A stretch of 64,000 nucleotides of DNA from an uncultured bacterium (GCA_963843795.1 CAWJLW010000006.1:2926375-2990374); one strand, 5' to 3'; shown: positions 1-64,000, counted from the stretch's first letter. Notes: a model not told the origin generated them from the sequence alone. Numbers and translations are program-made.

Positions 1-986
1 GCCAGATCGCCGAAGCGCAAAGCTGGCTCGAGCGCGCGCGCCCATTGCCCGGGCCGGACGATTTGCGAGCGCACGTTTTACACGCCAGTGGGCGCATCGC
101 GTTCGTGCAAAGCGATGCGACGGCAACCGAGATGCTCCAAACGGCACTGCAACTTTTTCAGGCTACCGCGCAACGTGCGGAGGAAAATCGTGCCGCCATC
201 GCTTCATCGCTTTCGATGTTGGGTGTTATCGTATTGAATCGAGGCCATTTCAAAGATGCAGCGAGGTTTTTCGATCAACAATTAGCGGTCTGGCAGGTCA
301 GCGCAATTGAAGAGATTTCATCGCCAACCGAGGAGCAACAACACGGCATTGCCGCAGCGCTGGCGCAGCGCGGCAATTTGGCAGTCGCGCAGTGCGATTT
401 TGTCGCGGCTTTGCCAATTTTGCAGCAGGCAGCGACTCATTTTCGCGTTTTGCAAGACGATAACGGTTTGGCCTACGTTTTGGACGCGCTGGGCCAGATG
501 GCTTTGTTGCAAGGCGACCGCGAAAAAGCGCGCGCCCTGCTCGACCAGAGTTTGAAATTGTATCACGATGCAGAAGAAACGCTGTGGAGCATTCGCGCGC
601 TCTGGGGACGCGGCCATCTGGCACGCGACGAAGGCGATTTCGGCGCCGCACTGGGCTTTTACCGCGCAGGCATTAACACCGCTTGTCGCAACCGCAATCG
701 CATCAGCGTTCCGTATTTGCTCGAAGCCATTGGCGCGCTTGAAGTCGGGCGCGGCGATGCAGCGCGCGGCGCAATTTTACTGGGCGCAGCGCAAGCCCTA
801 CGCGATGAACTCGGCATGATCGTAATGCCGATATGGAAAGGCGATTATCAGCGCGCTTTATCCAGCGCACGCCAAATTCTGGGCGCAGCAGCTTTTGAAC
901 ACCACTGGTCGCAAGGCTTTTTCTGCGACTGGGAATATGCCGCCGCCCATGCGCTGAATGGAACTTCTTTTTTTAATTCAAGCTGA
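1..986 (+). CDS. C-terminal TPR region of a probable ATPase/TPR (AfsR/SARP- or LuxR-ATPase-type) regulator; 5' end outside window
   Basis: Frame is open from base 3 (QIAEAQSWLERARP...). Repeated TPR-like helices (AALAQRGNLA, AYVLDALGQMA, RALWGRGHLA) and the tail 'AARGAILLGAAQALRDELG...LGAAAFEHHWSQG' typical of this family. Confidence 0.65.
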   Translation, partial: QIAEAQSWLERARPLPGPDDLRAHVLHASGRIAFVQSDATATEMLQTALQLFQATAQRAEENRAAIASSLSMLGVIVLNRGHFKDAARFFDQQLAVWQVSAIEEISSPTEEQQHGIAAALAQRGNLAVAQCDFVAALPILQQAATHFRVLQDDNGLAYVLDALGQMALLQGDREKARALLDQSLKLYHDAEETLWSIRALWGRGHLARDEGDFGAALGFYRAGINTACRNRNRISVPYLLEAIGALEVGRGDAARGAILLGAAQALRDELGMIVMPIWKGDYQRALSSARQILGAAAFEHHWSQGFFCDWEYAAAHALNGTSFFNSS

Positions 987-1032
987 TTTCCTACTTCGCC
1001 CACTTTTCTATCTCGCCCGCTTTCTCGCTGTC

Positions 1033-1064
1033 GCCGTCCATCTCAATTGATGGGCGGTTTTTTT
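1033..1064 (+). terminator. Intrinsic terminator
   Basis: Stem CCGTCCATC/GATGGGCGG (one G-U) followed by a T7 run, just after the TPR gene. Confidence 0.75.
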
Positions 1065-1184
1065 AGCGGAAACTTTTCGCACATCACGATTTTGTGACGT
1101 TTCTGAGACGCACGGCTTTTAAGATGAAAAGCCGTGCTGCAAGTACTTGCAGCACCCCAAATCTACGTTTCGCTGGAGAACACG

Positions 1185-2975
1185 ATGAAAATCTCATGGA
1201 AAATTCTTCTGTGCGCCCTTATTATTGCGGGCACTGGCGCCTCCGCACGCGCGCAAGGCAACGTGCCGTTTCCCGGCGACACCACGCTAATGACGCGCGA
1301 TTTCGACCCGGCTCATCCCGGCCAAAGCCTGTTCAAGCCGGTTTTCAACGATCCCACTTTGCTGCGTCAGGTCGTCAACAGCGCATGGCAAGCGGGGCGC
1401 TCTTCGATTGCCGACAACATTAAAAACGATATGGGAGTAGGAAATTCGCTTGGCCCGGGCCTCACGCCGTATAACATCGCTGTCGAAATGGGACAACCGG
1501 GCGAACTCAGCGCCACGCCAGGCCATTACGCCGCCGGTTCGACGCTCGACATGATTTATGTAGTGAAAGGCAACTGGGTCGAATTTACTACCACGCAGCC
1601 AACTGCACTGGGCAAATGGGCCGACCCACGTTTTTCCTGCACCTACGATTTGACGCTGACGATTTCGATGTCGTTGGGCGATACGCCCGGCCCGCTGCAC
1701 ATGAAATCGGTGAAAGCTCAAGTCTCGAATGCCAAAATCGACTCGCATGGTTTGATTGCCGATTTGGTTTTCATCGCCAACGGCGTAGCGAAATTCTTCG
1801 GCACCAATTTCATCGCCAAAGCCGAGAACGCGCTTCAAGGCAAGAAATTCGATTTCACCGATAAAATGAACCAAAATTTAGTGCCTTTTAATGCTCTGCT
1901 GGCGAATTTCGTCGGTCAGGGTTATTCGCTGGCCGATGCGCTGCTCAACACGGCGCAGGCCCTGCCCGCCGGATTAGGCATCCGCTCGCTGCCGGGTGCG
2001 CAAAACGGCCCGCAACTGGTGATTTTCATGGACAGCAACAACAAGGTTCCGCTGACCGGCGATGGACAAATTACCGGCGCGATTCGCTGGAAAAAAGCAT
2101 GGGGGCAACCGCTGGCCGGACGCGACCGCAGTGGCCCCATCATCGCGCCCGGTTATGTAGGGCTGGGCCGCGTGAAAAACATTCATCCCTACGCCAAAGC
2201 GTTTCGCATTCGCGCCATCGCGCAGTCGGGCTTTGCGCGCGAGGGAACTTTCATGCCACCAATGAGCGAAGCCGGCACGCTGCAAAGCGTGACTTTGGAA
2301 CCGCCCACGCCCACGCGCGAAGGCAGCACGCCCGGCACCGGGGATGATTACGTGCTGCACTACACCATCGGCAAATTGCCGCTGGACGTGCCGCTCAAAG
2401 TCGAAGTCGCGCTCAACGATGTGCGCTGGGAAGGCGATGTCGGTGGCCAACAGCGCGCCATCGGCCCAGACAATTGGACGGGCACCATCACCCTGCGCAA
2501 ATCGCCATTTAATAGCGCAGCGGTTCTCCAAAATAGCACCACGCTCAACCCCAACATTTCAAGCGCTGCCAGAACCACCAAGGGCGCTGCGGGCAGTAAG
2601 GGCGAGGAGCGCGGAATTATCATCGTCAGCGGCAAAAATGGCGCTCCCGGCGACGAAACTTCGCTCAACCCACAACCGTTGCCGCCCAAATCTAATCCGA
2701 GCACTCCGGTCATCAAGCGACGCGCGACGCGCGCCGGCAGCAAAGAAAATTCTGGAATTCTGGCCCCGCCGCCGCGCATTCAACCGGGCACCACTACGCG
2801 AAACGCGCGCAGCGGTTACGACTTGGGTGCCACAGCAACCGCTACCGATAACGTCAATATAAGTGCAGCGATTCTCGCGGCCCAACTTCCCAAACCTCCG
2901 CGCGAAAATCCCAGCGGCATTCTCAGCGTTTCCGACATCGACTTCTCGATGGGCCTGATTACGCCACCGCGCTAA
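1185..2975 (+). CDS. Secreted hypothetical protein with Pro/Ser-rich C-terminal region
   Basis: ATG 1185 with GGAGAA RBS at 1175; signal peptide MKISWKILLCALIIAGTGASARA|Q; contains RGIIIVSGK and SLNPQPLPPK motifs. Confidence 0.7.
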   Translation: MKISWKILLCALIIAGTGASARAQGNVPFPGDTTLMTRDFDPAHPGQSLFKPVFNDPTLLRQVVNSAWQAGRSSIADNIKNDMGVGNSLGPGLTPYNIAVEMGQPGELSATPGHYAAGSTLDMIYVVKGNWVEFTTTQPTALGKWADPRFSCTYDLTLTISMSLGDTPGPLHMKSVKAQVSNAKIDSHGLIADLVFIANGVAKFFGTNFIAKAENALQGKKFDFTDKMNQNLVPFNALLANFVGQGYSLADALLNTAQALPAGLGIRSLPGAQNGPQLVIFMDSNNKVPLTGDGQITGAIRWKKAWGQPLAGRDRSGPIIAPGYVGLGRVKNIHPYAKAFRIRAIAQSGFAREGTFMPPMSEAGTLQSVTLEPPTPTREGSTPGTGDDYVLHYTIGKLPLDVPLKVEVALNDVRWEGDVGGQQRAIGPDNWTGTITLRKSPFNSAAVLQNSTTLNPNISSAARTTKGAAGSKGEERGIIIVSGKNGAPGDETSLNPQPLPPKSNPSTPVIKRRATRAGSKENSGILAPPPRIQPGTTTRNARSGYDLGATATATDNVNISAAILAAQLPKPPRENPSGILSVSDIDFSMGLITPPR

Positions 2976-3005
2976 CTTATGGCCCCAGCGAACGGAGAAC
3001 GAATT

Positions 3006-4064
3006 ATGAAACGTCGCGCAAAATTCGGCATTCGCCAACTTCTGTATTACTTGTGCTTATGGTTACTGAGTGGCATCAACAGCGCAAACGCTGCGGGTGC
3101 CGACCCCCAAGCGGCGGAAACCGCCATCAAGAGCGAGGCGTTTTCCAGTTTCATCGTGCAGCGCATTTACCAAAAATTGCTGAATCGCGATGTCAAGACA
3201 GACGAAGCCGCGCCCTTGGTCGCGCAGATGAAAAATGGTGACGAAGGCTGGCTGAAAGTGGTCACGAGCGTGGCCGCCTCACCAGCCTATTTTGCCCAAT
3301 CGGGCAATGCCAATCCGCAATTTGTGACCCGTTTGTTCGCCGATTTGGTGGGGCGTGCGCCCGACACTGAAGAAGAATTACCGGCTTCGATTGATTTTCT
3401 GCAAGATAATTCTCGCGCACAGTTGGCCGAGGTGCTGACCGATACCGATGAGTTTCGCGCCAATTTTGCGGGTATTTTTTATCAAGCGCTGCTCAATCGC
3501 GCTCCCAATGCCACCGAAGCCAACTCTGCTGCCGACCAATTGAAACAAGAAGGTTTGGGCGCTGTGGTTTCTGCGCTGTTGAGTTCAGCCGAATATTATC
3601 AAAAAAGCGGTGGCTCGCCCGAAAGCTGGCAAAACGCCATCAACCGCGACTTGAACGTGAACACAGGCTATAACAGCGACAACAATAGCCGCCCAGTTTC
3701 GCCGCCGCTTTCCGCGACTTTGCCAGTTAATGGCACCCGCGGGCCTTTGGTACAAGCATTACTGAGCAGCCCCGAATATCAAGCCGGTGTGGTGCAAAGT
3801 TTCTATCAAAAGTTTCTCCGCCGCGCCGCCACTCCCGCCGAAGTGCAGCAGGGTTTGGCCGCCTTGCAAGATGGTACAGCGGATTCTGTGCTGTTGATAA
3901 TTCTGACTTCGGACGAATACTTCAACCGCGCCGGTGGTACCACCAATGCTTTCCTGAGCCGCCTTTCGCAAGACTTGATCGCCAAATCTGGTGGCAAACG
4001 CGGACGGCCCTCAGCCCAGGATTTGCTCGATCTGCTACGCGATAAATCCAGATCACAGAAATGA
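3006..4064 (+). CDS. Secreted DUF4214-like repeat protein (surface/S-layer-associated type)
   Basis: Signal peptide; four repeats of 'V/F-x-x-Y-x-x-L-L-x-R-A-P/A...E' with 'LLSSAEY/LLSSPEY/ILTSDEY'; GGAGAA RBS at 2994. Confidence 0.7.
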   Translation: MKRRAKFGIRQLLYYLCLWLLSGINSANAAGADPQAAETAIKSEAFSSFIVQRIYQKLLNRDVKTDEAAPLVAQMKNGDEGWLKVVTSVAASPAYFAQSGNANPQFVTRLFADLVGRAPDTEEELPASIDFLQDNSRAQLAEVLTDTDEFRANFAGIFYQALLNRAPNATEANSAADQLKQEGLGAVVSALLSSAEYYQKSGGSPESWQNAINRDLNVNTGYNSDNNSRPVSPPLSATLPVNGTRGPLVQALLSSPEYQAGVVQSFYQKFLRRAATPAEVQQGLAALQDGTADSVLLIILTSDEYFNRAGGTTNAFLSRLSQDLIAKSGGKRGRPSAQDLLDLLRDKSRSQK

Positions 4065-4071
4065 GAGAGAA

Positions 4072-4101
4072 AAAGTCGCTGCAAGTACTTGCAGCGACTT
4101 T
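4072..4101. repeat. 30-bp perfect palindrome centred on GCAAGTACTTGC; probable bidirectional terminator
   Basis: AAAGTCGCTGCAAGT|ACTTGCAGCGACTTT between convergent genes. Confidence 0.9.
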
Positions 4102-7100
4102 CAATCGCTCCATTCTATCTCATCATCGCCGCGCAACGCTTGTCCACCATCCAACCAAACCGCAAACGTCGCCGCGCAATCATCGCGCGTGGAGCATTCG
4201 CGCAACAAACTATTCAATTCGCTCATATCGCGTTGAACACGACGGCGCGGCTTCAAGGCCTCGTCCAAACATTGCAAAGCCAACGGCGATAACGTCGCCA
4301 GCTTTGCCAATTCGCCATCCCATTGCAGCCAAATTTCGCTATCTTCTGAATTGGTACGCTGCAAACGTTCGCGCGTGGGCGCGTCTTGCAGCAGCGTTTG
4401 CAGACGAGCGCGCGTTTGCTCCAAAGCCGCGCTCAATTCTTCGGGCGCGCGCAAAACTAAACGCTGATTCCAACGCAAACGACACGAAGCGCAAACCGGT
4501 AAACCATTTAAAGAACCGTCGCGCGCACAACGTTTTTCCAGTTCGTCGTCCAACTGCGCACGCGCATTTTGCTCATCGCCAATCGTAAAATTCACGTTTT
4601 GCAACAAAGCTAGACGTTCGACAGCGCGCCAATCGTCGCGCGCGGCCAAACGCCTCAAGCTCGCCCAGCGCGCCGGATCGTGTTGCGCTTGATGCCACTG
4701 CGCGTATTGCGCGGCGTAGGCGCGACGCCACGCGGTGAAATCGGCACCCAAAGTTTCGTCGCGCAAACTGTCTTCGCCTTGCGCCAAACGCTCTAGTAGT
4801 TCTTGCCTCGCGTCTTGCAAATCGGGCGGCACAGTGAGCGCGTCGTGAGTGAGAAAGCCGTGGATTTCGACCAGAAGCGCGTGCCGGGCATCGAAGCGTT
4901 CGCGCCATTGATGCCATTCGTGCAGCGCGGTAAAAAACTGCGCATTAATGCGCGGCGCGACCTGGGCAAGTACTTGCAGCGCGCCGCCAGCGCTGTCGCA
5001 AGCCTGCAACACGCTTTCGGTTGTTTCCAACGAACTTTGCAAACGCGACCAGCGGGCATTGGGCGACGCATCGTTGCTGAGTTCCGTATTTTGTCCGCCG
5101 GTTTGACGACGCAACTGATGCCAGCGCGCGCGCATCAATTCACATTCGCCGCGCGCAGTGGTCGCCCATTCGCGGACGGCGACATACGCTTGTTGCTGCG
5201 ATTGAAAGTTTGGCGCGTCCGTAGTTTCCGCTTGTTCGGGCGCGACGATTTGCAGCAGACCTTGTACGCGCCGCCACGCTGGTTCATCCAACAAAGTGCC
5301 CTCGCGCAAGCTATGCACGCTGCGTCGCAAGGGTAAGCCAATTTCCAAAGCCGATAAGGCCGCGCCGCGCGCATCAACCGCCAACCATTGACCGCCACGC
5401 AGCAGGGCGCAAATCGCCAGTTGCATCTGCTCGGCCACCAAACCCCATTCGTTACGCGCAAACTGGTCATACAGCGCGTTCAAATTCAGCGCGCCATTTT
5501 CCTGCAAGGCAGCTTCCAAATCGCGGCGCAAGTCTTGATCCGGCAATGCAATCATCCAACGTCCGTCGCGTTCGCTGGCGACGCCTAAAGGTGCGGCTAA
5601 GTGGCGCACCAAACGTTCTAGCGAAGGCGCGAAAAATGGCGCCTGCGCGGGACGACGCAATATCTCCAAACCCAACTGATCGGCATTGCCTTGTGTAAGA
5701 ACTCGCGCGCGCGGAGCTACACGTTCAAAAAGCGGATACACGTTCGGCAACAGCCAATCGGCGACGGATTCCAATGTCGCACTCCAACTTTGTGCTGCAG
5801 TGAGTTCGCTGGCCTCCAATGCGCCGCCATCGCCGCTGATGAGTTCGCCTTCGCGCCATAAACGCTCCATAATTTGCGCTGTGCGCGCATCGTAAGCCGC
5901 GCCTTCGTTTTGCAAAATTCCCAGCACGGCACGACCGCGGCGATTATCTAATAATTGCGGATCGTCGGCTAACAAACGCGCGCCACAGGCTTCGCTCATC
6001 GCGCGCCATTCGTCATTAGTCGGGCGACGCGCCAGCCACAACGCCACGCGCGCTTTGTCGCGCGCTTCATCCGGCAAACGTTCGCGCAATTGATGGAAAA
6101 AATCGCGCGAAGTTTCTCCGTGCGCCAGCAAAAGCAAAACTTCATCGCGCGCGCCCGGCTGAATGGCTGAGGGCTGCGATAAAAGCGCAATCCGATTGAG
6201 CGTCCAGTCGCGTGCTGCGCTGTCGTCACCTTCGTGACCGGCGCGCCACAAAAGCGCTTGCACGCGGCGCGGCGCGTTGTGCCAGAAAATATCATACGAG
6301 CGCGCTTCTTCCAATTCGCGCAGTGGCAAAACTGCCTGGCGACAACAATCAATTGCATGACGCCAGACGCGCGCATCGTTTGGCGCGAAACTTTCCAACG
6401 TGTTTTGCAGCGCGCGCCGCGCCGCTTCGCCAGCGCGCACGCCAGCGTCAATTGTCCAGCGGTCGGCCCATTCGCCTTCGCGCCGCTCGACCGCCAAATG
6501 ACCGCCGCGCGTGCGCAAACGCTCGGCAAGTACTTGCGCCCACGCGTAATTGCCTTCGTCTGGCAAATGCGCATCTAAGGCAATCGTGTGCGCGATTTGT
6601 GTGGCATCTGGCGCGATGCCGGCGATTTTAAAAACTACCATCGCTTGCATTACGCGCCGCATCGCATTTTCATCGACCGCGCTTTGCGCGATATGCGCCA
6701 GCTCGGTTTCCCAACTGCGCCACACTTCGCCCAAGGCGCGCAATTCAGGATGCTCTTCCAATTCGCCGCGCAAATAATCAAACAATTCGCCGATGCCAAC
6801 GCGCGTATTGGCGGGTGCGGAAAGATCAATCGAACTGGCGCAGAAAATTGCTGCCGAGCGCGTGCGCGACAAAAAGCGCGCCACGCATTGTTCCAGCAGC
6901 GCAATAATCGGCGGATGAAACGGCACCAGTTGCCGCCATTCATCGCGTCCAAAATCCAAACGTGGCAAGGCATTTGACAGCGTTTCAAAAGTGGTGCGGC
7001 AAACGCGCGATATAGCTTCTTCATCCCGAATTTCGATTAAACGCCGCTCGACCAAAGCGGGAATATGCGCTGTGGCAAGCGGGAGGGTTTGAAAGCGGTC

Positions 7101-7919
7101 GCGGATTTGTTGCAGCGAGTACGTTTCAATGCCGCCAATATCTTCGACGGTTTTCTGCAAGGCGGCAAACACGCACAAACTCGGCCTGCAAGTACTTGCA
7201 ACGTCATTTTGTGGCGGACGCGCGCGCTGTCCCAAAAATTGCAGCCACGCCGCGTCGGCCTGCAAAGCGCGATGTTCGCGCGCTGCCAGAAACAACGATA
7301 ATTCGTCCCAACACACTAATAGCCCATCGAATTCGTGCGCGCTTAACGAGGCCTCGAGCGCAGAAAATTGTTCGCGCCGCGACAAATGCTCTTCAGCTTG
7401 CGGCGCGTCATCGTTGCATCCGGCACGCTTCCATTCCAGCGCCAGTTCGCGCCAGAAAATCGCCTCCAACGACCAACGCTCACCATCGTATTCGTCTAGC
7501 GCGATGTGCAACGCCAACTGCCGCCGATGGTGCAAACGCCCAACCAAAGGCGCGCAGTTGGGATTCGATAGCGCAAAGGCCCGCAAACCGCGCCGCTGCG
7601 CCAATAATCCCAACACGCCCAGAAAGTGACTCTTGCCCGCGCCAAAAACGCCATTGAGAAAAAACGCGCCGCCCGGTGCATGGGTCGCGTCGCCACACAA
7701 AGCGCGCAGAGCGCGTTGCAGAGCTTGCGAGGAAGCATCATCAACGCCGAGATAGCCACCAGTGAAACTCGAAACTTCGGCGCAATCAGCGTCGGTATTG
7801 GCGCGCGAAGCTTGGCGCAGGGCGCGAATATCGGCGGCCTGCACAACGACAGGAAAGTCGCGTACCGCGATGAGTTCGCCCAGCTTTTGATTATCGACAG
7901 CGGAAGGGGTGGAATTCAT
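4101..7919 (-). CDS. Large P-loop ATPase, DUF6079/BrxC(PglY)-like
   Basis: Walker A GVFGAGKSH, Walker B LLVCWDEL, 'QQIRDRFQ', long helical C-terminus with C-x11-C-x2-C; 1272 aa. Confidence 0.65.
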   Translation of the reverse strand: MNSTPSAVDNQKLGELIAVRDFPVVVQAADIRALRQASRANTDADCAEVSSFTGGYLGVDDASSQALQRALRALCGDATHAPGGAFFLNGVFGAGKSHFLGVLGLLAQRRGLRAFALSNPNCAPLVGRLHHRRQLALHIALDEYDGERWSLEAIFWRELALEWKRAGCNDDAPQAEEHLSRREQFSALEASLSAHEFDGLLVCWDELSLFLAAREHRALQADAAWLQFLGQRARPPQNDVASTCRPSLCVFAALQKTVEDIGGIETYSLQQIRDRFQTLPLATAHIPALVERRLIEIRDEEAISRVCRTTFETLSNALPRLDFGRDEWRQLVPFHPPIIALLEQCVARFLSRTRSAAIFCASSIDLSAPANTRVGIGELFDYLRGELEEHPELRALGEVWRSWETELAHIAQSAVDENAMRRVMQAMVVFKIAGIAPDATQIAHTIALDAHLPDEGNYAWAQVLAERLRTRGGHLAVERREGEWADRWTIDAGVRAGEAARRALQNTLESFAPNDARVWRHAIDCCRQAVLPLRELEEARSYDIFWHNAPRRVQALLWRAGHEGDDSAARDWTLNRIALLSQPSAIQPGARDEVLLLLAHGETSRDFFHQLRERLPDEARDKARVALWLARRPTNDEWRAMSEACGARLLADDPQLLDNRRGRAVLGILQNEGAAYDARTAQIMERLWREGELISGDGGALEASELTAAQSWSATLESVADWLLPNVYPLFERVAPRARVLTQGNADQLGLEILRRPAQAPFFAPSLERLVRHLAAPLGVASERDGRWMIALPDQDLRRDLEAALQENGALNLNALYDQFARNEWGLVAEQMQLAICALLRGGQWLAVDARGAALSALEIGLPLRRSVHSLREGTLLDEPAWRRVQGLLQIVAPEQAETTDAPNFQSQQQAYVAVREWATTARGECELMRARWHQLRRQTGGQNTELSNDASPNARWSRLQSSLETTESVLQACDSAGGALQVLAQVAPRINAQFFTALHEWHQWRERFDARHALLVEIHGFLTHDALTVPPDLQDARQELLERLAQGEDSLRDETLGADFTAWRRAYAAQYAQWHQAQHDPARWASLRRLAARDDWRAVERLALLQNVNFTIGDEQNARAQLDDELEKRCARDGSLNGLPVCASCRLRWNQRLVLRAPEELSAALEQTRARLQTLLQDAPTRERLQRTNSEDSEIWLQWDGELAKLATLSPLALQCLDEALKPRRRVQRDMSELNSLLRECSTRDDCAATFAVWLDGGQALRGDDEIEWSD

Positions 7920-8094
7920 GCGCGCAGTTTAAATCACCGTGCTCGCTTTCAGTAATGAACTTGTCAAGCGAACTTGGATTTTCCGTATTTGCGGCAGGAT
8001 GATTCACGCAGAATGAAAGGTTAATTAGATTGAATAAAACGTAGTTTTTTGCCCTCGCGGGCGATTTGGGTGAAAATAGCTGCGGTGATTTTTC

Positions 8095-9228
8095 ATTTCT
8101 TCTGCTAACCAATTTTCCACACTCGACAATTCACAACTCGATGTCGCGCGTTGGGCCGATTTCGTGGGCGCGTCGCCGCATGGCGATGTGCTGCAATGTT
8201 TGCAATGGGGCGAGGTCAAACGTCCCGATTGGCAACCGCTGCCAATCGCACTCAGCGAAAACGGGCAAATCGTGGCCAGCGCGCTTGTTCTGAAACGCAA
8301 CTTGCCGCGCGTGAAGCGTTCGATTTTTTATCTGCCGCGCGGCCCGATTCTCGATTGGGCGCGTCCAGAATTGTTTGACGCGCTGCTGCACCAACTGCAA
8401 GTACTTGCTCGACGTCATCGCGCGATTTTGCTAAAAATCGACCCCGCCGTCGCAATCAACACACCAACCGCGCCGCAAGTACTTGCATTGCTCAAACAAC
8501 ACAATTTCCAGCCTTCGCCAGATGCGAATAATGCGTTTGGCGGCACGCAACCGCGCTTCAACATGAAGTTGGATATTTCGGGCAGCGCGGATGAAGTCTT
8601 GGCGCGCTTTCATCAGAAATGGCGTTACAACGTGCGTCTGGCCAATCGCAAAGAAGTTGAAGTTGAAACTGTGACAAATCGTGAAAGCATCGCGGTTTTC
8701 CACGACTTGTATCGCATCACGGCGGAACGCGATGGTTTTACAGGACGGCCTTTATCGTATTTCGAGAAATTGTGGGATGCTTTGGTGCCGCCCGGTTTGG
8801 CGCAATTTTTCATCACGCGGCGCGAAGGCCACGCTTTGTCGGCGGCGATTTGTTTCGCGCTGGGCGAGCAATGCTGGTATGTTTATGGCGCGAGTAGCAA
8901 CGAAGATCGCAAGATGATGCCCAACCACGCGATGCAATGGGCAATGATGCAATGGGCGCGCGAACGCGGCTGCAAACTGTACGATTTTCGCGGTGTGCAT
9001 GATGTGCCCAAACCCGAAAACGCGGGCGCAGATTTCGACGTTTCGACTTTGGACACGGCGCAACTGATGGAATCGGAAGATGGATTGGTGCGCTTCAAAG
9101 CCGGTTTTGGCGCGCAATTGAGCGAATATGTGGGCGAATACGATTTGCCCTTACAGCGCAACTGGTATTGGCTGTGGACAAGCGCGCGCCCGCAATTGGT
9201 GCGCGCGTTGAAGAGGGCGCGGCGCTAA
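8095..9228 (+). CDS. FemAB/FemX-family peptidoglycan bridge aminoacyltransferase
   Basis: 'WADFV..SPHGDVLQ..WGEVK', 'YLPRGP', 'KWRYNVRLA', 'YDFRG', 'GLVRFKAGFG'. The ORF track starts at GTG 8164, but homology extends upstream to a probable ATT start at 8095. Confidence 0.85.
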   Translation: MSSANQFSTLDNSQLDVARWADFVGASPHGDVLQCLQWGEVKRPDWQPLPIALSENGQIVASALVLKRNLPRVKRSIFYLPRGPILDWARPELFDALLHQLQVLARRHRAILLKIDPAVAINTPTAPQVLALLKQHNFQPSPDANNAFGGTQPRFNMKLDISGSADEVLARFHQKWRYNVRLANRKEVEVETVTNRESIAVFHDLYRITAERDGFTGRPLSYFEKLWDALVPPGLAQFFITRREGHALSAAICFALGEQCWYVYGASSNEDRKMMPNHAMQWAMMQWARERGCKLYDFRGVHDVPKPENAGADFDVSTLDTAQLMESEDGLVRFKAGFGAQLSEYVGEYDLPLQRNWYWLWTSARPQLVRALKRARR

Positions 9229-9305
9229 CTGTTTATCAGCGAAACCATTCGCTGACACACGATAACAATACGCTGCAAGTACTCGCAGCACGTAAAAACT
9301 TAAAA

Positions 9306-10541
9306 ATGTTGATTAACACTCCCCGACAACTGGAAATGGCGTGCGCGCAATGGCGCGAAGCCGCGCACGACCACGATTCGCCGCTTGCCTTCGATACCGA
9401 ATTCGTTTCCGAACGCCGCTACACGCCTTTACTATGTTTGATGCAGGTTTATGCACCCGCACAACCGTGCCCGGTCGAAGCGATTATCGACCCGCTGGCT
9501 TTGGATTTGGCGCCTTTGCTGGAATTGTTCGCCGATGAAAGCATTGTGAAAATCGTGCACGCCGGACAGCAAGATTTGCAAATTTTATGGACGCAGTTCG
9601 GTTGCAAACCGGCGAACATTTTCGATACGCAAATCGCGGCGGCATTTCTGGGCTACGGCCATCAGGCCGGTTACGCCGATTTGGTGCGCCGCACTATTGA
9701 CGGGCCGCGTTTATCCAAAGCGCAACAATTGACCGACTGGGCCGCGCGCCCTTTGAGCAAAGCGCAGATTTCATACGCGCTGGACGATGTGCGCTATTTG
9801 CCGCCGATGTATGAAGTTTTGCGCAGCGAACTGAGCAAGCGTTCGCGTTTGAGCTGGGCACAAAGCGAATTCGAGCGCGCCAGTCAACGTGTCACCGAAG
9901 ACACGCCGGATGACGAAATTTATCAAAAGCTCAATCTATCTAACCTGTCGCGTCGTCAACTGGGCACGCTGCGCGAATTGGCCGCAACGCGCGAAAAAAC
10001 GGCACGCGACATGAACAAGCCTCCTTCGTTCATCGCGCCCGATTTGACTCTCATCCAAATGGCGAAATTGCCACCGCAGAACGAGCAGCAATTGCGTTCG
10101 TTGCGAGGCATGCCCAATATTTCGCGCCAGATCGGTGAAAAACTTTTGGCTGCCGTGAAAACCGCTGCTAATTTGAAAGAAGACCAATTGCCCGAAGTGC
10201 AACGCAACGCTCGCCCCGATTCGCAAACCGAAGTCGTCAGCGGCTTGCTGAACGTCGTGACACAATTGCGCGCCGAAGAACTGGAAATTTCGCGCTCGTA
10301 TCTCGCTTCGCGCGACCAGCTCAACGCGCTGGCGGCGTGGTGGCTGCGCGCCGACGATTCCGAACCGCCAAGCATTCCGCTTTTGGAAAGTTGGCAGAGT
10401 GAACTGCTAGGCGAAGAGTTATTAGATTTATTGAACGGACGTTTGGCGATTAGTCTGGACGGCACCGCGCGTGGGCGCAGTCGCGGCGAAGCGCAGGCGG
10501 GCACTTCGGTGATTGATATTGTGCCGATTAAAGGCCGTTGA
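9306..10541 (+). CDS. rnd: Ribonuclease D
   Basis: DTEF exonuclease motif I, 'HAGQQD', 'FDTQIAA', 'TDWAARPLS..QISYALDDV', HRDC region; likely start ATG 9306. Confidence 0.9.
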   Translation: MLINTPRQLEMACAQWREAAHDHDSPLAFDTEFVSERRYTPLLCLMQVYAPAQPCPVEAIIDPLALDLAPLLELFADESIVKIVHAGQQDLQILWTQFGCKPANIFDTQIAAAFLGYGHQAGYADLVRRTIDGPRLSKAQQLTDWAARPLSKAQISYALDDVRYLPPMYEVLRSELSKRSRLSWAQSEFERASQRVTEDTPDDEIYQKLNLSNLSRRQLGTLRELAATREKTARDMNKPPSFIAPDLTLIQMAKLPPQNEQQLRSLRGMPNISRQIGEKLLAAVKTAANLKEDQLPEVQRNARPDSQTEVVSGLLNVVTQLRAEELEISRSYLASRDQLNALAAWWLRADDSEPPSIPLLESWQSELLGEELLDLLNGRLAISLDGTARGRSRGEAQAGTSVIDIVPIKGR

Positions 10542-10589
10542 AAGCGAAAAGCGCGCTGCAAGTACTTGCAGCGCGCTTTTCGCTTTCAA
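10538..10589. repeat. 52-bp perfect loop-less palindrome centred on GCAAGTACTTGC; probable bidirectional terminator
   Basis: TTGAAAGCGAAAAGCGCGCTGCAAGT|ACTTGCAGCGCGCTTTTCGCTTTCAA between convergent rnd and sulfatase. Confidence 0.92.
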
Positions 10590-10599
10590 TTTGCGTGTT

Positions 10600-12027
10600 T
10601 TAATGTTCACCTACATCGCCGTAAAATTGCTGCAAACGATCTAATTCCGCGTGCAATTCACGCTGCACATCGGCATATTCCGGTTTGTCATAGACGTTGT
10701 GAATTTCGGTTGGGTCGTTTTCCAAATCATATAATTCCCAATACGGTTCGGTTTCGACATCCGAAACATCACGGCTACCCAAGCCGCGCCCATAGAAATA
10801 AATCAGTTTGTGCGTCATCGTGCGCACGCCGTAATGCGCGATGACATTGTGTTGCGTCAAGTGCATCCAATAGCGATAATACAAACTCTGCTGCCAATCG
10901 TCCGGTACTTCACCGCGCAACACGGCACGCGCGCTGACGCCCTGCATTTCGCCCGGCGTCGGCAACTCGGCGTAATCGAGCAAGGTGGGCGCGAAATCGG
11001 TGTTGGTCAGCATCAACTCGCAGACATTTCCCGCTTCGAGTTCACGCGGATAGCGCATTAAAAATGGCATCCGCAGCGATTCTTCGTAGATGAAACGCTT
11101 GTCATACCAACCGTGATCACCCAGAAAAAAGCCCTGATCGCTGGTGTAAATCACAATCGTATCTTCTTCTAAACCGCTGGCTTCAAGCCAATCTAACAAG
11201 CGCCCGACACCCGCGTCGACGCTGGCCACACAACGCAGATAATCTTTGATATAGCGCTGATATTTCCACAAGCGCAATTCCTGCGCGTTCAATCCTAAAG
11301 GGGGATCGGCTTTCAAGTCGGCGCGATTCATATCGCGATCCACGCGCATCATCGCCATTTCCGCGGCGGGGCGATTGTGATAATCGTCATCAAACGTCAC
11401 CGGAACCGGGATGTCTTCGTTTTCATACAAATGTTCGTAAGCTGGCCCCGGCTCCCATTCGCGGTGCGGCGCTTTGTGATGCACGCACAGAAAAAACGGT
11501 GCTTCCACGCCCGCGCTTTGTTCCAATTGCCACTGTTGCAACCAGTCCAATGACAAATCGGTGATAATATCGCTGACGTAGCCGGTGAACTTCACTTTGC
11601 CGCGCGGCGTGCGAAATTCGGGGTCGAAATACAAACCTTGTCCGGGCAGAGTGTGCCACTGATCGAAACCTTCAGGTGTCGCATCGGTGCCGTCAGGTTG
11701 CGCGCCGTGTCCCAAATGCCATTTGCCAAAAATCGCGGTGCGATAACCCGAGCTTTGCAGCAACTTTTGCAATTGCACGGGACGCGCATTATCCAGCGTG
11801 TCGGCCAACGTGCGCACGCCGCTGACGTGGCCGTATTGGCCGGTCAGGATCGTGGCGCGGCTGGGCGTGCAAATGCTGTTAGTGCAGTAACAATCGGTCA
11901 GTCGTACGCCATCTTGGGCAATGCGGTCGAGATTGGGCGTTTGATTGATGACGCTGCCATAGGCGCTAATCGCATGAGCCGCGTGATCGTCGCTCATGAT
12001 GAACAAAATATTGGGACGCTGGGCCAT
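10600..12027 (-). CDS. Formylglycine-dependent sulfatase (N-acetylglucosamine-6-sulfatase-like)
   Basis: '[11 protein letters not shown]', [11 protein letters not shown] (CxPxR), 'GKWHLG', '[17 protein letters not shown]'. Confidence 0.9.
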
Positions 12028-12031
12028 AAAT

Positions 12032-13417
12032 TCACTCCCTACTCAACAATTCTTGCGCTTGTGCCAATTGTTCGCGCACGCGTTGCGGCGCTGTGCCGCC
12101 CGCGCTCAAGCGCGCTGCAACACTGTTATCCACATCAACTGCTGCAAAGACATTCTCATCAATGCGCGCGTCAATATTTTGCCATTGCTCCAGCGTCACG
12201 TCTTCCAGCGTCAGCGCGTTGTCTTCGCAGAACTTGACGGCGTGGCCAGTAATTTCGTGCGCTTCGCGGAACGGAATTCCCAAGCGCACCAGATAATCGG
12301 CCACATCGGTTGCGGTTGAAAAGCCGCCGCCCGCTGCAGCGCGCATATTTTCGGTATTGAAAGTCGTGGTTTCCAGCACGCCGCGCGCGATTTCCAGACA
12401 ATCACCAACGGTATCAAACGCGTCGAACAGCGGTTCTTTATCTTCCTGCAAATCGCGATTGTAAGTCAGTGGCAAGCCTTTGACCAGCATCATCAAAGTG
12501 TTATGTGCGCCGCAAACGCGCGCGCTTTTGCCGCGAATCAGTTCCATCGAATCGGGATTTTTCTTCTGCGGCATAATCGAACTACCGGTCGAAAAGCGGT
12601 CGTCCAGAGCGATGAAACCGAACTCCGGCGCGCTCCACAGAATCCATTCTTCGGCCAAGCGCGACAAATTTAAAGCGATAATTGACAGCGCGCTGGTGCT
12701 TTCCAACAGATGATCGCGGCTCGCAACCGTGTCCATCGAGTTGTGCGAAACGCTCGCAAAACCGAGTTCTTGCGCGACCCATTCGCGGTCGATGGGAAAC
12801 GTTGTGCCCGCCATCGCCGCCGCGCCTAATGGCAAAACATCGGCGTGTTCCAATGCGTTTTCCAAGCGTTCGCGGTCGCGCTGCAACATCCAAAAATAAG
12901 CCAACAAATGATGCGACAGCAGAACCGGCTGCGCACGCTGCAAATGCGTGTAACCGGGCAAAACCGCGCCCATTTGTTCCTCAGCGCGCCGTGCAAGTAC
13001 TTGCTGCACACTTTGGACGGCTTCAATCGTGGCTTGCAGCGCGTCCTTGAGATACAAACGCACATCGAGGGCAACTTGATCGTTGCGCGAACGCGCCGTG
13101 TGCAATTTGCCCGCGACCGCGCCGATGCGTTCGGTTAAATGGCGCTCGACGAACGAATGAATATCTTCATCGGGCGCACCTTCAAAGTTCAGCGCGCCGC
13201 TTTCCAAGTCGTCGTAAATCGTTTGCAAACCGTCGCGAATTTGCGCGGATTCTTCGGGCGCAAGTACCTGCACCTGTTCCAGCATCGAAACGTGAGCCTG
13301 AGAACCGCGCAAATCGTAGCGCCACAGGCGCGAATCAAAAGGTAAAGAAGTCGAAAAACGCGCCATCGCCGCGTCCGGGCCGCTCGAAAAGCGCCCGCCC
13401 CACAAAGCATTATTCAT
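12032..13417 (-). CDS. argH: Argininosuccinate lyase
   Basis: 'LWGGRF', 'HTARSRNDQV', 'PGYTHLQRAQP', 'GSSIMPQKKNPD'. Confidence 0.97.
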   Translation of the reverse strand: MNNALWGGRFSSGPDAAMARFSTSLPFDSRLWRYDLRGSQAHVSMLEQVQVLAPEESAQIRDGLQTIYDDLESGALNFEGAPDEDIHSFVERHLTERIGAVAGKLHTARSRNDQVALDVRLYLKDALQATIEAVQSVQQVLARRAEEQMGAVLPGYTHLQRAQPVLLSHHLLAYFWMLQRDRERLENALEHADVLPLGAAAMAGTTFPIDREWVAQELGFASVSHNSMDTVASRDHLLESTSALSIIALNLSRLAEEWILWSAPEFGFIALDDRFSTGSSIMPQKKNPDSMELIRGKSARVCGAHNTLMMLVKGLPLTYNRDLQEDKEPLFDAFDTVGDCLEIARGVLETTTFNTENMRAAAGGGFSTATDVADYLVRLGIPFREAHEITGHAVKFCEDNALTLEDVTLEQWQNIDARIDENVFAAVDVDNSVAARLSAGGTAPQRVREQLAQAQELLSRE

Positions 13418-13444
13418 AACACGGCAATTTTATCGCAAATCGCG

Positions 13445-14320
13445 TCAGCGCAAAGCGCGCACAGAGATTTTCACAGCCGTCGCATGCTCTCGATTCGGCT
13501 CCAAAACCACGCGATTCTCACCGACATTCGCGGTTTCGATGCACGCCATTCGCGGCCATTCTTCATCGCCAAAATCCGCCATACGACGAGCTTTCTCAAT
13601 CCACGGATTCCAGACAACCGTGCTTTGCGAACCGCTTTTTTCGACGACAATTTCGCGCTGCCACGCTTCATCAAGCAGGACGCAAGTACTTGCCGAATCA
13701 TAAACGCGGTCAGTTTCCTGCGTAAATCGCAAAGGCGCATTTTCAGACTTTTCGTCATTCACGATTTTGTCCCAATAGGGCGCATCTTCCAATCCGCTGA
13801 TAGAAACTTGGCGCGCATCGCTGACCGTGAAATAGGAATGCAGCGCGATTTCATATTCGCAAGTACTTGCCGAATTGTTTTGCGCTTCAAAACGGATTTC
13901 TAATTGTTCGCCAATCGAAAGGCGCAACTGCACGTCCAATTGCGGCCAACCATCTTGCGCCACAACTTCGCTTGAAGGCACGAAAACCAGTTCCTTTGCC
14001 TTTTCGTTTTCGCTCGCTGCTTGCAATTTCCAATCGAACAAGCGCGCCAAACCATGCGCGGGCGCATCTGCATCGTCGCTTTTGGGGCCGAACCACGGGA
14101 AACAAAGCGGCACGCCACCGCGAATCGATTTGCCGCTGGCAAAATCCGATTTTTCGCTCATCCACAAAACCGGCTTTTGCCCGCGCGGTTCCCAGTGCGT
14201 GACATGAGCGCCATGCAGATAAATTCCCGCCGATGAATATTGATTTTCGACGACAATTTTGGGCAAGTCTCCGTGCCCATTTTCCATTTTGCAGCCCGAC
14301 AATGATTGAAGCAAATCCAT
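13445..14320 (-). CDS. D-hexose-6-phosphate mutarotase (YeaD-like)
   Basis: 'IRGGVPLCFPWFG', 'HGLAR', 'ALHSYF', 'VVWNPW'. Confidence 0.9.
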   Translation of the reverse strand: MDLLQSLSGCKMENGHGDLPKIVVENQYSSAGIYLHGAHVTHWEPRGQKPVLWMSEKSDFASGKSIRGGVPLCFPWFGPKSDDADAPAHGLARLFDWKLQAASENEKAKELVFVPSSEVVAQDGWPQLDVQLRLSIGEQLEIRFEAQNNSASTCEYEIALHSYFTVSDARQVSISGLEDAPYWDKIVNDEKSENAPLRFTQETDRVYDSASTCVLLDEAWQREIVVEKSGSQSTVVWNPWIEKARRMADFGDEEWPRMACIETANVGENRVVLEPNREHATAVKISVRALR

Positions 14321-14333
14321 AAAAACCTCGAAA

Positions 14334-15506
14334 TTATTGGCTCAGTTGCATTCTTCGGTGCGCCTTCACGGCCAGAGCGATGAAATCGGCGCGCTCGTTG
14401 GCGAAATCTATGTTCCAATCGGCGTTTTGTGCTGGAAAATCGAAAACCCAGAACGCCGACAGGGGCACGCGATGTTTTTCCAGAGCGGCTAAGCAATTGA
14501 TGAAATCGGCGCGCGCTTTGTCTTTACCGACGATGCGCTGAGCACCAAATTCGCCGACGAAAAGCGGCTTACCCAATTGTTGCGCTTGCTTTTGCGCTGC
14601 GCCAACCACATCAAGAAACGAAGCCGCGCCAGCGACGTAGCGATTTTCTGCATCGGGATAAATGTGCACGGAGATTACATTGTTCGGGGCGGGATTATCG
14701 CGCGCTAGAATTGAAGCGAATTGTGCTTCGTTATCGGCGTCCCAGCTTTTTTCGTGACTGTTGTGCCACGCGGAAATGCGCGGCATGGCGTTTCCAGTTT
14801 CGATGATGCGAATGCGGTCAAAGCGGCGCACCGTGCGGGCGAAATTAGTGACGGCGACTTGCACCCAAGCCGCTTGCAATTCATCGCGCTGCGAACGTGT
14901 CGTGGCAGTGCCCAAGTTTGACCAAATGGCGGGTCGATGTTCGCTCGCATTGGGCAAATCGGCGCCCAAATTGTATTCGTTGCCGAATTCCCAGCCCCAA
15001 ATCGCGGGCGAATGATTGTAGCGCTTGACGATTTCAGATGTATAGTCGCGAATAAAAGCATTGGTTCGGCTGTCGGGATTGCCCAATTGATCGAGCGGTT
15101 CGCCCATTAAATCGGGCACCGTCGAAACATTCCAGAACAGCGAGGGAATCAAGCCGATGTGATGAATTTCCGCTGCTTTGACGACGCGATCTAAACGACG
15201 AAACCATTCGGCTTTATTTTCGAAATACAACTTTTGATCGACCGGCCAGAAACCGCCGCACATAAAGCGCACGAACGGCACGCCCGCACGCGACAACCTG
15301 GCCAAATTATCCAAACTGCTACGGTCGTTTTCATTTTGCAAAATGCGCGAAAACAGCGAAAAATAGTTCGCGCCAATGCCGCGATAAGGCTTGCCATTGC
15401 GATACAAGATTTTGTCGCGCACGTACAAACCTTGCGGTTTCGCCTGCGCCGGTGCGCAACACAAAAGAAGAAATCCTAAGCACAATATCTGGAGAATCAC
15501 TTTCAT
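14334..15506 (-). CDS. Secreted glycoside hydrolase family 5 (beta-mannanase-like)
   Basis: Signal peptide; acid/base WEFGNEY; nucleophile FVGEFG. Confidence 0.8.
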   Translation of the reverse strand: MKVILQILCLGFLLLCCAPAQAKPQGLYVRDKILYRNGKPYRGIGANYFSLFSRILQNENDRSSLDNLARLSRAGVPFVRFMCGGFWPVDQKLYFENKAEWFRRLDRVVKAAEIHHIGLIPSLFWNVSTVPDLMGEPLDQLGNPDSRTNAFIRDYTSEIVKRYNHSPAIWGWEFGNEYNLGADLPNASEHRPAIWSNLGTATTRSQRDELQAAWVQVAVTNFARTVRRFDRIRIIETGNAMPRISAWHNSHEKSWDADNEAQFASILARDNPAPNNVISVHIYPDAENRYVAGAASFLDVVGAAQKQAQQLGKPLFVGEFGAQRIVGKDKARADFINCLAALEKHRVPLSAFWVFDFPAQNADWNIDFANERADFIALAVKAHRRMQLSQ

Positions 15507-15521
15507 AAAGCCAACCCAAAG

Positions 15522-15554
15522 CAAAACGCGCGCGAAATAATCGCGCGCGTTTTG
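15522..15554 (-). terminator. Intrinsic terminator after argG
   Basis: CAAAACGCGCGCGA-AATAA-TCGCGCGCGTTTTG perfect stem. Confidence 0.75.
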
Positions 15555-15566
15555 AAATTCGCTTTG

Positions 15567-16823
15567 TTATTCAGTTTCGGCTTCGGCTTGCGTTCCGGGC
15601 AACGAAGGCAAGTTGCTGTCGCCCTGCGTAAGCTGATATTTGGTCTGCGTTTGCAAAGGCAAGCCCCACAATTTGATGAAGCCCATCGCGGCGTTCTGAT
15701 CGAATTCGTCGTCGCGGTCGTAAGTCGCCAAATGATACTGATACAACGACTGTGGACTTTTGCGGCCCACCACCAAACACGCGCCTTTATACAATTTCAA
15801 GCGCACAGTGCCGATGACGTGGCGCTGGCTCGATTCGACATACGCACGCAAATCGTGGTGCAGCGCGCTGAACCACAAACCATTGTAAATCATCTCGGAA
15901 ATCTGGTTCGAAACCAGTGTTTTGAAGCGCGCTTGGTCGCGGCTCAACGTGATATCTTCCAACGCTTGATGCGCGATGTGCAGCACGACCGAACCAGGCG
16001 CTTCGTAGATTTCGCGGCTTTTGATGCCGATTAAACGGTTTTCGACGTGGTCGATGCGACCGATGCCATGTTCACCCGCAATGTCGTTGAGCTTTTGCAC
16101 CAAAGTCACGCCGTCCATCGCTTCGCCATCCAGTGCGGTCGGAATGCCGTTTTCGAATTCAATCTCGATATATTGTGGCTTGTTGGGGGCATCTTGCGGG
16201 TCTTTCGTCCACAGCCACACATCCGCAGGTGGCTCTTCCCACGGGTCTTCCAGAATGCCGGCTTCAATCGAACGGCCCCACAAATTCACGTCGGTTGAAT
16301 AGGGAGAATCGACGGTGGCAGGAATCGGAATATTATTTTGGCGCGCGTATTCAATTTCTTCGGGACGCGACAATTTCCATTCGCGGACGGGCGCGATAAT
16401 CTGCAATTCGGGGTCGAGCGCTTGAACCGAAACGTCCATGCGAACTTGATCGTTGCCTTTTCCGGTGCAACCGTGCGCGACCGCATTGGCACCGACTTCG
16501 TGCGCGACATCAACCAGCAATTTGGCGATTAGCGGTCGTCCGATGGCGGTTGCGAGCGGATATTCTTTTTCATAAATCGCGCCCGCTTGGAGGGCGGGAA
16601 AAGCGAAATACTGCAAAAACAAATCTCGTCCATCGACAATTTTGGCGTCAATCGCGCCCACATCCAGAGCGCGCTGGCGAATCGAAGCTAAATCACGCTC
16701 ACTGCCCAGATCGATAGTCAGGGCGACAACATCTTTATTGTAATTGTCTTGAATCCATTTAATGGCGACGGACGTGTCCAATCCACCCGAATAAGCCAAT
16801 ACAACTTTTTCTCTTTCACTCAT
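15567..16823 (-). CDS. argG: Argininosuccinate synthase
   Basis: 'LAYSGGLDTS', 'HGCTGKGNDQVR', 'GIKSREIYEAP'. Confidence 0.97.
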   Translation of the reverse strand: MSEREKVVLAYSGGLDTSVAIKWIQDNYNKDVVALTIDLGSERDLASIRQRALDVGAIDAKIVDGRDLFLQYFAFPALQAGAIYEKEYPLATAIGRPLIAKLLVDVAHEVGANAVAHGCTGKGNDQVRMDVSVQALDPELQIIAPVREWKLSRPEEIEYARQNNIPIPATVDSPYSTDVNLWGRSIEAGILEDPWEEPPADVWLWTKDPQDAPNKPQYIEIEFENGIPTALDGEAMDGVTLVQKLNDIAGEHGIGRIDHVENRLIGIKSREIYEAPGSVVLHIAHQALEDITLSRDQARFKTLVSNQISEMIYNGLWFSALHHDLRAYVESSQRHVIGTVRLKLYKGACLVVGRKSPQSLYQYHLATYDRDDEFDQNAAMGFIKLWGLPLQTQTKYQLTQGDSNLPSLPGTQAEAETE

Positions 16824-16844
16824 TGATTGAATAATTCCTTTAAT

Positions 16845-16948
16845 TCACCGCAAAGAACGCAGAGCGCGCAAAGAACGACATGAGAAAAGCGAGAGTAATT
16901 GAAACCAATCTCTTACAAATTCTTTGCGTTCTCGTTGCTTTGCGGTGA
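16845..16948. repeat. ~104-bp inverted-repeat (MITE/REPIN-like) element
   Basis: TCACCGCAAAGAACGCAGAGCGCGCAAAGA ... TCTTTGCGTTCTCGTTGCTTTGCGGTGA; 11-bp perfect terminal IR plus internal CGCAAAG/CGCAGAG units. Confidence 0.7.
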
Positions 16949-16951
16949 CTT

Positions 16952-17152
16952 TTATTTTTCTTTGTTTTCAGCGGCCTGTTGCGCGGCGATTTCTTCCATA
17001 CGACGGCGATGGCGCTGCATTTCATCGTTGTTGCGCTTGAGGTCGTCTTGCAATTGGCCCAAACGCTGCTGCGTTTGCGAGAGTCGCGCAACCAAGGCCA
17101 TCGCGACCACCATCGCAAAAATTAAGATGACGAACAAAAGCATTAATTTCAT
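16952..17152 (-). CDS. Small membrane-anchored coiled-coil protein
   Basis: Hydrophobic N-terminus MKLMLLFVILIFAMVVAMALVA followed by Q/E/R-rich helix; directly after argF. Confidence 0.6.
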   Translation of the reverse strand: MKLMLLFVILIFAMVVAMALVARLSQTQQRLGQLQDDLKRNNDEMQRHRRRMEEIAAQQAAENKEK

Positions 17153-17160
17153 AGTTTTGC

Positions 17161-18066
17161 TTAGCCCATCAGCCACGCCAGCACGGCTTTTTGCGCGTGC
17201 AGGCGGTTTTCGGCCTGCTGAAAAATCACCGATTGCGCGCTGTCCATCACTTCAGAAGTGATTTCTTCGCCACGATGCGCGGGCAAATCGTGCATCACAA
17301 TCGCGTCGGGCTTGGCGTGCGCCATTAATTCGGCGTTCAACTGATACGGCGGAAAAACTCGCTGGCGTTCAGCGTTTTCGCTTTCTTGCCCCATCGAAGT
17401 CCACACGTCGGTGTAAACCGCGTCGGCATTTTGCACCGCTTCAATCGGGTCGGCAAGTACTTGCACCTCGCCTTCAGCTTGCGCCTGAGCGACAATTCCT
17501 GCGTCTGGCGCGTAACCTTCAGGGCACGCGGCGACGAATTCGACGCCAAGTTTGGCGCACAGCAGCATCAGCGAATGGCAAATGTTGTTGCCATCGCCCA
17601 CATAAGTCAATTTGCGATTCTCAAAGCCTTTGACTTCGCGAAAAGTGAGCATATCGGCCATCGCCTGACACGGATGTTCGCGGTCGCATAAACCGTTGAT
17701 AACGGGAATGGTGGCGTGCTCGGCGATTTCTTGCAGCGTTTCGTGCTTGAAAACGCGCGCCATGATTCCATTGCACATATGCGACAAAACCGTCGTCACG
17801 TCCGCGACACTTTCGCGCTTGCCCAAACCAATATCGGCGGGTGCCAGATAAATCGCATTGCCGCCCAATTGAAACATCCCGACATCGAAGGAAACGCGCG
17901 TGCGCAGGCTGGGCTTTTCAAATACCATGGCCAGCGATTGACCGACCAGCAAAGTTCGCTGGCGCGCAGGATAATCTTGCAATTCTTCTTTAAGACGCGC
18001 GGCTTCGGCCAGAAGAAATCCGGCTTCATCGCGCGTGATGTCGCCGATGGAAAGGAAATGTCGCAT
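17161..18066 (-). CDS. argF: Ornithine carbamoyltransferase
   Basis: 'FEKPSLRTRVSF', 'HPCQ', 'DVWTSMG', 'HDLPAHRGEE'. Confidence 0.96.
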   Translation of the reverse strand: MRHFLSIGDITRDEAGFLLAEAARLKEELQDYPARQRTLLVGQSLAMVFEKPSLRTRVSFDVGMFQLGGNAIYLAPADIGLGKRESVADVTTVLSHMCNGIMARVFKHETLQEIAEHATIPVINGLCDREHPCQAMADMLTFREVKGFENRKLTYVGDGNNICHSLMLLCAKLGVEFVAACPEGYAPDAGIVAQAQAEGEVQVLADPIEAVQNADAVYTDVWTSMGQESENAERQRVFPPYQLNAELMAHAKPDAIVMHDLPAHRGEEITSEVMDSAQSVIFQQAENRLHAQKAVLAWLMG

Positions 18067-18193
18067 ATAATTCTCGATTGCACCACGAAATGAAGCGGCA
18101 AGTACTTGCGGTGCGTTACAAACATCGCATTTTACAGCATTTGTCAGTTCCGCGGCAGATAAAAACGCTCTAATGAAACACGACTGGCCTTAT

Positions 18194-19489
18194 TCAGTGG
18201 CTTGATTTATCGAGGCTTTGCCACGCCGCATCGAGAATTTCTATCGCCGCATCCACATCATTGCGCGTAGCGCACAGCGGCGGTAAAAAGCGCAGAACTT
18301 TGTCACCAACGGCATTAAAAATTAAGCCGCGCTCCAAACCAGCTTCGAGAACCTTTCGCGCGACCGGATGTTTCAAGACCGCTCCAATCATCAAACCTTC
18401 GCCGCGCACTTCTTCAACAGCATCGTTTTTTTCGCCCCACACGCGCAGTTGTTGCTTGAAATAGTCGCCTGTTTCACGCGCGTTCTGCATCAAATTCTCG
18501 TCAGCAAGTACTTGCAGCGTGGCCAAAGCGGCAGCGCTCGACAAAAAGTTGCCGCCGAAAGTGCTGCCGTGCGTGCCCGGTACAAATGCATTCGCGGTGC
18601 GCTCGTTGGCCAGCATTGCGCCAATCGGAACACCGTTACCCAAACCTTTGGCGAGCGTTACGATATCAGGCTGAATTCCGGCAGCTTCAAAGGCGAAAAA
18701 TGTTCCCGTCCGGCCAATGCCGCACTGCACTTCGTCCAGAATCAGCAACGCACCGACTTCATCGGCGATCTGTCGCGCGGCTTGCAGATATTCGCGCGTC
18801 GCGGGGCGCACACCGCTTTCGCCTTGAATCGGTTCCAACATTATTGCCGCAGTGCGCTCACTGGCAGCGGCACGCAACGCTTCGATGTCATTGAGTGGAA
18901 CGTAAGAAAAGCCGCTTGGCATCGGCTTGAAATTTTCGTGGTATTTGGGCTGTCCGGTTGCTGCCAGCGCTGCATAAGTGCGGCCATGAAAACTGTCGTG
19001 TGTGGTGATAATTTCCTGACGATCTTCGCCTTGCGATTGAAAAAAGCGGCGCGCTAACTTTAGCGCGGCTTCGTTGGCTTCGGCGCCCGAATTACAAAAA
19101 AATGCGCGCATCCCATTCGATAACTCATAAAGCTTTTCGGCCAGTTCGACTTGCGGTTCGATGTAAAACAAGTTCGAGGAATGCAGCAACGTTGCGGCTT
19201 GTTTGGAAACGGCTTCGGTGACGCGCGGATGCGAATGGCCCAGCGTCACGACGGCGATGCCGCCCAGAAAATCGAGGTATTGTTTGCCCGCATGATCCCA
19301 CAAATGTATACCTTGACCGCGCGCAAAGCTCAGCGGCAAGCGCCCGTAAGTTTGAATTCCAACGCGCGCATCGGTTTGCTGCAAGGTTTCTAAACGCGTG
19401 CTGTCGGGCATCATTTGGTGTTCGGTGGTTTGCGCGACGTCGGCGGTTGCCGTTGCGGGTTTGGGTGCGATTTCTAATTTAGTGGCCAC
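18194..19489 (-). CDS. argD: Acetylornithine aminotransferase
   Basis: 'YLDFLGGIAV', 'NSGAEANEAALK', 'DEVQCGIGRTG', 'AKGLGNG', 'HGSTFGGN'; arg context. Confidence 0.93.
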   Translation of the reverse strand: MATKLEIAPKPATATADVAQTTEHQMMPDSTRLETLQQTDARVGIQTYGRLPLSFARGQGIHLWDHAGKQYLDFLGGIAVVTLGHSHPRVTEAVSKQAATLLHSSNLFYIEPQVELAEKLYELSNGMRAFFCNSGAEANEAALKLARRFFQSQGEDRQEIITTHDSFHGRTYAALAATGQPKYHENFKPMPSGFSYVPLNDIEALRAAASERTAAIMLEPIQGESGVRPATREYLQAARQIADEVGALLILDEVQCGIGRTGTFFAFEAAGIQPDIVTLAKGLGNGVPIGAMLANERTANAFVPGTHGSTFGGNFLSSAAALATLQVLADENLMQNARETGDYFKQQLRVWGEKNDAVEEVRGEGLMIGAVLKHPVARKVLEAGLERGLIFNAVGDKVLRFLPPLCATRNDVDAAIEILDAAWQSLDKSSH

Positions 19490-19536
19490 AATATTTCCTC
19501 AGTTTTTCTTCGCAAGTACTTGCGGGGCTTTTACTA

Positions 19537-20430
19537 TCAGCTTTCATCCGAAATCATCGTGCCGCAGCCGTGCGGCGTGAACAGTTCGGTCAGTATCGAA
19601 TGCGGCTGGCGTCCATCGACAATATGCGCGCGCGCAACGCCACCGCGCACGGCTTCGATACAACAGCCGATTTTGGGAATCATCCCCTCACTAATCGCCC
19701 CACTGTCGATCAAGGTTTCGGCCTGTTCGGTCGTCATGTGTTCAATCAGTGACGATTTGTCATTGAAGTCACGATAGATTCCGGCCACATCGGTCAATAA
19801 TATGAGTTTCGCCGCATTAAGCGCGCGCGATAAAGCTGCAGCCGCCAAATCGGCATTGACATTATAAGTATGGCCATCATTGCCCGGCGCGACCGGCGTA
19901 ATGACGGGCACAAAACCTTCGCGCCCCAGCGCTTCGATCACTCCGACACGAACGTTTTCGATTTCGCCGACAAAGCCCCAATCGACTTCGCCCTGTAATT
20001 TTTTCGCCGTTAATAAACCGCCATCTTTGCCCGCCAAACCAATCGCTGGCGCGCCTTTTTCGTTCAATAAATAAGCGATAGATTTACCGATTTGGCCCAT
20101 CACCATTTCGGTGACGCGCATCGTTGCGGCGTCGGTCACGCGCATTCCCTGCACGAATTGTGGTTCGATATTCATTTCGCGGCACATCGCGCTAATTTCC
20201 GGACCACCACCGTGAACCACCACCGGCTTCACGCCCGCGTAATGTAGAAGCGCAATGTCGCCCATTACCGTCGCTTTGAGATTGGCGTCTGTCATCGCCG
20301 CGCCACCGTATTTAATGACAACGGTTTGTCCATGCCAGCGCCGCAAATACGGCAACATCTGCGCGATCATTTGCGCTTGTGTCACGTTTTGCGCCGCGTC
20401 TTGATTTTGGTCGTTTTGATTGCTATCCAT
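19537..20430 (-). CDS. argB: Acetylglutamate kinase
   Basis: 'VIKYGGAAM', 'VVHGGGPEI', 'GMRVTD', 'NVNAD', 'GMIPK'. Confidence 0.96.
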   Translation of the reverse strand: MDSNQNDQNQDAAQNVTQAQMIAQMLPYLRRWHGQTVVIKYGGAAMTDANLKATVMGDIALLHYAGVKPVVVHGGGPEISAMCREMNIEPQFVQGMRVTDAATMRVTEMVMGQIGKSIAYLLNEKGAPAIGLAGKDGGLLTAKKLQGEVDWGFVGEIENVRVGVIEALGREGFVPVITPVAPGNDGHTYNVNADLAAAALSRALNAAKLILLTDVAGIYRDFNDKSSLIEHMTTEQAETLIDSGAISEGMIPKIGCCIEAVRGGVARAHIVDGRQPHSILTELFTPHGCGTMISDES

Positions 20431-20441
20431 AAAGAAATAAT

Positions 20442-20942
20442 TTACTCGAAATGAGCGCGCAAAGTTTTCACAAAGGCTTCGAGCTTGGGCTCTGGCCCCT
20501 CGCCCAAATTCGCGTTCACGCCATCGCGCTCGAGGCTGCGCAAAGTTGTTACGCCATTCGGATTTTGTCCCAAAACGAAATACTGCACTGCGTTCTCATC
20601 GTCGATGCGCTCGACAATCGCCGAGAAATGAGGTGCTAAAACCGGCGCGTCCGATTGCAAATCGAACGCGGGCGGCGTCGGATATTGCAAAATGTAATAA
20701 CGGTGCGTGGCATTCAATTCGCCGTTGTGCGTTTGGAACTGGTCAGCTTCTGCGGTCACGACTTCGGTTTCCAGTGCCACCGTTCCCATCACATAGAAAT
20801 ACAGTTCAGGCGGACACGATTCATCGGTGAAACGTGCGATGATGCGCTGCGGATCGGCGAACAAAAGTTGCGGCAACACGAAATAGGCCAGCCGATAGCA
20901 AAAAATCGGCAGGGGAAGCGAGTTTGTCGGTTCAGAATTCAT
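20442..20942 (-). CDS. Hypothetical protein
   Basis: Protein-like composition; ATG 20942; co-oriented between the SprT-like gene and argB. Confidence 0.55.
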   Translation of the reverse strand: MNSEPTNSLPLPIFCYRLAYFVLPQLLFADPQRIIARFTDESCPPELYFYVMGTVALETEVVTAEADQFQTHNGELNATHRYYILQYPTPPAFDLQSDAPVLAPHFSAIVERIDDENAVQYFVLGQNPNGVTTLRSLERDGVNANLGEGPEPKLEAFVKTLRAHFE

Positions 20943-20982
20943 GAGGTATTGAAAAACGCGCTGCGAGTACTGGCAGTCCGTT

Positions 20983-21531
20983 TCATGGGGCGATGCGCGT
21001 GCCACGCAACTGAAAACGCTTATCGAATTTTCCCTCACTGAAACGATTGCAGCACGCAGCGCAGGCGCGAGCGGCACCAAAGCGTTTGCGACGCACGATT
21101 TGAGTTTCGCAATGCGCGCAGCGATAAATCCAACCGCGAATGGGCAGTGGTCGTGGAATCGCGTGGCGCGAGCGAGATTGCCCGATTTCGCGCGCTTTGC
21201 ATCGAAATTCCGCTGTGTGACCGCACGGCAAACCGCGCTCGTAGAGCCACAAATGAATCATTTCGTGCTTGAGAATTTCGCGCAAGGCCGTCGCGCTATC
21301 CTCACACCAAACGCCCGACACTTCGTGGCCATGGTTGTTTTGAAACGCTTCGATTAAAAGCGGAACAGACAATTTAATCAAGCGCGTTTTTACGTTAATG
21401 TTGCCCGCTGCGCGCGTCAACTGGCGGCTCCATACGATGCGACACGGCGGCAGAGCGCCCTCGAAATACTGCTGATTGCAGCTTTCGTAAACAATATCGG
21501 GCGGCAAACTTTCAGGCAAATTTGGCGACAT
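20983..21531 (-). CDS. SprT-like zinc metalloprotease
   Basis: HEMIH motif, 'GHTAEF', C-terminal CxxC...CxxC zinc ribbon. Confidence 0.85.
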   Translation of the reverse strand: MSPNLPESLPPDIVYESCNQQYFEGALPPCRIVWSRQLTRAAGNINVKTRLIKLSVPLLIEAFQNNHGHEVSGVWCEDSATALREILKHEMIHLWLYERGLPCGHTAEFRCKAREIGQSRSRHAIPRPLPIRGWIYRCAHCETQIVRRKRFGAARACAACCNRFSEGKFDKRFQLRGTRIAP

Positions 21532-21626
21532 AAAAATCAGTGTCGCAACGCGCGAAACACGCTGCAAGTACTTGCGGGCGCGTTGAGAATTTGACGAATC
21601 GCCAACGGTGCTTGCAGACTGCAATT

Positions 21627-23897
21627 ATGAACCTTTTTTATCGAACGTCGCTTGCGTTGGCATTTGGCGCAGCGCTCTCACATTCGGCCCGCGCGCAGAA
21701 CTCGAATCGCATGGAGCCGGTGGATTACGTGAATCCGTATATCGGCAACATCAGCCATCTTCTGGTGCCGACTTATCCGACCGTGCATCTGCCCAACAGC
21801 ATGTTGCGCGTGAATCCCGAACGCGGCGATTACACTTCGGCGCGGCTGGGCGGATTGCCGATTTTCTTGACCGCGCATCGAGGCGCTTCGGCGTTCAGCC
21901 TCAAACCGTTCGAGGGAGATGAAAACAATTTCAAGCCTTCGCTAAGCTACAACTACGATCAGGAAAAAATCAAGCCCTATCAATATTCGGTCGTGCTGGA
22001 AGACTACGCGATCGACGTGAATTTCGCGCCCGCGCACCAAGCGGCGGTTTACAACTTCGCGCACCAAAACGCCAAACCGCATCTTTACGCCTTGACAACC
22101 GAAGACGGCGAACTGAGCGCCAATGGCGCGACAATCAGCGGTTTTCGCCGTTTGAATGGTGACCGCACCAAAGCGTATATTTACATGGTTTTCAGCGCGC
22201 AACCGCAGAAAACCGGCGCGTTTGAAAACGGCACGCCCAAATTTGGTGTGCAAACGACTTCGGGCCGCAACGCGGGAATTGTTTTCTCGTTCGCACCAAC
22301 TCAGCGCCAGATTTCCGCGCGTTACGGCGTTTCGTTTATCAGCGTCGAGCAAGCGAAAAAGAATCTGGACAAGGAAATTTCCGGTTTCGATTGGGCTGCG
22401 GTCGCGCGACGTGGGCGAACGGAATGGAATCAAGAATTGGGCAAGCTTCAAGTGCGCGGCGGCAGCGAAGATGACAAAACGGTTTTTTATACCTCGCTGT
22501 ATCGCAATTACGAGCGCATGATTGATATTTCGGAAGACGGGCGTTATTACAGCGGTTCCGATGGCCAAGTTCACCCGGACGGCGGGAAAGATTTTTACAC
22601 CGACGATTGGATTTGGGATACCTATCGCGCCGCGCATCCTTTACAAGTTTTGCTCAATCCCAAGCGCGAAAGCGACAAAATCGCTTCTTTTATCCGCAGC
22701 GCGCAAGATTCGAGCGAAGGCTGGATGCCAACATTTCCCGAAGTCAGCGGCGATATGCACGCGATGAACGGTAATCACGCCGTCGCGACGATTTGGGACG
22801 CGTATAGCAAAGGCGTTCGCGGCTTCGATTTGGCCGCCGCTTATGAAGCGTGCCGCAAAACCATCATGGAAGAAACCATGATGCCTTGGACGCGACGACC
22901 TGCGGGCGAATTAGACGCGTTTTATAAAGCGCACGGTTACATTCCCGCCTTGAAACCGGGCGAAGCCGAAACAGTTGAAGGCGTTCATGGTTTTGAAAAG
23001 CGCCAGGCGGTCGCAGTAACTTTGGCGGCCAGTTTCGACGATTGGTGTTTGGCTCAAATCGCGCGCACGTTGGGCAAAACCGACGATTACAAGTACTTCA
23101 CGGCGCGTTCTTATAATTATCGGAATTTGTTCAACGCGGAAACCGGCTTTTTCCATCCCAAAGACAAAGACGGAAATTTCATTCAGCCTTTCGATTATCG
23201 CTTTGCGGGCGGCGTGGGCGCGCGCGATTATTACGATGAAAACAACGGTTGGACTTATCGTTGGGACGTCGAGCACAATCCCGCCGATTTGATGCAATTG
23301 ATGGGCGGACGCGAAAAGTTCATCGCGAATTTAGACCAAACTTACGCCGAATCTTTGGGGCGTGGCAAGCGCGAATTTTACATCGATTTGCCCGACCAAA
23401 CCGGCAACGTCGGGCAGTTCACGATGGGCAACGAACCGAGTTTGCACATTCCGTATCTGTATAATTACGCGGGCGCGCCGTGGAAAACGCAGAAGCGCGT
23501 GCGCTCGCTGCTGGAAATGTGGTTTCGCAACGACCTGATGGGCATTCCGGGCGATGAAGATGGCGGCGGCCTCACATCGTTCGTCGTGTTTTCTTCGATG
23601 GGCTTTTATCCAATTGTCGGCGAAGCGGCGTATAACATCGGCAGCCCGCTTTTCAATCGCGTGGCAATCAATGTCGGAAATGGAAAAACGTTCGTCATCA
23701 ACGCACCCAACGCTTCGCACGACAACAAATATATTCAGTCGGCGCGTCTGAATGGTGCGACGTGGAACAAGCCGTGGTTTCGCCACAGCGATTTGGTGCG
23801 CGGCGGCACGCTGGAACTGGTGATGGGAAATCGCCCCAACAAAAACTGGGGCGCGGCACCTCAAGACGCGCCGCCTTCGGCCCAACCAAAATCATGA
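21627..23897 (+). CDS. Secreted GH92 alpha-1,2-mannosidase
   Basis: Signal peptide; 'YVNPYIG', 'WDTYRA', 'GNEPSLHIPYLY', 'GDEDGG'. Confidence 0.92.
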   Translation: MNLFYRTSLALAFGAALSHSARAQNSNRMEPVDYVNPYIGNISHLLVPTYPTVHLPNSMLRVNPERGDYTSARLGGLPIFLTAHRGASAFSLKPFEGDENNFKPSLSYNYDQEKIKPYQYSVVLEDYAIDVNFAPAHQAAVYNFAHQNAKPHLYALTTEDGELSANGATISGFRRLNGDRTKAYIYMVFSAQPQKTGAFENGTPKFGVQTTSGRNAGIVFSFAPTQRQISARYGVSFISVEQAKKNLDKEISGFDWAAVARRGRTEWNQELGKLQVRGGSEDDKTVFYTSLYRNYERMIDISEDGRYYSGSDGQVHPDGGKDFYTDDWIWDTYRAAHPLQVLLNPKRESDKIASFIRSAQDSSEGWMPTFPEVSGDMHAMNGNHAVATIWDAYSKGVRGFDLAAAYEACRKTIMEETMMPWTRRPAGELDAFYKAHGYIPALKPGEAETVEGVHGFEKRQAVAVTLAASFDDWCLAQIARTLGKTDDYKYFTARSYNYRNLFNAETGFFHPKDKDGNFIQPFDYRFAGGVGARDYYDENNGWTYRWDVEHNPADLMQLMGGREKFIANLDQTYAESLGRGKREFYIDLPDQTGNVGQFTMGNEPSLHIPYLYNYAGAPWKTQKRVRSLLEMWFRNDLMGIPGDEDGGGLTSFVVFSSMGFYPIVGEAAYNIGSPLFNRVAINVGNGKTFVINAPNASHDNKYIQSARLNGATWNKPWFRHSDLVRGGTLELVMGNRPNKNWGAAPQDAPPSAQPKS

Positions 23898-23907
23898 TTT
23901 GGACGCG

Positions 23908-23941
23908 AAAAAGGCGCTGCAAGTACTTGCAGCGCCTTTTT
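23908..23941. repeat. 34-bp perfect palindrome centred on GCAAGTACTTGC; probable bidirectional terminator
   Basis: AAAAAGGCGCTGCAAGT|ACTTGCAGCGCCTTTTT between convergent genes. Confidence 0.9.
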
Positions 23942-24373
23942 TCAGAACTTTCGGTCGATAGAAATGCGGATTTTCGCGTTTTGCGCTTGCAAATCGTTCA
24001 GCAAAGCTTTGATGGCATCGTGGTTGTAAAAATTGATTTTGAAGTTCTTGACGGGCCTTTGAAATTGAGGATGTGTCCGATGCACGACCAGAACAAAACA
24101 GCGCTCTTGGCGCTTGACATCGATATGTTCAATTTCAGTGAGCACAACATAATTGTTTTCGTTCCACGATTTGAAACGAAGAAAGCGACTATCAACTTCA
24201 ATTCTGCGACCCCACAAATTGGCCGGAAAAAAGAGAAACAGCACGATAAAAATGGCGTGCCAAACAGTGAATTCGCGATAGCGCAGCAAATCAAAAAAGA
24301 CGATGAGAACACCCACCAGAGCAAACTCGGTCACCGCCAGCAAAGCCAATCCCGAAGGCCAGATGGTTTTCAT
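23942..24373 (-). CDS. Small membrane protein (two N-terminal TM helices, possible PH-like soluble domain)
   Basis: Two hydrophobic stretches followed by a beta-rich region; fold assignment is a guess. Confidence 0.55.
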   Translation of the reverse strand: MKTIWPSGLALLAVTEFALVGVLIVFFDLLRYREFTVWHAIFIVLFLFFPANLWGRRIEVDSRFLRFKSWNENNYVVLTEIEHIDVKRQERCFVLVVHRTHPQFQRPVKNFKINFYNHDAIKALLNDLQAQNAKIRISIDRKF

Positions 24374-24408
24374 ACCTTAATATTACCCACGAACAATCAG
24401 CTTTAACC

Positions 24409-24446
24409 AAAACAGCGCGCCGCTCTATGAAGAGCGACGCGCTGTT
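24409..24446 (-). terminator. Intrinsic terminator
   Basis: AACAGCGCG(C)CGCTCT-ATGA-AGAGCG(A)CGCGCTGTT; the C/A mismatch is G-U on the minus strand, followed by U4. Confidence 0.7.
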
Positions 24447-24486
24447 GAATTTTGCTTTGCCGTTGCAAGTACTTGCAGGACGATTA

Positions 24487-25155
24487 TCAGACGGTTTTGC
24501 CGGTTTTATCGTCGAGGTTATCGCCGGTCACGGCATCGGCAGTTTTTTCCATCACGCCACGCGTGTCGGGCGTGCCATCAACGGCGTGTCCGCCGGTTTG
24601 AATACCGGGAACAGCGTTTCCTGGCGTCATGGTAGAAGTGGTGTAAGGCGTTCCAGCAGGTGTAGTTCCTACAACCGGATCAATAGTGGCTGAATTGCCA
24701 GCGTAAGCCGGGGGCACATCGTCGTCGATGCCATCGCCGCCCATATCTTTGGCAGCATCGCCCGCAGCGGCACCGAGCATTCCACCGGCGACCGCGCCCG
24801 CGACTGTGCCAACGGGTCCAGCAGCCGAGCCGATAATTGCACCGGAAATTCCACCGGCGCCCGCGCCCGAAGCTTTGCCCAAGTCGCCACCGCTGCCGGT
24901 TTCGACGTTAACATCATCATGATCATCGCCAATTTTGTGCGCGGCATCGCCTGCAGCAGCACCCAACACGCCACCGGCTACGGCTCCAATCACAGTGCCA
25001 ATGGGCCCTGCCGCCGAACCGACAATTCCGCCAGCGATGGCTCCGCTACCAGTTCCTGCCACGCGACCCGTTGTTCCGTCGGCGTCGTGCGCTCCGGCCA
25101 CAGCCTCGGGCGGAACGTGTTCGTCTTCGTTGTGAATAATACGATCGTCATTCAT
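24487..25155 (-). CDS. Glycine-zipper acidic protein (stress/membrane-associated)
   Basis: ATG 25155 with GGAGG RBS; two glycine-zipper repeats (GAIAGGIVGSAAGPIGTVIGAVAGGVLGAAAG; GGISGAIIGSAAGPVGTVAGAVAGGMLGAAAG). Confidence 0.75.
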   Translation of the reverse strand: MNDDRIIHNEDEHVPPEAVAGAHDADGTTGRVAGTGSGAIAGGIVGSAAGPIGTVIGAVAGGVLGAAAGDAAHKIGDDHDDVNVETGSGGDLGKASGAGAGGISGAIIGSAAGPVGTVAGAVAGGMLGAAAGDAAKDMGGDGIDDDVPPAYAGNSATIDPVVGTTPAGTPYTTSTMTPGNAVPGIQTGGHAVDGTPDTRGVMEKTADAVTGDNLDDKTGKTV

Positions 25156-25304
25156 TTGTGATGCCTCCAAAAATGCGGCTAATTTTTTGTGCGTGCGTTT
25201 TATGTGGCAAATCTTGTTCCGTTTTTCACTGGAAAAGGCATGCTGAAGTAGAAAATGCACGCCGCAAGTACTTGCCACGTTTGGCGCGCCGACTCACAAA
25301 AAAT

Positions 25305-26051
25305 TCAGCGAATAATTACCGCGTCCGGCACGGTGCGCGACGAACTAATTTCCAGCTTGTGCGTTGGGGTATGGAGCGATAGTTGCGTGGACGAGCCGCC
25401 ATCGAGATTGAGCGCGTTGGGGCAATCGAGCGCGGTTTTCGTGCGCCAGCAGCGCGCCCAGCTGGACAATGAAACCGCGCCATCGGCGACAGCAACGATC
25501 ACGCGTCCATCGCGCTGAATGCCCAGACCGGTGCGCTGCGCCCATTGTTCTTTCAGAATTGGAATCACATCGTTTTGCACCAGAACCGGCCCGCATTGCA
25601 CCGCGTGCTGATACTTCACGCCGCGCTTGAGCGCAGCGGCAAATTCGGGCGTTGTAACGATGGCAGCTTGATTATTTTTAATGCGAAAAACGCCCCAGCG
25701 CGTGCCGTGAACCGCCGATTTTTGCACGCCATCGACGATGCGCGCGCCCAGCGAACGCTCGTTGACATCGAAAAAACCGCCATTCACCGCCACGAGAGCC
25801 GATTGACTTTGACGCCATTGCGCGGCAGATTGTGGAGCGCCGGTCGCGACATGAACCCGTTCGGGCGCCACGCGAAACGCGATAACATCGACGCCTTCTA
25901 CCCCGTCGCGCCATTTCAAACGCCGCATCTCGACACCGGGAGAAATCACCTGCCACGGAGAAGCCGGACGCCCACGCGCGCCCATCAACCACCAACCCGA
26001 AAACGCCACACCCAGCAGCGCTGCCACTGCCACCAATCGCTTCATACACAA
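25305..26051 (-). CDS. Phosphodiester glycosidase (NAGPA/DUF2233) family protein
   Basis: 'VNGGFF', 'RTGLG', 'ALNLDGGSS'; N-terminal TM/signal. Confidence 0.85.
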   Translation of the reverse strand: MCMKRLVAVAALLGVAFSGWWLMGARGRPASPWQVISPGVEMRRLKWRDGVEGVDVIAFRVAPERVHVATGAPQSAAQWRQSQSALVAVNGGFFDVNERSLGARIVDGVQKSAVHGTRWGVFRIKNNQAAIVTTPEFAAALKRGVKYQHAVQCGPVLVQNDVIPILKEQWAQRTGLGIQRDGRVIVAVADGAVSLSSWARCWRTKTALDCPNALNLDGGSSTQLSLHTPTHKLEISSSRTVPDAVIIR

Positions 26052-26140
26052 GCGATTTTAGCAAAACGTGGCCTTGCTTCAGAAATATGAGCAGAAATGT
26101 GTTGCTGCAAGTACTTGCCCTACTTGCAGCGGGCTGCAAA

Positions 26141-26176
26141 CAAAAAGCGTGATATCAGTAGATATCACGCTTTTTG
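26141..26176 (-). terminator. Intrinsic terminator after the DUF1559-lipoprotein pair
   Basis: CAAAAAGCGTGATATC-AGTA-GATATCACGCTTTTTG perfect stem. Confidence 0.8.
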
Positions 26177-26283
26177 TACGTTGGTTCACGGGGTGCTTCA
26201 CCTTCCAACTGTCTTTGCACCACACTCACAGTCGAAGCGAGGACAAGTCTTACCAGATTGAGCGATGAACCTTCGCACCAATT

Positions 26284-26535
26284 CTATGGTTTTGCCGGAT
26301 TGTTCATCGTGGTGTCGGGCGGGAGTTGCCCTGTAGTACCAGGGGGCTTATCTGGATCCACAACTCCAGGGTCGCCAGGAGGCGGAGGAGGAGCGTTAGT
26401 TCCCGTAGCGTAACCCGAAGTTGCTCCACTGGACGGAGCGGGTGCTTCATCAGAAGATGAACACCCGCTCATCATCACAACACTAAGTCCAATAATTCCA
26501 TACAAAAAGGACTTTGTTAGCTTGATAAATTTCAT
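26284..26535 (-). CDS. Small Pro-rich lipoprotein
   Basis: MKFIKLTKSFLYGIIGLSVVMMSG|C lipobox; AAGG RBS; low-complexity tail. Confidence 0.7.
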   Translation of the reverse strand: MKFIKLTKSFLYGIIGLSVVMMSGCSSSDEAPAPSSGATSGYATGTNAPPPPPGDPGVVDPDKPPGTTGQLPPDTTMNNPAKP

Positions 26536-26595
26536 GTCAACCTTTCGCTTACCGCTTTCACATCGATATTGCAAATGCTGCGGTTCAGCCAATTC

Positions 26596-27465
26596 TTAAG
26601 GGGTGCAAGGGAAGCCAAGAGCAGTTGATCTTGACCGTAGATAAGCTCGCTCATCAGCAACTTCTGCAAAATACGTTGCCGAAGAACAAAAAGCGGCTCC
26701 ATTAGATGAAGCGTAGGCCGTGCTTGGTGGCGCCGGATGTGGGTAAAGAACATCACCCTTCATGTATTTTGCGTGACCATCACAAAATACATAGTTCGCC
26801 CCATCCTGCATATGGCGCCACGGATCATCACGCGTAGGAGTAACTTTCGATATATAGGTTTCGTAATAACCTTGGTAGTCGGTAGGTCGTCCTAAGCGTC
26901 CGCCATTGCCACCATCACCGGCGAAGATGGTTTTGACAGGTTCTTCCATGTTTACCAATGTCGGATATGCGTAAGCTTGGCAAGCTGTATTCAGCGAGTT
27001 GTAGGCAATGCCCATGCTGTATCCATAACTACGACCGGTAGAGCCTCCCACAGCGGATGGACACTGCCAGACACCGCCCATAAACCCAGTGACTGTTGGT
27101 GGTGTCCCACTTTTCACATACGGTAACAATTTAAAGTCCCATTCGCCGAGACGTGAGGCATCACCAGTTAATGGGGTTTTGGCACAAGGCGCGGTTGCTG
27201 GCCCAGTTTCAAACGCACTTTCACCGTAATACTCGTTCCAAGCAGGCAAGCCCTCATCGTAATCTTGAGCGTACATCATAAGTGCATTGCCGATCTGCTT
27301 CATGTTGCTCAAACAAGAAGTTTTGCGCGCCTGTTCACGGGCGCGAGCAAACACCGGGAACAAAATCGCGGCGAGGATTGCGATGATCGCAATCACAACA
27401 AGTAATTCGATTAACGTAAATGCAGAGCGGCGGGGGCGAATGGGACAAAAAATGTGGTTTTTCAT
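26596..27465 (-). CDS. Prepilin-type N-terminal cleavage/methylation protein, DUF1559 with H-X9-DG-type motif
   Basis: '[46 protein letters not shown]...YAQDYDE' and '[16 protein letters not shown]'. Confidence 0.92.
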
Positions 27466-28167
27466 AGGGAACCTTTGCAAAGCAATCTAGTCTTTTGCAG
27501 CACTTGGGCTGCCAGCCATCAATTAATATACTCCTAACTGTGGGACTAAACAGACTTTTCGTGTTACGTCAATGTAAAATTTATGAGTCGTCGCTCACAT
27601 CGTTAAAATAATGAGGCGGATTGTGAACCGCTTTTTATGCACTTCAGGATTTTGAATGTCGATTTTAGCCGTCTCACTGCCAACCGCAACTAACTATTTG
27701 CATTAAAAATAACTTTGCTTTTAAGCGACCTGTTGTTCACTACATTTCGCAAAAATCGGGTATCTAACAGGAGTGCGCAACCGCTTACTTATGGTTTATA
27801 CCCGCGTGTGCCAAATATCTAACCTGTTTTGTCATTTTCGCCAAAATAAACTTAGCAGAGTTCACAGTGACCTTGATAAGCAAGCGGCATTTCGAAGCCA
27901 AAGCGCTATGTTGAAAATTATTGAGGAAGCATATTGCAGCGCAAGGTGCAGTTGGAGAAAGCTTTGTTCCGGGTAGATAAGTAGAGGATGAGTAATTTGA
28001 GATGTGATTCAACTTGGTATCTGCCACCATAAAACATCGCTGCCAAATGGAACTCGCTTTTCGCAGTGCAATTTTCGGTGTTTCCACCGAAGCGATACAA
28101 CTCATGTGCGCTACTCACAACAGATTTCTACAAAGAGTTTTTCTCTCCCACTATTTTGCAAAATATC

Positions 28168-30267
28168 ATGAAATTTTCATCACACGATGCCACTTCGCGC
28201 TCATGTTTGCGTTTTTTAGGTTGCTTAATCGCGATGGGTGCAACATTGTCCGGTGAGACGATGGCACGCGCCGATTTTGCTTTTGTGCATATCACCGACA
28301 CACACGTCACCGCCACCGATAAGCCCGGTTCGAATGCCGACAAAGACAGCGAACTTTATCGCGAGATCAGCAATCTCAAACCGCAGCCGGCATTTGCCTT
28401 CAACACCGGGGATGTCGTCGAAGTCGGCACACCGGAAGAATACGAGATTTATCGTAAAAGCCTGAAGAATTTGTCCATTCCGCATCACGAAGCGCCCGGC
28501 AATCACGATGTGCGCTGGAACCCGCAGGGAAAAGAAGGCTATGTGGTGGGCGCAGCACAACCGCTTTATCAATCGTGGGACTACGAAAATGTCCATTTTG
28601 TAGCACTGGATTCGACCGTACTTTTGCAGCACTGGGGACACTTCGACAAAGCCATGCTCGACTGGCTGCGTGACGACTTGAAGAAAATCGGCCCGCAGCG
28701 TCCGGTAATTATCGGATTTCATCACTGGATCGGACGCGAAACCGTGCAGGCCGATAACGAAGACCAGCTGCTCGCTATCACCGCGCCCTATAATGTCGTT
28801 TTATGGTTGCAAGGGCATGGGCACTCGGATATCAAATGGAACATCAATGGAGCGCCCGCGATTATGGCCAAGGGCCTGTATCAAGGCTCGTACAACCTGA
28901 TCGAAATCAGTTCCGAGCGCTTGCGCGTGCTGCGTCGGACAACAGAAAAGCCAACTCCAACCACCGAAATACTTTCCGTCCCGCTGGCTCGCGCCACACC
29001 GCCCAATTGGACGGCAAATGCTCGCATCAGCGGAGACAATCTACAGGTTTCAGCCACACGCGGCGATTTGCCGGACAACATCAAACTTTCGTTTCGCATC
29101 AATGATGGCGATTTCGAAGAAATGGCTCCGCGTGGCGACGGTTGGAACGGACAAACTTCCCAATCGAAGCTAATGGCTGGCGAACATCGCGTGACAGTGC
29201 GCGCGACTCTGGACGATGGGCGCTCCTACACGCGCGCTGTGCCGGTTTCCCTTCGACGCGCCGGTAGGCCGGCGCCGTTGTGGGTGCGTCCGCTGGGCAG
29301 CGCTATTCAATCGCGCTTGGTGCGCTCGGGTGATGCTTTATATGTGACGACAATGGGCGGCGACCTGTTTTGTCTGGATAGCCAAAATGGTGCAGTGCGC
29401 TGGAAATTTTCGACGGGCGGCGCGCTATTTTCAACACCCATAGTGGACAACGGCACGGTTTACTTTGGTTCCGCTGATCATTTCATTTATGCCGTCGATG
29501 CGCAGCGCGGAAAATTGAAGTGGAAAACAGAAACTGGCGGCGCGGTGTTTGGTGGTGCAGCTGTGGCCAAAAATGTGGTGTGCATCGCATCTGTTGATAC
29601 GAAAATCTACGGATTGGACGCGCGCAGTGGCAAAGTACTTTGGACGGTCGGTGGCGAGGGTATGTATCAAAGCGCCGCAACCACCGATGGCACGCGTTTT
29701 TTCGTCGGTGGCTGGGATAACTTCTTTCGCGCCATAGATGTGGCTTCGGGCAAAGAAATTTGGAAGCGTAAATTCGGACGCGCTTTCTACTTTGCGCCCG
29801 CCATCGGCTCGCCAACGGTGGGCAATGGTCAAGTTTTTGTAACTTCCAACGATGGCTTTCTGCACGCCATGAACGCTGCCACCGGCGAACTTGTGTGGGA
29901 AGTGGAAGGGCCATCGGTGGGTTATTCTGGGCCATTATTTCGCGATGGCAAAATCTACAACGCGTCTCTCACAGATACGGGCCGCGTGATACGATTCGAT
30001 GAAAAAATTGGTGCCCGCGAATGGGATACACCGACCGGCAGCGTTATTTACGATTCCTCGTGCGCATGGGGGCAAACGCCCGATGGCGGCGCGATTTACG
30101 TCGGTTCTGTTGATGGAACGTTTTCTTCTCTGGCCACACGCGATGGAAAGATACTGTGGCAGTACCGCTTGGCGCCCGGCCATTTGCTCGCTTCACCCGC
30201 CACAGACGAACGCCGGGTTTTTATCGCATCACAGAACGGCAACGTCGTAGCTTTACCGCTTTATTAA
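28168..30267 (+). CDS. Secreted calcineurin-like metallophosphoesterase fused to PQQ-type beta-propeller repeats
   Basis: DxH (TDTH), GD (TGDV), GNHD, HH and GHGH motifs; C-terminal repeats such as 'YAVDAQRGKLKWK' and 'YGLDARSGKVLW'. Start uncertain. Confidence 0.85.
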   Translation: MKFSSHDATSRSCLRFLGCLIAMGATLSGETMARADFAFVHITDTHVTATDKPGSNADKDSELYREISNLKPQPAFAFNTGDVVEVGTPEEYEIYRKSLKNLSIPHHEAPGNHDVRWNPQGKEGYVVGAAQPLYQSWDYENVHFVALDSTVLLQHWGHFDKAMLDWLRDDLKKIGPQRPVIIGFHHWIGRETVQADNEDQLLAITAPYNVVLWLQGHGHSDIKWNINGAPAIMAKGLYQGSYNLIEISSERLRVLRRTTEKPTPTTEILSVPLARATPPNWTANARISGDNLQVSATRGDLPDNIKLSFRINDGDFEEMAPRGDGWNGQTSQSKLMAGEHRVTVRATLDDGRSYTRAVPVSLRRAGRPAPLWVRPLGSAIQSRLVRSGDALYVTTMGGDLFCLDSQNGAVRWKFSTGGALFSTPIVDNGTVYFGSADHFIYAVDAQRGKLKWKTETGGAVFGGAAVAKNVVCIASVDTKIYGLDARSGKVLWTVGGEGMYQSAATTDGTRFFVGGWDNFFRAIDVASGKEIWKRKFGRAFYFAPAIGSPTVGNGQVFVTSNDGFLHAMNAATGELVWEVEGPSVGYSGPLFRDGKIYNASLTDTGRVIRFDEKIGAREWDTPTGSVIYDSSCAWGQTPDGGAIYVGSVDGTFSSLATRDGKILWQYRLAPGHLLASPATDERRVFIASQNGNVVALPLY

Positions 30268-30334
30268 TTGAAGCGCGCATCTGCTGGCACATTACATCGG
30301 TGCGAACCGACTTATTTCACGAAAAAATTCTGCT

Positions 30335-32677
30335 ATGTTTCACTTCAAATCCGTTCTTTGTTTTGCGGTCGTCGCACTTCTGGTTTCGATTATGGCAATT
30401 CAGAACACTCCGGCGGCTGAGGCCGCGCCACCCAATTTCACGCGCGTCGATGAGTTGGTGCGCGAAGCTGTGGAAAAGAACGATGTACCGGGTGCGGTCG
30501 TTCTGGTCGGATATCAAGGCGAGGTTGTGTTGCGCCGCGCTTATGGCAATGCCGGTCTGCGTCCGCAAGAGCGCGCGATGACGGCGGAAACGATTTTCGA
30601 TTTGGCTTCACTAACCAAACCCATCGCTACTTCGACCGCTGCCATGATGCTGCTGGAAGAAGGCAAAATCGAGCTTGATACGCCGGTCAGCAAGTACTTG
30701 CCGGTCTTCAATACCGGAGAGAAAGCCAAGATTACCGTTCGTCATCTGCTCACTCACACCGCTGGTTTCGTAGCTGGTGGCGCTTACGCGGGCAAAACGC
30801 GCACGACCGCGCAGATGCTGGACGATATTGTAGCTTCCAACCCAAAAAGTGCGCCCGGCGAAAAGTTTCTTTATTCCGATTTTTCGTTCATCACGTTGGG
30901 CGCTCTTGTCGAAGCCGTGTCCGGCCAAACTTTGGATCGGTTCTGTCAAGAGCGCATCTTCAGGCCATTGGGCATGAACGACACGTTTTTCCGTCGCAAC
31001 GAAGCGGTGCTGGCACCTGTTGTTCTTTCGCGCGTGGCCGCGACGACGGCTGAAGACGACACACCCGCAACGCGCGCGCTGGTGCACGATCCGACAGCAC
31101 GAGCCATGGGCGGCGTGGCCGGTCATGCCGGTTTATTTTCGACGGCCAACGATGTGGCGCGCTTTAGTCGTATGGTTTTGAACGGCGGCCAACTTGAGGG
31201 CAGGCGCATTCTCAAACCCGAAACGGTACGCATGTGGCTGGCGCTGCAAACTCCGGGTCTGCCCGCCGAACGCACTTTGGGCTGGGATATGGCTTCGCCC
31301 TACTCGATTCGCGGCGCGCTGTCGTCGGCATCGTTTGGCCACACCGGTTTCACCGGCACCTCACTTTGGATCGATCCGACTTCACAGACTTTTATCGTTT
31401 TGTTGACCAATGCGGTTCATGCCAAGCCCTCGTCATCTCCAACCGTCATTCGTCTGCGGCGCGCGGTTTCCAATGCCGTCGCCAGCGCCATTGCGCCAGC
31501 CACTTCAGTGGCTGCAAACGTTCCGGTCCGAACTGGGCTGGAAGTACTTGTGGCCGAAGATTTCAAGCGCCTCGAAGGTAAGAAAATCGGCGTGGTTTGT
31601 AATCACACCGCGATTGATCGCAACTATCGTCATCTGGTCGATTTGATGGTAGAAAAGAAGCTCAATATTGTGGCGCTATTCGGACCCGAACACAGCATTC
31701 GCGGCGATGTCGATGAAGGCGTTTCAGGCTCTTCGATTGATGCCAAAACTGGTCTCAAAATTTATTCACTTTACGATTACAAGGTGCCTAAGGAAACGCG
31801 TTTTCGCCCGACTGCAGAGATGCTGGAAGGCATTGACACGCTGGTTTTCGATATTCAAGATATTGGTTCTCGCTACTACACTTACATCACGACGCTGGGT
31901 TACGTGATGGAAGAAGCCGCCAAGCATAAGATCAAAGTGATTGTGCTCGACCGCCCCAATCCAATTGGCGGCCTACTGGTTGAAGGCCCCGACCTCGATT
32001 TGAAATTTTCTGCACTGGCCGCTTATCACAACATGCCGATTTCGCATGGCATGACAGTAGGCGAACTGGCATTACTGTTTAATGCCGAGCGGAAGATTGG
32101 TGCCGATGTCGAAGTGGTCAAAATGACAGGCTGGACACGCGACATGCTTTTCGACCAAACAAACTTGCCATGGGTTAATCCTTCACCTAACATACGCAGC
32201 GCGCGTCAGGCATGGCTTTACGCGGGTGTGGGATTTTTGGAGGTGCTGCCGATTTCGGTCGGGCGCGGCACAGACACACCGTTTGAGCTAATCGGCGCGC
32301 CGTGGCTGGATGCTACGGCAGTCGCCGCCGATTTGAATGCGCGCAAGCTACCTGGCGTGAGCTTTGTGCCTACGCGCTTCAAACCCACGACGCGTGAATT
32401 CAAGGGCATCGAGTGCTATGGCATTCAGATTTTCTTGTGGAATCGCGCCGCCTGCCGTCCCGCCGAACTGGGCGTAGAAATCGCCGATGCCATGGTGCGC
32501 CGCCATCCCGACCGTTTGACCCTGAAAGCGCTCAGCGCCACGCGCGGCATGATCGGCAACGAAGAAACCGCCAAGATGCTGACGCGTGGTGCCACACCCG
32601 CCGCCATCATCGCCTCCTGGCGCGCGGATGTCGAAGCGTGGAAACGGCGACGCGCACCTTTTCTGCTGTATCAGTAG
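30335..32677 (+). CDS. Serine hydrolase (AmiE/beta-lactamase-like) fused to DUF1343 exo-beta-N-acetylmuramidase (NamZ-like)
   Basis: N-half: SLTK (SxxK), LLTHTAG, YSD, GHTGFTG. C-half: 'FGPEHSIRG', 'DIQDIGSRYYTY', 'LDRPNP', 'HGMTVGELA', 'PSPN', 'GRGT'. Confidence 0.9.
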   Translation: MFHFKSVLCFAVVALLVSIMAIQNTPAAEAAPPNFTRVDELVREAVEKNDVPGAVVLVGYQGEVVLRRAYGNAGLRPQERAMTAETIFDLASLTKPIATSTAAMMLLEEGKIELDTPVSKYLPVFNTGEKAKITVRHLLTHTAGFVAGGAYAGKTRTTAQMLDDIVASNPKSAPGEKFLYSDFSFITLGALVEAVSGQTLDRFCQERIFRPLGMNDTFFRRNEAVLAPVVLSRVAATTAEDDTPATRALVHDPTARAMGGVAGHAGLFSTANDVARFSRMVLNGGQLEGRRILKPETVRMWLALQTPGLPAERTLGWDMASPYSIRGALSSASFGHTGFTGTSLWIDPTSQTFIVLLTNAVHAKPSSSPTVIRLRRAVSNAVASAIAPATSVAANVPVRTGLEVLVAEDFKRLEGKKIGVVCNHTAIDRNYRHLVDLMVEKKLNIVALFGPEHSIRGDVDEGVSGSSIDAKTGLKIYSLYDYKVPKETRFRPTAEMLEGIDTLVFDIQDIGSRYYTYITTLGYVMEEAAKHKIKVIVLDRPNPIGGLLVEGPDLDLKFSALAAYHNMPISHGMTVGELALLFNAERKIGADVEVVKMTGWTRDMLFDQTNLPWVNPSPNIRSARQAWLYAGVGFLEVLPISVGRGTDTPFELIGAPWLDATAVAADLNARKLPGVSFVPTRFKPTTREFKGIECYGIQIFLWNRAACRPAELGVEIADAMVRRHPDRLTLKALSATRGMIGNEETAKMLTRGATPAAIIASWRADVEAWKRRRAPFLLYQ

Positions 32678-32700
32678 ATTTCAGGGCTGGATTGAAAAAG

Positions 32701-32746
32701 AAAAGCGCGTTTTCACTTTTTTATGAAGTGAAAACGCGCTTTTTTG
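32701..32746 (+). terminator. Intrinsic (probably bidirectional) terminator
   Basis: AAAAGCGCGTTTTCACTT-7nt-AAGTGAAAACGCGCTTTT followed by T run. Confidence 0.8.
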
Positions 32747-32871
32747 TGTTTCTTATAGATGCGTCAGTTTGAAGGCAAAGCGAAAAGCGAAACTGTTTCA
32801 CTGCAAGTACTTGCAGACCGGCGTGGCTACTTTGCTCGTTGTCCAACACGTTTCGTAGTTCGAGAACTTTT

Positions 32872-32972
32872 TGTAGGGTGCGGGTCTCTGACCTGCCCTC
32901 TGCGTGCATCAGTTGCTGCGGAGTTTCTAATCAACTGTTGAAAAAGGGCGGGTCGGAGACCCGCACCCTACA
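32872..32972. repeat. GTAG-type REP doublet (REPIN-like)
   Basis: TGTAGGGTGCGGGTCTCTGACCTGCCCT (32872-32899) and inverted copy AGGGCGGGTCGGAGACCCGCACCCTACA (32945-32972), 2 mismatches; each has a GTAG foot plus internal hairpin. Confidence 0.8.
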
Positions 32973-33010
32973 TTTTTCTCAATTGGAAGCAACTTAAATT
33001 TACAACCCAT

Positions 33011-34384
33011 TTAGCGAGGCTGAGCCAACGAAGCGTCTTCCAGAAAATCGTGCCGCCACTTTAAACGTTTAATGAGTTCAGCTTCATACGGCGCGATTTG
33101 TTCGGGTGATGTCAGGTTGTGCTCGGTCATCAGCTTGCCCAATTCTTCGTTTAAAAGCTTGATGCTTCCCGTGTTGACCGAACGGTCGAGGAGCGTTGCC
33201 ATGCCAGCTTCGGATTTAATGACATCGGAAACCTTGCCCTTAATTTCGCGACCGCCAACTGTGGTCGTAAATTCCATATTAGCTGGGTAGTAGCGCTGCT
33301 TGGTCACTTCGATTTGCGCCAACCGGAACGCGGTGCTTTTTTGACCGGCTCGCTGAAAAACAGCGATCAATCGCTTGTCGTTGATGATAGCGCGGTTGGC
33401 ATCGGGCCCGCGCACTTCGGCGCCGGTCGATGGATCGACAACAACCAAAGTGCTTTTATCGTCCACATCAATGCCGAAAACGCGAAAATCGCGCTCGAAA
33501 TCTGTCGGGCGCTGCCGCTTTTCATAGTACAGAACATCTCCCAATGAGCCAGCGCCGTCTGCGAGCGTCGCGAATTGAATAAAACCGACCGAAACAAAGC
33601 CGGTGTCGTAGGTATTGATCGAGTCGAAGCCGCCTTCGAGTTTGGAAACCGCTTTGACGACGTGCTGCTCGAACGGCGTGAATCCGGCCTGCGCGAAGAG
33701 ATCATTCAAATCTTTGTCCGGCCAGTTGCGCAAAGCCAATCCCATGCTCATCACGCCTTCATCAAAACGATAATAACCGTAACGCGGATTGCTTACTCCG
33801 ATGTGGTCTTGATACGAAAACTCGGCGTCACCAAACGTAATCACATGACGCAAAGGTGCAACGGCGACGGCGAATGGTGGCGGATTGCCCACCGCTGCCA
33901 GTAACTCGGGGGGAATGACACCCGCAGGTGGGGGTGCCACCGTGTTGGGCATCGCGGGATTTGCACCTTTAATTAGAGAATTAGCAGCGTCGGCAGCTTG
34001 CTGCGCTTCCCAGCGATCGCGGGCAAGTTTGGCTTTAATCCACGCTTCCCATTTTTCAGTGCGTGTATCGGTAGGCGCAGCGGTCATATTCGGCGGCAAT
34101 TTGCCGGGCCGCAACGTTTGATTATACGCGCGAAACCAGACCGAAGCCGCCGGAGTGAGGCGCACGACGAACGCTCCTTCCTTATCGGCATCTATGCGCG
34201 CTCCCACCTTATAACGCCCGGGCTCACCCCAATAATTCACGATTCGCGCCCGTTCAGCGGGAGAAAACAGCCCAGCGGCAGGAGCAACGGTGAGCGGTGG
34301 TGAAGCTTGCAGCTGCGCGGCGACGGGTGCAATAGTAAGCGGGTTGAAAGTCATCAGGGAAGCCAACAGAACAAACGATTTCAT
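33011..34384 (-). CDS. Secreted hypothetical protein with possible lysozyme-like C-terminal domain
   Basis: Signal peptide; 'EGGFDSINTYDTGFVSVGFIQF' resembles lysozyme-fold catalytic Glu plus G-x-x-Q hairpin (inference). Confidence 0.6.
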   Translation of the reverse strand: MKSFVLLASLMTFNPLTIAPVAAQLQASPPLTVAPAAGLFSPAERARIVNYWGEPGRYKVGARIDADKEGAFVVRLTPAASVWFRAYNQTLRPGKLPPNMTAAPTDTRTEKWEAWIKAKLARDRWEAQQAADAANSLIKGANPAMPNTVAPPPAGVIPPELLAAVGNPPPFAVAVAPLRHVITFGDAEFSYQDHIGVSNPRYGYYRFDEGVMSMGLALRNWPDKDLNDLFAQAGFTPFEQHVVKAVSKLEGGFDSINTYDTGFVSVGFIQFATLADGAGSLGDVLYYEKRQRPTDFERDFRVFGIDVDDKSTLVVVDPSTGAEVRGPDANRAIINDKRLIAVFQRAGQKSTAFRLAQIEVTKQRYYPANMEFTTTVGGREIKGKVSDVIKSEAGMATLLDRSVNTGSIKLLNEELGKLMTEHNLTSPEQIAPYEAELIKRLKWRHDFLEDASLAQPR

Positions 34385-34405
34385 GGAACTCCTTTGCGAG
34401 GCAAA

Positions 34406-35239
34406 TCAGTAATCGGTATCAACGGCATTACCTGCCAGATCGAACATTAAACGCAAACGCCCAAAGCAATCGAGATAATCATCACCGGTGTAAGAAACCA
34501 GACGATCATTCACACGAGTTGTGCCCGGCACGCGCGCGGCGGCATCGGCACACTGGCTGCCCGTGAGTTCGACAGCAACAGTTGTCGGCTTCTGCGGACG
34601 CAAAGGCTGCACGCCATCAAGGTTTTTCAGTGCGCTGGCGGCGCCTTCTCGTAGCTGGCGATGCGCTTCGCTTTGCGACAGGCAAACGGCGGCGAAGCGA
34701 CTGATGCCTTTCTTGACCGCAACCGTTGTCACGCCCTCAAAAGTACTCTGGGCTTCTTGGCAAGTCGCTTCATCGCCCGAAACCATCGCGACCGGCACGC
34801 CGAAATGACCGGCCAGGGTGCCAAAAATTGCCATTTCGCCGACCGGTTGTTCATTCAGAAAAGCGTTAAACAATCCCTGCGACAGATAAGCATGATTCAT
34901 AATACCTTCGGGCGTGCCACAGCGCGTATGATAGCCAATCATAAAAATGGCATCGAACGACTCGTCGATGCCGTGAATCATGGAAAGTGGACGACTACCG
35001 CCCGACACCAGACTGGCTCGGGGATGAAGTTCGTTCAAACGCAAGTTACGCATCCCATCGTGCGCATCGGCCACTACAATTTCGGTCGCACCGCCTTCAA
35101 GCGCACCTTCAACAACAGCATTGGTGTCACCGGCCATCATGGTGCGCGCCCATTCGTAGTCGCGCGAACCGGGCGCGGCCTGACTGGAATGCACGACGCC
35201 ACTGATGCCTTCCATATCGACTGAAATAAAGACTTTCAT
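34406..35239 (-). CDS. M55 D-aminopeptidase (DppA family)
   Basis: 'MKVFISVDMEGISG', 'DAH', 'IGYH', 'SGD', 'VKKGISR'. Confidence 0.92.
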   Translation of the reverse strand: MKVFISVDMEGISGVVHSSQAAPGSRDYEWARTMMAGDTNAVVEGALEGGATEIVVADAHDGMRNLRLNELHPRASLVSGGSRPLSMIHGIDESFDAIFMIGYHTRCGTPEGIMNHAYLSQGLFNAFLNEQPVGEMAIFGTLAGHFGVPVAMVSGDEATCQEAQSTFEGVTTVAVKKGISRFAAVCLSQSEAHRQLREGAASALKNLDGVQPLRPQKPTTVAVELTGSQCADAAARVPGTTRVNDRLVSYTGDDYLDCFGRLRLMFDLAGNAVDTDY

Positions 35240-35248
35240 TTCTTGCTC

Positions 35249-36283
35249 CTATGATGTCGCTTTGACCATTGATTCGCCCCAGAACGACGGCAACGCCAGA
35301 TCGCGCATCGTGCGCAATCCGGGAGCGGCTGCAAGTACTTGCGGAATGGAATTAACGATCACTGAAGCGGTCGCGATGTCACCGGGAATGCCGCCGGCAA
35401 TTGTCATTTCTAATGGCGGCGAACCGCTAATGCGCACGCGCTCAAAACTTTCCGGCGCACCAAGATAAGCTTCCATGTGCAATTCGATGAGCTTTTCTCC
35501 ATTGCAATAACCAATGCCATCTTGAATCAAGCCGCAAACCTGACCTTTGGCAACAGAAAAGAATTCGCTCGTCACTTCTTCGGTCGCTATTTTAGGCGTA
35601 ATTTCATCGGTGATTTGGTCGAGATTCCAGTTCATGGCGGTGGCAATCATCGCAATCGATTCGGCCAGACCAACATGTCGGACGCCACCGCTTTGCACTT
35701 TGGCCTCGAACTCCTCAGGCGAAAGTCCAGTGCCAATTTTGGCTTGAAATGGCTGCCGTCGCGCACGCGCATCCTGCACGCGCTCGACGCGGATGGTATC
35801 AACGCGCTCGCAGGTGGCAGTCAGCGCAATCGGCAGTGTGTCCATGGCAAAGCCGGGATTAACACCAGTGCCCAAAAGCGCCACATCGTGCTTTCGAGCC
35901 AGTTCATCGAGCTCTTTGGCGATACTCGTGTTGGCACCAACAGGAAAGGCCAATTCTTCGGTTGTCGAAACAATGGGAATGCCCAGACGAAGAGTTTCCT
36001 CAAACTGATCGCGCACGCGCGCCAGCGAAGAACCGCTGCACAAAATAGCGATATGCGGGCGCGTCTTTTCAATGGTATCAGCCAGCGAATTGGACACGGG
36101 AACGCCCAAAGGCCCACTGCCCAGAAATTCGCCCACATCGCGCCCGACTTTGGCGGGATCGATATCAACTGCGCCCACTATGCGTAAGCCTGCACGCGCC
36201 GCGACCTGACGGGCAACGGCGAGTCCAATGGGGCCTAAGCCCAGATGTAACGTGCGAATGGTCATGGGTATTTTAAGCTTCAA
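35249..36283 (-). CDS. NAD(P)-dependent amine dehydrogenase, 2,4-diaminopentanoate dehydrogenase (Ord)/DapB-like
   Basis: GLGPIG Rossmann motif, 'STTEEL', 'GTGVNPGFAMD', 'HVGLAES', 'GDIATA..VN'. Confidence 0.8.
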   Translation of the reverse strand: MKLKIPMTIRTLHLGLGPIGLAVARQVAARAGLRIVGAVDIDPAKVGRDVGEFLGSGPLGVPVSNSLADTIEKTRPHIAILCSGSSLARVRDQFEETLRLGIPIVSTTEELAFPVGANTSIAKELDELARKHDVALLGTGVNPGFAMDTLPIALTATCERVDTIRVERVQDARARRQPFQAKIGTGLSPEEFEAKVQSGGVRHVGLAESIAMIATAMNWNLDQITDEITPKIATEEVTSEFFSVAKGQVCGLIQDGIGYCNGEKLIELHMEAYLGAPESFERVRISGSPPLEMTIAGGIPGDIATASVIVNSIPQVLAAAPGLRTMRDLALPSFWGESMVKATS

Positions 36284-36298
36284 GCGGGGATAATTTTT

Positions 36299-39154
36299 AT
36301 GCTTTTTAATCTGTCTACTGGCAAGTTTGTGTGCCGGCTCATATTCTTTTGTCTAGGGCTTTCTATTTTTACACAGCCGGCCCGCGCACAAAAATCTATG
36401 GTGGCTTCTACTTTATCGAATAGTCCCTGGCAAATCCAGTGGGAGGGGCCAACGGGCCTGACACTGAGCTATGATGGCGTGCCTCTCATCCGTCAATCAT
36501 CGTTGTATGTCGTCAAGCCTGGCTGGACGGGTCTGCTTTTCGATGGTCGCCGTCAAAAGTATGAAACGACGCGGGACAAAGGCGAGCAACCAAAACTGAC
36601 AGTGAGCGGCGACAACGAATTTTTTCGCGCCCAGTACCGTTTTGAAGTACTCGATGCCCGCCGCTTTCGCTTGCACTTCCGAGGCGAACTCAAAAGTGAT
36701 GTGCCAGCTTCTATCGAATATGCAGCAGGTTACTTCAACGCGAACCTGCTTGCCAACCGACCGTTCCGCGCATCCACAGAAGAAGGTGCCCAAAGTGGCA
36801 TTGTGCCGACCTATCCTGTAACGGGGGAACAGCTTGCCAACGATTTGGCGCCCAATTTCCGCACGCTGGAATTTGATTCACGCATCGGCAAATTGAGCGT
36901 GGAAACACGCTCCGAAACGCGGATTCTCTTTTTCGATGCGCGACGCGAAGCGCAGTCTTGGGCGCGACCTGCGCCTATTTTTTGGTGCGGCTGGTTGGCC
37001 GGAATGCAGCCGCTTAAATTCGGGCAACCCGTCGAATTGGAAATGCTTCTCACCATTGATCCGTTGCCTCTGGCACCGGGCGAGCAGGCTGCGGCGCGTC
37101 CACAGCTGCGCCGCGTGCCGGATGCTCAATCGGCGCGCAAGCGGCCACTGCAAATCATTCCGCGTCCACAAAAATTGCAAATTTCTCCCGATGCGCCCTT
37201 CCAATTGAAACGTGACACGCGCGTCTCGATTACTGTTCCACGCGGTGAAACACGGCTGACGCGCGCCGCGCAAAAGCTACTGCGCGAGGAATGGCACCTG
37301 ACTGCAATCGTACCGCGTGTGCGCGAACATGCCGACAGTTGGGCACGCATCGAGATTGGCCAACCCTCGCTGCACCCATTTGCAGACCGCGACAAAGAAC
37401 TTTGGTGGCGTCACAAGGAAGGCTATTTTTTGCGCACCACGCGCTCTGGCATCGAAATCATGGCGCCATCGCCGCAGGGTGCATTTTACGGCTTGCAAAC
37501 CCTGGCTCAACTGTTGGGAGCGGATAAGGGCGGTGCGCTGTGTCGTGCGGTTACTATCGAAGATTGGCCATCGCTATCGTTTCGTGGTGCGCACTGGTTT
37601 CCTTCAGCGTCTGGAGTGCCCTTTCACAAGAAAATGATCGAGCGCATCCTGGCGCGCACCAAATTCAACGCTTGTGTCATTCAATGCGAGGCCGCGCGCT
37701 GGGACACCAATCCGAAAATGGCGGCACCGAACTCGATTTCAAAAAGTGATTTACGCGAGCTGGTTGAGCTGTGCCGAGAGAACTTCATCGAGCCGATTCC
37801 TTTAATTAATATGCCCGGCCACGCCGAGTGGATGTTTCGCAACAAGCAGAATCTCGACTTGGCCGAAGACCCGCAAACGCCCTACGCTTATGCAGTCAAC
37901 AATCCTAAAAGTCTGGTGTTCGCTCAGCAGATTATGGGTGAAGCGCTCGAAGTTTTCCAGCCCAAGTACTTTCATCTGGGCCACGACGAAGTGACGATGC
38001 GAGGCCGCTTTCCCAATCCTGAAAACCCGTTCTACCAAGCCGATAAAAGCGCCGGCGATTTGGTGTTGGAAAATTTGAATCGCCTGCACGCATGGCTCCA
38101 AAAACGCGGCGTACAAACCATGATTTGGGGCGATATGCTACTGGCCAAAGAAGAAGGGGTCGATGCCGCGAATGCACCAGATAGTGCAGAAGCCCGGCGG
38201 CGGCGTGCCTTAGTGCCGCGCGATGTCATCGTCACCGACTGGCACTATGGCAGCAATCAAGAATATCCGAGCCTCGACATATTTAAAAAAGCTGGCTTAC
38301 AAACTATCGCCGCGACCTGGTCCACGCCGCTCAACATTCGCTTCTTCACACGCGCAGCCGTAAATAACGGCGCGCGCGGCGTGCTGCAAACCACTTGGGC
38401 CGGCTATTTTCCCGACCAAAGTACTTTGAAAAGCGAAGCCAGCCAGTTCGCGGCTTTTATTCTGGCTGGCGATTACGCATGGTCGAACCGTAATGAGCTG
38501 CCTTCGGCTTTGCCTTACGACCCTATCAGCGAATGGCCGCGCGCTGTCAACGATACGCCCTTGACTCTGTCAGAGCGTAGCGGCGCGCTTGTCGATCTGT
38601 CTATGGCCGCGCGCGTCGAGGCTCACGATTGGCTCCAGTTGGGTAGCCATTGGGATTTAAGTGATTTTTTCAACAATTCTCTTCCTGGCAGTCACCGCTA
38701 CGACGATGTCCTATTTGACGTCTCACAAAATCGGTTGATAGTGCTGGCTTCACCTTCGGCGCGCGATTTGGCACCAGCAGGTGCACTGCAACAATTCACG
38801 ATAGAAACAAAGCGGGAAGTTCGTGAAATCGCCTTTTTGAACGCGGGTTTGTGGCCCGCAGCACCGGGCACTTTGATTGCGCGCATGCTTGTCGATTACA
38901 ACGATGGGACGCAAAGTACTTTGGATTTGACGCAAAATCTCAACACTTCCGTCTGGCAAGCCGACGCCGGTGCTCCCGAAGCGCGGCGCGGCTGGACGGC
39001 ACTTCCAGACACTGCCGCTCACGATGTTCCCTTTGCCCTGCGTGTCACACGCTGGAAAAACCCGCACCCCACCAAAACTATTGCGCGCCTACGCTTTGAA
39101 GCCGTATCGCCCGAAACGGGCTGGGTATTGGCGGGCCTGACGCTGATTGATTGA
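36299..39154 (+). CDS. Secreted GH20 beta-N-acetylhexosaminidase-like protein with extra domains
   Basis: 'GAFYGLQTLAQL', 'IEDWPSLSFRGAH', 'PGHA', catalytic HLGHDEV, 'WGDM'. Confidence 0.85.
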   Translation: MLFNLSTGKFVCRLIFFCLGLSIFTQPARAQKSMVASTLSNSPWQIQWEGPTGLTLSYDGVPLIRQSSLYVVKPGWTGLLFDGRRQKYETTRDKGEQPKLTVSGDNEFFRAQYRFEVLDARRFRLHFRGELKSDVPASIEYAAGYFNANLLANRPFRASTEEGAQSGIVPTYPVTGEQLANDLAPNFRTLEFDSRIGKLSVETRSETRILFFDARREAQSWARPAPIFWCGWLAGMQPLKFGQPVELEMLLTIDPLPLAPGEQAAARPQLRRVPDAQSARKRPLQIIPRPQKLQISPDAPFQLKRDTRVSITVPRGETRLTRAAQKLLREEWHLTAIVPRVREHADSWARIEIGQPSLHPFADRDKELWWRHKEGYFLRTTRSGIEIMAPSPQGAFYGLQTLAQLLGADKGGALCRAVTIEDWPSLSFRGAHWFPSASGVPFHKKMIERILARTKFNACVIQCEAARWDTNPKMAAPNSISKSDLRELVELCRENFIEPIPLINMPGHAEWMFRNKQNLDLAEDPQTPYAYAVNNPKSLVFAQQIMGEALEVFQPKYFHLGHDEVTMRGRFPNPENPFYQADKSAGDLVLENLNRLHAWLQKRGVQTMIWGDMLLAKEEGVDAANAPDSAEARRRRALVPRDVIVTDWHYGSNQEYPSLDIFKKAGLQTIAATWSTPLNIRFFTRAAVNNGARGVLQTTWAGYFPDQSTLKSEASQFAAFILAGDYAWSNRNELPSALPYDPISEWPRAVNDTPLTLSERSGALVDLSMAARVEAHDWLQLGSHWDLSDFFNNSLPGSHRYDDVLFDVSQNRLIVLASPSARDLAPAGALQQFTIETKREVREIAFLNAGLWPAAPGTLIARMLVDYNDGTQSTLDLTQNLNTSVWQADAGAPEARRGWTALPDTAAHDVPFALRVTRWKNPHPTKTIARLRFEAVSPETGWVLAGLTLID

Positions 39155-39189
39155 GCCTTCTGAGATCGGAGAAGAGTTCAACTAGATGC

Positions 39190-39207
39190 CCTGCAAGTAC
39201 TTGCAGG
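39190..39207. repeat. 18-bp palindrome CCTGCAAGTACTTGCAGG at convergent junction
   Basis: Direct read between the GH20 stop and the comM stop. Confidence 0.85.
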
Positions 39208-39214
39208 CGCAAAA

Positions 39215-40756
39215 TCACCCGAAAAGTTTACGATCCAACGTGCGATAATTGATCGCTTCAGCGACGTGATGAAGTTGAATTTCATCGGGCGCGCTGTCTA
39301 AATCGGCGATGGTGCGCGCGACTTTGAGAATGCGGTCATAAGCGCGCGCCGACAGTGCCAATTGCGAAATCGCGTTTTTCAGTAAATCGGCTGCGCCCGG
39401 AGCCAAAAGGCACTGCTCGTGAGTTTGGCGCGGCCCCATTTGCGCGTTGCAGGTGAGGTTTTGCGATTCAAGTCGCTTGATTTGAATTTTACGCGCGCGC
39501 ACCACGCGTTCGCGCACCGCTTGCGAAGTTTCGCCGCGTTGCCGCGTCATTAATTCCTGTGGTGATAAACGCGGCACTTCCAAGTGAATATCAATGCGGT
39601 CTAAAAGCGGACCAGAAATGCGCGCCAAGTACTTGCGCACTTGCAGCGGATTGCAAGTGCAGGCGCGGCGTGCATCGCCCAAAAATCCGCACGGACACGG
39701 ATTGGCAGCAGCGATGAGTTGAAAACGCGACGGGAAAGTCAAGGATTGCGCGGCCCGCGCAATCGAAACTCGGCCATCTTCCAAAGGTTGGCGCATTACT
39801 TCCAAAACATCGCGATGAAATTCAGGCAGTTCGTCTAAAAATAAGACTCCGTGATGCGCGAGCGAAATTTCGCCGGGGCGCGGATACGAGCCACCACCTA
39901 CCAAGCCAGCGTGGCTGACTGTGTGATGCGGTGCGCGGAATGGGCGCTCGGAAAGCAAACTTTGCCCGCTTTCCAGCAGGCCAGCGACCGAATATAATTT
40001 CGTCACTTCGAGCGCTTCGGAAAGCTGCAACGGCGGCAAAATCGTCGGCAGGCGACGCGCAAGAAGCGTTTTTCCACTGCCCGGCGCGCCGATCATTAAG
40101 AGATTGTGACCGCCCGCCGCTGCGACTTCCAAAGCGCGCTTGACGCTTTCCTGTCCTTTCACATCCGCCCAATCGACCGCACCATCGTGAATTTCCCATT
40201 CACGATCGGGAATTGATGTGGGCAGTGGTTCGCGCGGTGGCTTGGAAATTAAGTCAATGGTATCGGCCAAGCTGGAAACCGGAAAAACCTGTAAGCCTTC
40301 GACAACGCTGGCTTCGTGAGCATTATCTTGCGGCACAATGAAAGAAGTTTTTCCAGCAGCGAGAGCGCCTAAGGCCATCGGCAAAACGCCGGCGATTGGG
40401 CGCACGGTGCCGTCCAAACCCAGTTCGCCCACCGCCGCAAAATTGTCCGGCGTCCATGCGCTATCGGGGCAAATTTGCTCGTCGCCCAGCAAAACACCAA
40501 GCGCAATAGGCAAGTCGAAAATCGGGCCTTGTTTTTTGATGTCGGCGGGTGCGAGATTAACCGTAATGCGGCGCAGAGGCCACGTAAAACCGCTATTCTT
40601 GGTCGCGGCACGCACGCGTTCACCGGCTTCGCGCACGGCGGCATCGGGCAAGCCCACTACGGAAAAAGCGGCGAAATTCGATGATACATCGACTTCAACG
40701 CGCACAATATAAGCATCTACGCCCAGAACGGCCAAAGCTTCAACTCGCGCCAGCAT
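39215..40756 (-). CDS. comM: YifB/ComM Mg-chelatase-like AAA+ helicase
   Basis: 'VGLPDAAVRE', 'NLAPAD', GAPGSGKT, 'PFRAPHH', 'LFLDELPEF', 'NPCPCG', 'SGPLLDRID'. Confidence 0.95.
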   Translation of the reverse strand: MLARVEALAVLGVDAYIVRVEVDVSSNFAAFSVVGLPDAAVREAGERVRAATKNSGFTWPLRRITVNLAPADIKKQGPIFDLPIALGVLLGDEQICPDSAWTPDNFAAVGELGLDGTVRPIAGVLPMALGALAAGKTSFIVPQDNAHEASVVEGLQVFPVSSLADTIDLISKPPREPLPTSIPDREWEIHDGAVDWADVKGQESVKRALEVAAAGGHNLLMIGAPGSGKTLLARRLPTILPPLQLSEALEVTKLYSVAGLLESGQSLLSERPFRAPHHTVSHAGLVGGGSYPRPGEISLAHHGVLFLDELPEFHRDVLEVMRQPLEDGRVSIARAAQSLTFPSRFQLIAAANPCPCGFLGDARRACTCNPLQVRKYLARISGPLLDRIDIHLEVPRLSPQELMTRQRGETSQAVRERVVRARKIQIKRLESQNLTCNAQMGPRQTHEQCLLAPGAADLLKNAISQLALSARAYDRILKVARTIADLDSAPDEIQLHHVAEAINYRTLDRKLFG

Positions 40757-40838
40757 TCACAGCCTCCATGCCCAATTTATCACGCTTTCTCAACGCGAAA
40801 CGGCACGTTGATTATAACGAATTGGTGCGCGCCATTGA

Positions 40839-40870
40839 AAAACGCGCCGCAAGTACTTGCGACGCGTTTT
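40839..40870 (-). terminator. Hairpin built on GCAAGTACTTGC after yraN
   Basis: AAAACGCG(C)CGCAAGT|ACTTGCG(A)CGCGTTTT; the single mismatch is G-U on the minus strand, followed by U5. Confidence 0.65.
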
Positions 40871-41348
40871 ATTCGCAGTAATCGAAAGCGTTGGTATGAA
40901 GCGCGATGCGCGGTGTGCTGCCATCGTCGCTGAGCCAGACTTCGACGACATCGAATCGGCAGGCGGCCTCTGTGGGATGATGCGAAACGTAAGCATTGGC
41001 CAAACGGCAAATCTGGCGCTGTTTGGAGAACGTGACAGCTTCCTGTGGTGCGCCGAAAGCATCGGACGAACGCGTCTTGACTTCGATGAAGCACAAAATT
41101 TCACCGCGCGAACTGTTTTGCCACGCAATGCAATCGATTTCGCCGCGCATCCCGCTGCGCTTTCCACCCTGCGCGGCCAAAGTCGGACGCCAATTGCGCT
41201 CTATAATGCGAAAACCGCGCGCTTCCAAGAAGCGCGCGGCTAAATCTTCGCCCTGTTGACCACGCTGCTTCGAACTGCGCTGCTGCGGATTAAGTTGCTG
41301 AGAATGGCGCGTTGGCGAATTTTCGGCGTGGTCGGAAGTCGTGGGCAT
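40869..41348 (-). CDS. yraN: YraN family (UPF0102) nuclease
   Basis: 'GQQGEDLAARFL', 'ERNWR', 'GEIDCIA', 'FIEVKTR', 'RFDVV'. Confidence 0.93.
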   Translation of the reverse strand: MPTTSDHAENSPTRHSQQLNPQQRSSKQRGQQGEDLAARFLEARGFRIIERNWRPTLAAQGGKRSGMRGEIDCIAWQNSSRGEILCFIEVKTRSSDAFGAPQEAVTFSKQRQICRLANAYVSHHPTEAACRFDVVEVWLSDDGSTPRIALHTNAFDYCE

Positions 41349-41377
41349 CGTCGTTGAAACTCAAATTGTCGAGCGCT

Positions 41378-42439
41378 TTAGCCACCGCCGGGCGCGCTGC
41401 TTGCCGAGGGGCTGCCGCTGGACGAGCTGCCACTGGACGAGCTGCCACTGGGCGCGGTGCTCGCCATCGGCGCACCACTTGATGAACCCGCACCACGCTC
41501 TCCGCCGGGACCAGACATTCCGCCAGGACCGCCTGGCATTCCACCACCCTCGCCGCCACCTGCGGGCGCAGCGCCCGCGGTGCTGGAAGTCATTTCTTTG
41601 GGCACTAGGTTTTGGGCGGCCTGTGCCAGCGGGCCAGAAACCGGCACGCGTTGCGCCAGCGTGATGCCAAGTCCCCACAGGCCCAGCTTCTTTTCGCGGG
41701 CGAACGCTTCGTCGTTGAGCCAATCTTTCAGGGGAAACGAAACTGGCGCGTTCAAATCGACAACAGCATAACCCAGGCGCACCAGCATACGATTGAGCAG
41801 CATTCGCTGACCGTCAAATTCGCCGCCGCGTTGTTTGTAATAAACCTGCACGATGCGCCGCGAATTGGCATTGAAATCCTGACCAAAGCGCGGCTCCTGC
41901 TCGACATCGACATCCTGGCCCAGCGTCCACTTTTGTACTTGGTTCAAAGTTTCGGCAAAGCCCGGCTGACCCGGCAACGGAGTAATAATGCCGCCCAAAC
42001 GCATCACATTGACCGTACCCGTCACATCACGCTCGACAGGAGGGGTTCCTACAGTGACTTTTTTCACCGTTTGCAAAGCCAGCAGTTCGCCCGTGTCAAC
42101 GCGGACAACGCGAAACTTATCCGGTAATTTCGGATCGTTGGGAGCATTTAAAGACGCCATTTGCTTTACGCCTTGAGTCGGATCGAAGACATCCGGCGCA
42201 GGCGTGGGAACGGGCGCTGGAGTCGGAGCCAGTGCCTGAACCTGCAAATCCTGGCAGCCGCCCGCACTGATCACCAGCGCAATGGCACCCAGCCATAACG
42301 CGCCCGACGGCACAGCACCGCGCGACAAAAGTTGTGTTGGCGCTGCTATTTTCGTCATCCACTGCATTGGTTTGTTCATTGCCTTGTTCACCACAAATCC
42401 ATTATTTTCGGTTGACCATTCGACTTTAATCGTCGGCAT
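41378..42439 (-). CDS. Thermonuclease (SNase)-like lipoprotein with degenerate active site and Gly/Ser-rich tail
   Basis: Lipobox-like VISAGG|C; 'VVRVDTGE', 'RLGGIITP', 'LNRMLVRLGYA', 'EAFAREKKLGLW'. Start uncertain (42379 or downstream). Confidence 0.7.
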   Translation of the reverse strand: MPTIKVEWSTENNGFVVNKAMNKPMQWMTKIAAPTQLLSRGAVPSGALWLGAIALVISAGGCQDLQVQALAPTPAPVPTPAPDVFDPTQGVKQMASLNAPNDPKLPDKFRVVRVDTGELLALQTVKKVTVGTPPVERDVTGTVNVMRLGGIITPLPGQPGFAETLNQVQKWTLGQDVDVEQEPRFGQDFNANSRRIVQVYYKQRGGEFDGQRMLLNRMLVRLGYAVVDLNAPVSFPLKDWLNDEAFAREKKLGLWGLGITLAQRVPVSGPLAQAAQNLVPKEMTSSTAGAAPAGGGEGGGMPGGPGGMSGPGGERGAGSSSGAPMASTAPSGSSSSGSSSSGSPSASSAPGGG

Positions 42440-42493
42440 GGGTTGCTACTTCGTACTCGATAATTCGATTTCGACAATTCGATTTCGACAATT

Positions 42494-43234
42494 CTATTCT
42501 GCCATCAATTCGCGCGAGTTACGGTACAAAAACCGTTCGCGTTGCGGCGCGGTGAGCGCGGCATCGCGGACGGCTCCCAGCGCGGTAGCCGGATGAAAGC
42601 GTCCCCAGTCCGAGGCCCACAAAATGCGACGTTCGCCGCGTTCACCCAAAGTTTCCGCCGCGTGTCCCAGAACGTCACGCTCGGAATACGCCGCGACCGG
42701 CACGATAGAAATATTCAATTGCTCGCGAATGGCGGCCACAGCATCGCCCGTCAATTCTTCGCTTTGCGGATTAATCAAAAAGCGCAGCGTATGAAATTCG
42801 CGCGCCGCTTCGATAACGGCAGTGAGGGTTTCGGGCGAAGAAACCGTGGCTAAAATTGGTTTGCCGTAACGTCGCAAGCCATTCAAAATATCGGGGCCGC
42901 CCGCCATGAGCAATGTATCGCCGTGACCGGCTTGTTCGAAACGCGCTCCAATCCAGCGCTCGGTACGAAAGTATTTGCCCGCCAGATCAATCGATAGCGC
43001 CGATTGATGAACCGACAAATTGAGCCAGCCACGAAAACGTGCTTCTTTTTTCAATTCTTCGTCCAAGCGCGCGTTGCCGCCGTCGATATCGGTCACGGCT
43101 TCGTGCGAAGTGAAACACAAGGTTTCCACGCCGTATTGGTCGGCATAACTCAGCGCATCCGCCAGCGTTGGCTGCGGCAAAGCCCGGGTTTCGGGCGACA
43201 CGCCAAAATGACACTGCAAATCAATAATAGGCAT
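42494..43234 (-). CDS. Amidohydrolase_2-like TIM-barrel protein (degenerate metal site)
   Basis: 'IIDLQCHFG', 'RRILWASDWG', 'RERFLYRNSREL'. Confidence 0.7.
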   Translation of the reverse strand: MPIIDLQCHFGVSPETRALPQPTLADALSYADQYGVETLCFTSHEAVTDIDGGNARLDEELKKEARFRGWLNLSVHQSALSIDLAGKYFRTERWIGARFEQAGHGDTLLMAGGPDILNGLRRYGKPILATVSSPETLTAVIEAAREFHTLRFLINPQSEELTGDAVAAIREQLNISIVPVAAYSERDVLGHAAETLGERGERRILWASDWGRFHPATALGAVRDAALTAPQRERFLYRNSRELMAE

Positions 43235-43354
43235 AATTTCAAGGCACGACTTCAAAGCCCGCTTTTAGCGGTGCGGCCAATAATTCACACGTTTTGCGCC
43301 CTGCAAGTACTGGCTGCAAAGTACTTGCAACCAGTATCGCAGATTCCGGCAGCT

Positions 43355-44092
43355 TTATTTGGCCAGAATGCGGCGCAGGTTTCCGCCTAGAATCGAGGCC
43401 TTATCTTCGTCCGATACCGGACTTGTCATCACCGGCCCCAGCGCCGCCGAAAGGTAGCGCAGCGGCGAATAGGACGCGAAAATCAAACGTTGTGCGCCAT
43501 CGGGCAGCGCTTGACTCAGGGTTTCCAGCGCGCGTGGCGCCGTCAGACGTGCGGTCTCAAAGTACAATTTTGGTCGCCCGCGCCCGACCGCAATCGCTTC
43601 GCCCAACAGTTCGCCGGTTACATTCGACACAATGAGCGGCGTTTCGCGTTCCGCGCTCATTTCGCCCAACACCGTAATGTCGCCCGCTTTGGCGACGCCG
43701 ACCGCGACCGGTACTTTCAATTCTTCGCAGCGCCGCAAAACTTCCTGAAAGGGCGCGAAACGCAGCGGCCAGTTCTGGCGTTCGGGAAAAAAACGGAACA
43801 AGCGAAAACCTTCACCAGCGCGCTTTTCGGCCTCGTCCAAACACGCGGGAAAGGCGCGCGGATCGAGCGTGGCCACCGGCAACAGCTGCTGCGGATGCGC
43901 GCGCGCAAGGTCGAAAGTCGCGGCGTTGCCCTGCGTATAATCGCCCCAAATGCCCGCTGCTGAAGTTACCAAGGAACGCGCGATGCCGTTTTGCTGCATC
44001 ATTGCCAGCAGCGACTCCACCGATAAATCTGCCGCGTGTTGCGGCCAGGCGCCAAACAAAGTGCAAGCATCAAAAATCGGAAAATTCGCCAT
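43355..44092 (-). CDS. Amidohydrolase_2-like TIM-barrel protein (degenerate metal site)
   Basis: 'IFDACTLFG', 'LPVATLDP', 'RLIFASYSP', 'DKASILGGNLRRIL'. Confidence 0.7.
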   Translation of the reverse strand: MANFPIFDACTLFGAWPQHAADLSVESLLAMMQQNGIARSLVTSAAGIWGDYTQGNAATFDLARAHPQQLLPVATLDPRAFPACLDEAEKRAGEGFRLFRFFPERQNWPLRFAPFQEVLRRCEELKVPVAVGVAKAGDITVLGEMSAERETPLIVSNVTGELLGEAIAVGRGRPKLYFETARLTAPRALETLSQALPDGAQRLIFASYSPLRYLSAALGPVMTSPVSDEDKASILGGNLRRILAK

Positions 44093-44359
44093 AAACAAAC
44101 CAAAACCACACCGCAAACGGAAACCACAATCTCACGTGAGGTCGACTGCGAGCACCAAACCATATCGACATTTTGAAACCGAGAAACTTGGCCCAATTAT
44201 ATACAAACAAACCATTCACGACAACGCGAAAGCCTCCGCTACACCCTGCAAGTACTTGCCGTGGGCGTCTGGCGCAAAGGTTATCGCGCACATCGTTATT
44301 TTTGGCACACGATAATGCTCACCTGCTTGTCATGCGCGATAACTCTGTTATTTCAATCC

Positions 44360-44397
44360 AAAAAGCGACCGTGCGCATGAGGCACGGTCGCTTTTTT
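44360..44397 (-). terminator. Intrinsic terminator
   Basis: AAAAAGCGACCGTGC-7nt-GCACGGTCGCTTTTT. Confidence 0.8.
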
Positions 44398-44425
44398 GAA
44401 TGTAAAATTTGAAACTTTAACGGCG

Positions 44426-44569
44426 TTATTTAGCGGCGCCGATTTTGAAAATTTTAGTGCCGCACACCGAGCAGGTGCCTTTTTGGGCTGGTCTGCCATT
44501 TTTCATGGTGACCTGTTCGACGTCTTTGGCTTCACGCTTTTCTTTACACTTAACGCAATACGCTTCCAT
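44426..44569 (-). CDS. 47-aa zinc-ribbon protein (DUF5679-like), absent from ORF track
   Basis: MEAYCVKCKEKREAKDVEQVTMKNGRPAQKGTCSVCGTKIFKIGAAK*; GAGGAG RBS at about 44579-44584; own terminator. Confidence 0.85.
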   Translation of the reverse strand: MEAYCVKCKEKREAKDVEQVTMKNGRPAQKGTCSVCGTKIFKIGAAK

Positions 44570-44786
44570 AAATTTGCTCTCCTCGACTGAATAAATTTAC
44601 AACATTGGGAGGTGGCGACGATGTCGGCACCCTTTAAGCATAACCGACTTTCGCACCTGGCGTGCAATAAAGTGGCAATTTCACGCTTGATTCGGCAAGT
44701 TCCGTGCCTGCAACTCAAAGAGATTTCCTGACATTCCACTGCAGTCAGCACTCGTCAGGATTTATTTGACGATATTTAATTGATTT

Positions 44787-45068
44787 TCATTCGATGACTT
44801 GCACGCCTTTCCAAAAAGCAGCGCGCCCTGCGAACTGTTGCGCGGCGGCTTTGGGTTCGCGGTATGTCCACACCGCGTCCACGTTAGTTTTTCCATCGAC
44901 GAGCAGCGAAAAGTAGCTGGCTTCGCCTTTCCATGGGCAGTGCGTATGCGTCTGGCTCGGTTGCAAATAATCTTGGTTGAGCGCATCGAGGGGAAAATAA
45001 TGGTTGCCCTCAACCATAACGGTGTCGTCGCTTTGCGCGATAATCGCGCCATTCCATACAGCTTTCAT
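44787..45068 (-). CDS. DUF427 domain protein
   Basis: 'VEGNHYFP', 'CPWKGEASYF', 'WTYREPK'. Confidence 0.9.
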   Translation of the reverse strand: MKAVWNGAIIAQSDDTVMVEGNHYFPLDALNQDYLQPSQTHTHCPWKGEASYFSLLVDGKTNVDAVWTYREPKAAAQQFAGRAAFWKGVQVIE

Positions 45069-45165
45069 TGCTTTTACCTCACTCGAAATATGGGTTTCGA
45101 TGGTTCTCGTTTCGAATTTCTCGGTTTCGAAGTTCTCAGTTACGATACTCCTCGACGACTTTCGA

Positions 45166-46065
45166 TTAAAATGGCGTGTCCATAATTTTCAGCATGGCCG
45201 GGCCTAAAATCACGATGAACAAGGCGGGAAAGATGCAGAAGACCAGAGGGAAAATCATTTTGATGGGCGCTTTTTGCGCTTGTTCGCGCGCACGTTGCGA
45301 ACGTTTTTCGCGCAACCGTTCGGATTGAACGCGCAAAACATTGGCGATTGGCAAACCCAGAGTTTCGGCTTGCACCAGCGAAGTGAGAAACGTCGTCAAA
45401 TCATTAATATCCAGACGACGCGCCATGTCACGCAATGACTCTGCCTGACTGCGGCCCAGATGAATTTCTTGCATGGTGCGCGTAAATTCTTCGCTGAGCG
45501 AGTTGGGAAAACGGCTCGCAACGCGCGCGATGGCAGCGGCTAAACCCAGACCGGCCTCGACCGAAACCGTGATGAGGTCGATCATATCGGGCAGCGCGAG
45601 TTGAATTTCGGTCTGGCGTTGGCGCGTTCGAATCGATAGCCAGAGGTCGGGAATTCTAAAACCGTAAAAGCCGCCCACCAACATCGTGAGCACGTAACCC
45701 CACCATGGAATTTGAGTTTGATAAATCTGAGCCAGAACCGGAACTGCAGCTAAAAAGACGAAACAAAAACTGACCATGCTTAGCCATTTCAGGAACGCAA
45801 ACTGCGTTGCCTTGAGGCCGTAAGGAAAGCCGGCGCGCAGCAACCGCCCGCGAATCTCATCGATTTGAATGTTCGATAACGTGCCCGCAACGTAAGCGCC
45901 GCCCGCCTGCACGAAATGCCGCGCGACGCGCGCGACAAAGGTGCCTTCCCGCCGCGATTTGGCCGTCGAAGCGCGCCGCTTCTTAAAGATACTGCGATTG
46001 CTGCCGTCGCGGTAACGATCCACTAAATCGAGGCGATCAACAGCTCTTGGTTCAGTTTGCGCCAT
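45166..46065 (-). CDS. tadC: Tad pilus assembly protein TadC (T2SS-F domain)
   Basis: 'LPDMIDLITVSVEAGLG', 'AREQAQKAPIKMIFPLVFCIFPALFIVILGPA'. Confidence 0.9.
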   Translation of the reverse strand: MAQTEPRAVDRLDLVDRYRDGSNRSIFKKRRASTAKSRREGTFVARVARHFVQAGGAYVAGTLSNIQIDEIRGRLLRAGFPYGLKATQFAFLKWLSMVSFCFVFLAAVPVLAQIYQTQIPWWGYVLTMLVGGFYGFRIPDLWLSIRTRQRQTEIQLALPDMIDLITVSVEAGLGLAAAIARVASRFPNSLSEEFTRTMQEIHLGRSQAESLRDMARRLDINDLTTFLTSLVQAETLGLPIANVLRVQSERLREKRSQRAREQAQKAPIKMIFPLVFCIFPALFIVILGPAMLKIMDTPF

Positions 46066-46139
46066 AATTTTCCCTTTGCTTCACCCTGCAATTACTTGCA
46101 GGGCCTTCCCACTTTCAACCGCGCTTCCCAATTGCGCTT

Positions 46140-47186
46140 TTAAACTTTGATGGTGACAATTTTCATAATCCACGCCATTCCGATAGCTTGAATAAACAAT
46201 CCGGCACCGAGCATTAGGTGGCCGCGCGTATCGGCGAGCAGCGGCTCGATGAAGCTGGGATCGTAGGGCGAGGTGAGGCGCGAGCTAATGTGAATGAGCA
46301 GACCTAAAATAATTGGCAGCAAACCCAGAACAGCGCCCGTCAAGCGGCCTTGCGCCGTCAAGGTGCGAATTTCGCCACGAATCACCATGCGTTCAGCGAT
46401 GACGCGCGCGATGACATCGAGAATTTCGGCCAAAGCGCCGCCGGTTTCCCGCTGGATATTGACGGCAGTGACCATCAAATCCAAGTCGGGCGAATTGATG
46501 CGTTCGGCCAAACTATCAAGCGCTTGCGAAATGGGAACGCCCAAGGCGATTTCCTGCGAAACACCTTGAAATTCGCGTCCGATGGGGAAGGGTGCTTCAC
46601 GGGCGATCATTTCCAGAGATTGCATGAACGAAAAACCGGCGCGCAGCGAGTTCGACATCAACATCAGCGTATCCGATAATTGCTCATCGAAACGCCGAAA
46701 ATAGCGCGTGCGCAAGATTTTGGCATACCACCACGGCAGCGGAATGCACAGCACAGCCGGAATCAGGCTCCACCAACCGATGCCCGCCCACGTCCCGATC
46801 AGTAGCACAACGAGACCGGCCAGCAGAGCAGCGACGATCATATCGCTGGCGCGCCACAGCGAGTCGATTTGCTGCAACCTTAAATCCAGCACGCGCACGG
46901 CTTCGATGCCCTGTGAGGCGTTATCGACCGAGCGCAACATTTTGTGACGCTCTTTCTTGGCGACGACGGCACGCTGTTCCTCATCGCGCGCGAATTTGCG
47001 CTGCAATTCGGCTTCGAGTTCCTCGTCCAGTCCCATCGCCATCAGCGAACCGCGCTGCTCGCGCATACGCTGCAATTTGACTACAGGATTGTTGTGTTTG
47101 GCCTCGTGCGCTTCTTTGATGCCAAGAGCCAGCATCACCACGCCAACGATAGCGAAAAACACCAGAACATAAATCAGATATTCCAT
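46140..47186 (-). CDS. tadB: Tad pilus assembly protein TadB
   Basis: 'FDEQL..MSNSLRAGFS', 'IQRETGGALAEIL', 'TLTAQGR'. Confidence 0.9.
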   Translation of the reverse strand: MEYLIYVLVFFAIVGVVMLALGIKEAHEAKHNNPVVKLQRMREQRGSLMAMGLDEELEAELQRKFARDEEQRAVVAKKERHKMLRSVDNASQGIEAVRVLDLRLQQIDSLWRASDMIVAALLAGLVVLLIGTWAGIGWWSLIPAVLCIPLPWWYAKILRTRYFRRFDEQLSDTLMLMSNSLRAGFSFMQSLEMIAREAPFPIGREFQGVSQEIALGVPISQALDSLAERINSPDLDLMVTAVNIQRETGGALAEILDVIARVIAERMVIRGEIRTLTAQGRLTGAVLGLLPIILGLLIHISSRLTSPYDPSFIEPLLADTRGHLMLGAGLFIQAIGMAWIMKIVTIKV

Positions 47187-47211
47187 GAGAAGCGTCGGGA
47201 ATTAAAAATGC

Positions 47212-47244
47212 GTCTGCAAGTACTTGCGGCAAGTACTTGCAGAC
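47212..47244. repeat. Tandem pair of GCAAGTACTTGC forming a 33-bp palindrome
   Basis: GTCT-GCAAGTACTTGC-G-GCAAGTACTTGC-AGAC. Confidence 0.9.
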
Positions 47245-47282
47245 ACTTGTAACATCATTGGGAGATCAGGGCAGCTTGAATT

Positions 47283-49613
47283 TTAACGACGACCGCGCAT
47301 CGGCGTAACATTTTGCAAGTGTTTAGGTTGGAACAGATCGGGCGGCAGTTTCACACCCGAACGTTGAATCGCTTCGTCGTTTTTGGGGCGCATTCCGGTG
47401 GCTTGCAGCGCGCCATGAATTTTACCAGCGTCATCGATATATTCTTGCTCGAAGCGAAAAATATCTTGCATTGTAATCACGTCGCCTTCCATGCCGGTAA
47501 TTTCCGTGACATAGGTGATGCGGCGCGAACCGTCTTTCATGCGATCTTGATGCACAATCAGATGAATCGCCATCGCGATTTGCTCGCGAATCGCGCGGAT
47601 GGGCAAATCAAAACCGCTCATCAAAACCATCGTTTCCAAACGCTTGAGCATATCGCGCGGCGCGTTCGAGTGACCGGTTGTCAAACTGCCGTCGTGTCCC
47701 GTGTTCATCGCCTGCAACATATCCAGAGCTTCGGCGCCACGGCATTCGCCAATTACAATGCGGTCGGGACGCATACGCAGCGCATTACGCACCAGGTCGC
47801 GAATCGTGACCGTGCCAACGCCTTCGACGTTGGGTGGGCGCGTTTCCAAACGCACCACGTGATCTTGCCGCATCTGCAATTCCGCCGCGTCTTCAATTGT
47901 TACGATGCGCTCGGTGGAAGGAATAAAGCCCGACAAAACGTTCAAGGTCGTAGTTTTGCCACTGCCGGTGCCGCCCGAAATCAAGATATTCAAACGCGCT
48001 TCAACGCACGCTTGCAAGAACTGCGCGGATTCGCGCGTGAGTGAACCGAAGTTGATTAAATCGGTCATTGTAAACGGATCGCGCGCGAATTTGCGAATCG
48101 TAATTGTCGGCCCGCCCAAACTTAAGGGAGGAATGACGGCATTAACGCGGCTACCATCGCGCAAACGCGCATCGACCATCGGCGATTTTTCATCAACGCG
48201 GCGACCCAACGGCGCCACGATGCGATCAAGTACTTGCAGCACATGTTTATTGTCGCGAAAGCGCAGCGCGGTCAATTCAAGCTTGCCCTTGCGTTCGGCG
48301 TAAATCTGGTGCGGCCCGTTCACCATGACTTCATCGACATCGGGATCAGCCAATAATGGCTCGATAGGGCCAAGCCCGATAATTTCGTTGATTAAATCGG
48401 TAATTAAAGCTGCGCGTTCAGCGCGCGTCAGGGCGATGCGCTCTTCGCCGATGACATCATTAATCATGTCTTCGACCTGCGAGCGCAATTGATCGGGATT
48501 GGCAGTGGCGGCGCGCGAATCGAGATTTTGCAGCAATTTTTGCTGGATGCGTTCGCGCAGTTGGGCATAGGGCTGCGTCACATTTTTCTGCTCGCCCTGC
48601 CGACGCAACGATTCGAACGGATTACCGCTACCTTTTTCAACTGTTAACGAAGGCCGGCTCGAAAGCGGTGCCATTTTGGCGCGCACGCGCGCGCCACCGG
48701 GCAAGGGTCGGTCGAGAAGCGGAACTTTGGTGTCGATGCGTCCGCGCACTAGGTCGGCGACGCGGCGAATCAGCATCAGCACATGATCGTCATCGCGAAA
48801 CGAAACCGGCGTCTGCTCGATCTGCCCCAGACGTTCGACTTGCACGTCTTGAGCGTTATTAATGAGAATTTTGCCCAGTGCCGGGTCGTCAAGATATGAC
48901 GTGATCGGGCCGAAATCCATCACTTCAGCGACAAATTCTTTGAGCATCCAGGCGCGCTCGGCGTTTTCCAACACCATATCGTGCGCGGCGAGAGCGCCCT
49001 CGATCGCGTTTTGCAGTGCCTCGGTGACTGCGGGGCGCGCGGGGTTTTGCAGCAATCGCGGATCAATCGCGCTGAGAACGTCATCGAAAATCAAATGCTT
49101 CCACTCGAAACGCTCGCGCAAAACGCGGTCGGTTTCCGAAAGCGAAGCCAGCGCGGTTTCGCTGTTTTCCGCGTAAGTATTGAATTCGCCGCGCTTCACT
49201 AAAGGAGGTAAATCGTCATCGTCCTCATCTTCGTAAGCCGCGGCAGTGCCCACCAGAAAATTGCCTCCCAGTTGCATTTCGTGGTCGCTATCGCCGATTT
49301 CGCTATCGTCGATTTCGCTGTTGTCAATTTCGTTATCGTCGTAATCGGTGATTTGGCCCTGACCCAATGCGATTCCGTTGCCGTTACCATTGGCGCGTTC
49401 GCCACTCATGGGTGCGACGAATTTTTCGCGCAAAGTGGCCGAAGTGCCGTCGTAATCGACTTCGGCCTGCTCGTAGGCGTCGGACTCGCCCGATCTGAGG
49501 CCGCTCGTGTCATCGCCATCGGCATCGCTGTTGGCGTTTTCGTCACTGGCATCGACATTGATGAGCGCGGCATCTTTATCGCGCACACTATTAAGACGGG
49601 ATAACAAAGACAT
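47283..49613 (-). CDS. tadA: CpaF/TadA pilus ATPase with acidic extension and duplicated N-terminal domain
   Basis: GGTGSGKTT, 'IEDAAEL', '[16 protein letters not shown]', 'AMNTGHDG'; ATG 49613 with GGAGG RBS. Confidence 0.92.
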
Positions 49614-49898
49614 CAACAACCTCCAAGCAAACAGCAAACAAACACTTTTCCAGACCAATCGAAATGATTTTCGTTGCTTTCAACGACCGACAAACTGCGA
49701 GTGTTTGAAAGACAAAATTTTTCTTTTCCAAGCTCATTGTAAATCATAATCATTGAAAAACAAAGTCTCGTACGGCTTCTCAAATTCTCAAACTAACCTC
49801 GCACAACTTTTGCCTTTCTCCAGCCATTGCCGCAAGTACTTGCCACTGACTTTTTAATGTCCTGCTCTATAAAAGATAACTATCGAAGTCAATCACGA

Positions 49899-51380
49899 TT
49901 ATTGAGTCGGCACATTTTTCTCGCGTGCTGCTAATATCAACGCACTTTTGCGCTCGTGAAGTGCCAATAGCAAGCCTGCCGGATAAGCGTGCGGATTTAA
50001 GACGCGTTTGATTGTGCCATGAAAACCGTCCAAATTGTGCAACACGCGCGCACGAGCTACCGATACTGGCTCACTTTCATGAATAGCAGCCCCGCCATTC
50101 CAAAATGGCTGCAACAAATCGCGCTCTTGCACCTGGTTTCGTTCAACGGTCACACGTCGCATCGCATCATCAGGATGCACAATTTTCACGCTTCGGGCTT
50201 GCGCCGATTCGAGCACTAAATCCTTATCAATATCATAAATAGCGTCTGCGACATTTTTGCCATCGCGCATATACCGTCTTACTTGTAAACGTCCCGGCGT
50301 CGAAGTTTTAATGGTTTGCTCGGATAACTTTAAGCGCGGCTGCCACACATTGTTTTCATCGCGCACAGCAGATAATTTATACACACCGCCCAACGCGCTC
50401 TGCTCGCCGCCGGTCACCAGATGTGTGCCGACGCCCCAAACATCAATGCGTGCGCCCTGACTTTTCAAATTTTCAATGACATGTTCTTCCAAATCGTTCG
50501 ACGCAACAATTTTTGCGGTTTCAAAGCCCGCATGGTCTAACAATTGGCGCGCATGAATCGAAAGATAAGCCAGATCACCCGAATCCAGACGAATGCCCGC
50601 CAACTCGTGTCCATCGGCGCGCAGTTCGTGGCCTACTTCAATCGCGTGGCGCACGCCTTCCAGCGTATCGTAAGTATCGACCAAGAAAGTACAATTGTTA
50701 GGCAAAGCTCTAGCATAAGCGCGAAACGCTTCCAATTCGTCGTTGAACAGCATCACCCACGAATGTGCGTGGGTGCCGCGACAGGGGATTTGATAAGTTT
50801 TGCCTGCCAAAACGTTCGATGTCGCCGCACAGCCACCGATATAGGCCGCGCGCGAAGCGGTCAACGCGCCATCCAAACCCTGCGCGCGCCGCGCCCCGAA
50901 TTCCAGAACCGGCCCAGCGCCCGCCGCCAGGCAAACGCGCGCAGCTTTAGTCGCAATTAAGGTGCTGAAATTCATCAATGTCAACAAAGCAGTCTCTATC
51001 AACTGGCATTGTAAAACCGGCCCGCAAACTCGTAATAAAGGCTGATGACCGAAAACAATTTCGCCTTCTGCAACTGCAGAAATTTCTAAATTCAAACGCA
51101 ACGCTTGCAAAAACTGCAAGAATTCTTTATCGAATAGAGGCTTGTTGTCTGCGCCTTCAAGCGTCGCTAAATACGCGCAATCATCGGCGCTAAAACTGAA
51201 ATTCTCCAACCATTCGCGCACCAAACCTTGTCCACACGCAACGGCGAAACCGCCCCCAAACGGCAAAGTGCGAAAACTTTGATGAAAACAGGTCGGCTGC
51301 TCGTGCAGACCATTTTTCCAATAGCCATAAGCCATTGTCAATTGATATAAATCGTTGTGCAGCGCGCTGCTTTCCATCAT
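49899..51380 (-). CDS. pncB: Nicotinate phosphoribosyltransferase
   Basis: 'DLYQLTM', 'EFGARRA', 'GTHAHSW', 'LVDTYD', 'IRLDSGDL', 'GVYKL'. Confidence 0.95.
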   Translation of the reverse strand: MMESSALHNDLYQLTMAYGYWKNGLHEQPTCFHQSFRTLPFGGGFAVACGQGLVREWLENFSFSADDCAYLATLEGADNKPLFDKEFLQFLQALRLNLEISAVAEGEIVFGHQPLLRVCGPVLQCQLIETALLTLMNFSTLIATKAARVCLAAGAGPVLEFGARRAQGLDGALTASRAAYIGGCAATSNVLAGKTYQIPCRGTHAHSWVMLFNDELEAFRAYARALPNNCTFLVDTYDTLEGVRHAIEVGHELRADGHELAGIRLDSGDLAYLSIHARQLLDHAGFETAKIVASNDLEEHVIENLKSQGARIDVWGVGTHLVTGGEQSALGGVYKLSAVRDENNVWQPRLKLSEQTIKTSTPGRLQVRRYMRDGKNVADAIYDIDKDLVLESAQARSVKIVHPDDAMRRVTVERNQVQERDLLQPFWNGGAAIHESEPVSVARARVLHNLDGFHGTIKRVLNPHAYPAGLLLALHERKSALILAAREKNVPTQ

Positions 51381-51447
51381 AAGTTTGCCTTCAAATTTCT
51401 CTGCAAGTACTTGCCAGACCTTCTTGCCACTCAGTCACAATACGCAA

Positions 51448-52050
51448 TCACACAATTAGAACGCCCGCTGCGCGCATTTCTTCTATCGCGCGTTCACTAT
51501 CGCCGCTCTGTAAATCAACGCCGCGACACGCCGCGCGCATCAAACAAGTATCAAAGCCCAATTGTTCCGCGTCCAGAGCCGTCGCCTTGACACAATAATC
51601 AGTCGCCAGCCCGCAAATCGTCACTTCGCCCACATTTTGCTCTTGCAAAAACTGAAACAAACCGGTTTGGTGCTGATGATCGTTATCGAAGAATCCTGAA
51701 TACGAATCGACTTCAGGCAATTCGCCTTTGTGAATGATTCGCGCGAATTTTTCTGTTTGCAAATCCGGATGAAATTCGGCGCCATCACTATATTGCACGC
51801 AGTGAGTGGGCCATAAAACTTGCGGTTTTCCGTTCAATTCGATGACATCGCCGACATTTTTGCCCGCGTGATTGGCCGCAAACGAGAGATGATCTCGAGG
51901 ATGCCAATCTTGTGTGGCAACAACTAAATCGTAATCCTCGATTGCCGCGTTAATCAAAGGCACAACAGCATCGCCGTCGTGCACCGCTAGAGCGCCACCG
52001 GGACAAAAGTCGTTCTGGACATCAACTACAATTAAAGCTCGTTTTATCAT
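51448..52050 (-). CDS. pncA: Nicotinamidase/pyrazinamidase
   Basis: 'VDVQNDFCPGGAL', 'QDWHP', 'WPTHC', 'GLATDYCV'; GGAGG RBS. Confidence 0.95.
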   Translation of the reverse strand: MIKRALIVVDVQNDFCPGGALAVHDGDAVVPLINAAIEDYDLVVATQDWHPRDHLSFAANHAGKNVGDVIELNGKPQVLWPTHCVQYSDGAEFHPDLQTEKFARIIHKGELPEVDSYSGFFDNDHQHQTGLFQFLQEQNVGEVTICGLATDYCVKATALDAEQLGFDTCLMRAACRGVDLQSGDSERAIEEMRAAGVLIV

Positions 52051-52140
52051 AGAATCCTCCAACGCACATTGCAGATTAACACACGCTGTGAAAAATTTCA
52101 CAGAATTCGCTGTGGTAGCGCCGCGCTACACTGTAAGATT

Positions 52141-53646
52141 ATGAAAAATAGTGTGGAAATGGAACGAGGCACAGCGATTTTCGCTTCGATTTATGCTAAT
52201 TTGGAGCCGCGCGAGCTGTGGCGTCACTTCGCGATGTTGAACGCAATTCCACGCGTTTCGGGACGCGAGGCGAGGGCGCGCGATTACGTTTTGCAGCTTG
52301 CCAGCGACGCCGGTGCCCAAAGCGCGGTCGATGGCGCGGGCAACGTCGTGGTGCGCGTGGCAAGTACTTGCCCCAACGAAAATGCGCCCGTTGTAACTCT
52401 GCAAAGCCATCTCGATATGGTGCCGGAAAATCGGCCCGACGTGACGCATAGTTGGGAGCGCGATGCCATTCAGCCGCGCCTCGTCGGGGACAAAATTTAC
52501 GGTAGCGGCACAACTTTGGGCGCAGATAATGGCATTGGCGCAGCAATGATGATGGCTTTCCTCACTTCGCCCGATTTGACACATGGCCCGCTCGAACTGC
52601 TGTGGACGGTGCAGGAAGAAACCGGTTTGACCGGCGCACAAAATTTGGATGGCGACTTGTTGCGCGGCACCATGCTGCTGAATTTGGACACCGAAGATCC
52701 CAACGAAATTATCATCGGCTGCGCTGGCGGACGCGATGTAACGATTCAATCTCCGGTGGCGCGCGAAAAGATGCCACCCGATTGGGTCGCTTACGAAATT
52801 TCTATCGGCGGGCTAGCGGGCGGACATTCCGGCATTCAAATCACGGAAAAGTTGGCCAACGCCATTAAATTATTGGCGGACGCGCTGCAAAAAGGAATGG
52901 AAACCGGCGGCGATTGGCGTCTGGCCGAAATCAGCGGAGGCAACGCGCGCAACGCTATTCCACGCGATGCGCGCGCACTTATTGCGCTTCCCGAAGCACA
53001 AGCCGCGGAATGGAAACTTGCGCTGGAAACTTACGGCAAGTACTTGCAGCAGCAATGGCAGCCGCACGAAACACCAACACTGAAATTTCAGATCAGCGAA
53101 AAAGCAGCCCCAGAAATTTCACCGTTATCATCGCAAAGCGGCGCGCGCATCGTTGCACTATTGCGCGCTCTGCCGCACGGTGTATTGAGTTGGAGCGAAG
53201 TGGTCGAGGGCAAGCCGCAAACGTCGTGCAATCTGGCAACGATTGAAACGATAGAACAACAGATAGAGATTCATCTCAGTGGTCGTTCTTTTAATGACGT
53301 TGCGTTGGAAGAATGGCAAAACGAAATATGCTCACAAGCGGCTTTGTATTCGGCTCAGTGTCGGAACAGCGGTGGCTATACCGGTTGGGAACCCGCAGCG
53401 GAGTCGCCACTTTTGCTAAGCGCCGCTCGCGTTTATCAAGAATTTTACGGTCGTGAGCCACAAATCGAAATTGTGCATGCCGGTCTCGAATGCGGCTTGA
53501 TTTTGGCCAAATATCCGCAAATGCAAGCGATTTCGTTCGGCCCGCTGATTCGAGCGCCGCACACACCGGAAGAATATGTTGAAATTCCTAGCGTCGACGA
53601 CAGTTGGCAATTTTTACTCGCATTGCTGCGCAAATTAGCTTCGTAA
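52141..53646 (+). CDS. pepD: Aminoacyl-histidine dipeptidase (M20C)
   Basis: 'QSHLDMV', 'TTLGADNGIG', 'EETGL', 'GGHSG', 'HAGLECG', 'HTPEE'. Start uncertain (52141 or 52159). Confidence 0.9.
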   Translation: MKNSVEMERGTAIFASIYANLEPRELWRHFAMLNAIPRVSGREARARDYVLQLASDAGAQSAVDGAGNVVVRVASTCPNENAPVVTLQSHLDMVPENRPDVTHSWERDAIQPRLVGDKIYGSGTTLGADNGIGAAMMMAFLTSPDLTHGPLELLWTVQEETGLTGAQNLDGDLLRGTMLLNLDTEDPNEIIIGCAGGRDVTIQSPVAREKMPPDWVAYEISIGGLAGGHSGIQITEKLANAIKLLADALQKGMETGGDWRLAEISGGNARNAIPRDARALIALPEAQAAEWKLALETYGKYLQQQWQPHETPTLKFQISEKAAPEISPLSSQSGARIVALLRALPHGVLSWSEVVEGKPQTSCNLATIETIEQQIEIHLSGRSFNDVALEEWQNEICSQAALYSAQCRNSGGYTGWEPAAESPLLLSAARVYQEFYGREPQIEIVHAGLECGLILAKYPQMQAISFGPLIRAPHTPEEYVEIPSVDDSWQFLLALLRKLAS

Positions 53647-53700
53647 AATCAGTGTGCAAGTACTTGCACGATTATCTGATGATAGGCACTTAAGAAAAAA

Positions 53701-53736
53701 CAAAAGCGCGCTGCAAGTATTTGCAGCGCGCTTTTG
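53701..53736. repeat. 36-bp palindrome (1 mismatch) on a GCAAGTATTTGC variant; probable terminator
   Basis: CAAAAGCGCGCTGCAAGT|ATTTGCAGCGCGCTTTTG; a second 16-bp copy GTGCAAGTACTTGCAC lies at 53654-53669. Confidence 0.85.
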
Positions 53737-53749
53737 GCATCAAGATAAT

Positions 53750-54451
53750 TCAGTTTGCTTCCGGCGGCGCGTCCGGCGAACCGGCGGGCGCAACCACGAT
53801 GTCGATATTATCTTTATCGCCGATCACAAAAGCTGCATAGCGCTTGCTATTTTCAAGAGTCGCGGGCGTTTCCTTCAACAATTTATCCTCAACGCGAACT
53901 TGAATCGAAGCCGTGCCAGCATTTAATGAAGCCATCCGATTCTTGCCAAACTCCAAATCTTTGACCAAGCTGCGCGTTTTATTCGCACCGCGTTCGGAAG
54001 GTGTAGTGATTTGCACAACGGGCGCACCCGGCACCAGATGATACATACGCAGCGAAGCTTTATCTTCTTTAAGCTTGCCAGTTACTTCATTTTTCCACAT
54101 AAAATCTGGTTTGCCTTCAATCATGATGGCAGCCAACACATACGATTTATCGCGCGTGCCGGTTTTTTTCGCTTCGGCCAGAGTTTCGGCCGTGCCCGCT
54201 TTCTTAATGGCAAAAGTGCGCGCTCCCGAAGGCAGCGCTAGATAATTGCTTAATGTTCCGAAACCGACGTTCTCTATTTTTTTGCCGCCATCAACATAAA
54301 CATCGACATTACCGCCACCTTTGATCGCATGCAAAATGCGCACATAAGCGGTGCCGCGCACACGAGGCGTTGTAGTTTTCGCAGGTTTTTCGGCTGGCGT
54401 CTTGGCATCTATCTGGTTGCGCAAAAGCAATCGCGGGCAAAGCAGAACCAC
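53750..54451 (-). CDS. DUF4397 domain protein; signal-peptide region appears frameshifted
   Basis: 'VRILHA....VDVYVDG' and 'LRMYHLVPGAP.V' repeats; signal-like pieces upstream lie in different frames. Confidence 0.7.
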   Translation of the reverse strand: MVLLCPRLLLRNQIDAKTPAEKPAKTTTPRVRGTAYVRILHAIKGGGNVDVYVDGGKKIENVGFGTLSNYLALPSGARTFAIKKAGTAETLAEAKKTGTRDKSYVLAAIMIEGKPDFMWKNEVTGKLKEDKASLRMYHLVPGAPVVQITTPSERGANKTRSLVKDLEFGKNRMASLNAGTASIQVRVEDKLLKETPATLENSKRYAAFVIGDKDNIDIVVAPAGSPDAPPEAN

Positions 54452-54627
54452 ACCCGCAACAATTTTGATACAGCGCGACTATCGGCGAACAACATTTCCA
54501 TTTCCTTTTTGCACTTGTCAAATTGTGCAGGTAAAATTTATGTCCTCTTATCATACACGGTAGTTGCCTCATTTGTCATTTATCGTCAAGAAGATTTTTT
54601 GGGATTTCCGCCGAATTACTCAGGAAT

Positions 54628-55767
54628 TCATAGCGTATAAACTACGCCGCAGAGTAATTTGTAGTGCGATATTAGCGAATGCGCCAGCGCGCAATGGGGC
54701 CACCTAACTGCACCGTGAAAAGAGATTTTCCATCGGGCGAAAAGCACAAATTCTGCAATTGCAAATTGAATGCTGCTTTTCAAAGTGCGCTGTAATCTCC
54801 CTGGTATCAGCATCGTAAAGACAAACTTTTGATGGGCGCCAAGCAATAGCCAACAAATTTTCGGTCGGTGAAAATTGTATGGTGCCGGATAAGCCTAATT
54901 CATAAAGCGGAAAACCCGATTTGTTTGGAGCCAATAACACTCGTAATTTGTGGCCACTGTTCGCATCCCACAGTTGAATTTCGATGGCATTCGTATTGCC
55001 GACAACAATGCCTCCATTTTTAGAGAATGCAATTTCAGATTGGCTATGATATTTGTGTTCCAGAGAGCGCAGTAGCTTACCATTTCGCCGCATCCCACAA
55101 GCGCACATCTCGCCCGTAAATGCTTTCAGATTTCCGCTAATAGTGCGGGGTTTGCTGAACAAAACACTCGGTTCTTTCTCGTTGACACTCGCCATCATCG
55201 ATCCCATCGGGGGAAAGTTCAACATGGCGAAGTTCTTCTGAGAACGTAAATCAAACTGTCTCACAACTTTGCCGGAATTTGCATCAAGAACAAAACAGAT
55301 TCGCCAATTCCAAAGATTTGGTTTGTCTCAGCCCGCCATACCAGCTTTTTGATAGGAAGGCCCTTTAAACCAAACTGCAGGAATAGTGATACGACGACGA
55401 ACTTTTCCACTCTGAACATCATAAAAATTCAGGTAAGTGACGGGATACGTTTTGCTGAGAGCGACACAAATTTGCACGATTTGCTGACTATCAGGAGAAA
55501 AACATATCGAGCCAAATTGCTTCTTCATTGACACTGATTTGCGTTGCTTTCCCGTTTGCGTATCAAGCAGCACTAGTGTACGGTTGCCCAAATTGACGAA
55601 TCGCCAAGAGTTTTCCATCTGGCGAAATTTCCATACTGTGAAAATTTCTACCTCGATAAATCACCTGCGGTATCCAAGAACGTTGCTCGCGCAGCAAACC
55701 AGCCCAAGCCAAGTGGCAACACCAGCAACAAAAGCCATTTCAAATTGCGCTTCCATTTATTGCCCAT
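54628..55767 (-). pseudogene. Frameshifted WD40-repeat membrane-anchored protein (pseudogene or assembly error)
   Basis: Fragments in different frames: TM 'KWLLLLVLPLGLGWFAAR', 'ICFSPDSQQI', 'IAFSKNG..IQLWDANSG', 'IQFSPTENLLA..LYDADT'. Confidence 0.6.
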
Positions 55768-55853
55768 AATCCCAAAACCGTGCTGCAAGTACTTGCGCCG
55801 CATTTTACAGCCAAAACACGCGCTGCAAGTACTTGCAGCGGGACACAAACGAC

Positions 55854-55890
55854 AAAAAGCCCCGCTCGAAATGAATCGAGCGAGGCTTTT
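55854..55890 (-). terminator. rRNA operon terminator
   Basis: Minus strand AAAAGCCTCGCTCGA-6nt-TCGAGCGGGGCTTTTT immediately after 5S. Confidence 0.8.
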
Positions 55891-55898
55891 CAAAAAGA

Positions 55899-56015
55899 TC
55901 GTGGCGGCGACCTACTTTCCCATACAGTTGCCCATACAGTATCATCGGCGCTGAGAGGCTTAACTTCCGTGTTCGGAATGGAAACGGGTGTGACCCTCTC
56001 GCAATGACCACCACA
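55899..56015 (-). rRNA. rrf: 5S rRNA
   Basis: Reverse complement contains CACACCCGTTTCCATTCCGAACACGGAAGTTAAG, GCCGATGATACTG, GGAAAGTAGGTCGCCGCC. Ends approximate. Confidence 0.95.
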
Positions 56016-56117
56016 AATTGTTCAGGGATTTAAAAGTCCGAAGACTCTACCCTGAAAACTGCATGAGTGAAAGAGAAATCCAATTTCGCAAGCGAGGCAA
56101 GTGCCTAATAATTCAAA

Positions 56118-59071
<2,954 letters not shown>

Positions 59072-59400
59072 ACGATAATCGTAATCATTACACAGCGAAC
59101 CGAAGTTCAAAGTGCAATTTTATTCACGCAAATATGAATTATATCTTTATCGAGATTAACTCGAAAAAGAAACTCGACGAAATTGGTTTTCTCTTTCACT
59201 CTATGCAGTTTTCAAGGTATTCAACCGAAGCTCGCATTACTGTGGGCGCGTTGCCCTTTCATGCCAGCGGCTGATTCGAATTGCTACAAACAGGTTTGTA
59301 TGAACTCGTATCAACAGCTCTTTTTCGGATTGTTCAAGGTGCGAACTACTCGCTTTTCCAGCAGACTCCAGGAACTTCATTCGTCCGGCAGCAAGAAGAA

Positions 59401-59429
59401 ATCTTATCGCATTCGAAGAAGAAGTGCAA
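59401..59429 (-). promoter_or_regulatory. rrn promoter (proximal)
   Basis: TTGCAC-17bp-TAAGAT with upstream A/T tract. Confidence 0.7.
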
Positions 59430-59597
59430 CCCCTTTTCAAAATATTTTTTAGTTTTTTTTCTCGACGCTCAATTCAACTGCATCATTCGACTATACAGAG
59501 AATTAAACGAACACTAGAGAATTTATTCTAAAAACAGATTGAGAAGGTGCAGTGCGAGCAATAATTTTTACTGCTTCGCACTTAGGGGCGAAGAGAA

Positions 59598-59626
59598 ATT
59601 CTAACCGGCTTCGAACTCTTCGTCAA
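59598..59626 (-). promoter_or_regulatory. rrn promoter (middle)
   Basis: TTGACG-17bp-TAGAAT with upstream AAAATATTTT tract. Confidence 0.85.
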
Positions 59627-59794
59627 CCCCTTTTGCAAAATATTTTTAGAATTTTTTCTCGTCACTCATCTCGTCGTCCTGTTTGGATCAGACAGGGAAA
59701 GGGAAATGCGCGGCGATAAATTATCTAAAAACGAATTGAGAAGGTGCAAAGCAAGAAATAATTTCTCGCTGCCCTGTGGTAGGGGCGAAGAGAA

Positions 59795-59823
59795 ATTCTA
59801 CAGGGGATTGATGAACGCGTCAA
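59795..59823 (-). promoter_or_regulatory. rrn promoter (distal)
   Basis: TTGACG-17bp-TAGAAT with upstream AAAATATTTT tract. Confidence 0.85.
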
Positions 59824-60058
59824 GGGGTTTTCAAAAATATTTTAGGTTTTATTTTTGGAGCCTCAAATTTCGAGAGCGCAAAACTAGCCGCCAGTCCTTA
59901 CCAAGCACTTATGGCTCAGGCGATTTAGGGTTATATAAATTTTGGTTTGCATCACAAGGAAAGATCACCCCTAAAGCCTCCGATCACAGCCCCAGCGCAA
60001 ACATTTAGCACAAGAAATGCGGCAAAGAATCTTTTTCCAATTGCGTTGGTGCATCCAC

Positions 60059-61078
60059 TCACGCTGCAAGTACTTGCAGCGTATCGTCACGACGTAGTGA
60101 AGCGTGCAAGCAATCGCGCAGAATGTCTTCGAGTTCGGACATGCTTTGCACCTGACACAAGCGGTCGCGCAGGCGAGCCGATTCGGGCATTCCTTTCGTG
60201 TACCATGCGGCATGACGACGCATTTCGTTCATCGCAGTGCGCTCGCCTTTCAATTTCAATAGTTCGCCCGCGTGCCACAGTGCGGTATCGATCTTTTCTT
60301 GCGCGCTCGGTTCTTCGATTTCGCTGCCATCTTCGAGATAACGCGCGATCGCGGCGAAAATGAATGGGTTGCCTTGCGCGGCGCGACCAATCATCACGGC
60401 ATCACAGCCGGTTTCATCGAACATGCGTTTGGCATCCGCACCATTATGCACATCGCCGCCGCCGATAACGGGAATCGAAACGACCTCTTTGATGCGACGA
60501 ATCACCGACCAATCGGACAAACCGGTGAAGGCTTGTCGTGCAGTGCGTGGATGACAAGTGACGGCGACCGCGCCGACATCCTGCGCGCGTTGGGCGACTT
60601 CGGGCGCGGTGATATTGTGTTCATCCCAGCCCGCGCGCATTTTCACCGTGACAGGAACGCCATGAACTGCCGCGCCTTGAACAGTCGCTTCGATAATATC
60701 TTGTGCTAATTCCGGCGTTTTCATCAGCAAACAGCCCGCACCGCACTTAGCGATTTTGGGCACGCTGCAACCCATGTTGATATCGATGGCGTCGGGCTTG
60801 GAGGCGGCAATCATCGTTGCGGCTTCGCGCATCAAAGCGGGATCGGAGCCAAAAATCTGCACGGCGACCGGTCGTTCTTCTTCGCAAAACCACGCCAATT
60901 GATGCGACTTTTCCAGCGATTTCGCGCCGCCCATAATCAGGGCGTTAGACGAGACGAGTTCGGAGAAACTCATGCCCGCGCCGTAACGACGACACAGCAA
61001 GCGAAACGGACTGGATGTGATGCCCGCCATCGGAGCCAAAACTAAATCCGGTTGTACGTCAATTCCTGCAATCTTCAT
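60059..61078 (-). CDS. dusB: tRNA-dihydrouridine synthase B
   Basis: 'LAPMAGIT', 'VQIFGSDP', 'IDINMGC', 'TVKMRAGW', 'VMIGRAAQGNP'. Confidence 0.93.
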   Translation of the reverse strand: MKIAGIDVQPDLVLAPMAGITSSPFRLLCRRYGAGMSFSELVSSNALIMGGAKSLEKSHQLAWFCEEERPVAVQIFGSDPALMREAATMIAASKPDAIDINMGCSVPKIAKCGAGCLLMKTPELAQDIIEATVQGAAVHGVPVTVKMRAGWDEHNITAPEVAQRAQDVGAVAVTCHPRTARQAFTGLSDWSVIRRIKEVVSIPVIGGGDVHNGADAKRMFDETGCDAVMIGRAAQGNPFIFAAIARYLEDGSEIEEPSAQEKIDTALWHAGELLKLKGERTAMNEMRRHAAWYTKGMPESARLRDRLCQVQSMSELEDILRDCLHASLRRDDTLQVLAA

Positions 61079-61082
61079 AAAG

Positions 61083-61622
61083 TCAACTTGGCATTTGCGC
61101 CACTAATTTTTCCACTAAAATCTGCACATCGGTTTCGACAATCATTGCATCGAAATACTTCGATTTCCAGAATCCGTCGGCAACGGCACGCTCCAAAAAA
61201 CGCAAAAAATCGTCGTAATATCCATCAATGTTTAAGATGCCAACCGGTTTGGAATGTAGACCGATCATGCTCCACGTCACGATTTCGCTCCACTCGTCCA
61301 GCGTACCCAGACCGCCCGGCAACGTGATAAACGCCGAACTCAACTCTGCCATCATCGCTTTACGTTGCGCGAGAGTTTCGACATAACGCATATCGGCGAC
61401 GTTTTCGTCGGCAATTTCGCCCAGTCCGCTTGCCATTACACCAATCACTGGCGCGCCATTTTCGCGCGCGCTGCTTGCAACGATTTGCATTAGGCCAGAG
61501 CGCGTGCCGCCATAAACCAAACCGCAATCGCGCTGCGCCAAAGCCAAACCTGTATCGCGCGCAGCTTGCGCGTATTGGGGACGCGCGCCATTTTTCGAGC
61601 CACAGAAAACTGCAATATTCAT
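61083..61622 (-). CDS. LOG family nucleotide phosphoribohydrolase (TIGR00730-like)
   Basis: 'AVFCGS', 'LVYGG..GLM', 'RK..M', PGGLGTLDE. Confidence 0.92.
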   Translation of the reverse strand: MNIAVFCGSKNGARPQYAQAARDTGLALAQRDCGLVYGGTRSGLMQIVASSARENGAPVIGVMASGLGEIADENVADMRYVETLAQRKAMMAELSSAFITLPGGLGTLDEWSEIVTWSMIGLHSKPVGILNIDGYYDDFLRFLERAVADGFWKSKYFDAMIVETDVQILVEKLVAQMPS

Positions 61623-61679
61623 ACGTGTTGAAGAGAAAGGAGAAAAGACGGTAACAACTACTTGCAGGACAAGTTTCTC

Positions 61680-62498
61680 TCAAGAACTTTCTACGTTCGG
61701 TGCGACTTCTCCGCGTCTCTGCGCGAAATCGTTTTCCCAAATTAAGCGCAAGCCGTCCAATGTTAATGTCGGCTCGATGTGCCCGATTTGCGGGACTAGG
61801 GGCGCAATTGTCGGCGCTAAACCGCCAGTCGCTACTATCGCCACTGATTCTGCGTTCAATTCATCGACACAGCGCGAAACCAGCTCTTTTACTAAGCCTG
61901 CGTAACCAAACAAAATCCCGGCAGAAATTGAATCCAACGTGTTGCGACCCAGGGCACTTGGCGGCGCGCGCAGGGCATCCAAACGCTCGACGCGCGGCAA
62001 TTTGGCGGCGCGCGCAAATAAGGCATCGGTCGAAATTCCCACGCCCGGTGCCAAACTGCCACCCAAATATTCGCCGCGCGCTGACACCGCATCAACGGTT
62101 GTCGCCGTCCCAAAATCGACGATCACGCACGCGCTACCGAACTTGCGCCACGCCGCGACGCCATTGACCAGACGATCTGCGCCGACTTCGTGTGGATTGT
62201 CGTAACGATTGACCAAACCCGTCTCGACGCCGCGCCCAATAACCAGTGGTTCCAAACGCAGATACCTGCGACACACACCAATCGCAGCGGGCGTGAGCGA
62301 AGGCACGACGCTCGAAATCGCCGCGCCTTTCACGTCTGCAAAATCCAACTGCTGCGAAGAAAAAACAAAGCCCAAAAATGCGGCTAACTCGTCTTCAGTG
62401 CGCTCGCGCAAGGTCGATAAACGCCACTGCGTCCATCTGTTATCGCGCCACGCACCGATGACGATATTGGTGTTACCAATGTCGAAAGCAAGAAACAT
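61680..62498 (-). CDS. coaX: Type III pantothenate kinase
   Basis: 'FDIGNTN', 'SSVVP', 'GADR', 'VDFGTATT', 'ATGG'. Confidence 0.95.
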   Translation of the reverse strand: MFLAFDIGNTNIVIGAWRDNRWTQWRLSTLRERTEDELAAFLGFVFSSQQLDFADVKGAAISSVVPSLTPAAIGVCRRYLRLEPLVIGRGVETGLVNRYDNPHEVGADRLVNGVAAWRKFGSACVIVDFGTATTVDAVSARGEYLGGSLAPGVGISTDALFARAAKLPRVERLDALRAPPSALGRNTLDSISAGILFGYAGLVKELVSRCVDELNAESVAIVATGGLAPTIAPLVPQIGHIEPTLTLDGLRLIWENDFAQRRGEVAPNVESS

Positions 62499-62609
62499 AG
62501 GCGGTGAAAGTGAACCGAAATACAGGCAACAAACGCCCCGCAAGTACTTGCGGGGCGAGTTTACAAAAGCGCGATTTACGCTCGAGATTCCGTTTGCATT
62601 CCGCGAGAT

Positions 62610-62843
62610 TTAACCTTTAGCTTTATTTTCATCGCTTTCCGGCACAGCCGCTTCGGCAGCTTCGAAACCGATGCGGCTGTGCGTGCCATCGCAGAACGGT
62701 TTGTTAGTGCTAGCGCCGCAGCGACACAGGGAAAACTTTTCCTTGCCGATTTCGACCGGCGTGCCATCGGCCCATTCCATCTCGACATCGCCCGTCACAC
62801 GCAGCGGGCCGTTCTTTGCAATCACGATTTTCACATCTGCCAT
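62610..62843 (-). CDS. CDGSH iron-sulfur domain protein
   Basis: 'NGPL.V', 'LCRCGASTNKPFCDGTH'; AAGGAG RBS. Confidence 0.92.
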   Translation of the reverse strand: MADVKIVIAKNGPLRVTGDVEMEWADGTPVEIGKEKFSLCRCGASTNKPFCDGTHSRIGFEAAEAAVPESDENKAKG

Positions 62844-62888
62844 AATTTTTCTCCTTAATTCTCGCGCTGCAAGTACTTGCAGCGCACG

Positions 62889-64000
62889 TCACGCGCTTTC
62901 GCTGTCATCTTCGCTCAATGAAGGGTCGCTTAAAGGGCGATCATTGAACGCGCTATCCAAGCGCACGCGCAGCAGATGCGGGCGCAGCATATTAGCGCGT
63001 AACTGGTCGCGTTCTTCGGCTGCTATAGCGCGGCCATGCAAAACTTGTAGGTAAGCGGGACGAATCCACACCATAAGTTCGTTGAAACGCTGACGCGTCA
63101 AGCCTTTGACCCAGTTCATTTCGTGGCCCAGCCGTAGCGCCGACAAATGTTCGGTCGCTTCGCGGCATCCGATGCGGCGAGCGTTGCGCAAAATGCCGAA
63201 AGCGCGACCGATGCCGTCGCGGGTTTCGCTTTCCCATTTTTCGGGCAACCTGGCGCGCGCCTCGCGCTCCATCTCGCACATCTCGCGCGCCGCGCGTTCG
63301 ATGTCCAGCAAAATTTGCGCTTCATCGGTGCCAATCGCGTTTTGATTCGACAATTGATGCACATCGCCCCACAATTTCGAGCCTTCGCCAAACGTGCCGC
63401 GCAAAACCAGACCACGATTTTCGCACCATTTGCGCGTGCGCTCGGTTTTGCCACTGATTTCCAGTGCCGGTAAATGCAACATCACGCTCGCGCGCAAACC
63501 GGTTCCCGCATTGGTCGGACAGGTCGTGAGATAACCGAATTTCGGATCGTAAGCAAAGCCACCACGACTGTCAAAGTGCGCTTCCAAAGCGTCGTCCAAC
63601 TTGTCGGCGAGATTAAATGCCGCGTCGAGTTGCAAGCCGGGCAGAAGGCTTTGCACGCGCAAATGATCTTCCTCATTGACCAGAACCGAAAGCGAAGCAT
63701 CGGAGCACGCGGCCAAACCGCGACCGAGTTCATCTTTGATATGTTCGCGCGAAGTGAGATGGCGGTCGATCAGACTTTGACGCTCCCAACCGGTGAACTC
63801 TTCAAAGGGCAGCAAGTGCGCGCCCGACAAGCCGCCGGGATTGTCGCCTGTGAGATGCAAAGCGGTGAAAATGCGGTGACGAATTAAGACCAAATCGTGG
63901 GCGGTGGCGCGGTGCGGAAATTCGAAGCGACGCAGGTTGCGCGCCAGTCGCACGCGCGACGAAAGCACGATATCGTTATCGCGCCCGCCGCGTCGCATCC
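62889..64000 (-). CDS. mcsB: Protein-arginine kinase / ATP:guanido phosphotransferase (McsB-like); 5' end probably outside window
   Basis: 'SSRVRLARNL', 'VNEEDHLR', 'GYLTTCPTNAGTGLRASVMLHLP', 'QLSNQ'. Confidence 0.85.
   Translation of the reverse strand, partial: MRRGGRDNDIVLSSRVRLARNLRRFEFPHRATAHDLVLIRHRIFTALHLTGDNPGGLSGAHLLPFEEFTGWERQSLIDRHLTSREHIKDELGRGLAACSDASLSVLVNEEDHLRVQSLLPGLQLDAAFNLADKLDDALEAHFDSRGGFAYDPKFGYLTTCPTNAGTGLRASVMLHLPALEISGKTERTRKWCENRGLVLRGTFGEGSKLWGDVHQLSNQNAIGTDEAQILLDIERAAREMCEMEREARARLPEKWESETRDGIGRAFGILRNARRIGCREATEHLSALRLGHEMNWVKGLTRQRFNELMVWIRPAYLQVLHGRAIAAEERDQLRANMLRPHLLRVRLDSAFNDRPLSDPSLSEDDSESA

Follow-up and report, generated by a model that had tools for sequence, protein, structure and literature searches.

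A 12-bp palindrome iterated across a genome of the Abditibacteriaceae lies at the centre of a phased ~140-bp unit and is a possible signal for DNA uptake

What keeps a 12-bp word in place again and again along one stretch of bacterial DNA? The window analysed here, a 64-kb stretch from an uncultured bacterium, contains 38 exact copies of the palindrome GCAAGTACTTGC, which has an AGTACT core. Our recount agrees with the initial annotation in the number of copies and in their span (1139–62880), whereas 100 dinucleotide shuffles of the window yielded a mean of 0.01 copies and a maximum of 1. Seven single-mismatch copies had also been listed (between 9275 and 53724), and we found exactly seven at the same positions (9275, 13260, 39625, 43303, 46088, 48226 and 53713). 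Perfect copies dominate in the whole 4.3-Mb genome, with 2,567 exact against 506 single-mismatch copies; according to the names of homologues, the genome belongs to the family Abditibacteriaceae. The preference for CT...AG flanks likewise extends genome-wide, as the 16-mer accounts for 879 of the 2,567 copies. The enrichment is not confined to one contig, as the word is present on all 11 contigs. Two observations speak against an artefact: metagenome contigs from other species, ~70% identical to this genome, contain many copies of the same 12-mer, and contigs from the public run X1, which may be the source sample, cover the copies at 8475, 12993, 13682 and 13859 with the motif unchanged among the differences listed. 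A full-text literature search did not find the 12-mer.

Based on ORFs and Pfam matches, 15 copies in the window are coding, 22 are non-coding and one is ambiguous, close to the earlier estimate of about 15 and 23. The ambiguous copy (1139..1150) lies at the 5' end of the ORF 1134-2975, either inside or just upstream of it. Three coding copies lie in the ORF 4101-7919 on the minus strand (4966..4977, 6526..6537 and 7188..7199), two in a FemAB-family gene (starting at 8397 and 8475; 8397..8486), two in an aldose epimerase gene (13682 and 13859; 13682..13870) and two in M20 peptidase coding sequence (52360..52371 and 53036..53047). Single coding copies are found in the genes of argininosuccinate lyase (12993..13004), ornithine carbamoyltransferase (17453..17464), a class-III aminotransferase (18504..18515) and a beta-lactamase/NamZ-domain protein (30690..30701), at 35331..35342 and in the last codons of a dihydrouridine synthase gene (60066..60077). 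In the argininosuccinate lyase gene, the homologous place in genome G012 also reads AGTACT and the RNA fold is not significant (z -0.9). Six non-coding copies are located between convergent genes: at 4081..4092, in the centre of a terminator-like hairpin (z -6.0); at 10558..10569, between RNase D-like and sulfatase genes, at the midpoint of a long hairpin that is perfectly paired and ends in A/U tails (z -8.0); at 23919..23930, in a terminator-like hairpin (z -3.9); at 32803..32814; at 39193..39204, at the 3' end of a comM-like gene; and at 53656..53667. Copies at 18098..18109 and 19512..19523 lie between co-oriented genes, and others upstream of a GH92 gene (21564..21575; start called at 21711) and of a type III pantothenate kinase gene (62540..62551; start called at 62498). 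Further non-coding copies occur at 24465..24476, 25264..25275 (start called at 25155), 26107..26118 (followed by a partial tandem copy), 44248..44259, 49832..49843, 51403..51414 and 62869..62880. A non-coding tandem pair lies in a pilus-assembly cluster (47216 and 47229, 13 bp apart; 47216..47240). Another copy (40849..40860; hairpin z -2.9) separates a UPF0102 gene from the comM-like gene, which encodes an AAA ATPase with Mg_chelatase/ChlI domains (both genes at 39215..41348, minus strand); going by the names ComM and YraN, we take these two genes to be transformation-related. The 5S (55899-56015) and 23S (56117-59071) rRNA genes on the minus strand (55899..59071) contain no copies, as had been claimed, and a pair downstream of the 5S gene (55785 and 55825; 55785..55836) is spaced by 40 bp, or about four helical turns, an example of in-phase spacing.

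Genome-wide, about 70% of the copies are non-coding; copies are 14-fold denser outside genes and densest between convergent genes. In convergent gaps, 203 of 294 copies extend into perfect arms of at least 5 bp that fold as terminator-like hairpins, in contrast to only 30 of the 748 coding copies, and gaps between co-oriented genes, too, have symmetric A and T tracts. Many non-coding copies are co-opted into terminator-like hairpins; the initial annotation had missed this use as well as the 70% share of non-coding copies. The mean gap between copies is 1,578 bp, and along the main contig the density is flat in either half. A method simpler than that of PMC5861425 detected no periodicity in the range of 10–150 kb (top periodogram peak 5.75 vs ~5.6 expected by chance). 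Copy counts are more even than in all 200 length-matched permutations at every scale from 3 to 50 kb. Acquired islands lack copies.

The 748 coding copies (29% of 2,567; 491, 144 and 113 in the three frames) alter proteins, and their positions are kept in distant species with the same word. In two comparisons, 15 of 27 homologous sites and 17 of 25 retain the core (Fisher p 1e-6 and 1e-8, respectively, controlled for Val-Leu). Compared to orthologues, coding copies are mostly ungapped, with a gap inside the site in 5/34, 4/27 and 1/25 cases. Amino-acid identity with G009 is 0.34 at the sites and 0.61 in their flanks, so the copies lie at variable residues, and the most codon-typical genes are poorer in copies (0.094 vs ~0.2 per kb). 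Genes with 0, 1 and 2 occupied flanking gaps contain 0.363, 0.209 and 0.134 coding copies per kb, respectively (Poisson slope -0.50, SE 0.06); copies thus compensate for each other over ~1 kb. We conclude that selection or drive targets the DNA, not the protein or the RNA, and that one copy per 1–2 kb suffices.

The sequence that is repeated is longer than the word. On genome-wide average, AA/TT forms a wave around each copy that is symmetric, has a period of 10.5 bp and reaches out to about ±70 bp, a statistical feature that is not visible at the individual copy. AA/TT peaks at ±15, 25.5, 36, 46.5, 57 and 67 bp and GC at ±10, 20, 31, 41, 52 and 63 bp. The amplitude between 21 and 70 bp is 0.154, compared to 0.033 at control sites forced to AA/TT at ±15. 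The phase of the arms is identical in all three reading frames and visible in synonymous codon choice; we take it to resemble that of nucleosome wrapping. Furthermore, close pairs 17–110 bp apart are spaced by multiples of 10.4–10.6 bp with unrelated spacers (Rayleigh Z 19.3, 145 exact pairs; the largest of 1,000 jitter nulls was 10.0). The unit is ~140 bp and not 12 bp, a point that the initial annotation had missed, and the protein that reads it favours sequence in helical phase as far as about ±70 bp. Apart from the present genome (G000), only G007 has significant long arms (30–85 bp) among the genomes compared; G009 and the metagenome relatives are borderline cases, and G001 and G016 show no significant signal. 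Samples of DUS (152 copies) and USS (142 copies), for which power was borderline, gave no significant arms past 30 bp, and a plasmid sample of HIP1 lacked arms (amplitude 0.037, null 95% 0.073, 298 arm windows). The earlier proposal that the motif is actively generated or maintained holds as far as maintenance at the DNA level and a kinship in kind with HIP1 and uptake sequences are concerned. Of the three mechanisms it named, methylation-directed repair fits worst, because site-by-site repair predicts neither the compensation over ~1 kb nor the phased arms.

The best reading of these data is that a protein that reads the duplex and bends DNA drives the word, either as an uptake signal or as a site of chromosome wrapping. 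We tentatively suggest that the word is an uptake signal for self DNA and its reader a receptor of the natural-competence machinery, an assignment that we hold at somewhat less than even confidence. The unit would consist of the 12-bp palindrome (16 bp with the CT/AG flanks) between two arms, with A/T runs placed in phase so that the duplex curves in a single direction. Its reader, a protein of two-fold symmetry and the specificity receptor of a type IV pilus uptake machinery, would recognise the double-stranded unit and bend or wrap the DNA. Fragments of kin DNA that bear a site would make a U-turn at the palindrome, enter preferentially and recombine, and the word would spread wherever proteins tolerate it, as do the DUS of Neisseria and the USS of Haemophilus. 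Many non-coding copies would later have been extended into bidirectional terminator hairpins as a secondary use, and changes of the receptor would produce species dialects around the AGTACT core.

Several properties are shared with known uptake sequences. For the DUS of N. meningitidis Z2491, an excerpt of PMC2397512 gives 34.5% in genes, a spacing of ~1,500 bp and 1,892 exact to 815 single-mismatch copies, compared to 29%, 1,578 bp and 2,567 to 506 here. As stated in part of PMC2817400, uptake sequences are missing from acquired DNA, lie at variable residues and are rarer in codon-typical genes; the word resembles DUS and USS in its absence from acquired DNA, its variable residues and its reuse in terminators, and USS also in the phased A/T beside the core. 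Helically phased A/T tracts of USS, at which uptake is thought to begin from an internal kink, appear in a section of PMC7811141, and we reproduced this phasing in our own USS sample. The diminishing returns over ~1 kb fit a rule of one site per fragment. DUS dialects share a common core (PMC3630211, in excerpt); dialects across the family here share the AGTACT core, and relatives use other words, including non-palindromic ones. The words of G007 and G016 are oriented, lack GTAC and occur in the samples as inverted pairs with A/T tails, as DUS do. Unlike the known DUS and USS, which are non-palindromic (PMC1939737, in excerpt), the word is a perfect palindrome with symmetric arms of about ±70 bp and in-phase neighbours, in an unrelated phylum. 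The genome contains intact competence genes, with ORFs for comEC, comEA and dprA, a comM-like gene and a type IVa pilus cluster; this machinery is equally present in relatives without the word. As all 28 genomes of the order have comEC, a pilin query matched 26 of 28 and no pilus-cluster gene tracks the distribution of the word among relatives, the machinery does not co-vary with the word, which argues against uptake. A reader protein or receptor was not found; ComP_DUS (PF16732) was not matched in G000, nor in any control genome with the same search. Two phage- or satellite-like contigs are denser in copies than the chromosome (16 in 10.6 kb and 5 in 5.4 kb), which an intracellular reader would explain as easily as uptake.

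Such an intracellular reader might be a chromosome-organising particle in the cytoplasm, in which a dimer reads the palindrome and ~140 bp are wrapped, or form a supercoil tip, every ~1.6 kb, with direct selection keeping the spread even. The phased AA/TT and GC peaks to ±67 bp, the in-phase spacing of close pairs, the flat density over the main contig, the conservation of sites in same-word species and the resident mobile elements saturated with copies are all in line with this reading, which we consider less likely than uptake. It has no candidate protein: an HMF-type histone (PF00808) was not found in the 92%-complete genome, and HU, which all 28 genomes encode, is an ordinary protein with a single copy. 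Moreover, 14 relatives have no hyper-abundant word in samples of 17–69 kb, long arms are significant in only two genomes, and the 10–150-kb period of HIP1 (PMC5861425, in excerpt) is missing. A specific form, to which we give less credence still, is a sequence-positioned, nucleosome-like chromatin unit: a complex would read the species word and wrap ~140 bp every ~1.6 kb, the word could be rewritten from palindromic to oriented, and phage-like elements would copy it to be packaged or tolerated. The word also shares with HIP1 (GCGATCGC) and alternate cyanobacterial HIPs a palindrome used in all three frames, conservation at homologous sites, lineage extensions and possibly an orphan methyltransferase on the central 4-mer (PMC4390886, PMC5861425). 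An orphan enzyme could mark GTAC, with methyl-guided repair or recombination creating and keeping the palindrome, and methylated HIP1 raises transformation according to part of a preprint (bioRxiv 10.1101/2024.09.10.611283). The only PF01555 (N4/N6-type) methyltransferase of the genome (C6:2517365-2518135, DPPY motif) lies next to genes that differ between genomes, with no partner conserved in the 14 loci compared, and GTAC is nearly absent (O/E 0–0.14) in 9 of 12 word-less genomes with an intact enzyme and near normal (0.77–1.01) in a clade of three without it. However, the enzyme is present in 22 of 28 genomes, including most relatives without the word, and G016 and G025 are GTAC-poor without it; C5- or D12-class enzymes were not found. 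Mismatches within GTAC are not rarer than outside, symmetric double changes make up only 21 of 371 two-mismatch copies, and the words of G007 and G016 lack GTAC. Compared to HIP1, the word is also longer (12–16 vs 8–10 bp), 14-fold denser outside genes, bears arms that plasmid HIP1 lacks, shows no 10–150-kb period and has at most a putative link to the methyltransferase, with which it is not co-distributed. Together with the compensation and arms that site-by-site repair leaves unexplained, this makes the HIP1-like scenario improbable.

Strong gyrase sites, cut around the central GTAC and with wrapped arms, are in our estimate very improbable. The E. coli gyrase motif is likewise symmetric and periodic over 130 bp (PMC6379681, in excerpt), similar in footprint (~130–140 bp) and period (10.5–10.75 bp); the mainly one-sided arm of G007 is reminiscent of the Mu strong site, copies are densest between convergent genes, and GyrA/ParC-family matches never exceed one per genome of the order. 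The dialect here also fits the preferences -4G/+8C, -2A/+6T and +1G/+4C given in part of PMC12324340, but other dialects violate the -4G and/or -2A rules, and -1A is disfavoured in the pneumococcal topo IV consensus (PMC3814380, in excerpt). The gyrase motif is degenerate without a fixed 12-mer, and its phase is opposite: A+T peaks at ~19, 30, 40, 51 and 61 bp from the cleavage dyad are lacking here, as the profile is anti-correlated with the E. coli motif (Table DS10; r -0.47 on GTAC, -0.76 at +1 bp, positive only near -4 or +6). By eye, N-terminal GyrA has no dialect-linked difference among the alignment parts listed. A mobile REP/MITE-type repeat, or terminator selection alone, is scarcely credible and largely refuted. 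The 70% of non-coding copies and the perfect arms in convergent gaps would suit it, as would one N-terminally truncated Y1 transposase; this gene, however, is flanked by a different, GTAG-type repeat (18 copies), and a stand-alone GIY-YIG gene of Ssn size was not found. The copies are not purely extragenic, clustered or insertion-derived next to a cognate RAYT gene: they repel each other, the coding ones are mostly ungapped and rarely extended, and the A/T tracts are symmetric even between co-oriented genes.

To our knowledge, only two proteobacterial families are known to take up DNA in a sequence-specific manner, and 30 years of work on HIP1 have not ended the debate about its function. The flank analysis used here can also be applied to HIP1 and similar words. 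The arms predict a bent or wrapped footprint of ~140 bp and known phase, which could serve as bait for the reader protein and help to decide between uptake and chromosome folding. Palindromic and oriented dialects in one family, together with relatives without a word, constitute a natural experiment on the origin and evolution of such words. If the uptake reading is true, this would be a third sequence-specific uptake system, in an unrelated phylum; if the reader protein is cytoplasmic, the word would instead mark a sequence-positioned unit of bacterial chromatin.

The initial annotation had counted 38 exact copies of the 12-bp palindrome GCAAGTACTTGC, whose core is AGTACT, in the window. We recovered all 38, compared to a mean of 0.01 in shuffled sequence, as well as the seven single-mismatch copies it had reported, at the same positions, and the rRNA genes are free of copies as it had stated. 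Across the 4.30-Mb genome, the word occurs on all 11 contigs and perfect copies dominate (2,567 exact versus 506 single-mismatch copies); the second-ranked 12-bp palindrome has only 33 copies. With the motif masked in the training genome, a fourth-order Markov model predicts 0.1 exact copies in coding and 0.1 in non-coding DNA. On the 3.6-Mb contig, we found 47–83 copies per 100 kb with the exception of the first bin (30), a mean gap between copies of 1,578 bp, and no trend in copy density from origin to terminus. Where copies are few, the DNA has been acquired: these regions comprise IS-rich islands, a type I restriction island and one contig of contractile-injection-like character. On this contig (C3, about 2,600–27,300) lies a cluster that resembles a contractile injection system, with sheath, tube and baseplate-type genes by appearance; because it is almost without the word, it was probably acquired recently.

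Homologue names place the organism in the Abditibacteriaceae. An assembly artefact is ruled out by the spread over all contigs, by metagenome contigs of other species and by the coverage in a public run. The identical 12-mer is iterated in contigs of several public metagenome assemblies from other species, which have about 70% identity to our genome, 60–70% GC and 1.1–1.2 AGTACT per kb. Contigs of the public run X1, which may be the source sample, span four window copies, with no motif change listed. Many conserved genes of the assembly appear frameshifted, for instance 6-phosphogluconate dehydrogenase (near C6:2271395-2272898) and genes of the pilus cluster; these frameshifts are possibly long-read assembly errors.

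The self-trained gene caller predicted 3,447 genes and missed some (e.g. window 8164–9228), so that the non-coding share of copies is slightly overstated at 1,797 copies (about 2.9 per kb), compared to 748 coding copies (0.20 per kb). A copy is present in 281 of 450 convergent, 1,096 of 2,286 co-oriented and 240 of 457 divergent gaps. In convergent gaps, the palindrome continues outward as a long perfect hairpin with A/U tails, by 9.5 bp on average compared to 1.9 bp for shuffled partners, and RNA folding results in z-scores of -3.9 to -8.0 for three window hairpins and of -0.9 for a coding copy. Single-copy gaps are far commoner than the Poisson expectation, and the mean number of copies per gap is almost flat between gap lengths of 60 and 800 bp. 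Per kb, genes contain 0.363 copies when neither flanking gap is occupied (189 copies), 0.209 when one is (296 copies) and 0.134 when both are (132 copies), with a slope of -0.50 (SE 0.06). Adjacent gaps show anti-correlation within 1 kb only, and copy counts at 3–50 kb are more even than in all 200 length-matched permutations; no period of 10–150 kb was detected in the spacing. One copy per kilobase thus suffices. The compensation between gaps and the even counts argue against copies arising independently by repair, and hence against methylation-directed repair, which had been considered as the generator of the motif, and equally against mobile repeats and a terminator function alone.

The coding copies distort the proteome. 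They are distributed over the three reading frames with 491, 144 and 113 copies, and the peptide QVLA occurs 562 times, whereas its permutations average 43; of the 562 occurrences, 499 are encoded by the word. Alignments of coding copies to orthologues are mostly gap-free. When compared to G009, a relative with different flanks around the core (hereafter a different dialect), amino-acid identity is 0.34 at the sites and 0.61 in their flanks, and the core is common to both genomes at only one of 34 sites. In species that have the same word (68–70% protein identity), 15 of 27 and 17 of 25 sites retain the core, a retention that holds when conserved Val-Leu is controlled for (Fisher p 1e-6 and 1e-8). 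Another relative, G001, keeps the core at three of eight sites, with flanks that are G001's own. Judged from these alignments, the retention of sites and the G001-type flanks indicate that the sites are old and maintained at the DNA level, with flanks that are rewritten upon a change of dialect.

The word is embedded in a unit of about 140 bp with phased AA/TT flanks, here termed arms. AA/TT peaks lie on both sides of the centre at 15, 25.5, 36, 46.5, 57 and about 67 bp and G+C peaks fall between them; this applies to non-coding DNA and, after correction for codon position, to coding DNA. Over 21–70 bp, the arms of exact copies have an amplitude of 0.154 and a 10.5-bp period, and the amplitude falls to 0.112 at single-mismatch and 0.088 at double-mismatch copies; the controls reach 0.012 (other GTAC sites), 0.007–0.041 (other common palindromic words) and 0.033 (random sites with AA/TT forced at ±15). 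The latter control rules out the general genome periodicity of about 11.1 bp, which is distinct from the 10.5-bp arms, as their cause. On contig C6, this genome-wide AA/TT autocorrelation is strong, with a period near 11.1 bp, and persists beyond 110 bp. The arm phase is equal in all three frames (amplitude 0.17–0.21, null 95% 0.05–0.09), the arms are visible in two-fold synonymous codon choice, and they are absent at the same peptides coded without the word, which together rule out an artefact of protein motifs or helix periodicity. Furthermore, pairs of copies 17–110 bp apart have spacings that cluster about 20, 30, 40, 51 and 62 bp, with spacers unrelated in sequence (Rayleigh Z 19.3, n=145 exact pairs; 1,000 jitter nulls reach at most 10.0); pairs at 70–200 bp gave no sign of phasing. 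Since A-tracts bend toward their own minor groove, the observed phase implies that the duplex curves continuously and that the central GTAC turns its major groove to the inside, as in nucleosomes or a U-turn. We infer a protein that reads duplex DNA.

Beyond 30 bp, arms reach significance in our genome (0.111, null maximum 0.026). They are borderline in the metagenome relatives and in G009, where they are clear only over 12–60 bp, whereas G001 and G016 show no significant arms at this distance. Each of 40 relatives, one of them from the same genus, has 0–3 exact copies of the 12-mer, and at least 36 matches in a scan of further genome contigs were all single and apparently due to chance. The AGTACT core is bimodal across the order, with 2,813–4,733 copies in six of 28 genomes and 1–285 in the remaining 22; 145 genomes from outside the family all stay at or below about 0.22 per kb. 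The core is flanked by GCA/TGC in our genome, CAA/TTG in G001 and TCG/CGA in G009, G015 and G019, with a looser CG form in G012. In G006, a 24-bp palindrome with two GTAC, near both ends, is hyper-abundant in place of an AGTACT-centred word; its central part has 65 copies in 160 kb (loci L070, L071, L176-L181). Instead of a palindrome, G007 (loci L074, L075, L162-L168, L647) and G016 (L079, L169-L175) have an oriented word with the core AGCCACG at about 0.8–0.95 per kb, which G018 probably also carries. In G007, this word has a strong, mainly 3' phased AA/TT arm (0.273, significant beyond 30 bp; period about 10.9 bp, to about +85), present also at copies within long ORFs. No comparable word was found in 17–69-kb samples of 14 further relatives. 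A tree built from one gene places the AGTACT-rich genomes in three deep branches; because the backbone is weakly supported, a single origin followed by losses is possible. Two phage- or satellite-like contigs, L255 (10.6 kb, 16 copies) and L268 (5.4 kb, five copies), with genes for a tape-measure protein, a DnaB-like helicase and a primase, are saturated with the dialect of our genome, written into their proteins. Viral contigs L332, L352 and L365 and overlapping viral loci have 2–3 exact copies per 10 kb; they have 38–45% GC and no nucleotide match to our genome.

AGTACT is otherwise extremely avoided, with 0–15 copies in multi-Mb genomes, family-wide and in the phylum families f11 and f34. 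GTAC is likewise avoided family-wide (O/E 0–0.14 in samples of 11–456 kb). This avoidance may track the single orphan beta-class methyltransferase, which was detected in 22 of the 28 genomes: GTAC has almost vanished from most word-less genomes with the enzyme, and a clade of three genomes lacking it shows near-normal levels; G016 and G025 depart from this pattern. Its specificity is not readable from the homologues. A PabI-family nuclease, a candidate cause of GTAC depletion, was found in none of the 28 genomes, in a search that matched no control genome either. Our search for the reader covered HU (17 of 30 sequences aligned), GyrA, the pilus cluster, ComP and HMF histone and revealed no candidate, nor did genes with several upstream copies among the matches listed. 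An IHF-like second HU, an HMF histone and a stand-alone Ssn were not found, nor was ComP, for which the search matched no control genome. Across the order, 26 of 28 genomes have a single GyrA/ParC-family gene, and two incomplete ones yielded no match; the order apparently has gyrase without topoisomerase IV.

As to function, we tentatively favour an uptake signal, at somewhat below an even chance. In every population statistic testable here, the word is like the uptake sequence (DUS) of Neisseria, which in N. meningitidis Z2491 has 1,892 copies, 815 single-mismatch copies, 34.5% in genes and a spacing of about 1,500 bp (PMC2397512). The uptake sequences of Pasteurellaceae (USS) share phased A/T tracts with it (PMC7811141, and our USS sample); arms beyond 30 bp were not significant in the DUS and USS samples, where power was borderline. 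The genome encodes comEC, comEA, dprA, a comM-like gene, paired with UPF0102 (window 39215–41348), and a type IVa pilus cluster; word-less relatives have competence and pilus genes too. Pilus-assembly genes within the window (45166–49658) are two T2SSF genes and one for a 791-aa T2SSE-domain protein. Because the word is a palindrome, unlike DUS and USS, and because uptake, their defining property, is only a candidate function, we would not class it with them. That the copies are instead sites for wrapping the chromosome we consider rather unlikely, if still worth entertaining.

A methyl-guided word akin to HIP1 of cyanobacteria we consider improbable. Palindromy and site conservation are common to HIP1 and our word; however, three HIP1 plasmid stretches show no arms (0.037, null 95% 0.073) and the methyltransferase link is itself a candidate. 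Gyrase sites have a motif of similar size, and our dialect matches three conserved cleavage preferences described in PMC12324340. Yet with GTAC as the centre, our profile correlates negatively with that of gyrase (r -0.47; Table DS10 of PMC6379681), which rejects gyrase so centred, and the single GyrA is ordinary; we regard a gyrase site as very improbable. Hardly credible is a mobile repeat or a terminator-only element: the N-terminally truncated RAYT-like Y1 transposase (C6:751935-752357, locus L116) is flanked by its own, different GTAG-type repeat, of which a 12-letter part has 18 copies genome-wide. REP/RAYT, Ssn and terminator-only readings are rejected by this different repeat, the lack of a detected Ssn and the compensation between copies. 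To explanations of any other kind we assign a small chance.

We found no mention of the exact 12-mer in the literature, where supplements were outside the scope and a k-mer survey table may hold it. Main texts gave no match for AGTACT as an overrepresented palindrome of bacterial genomes, and none of the papers listed mentions Abditibacteria, most subscription papers being outside this scope. We conclude that the word is real, a DNA-level feature that is maintained, and that it belongs to the class of highly iterated words, with physical features that were previously unremarked.
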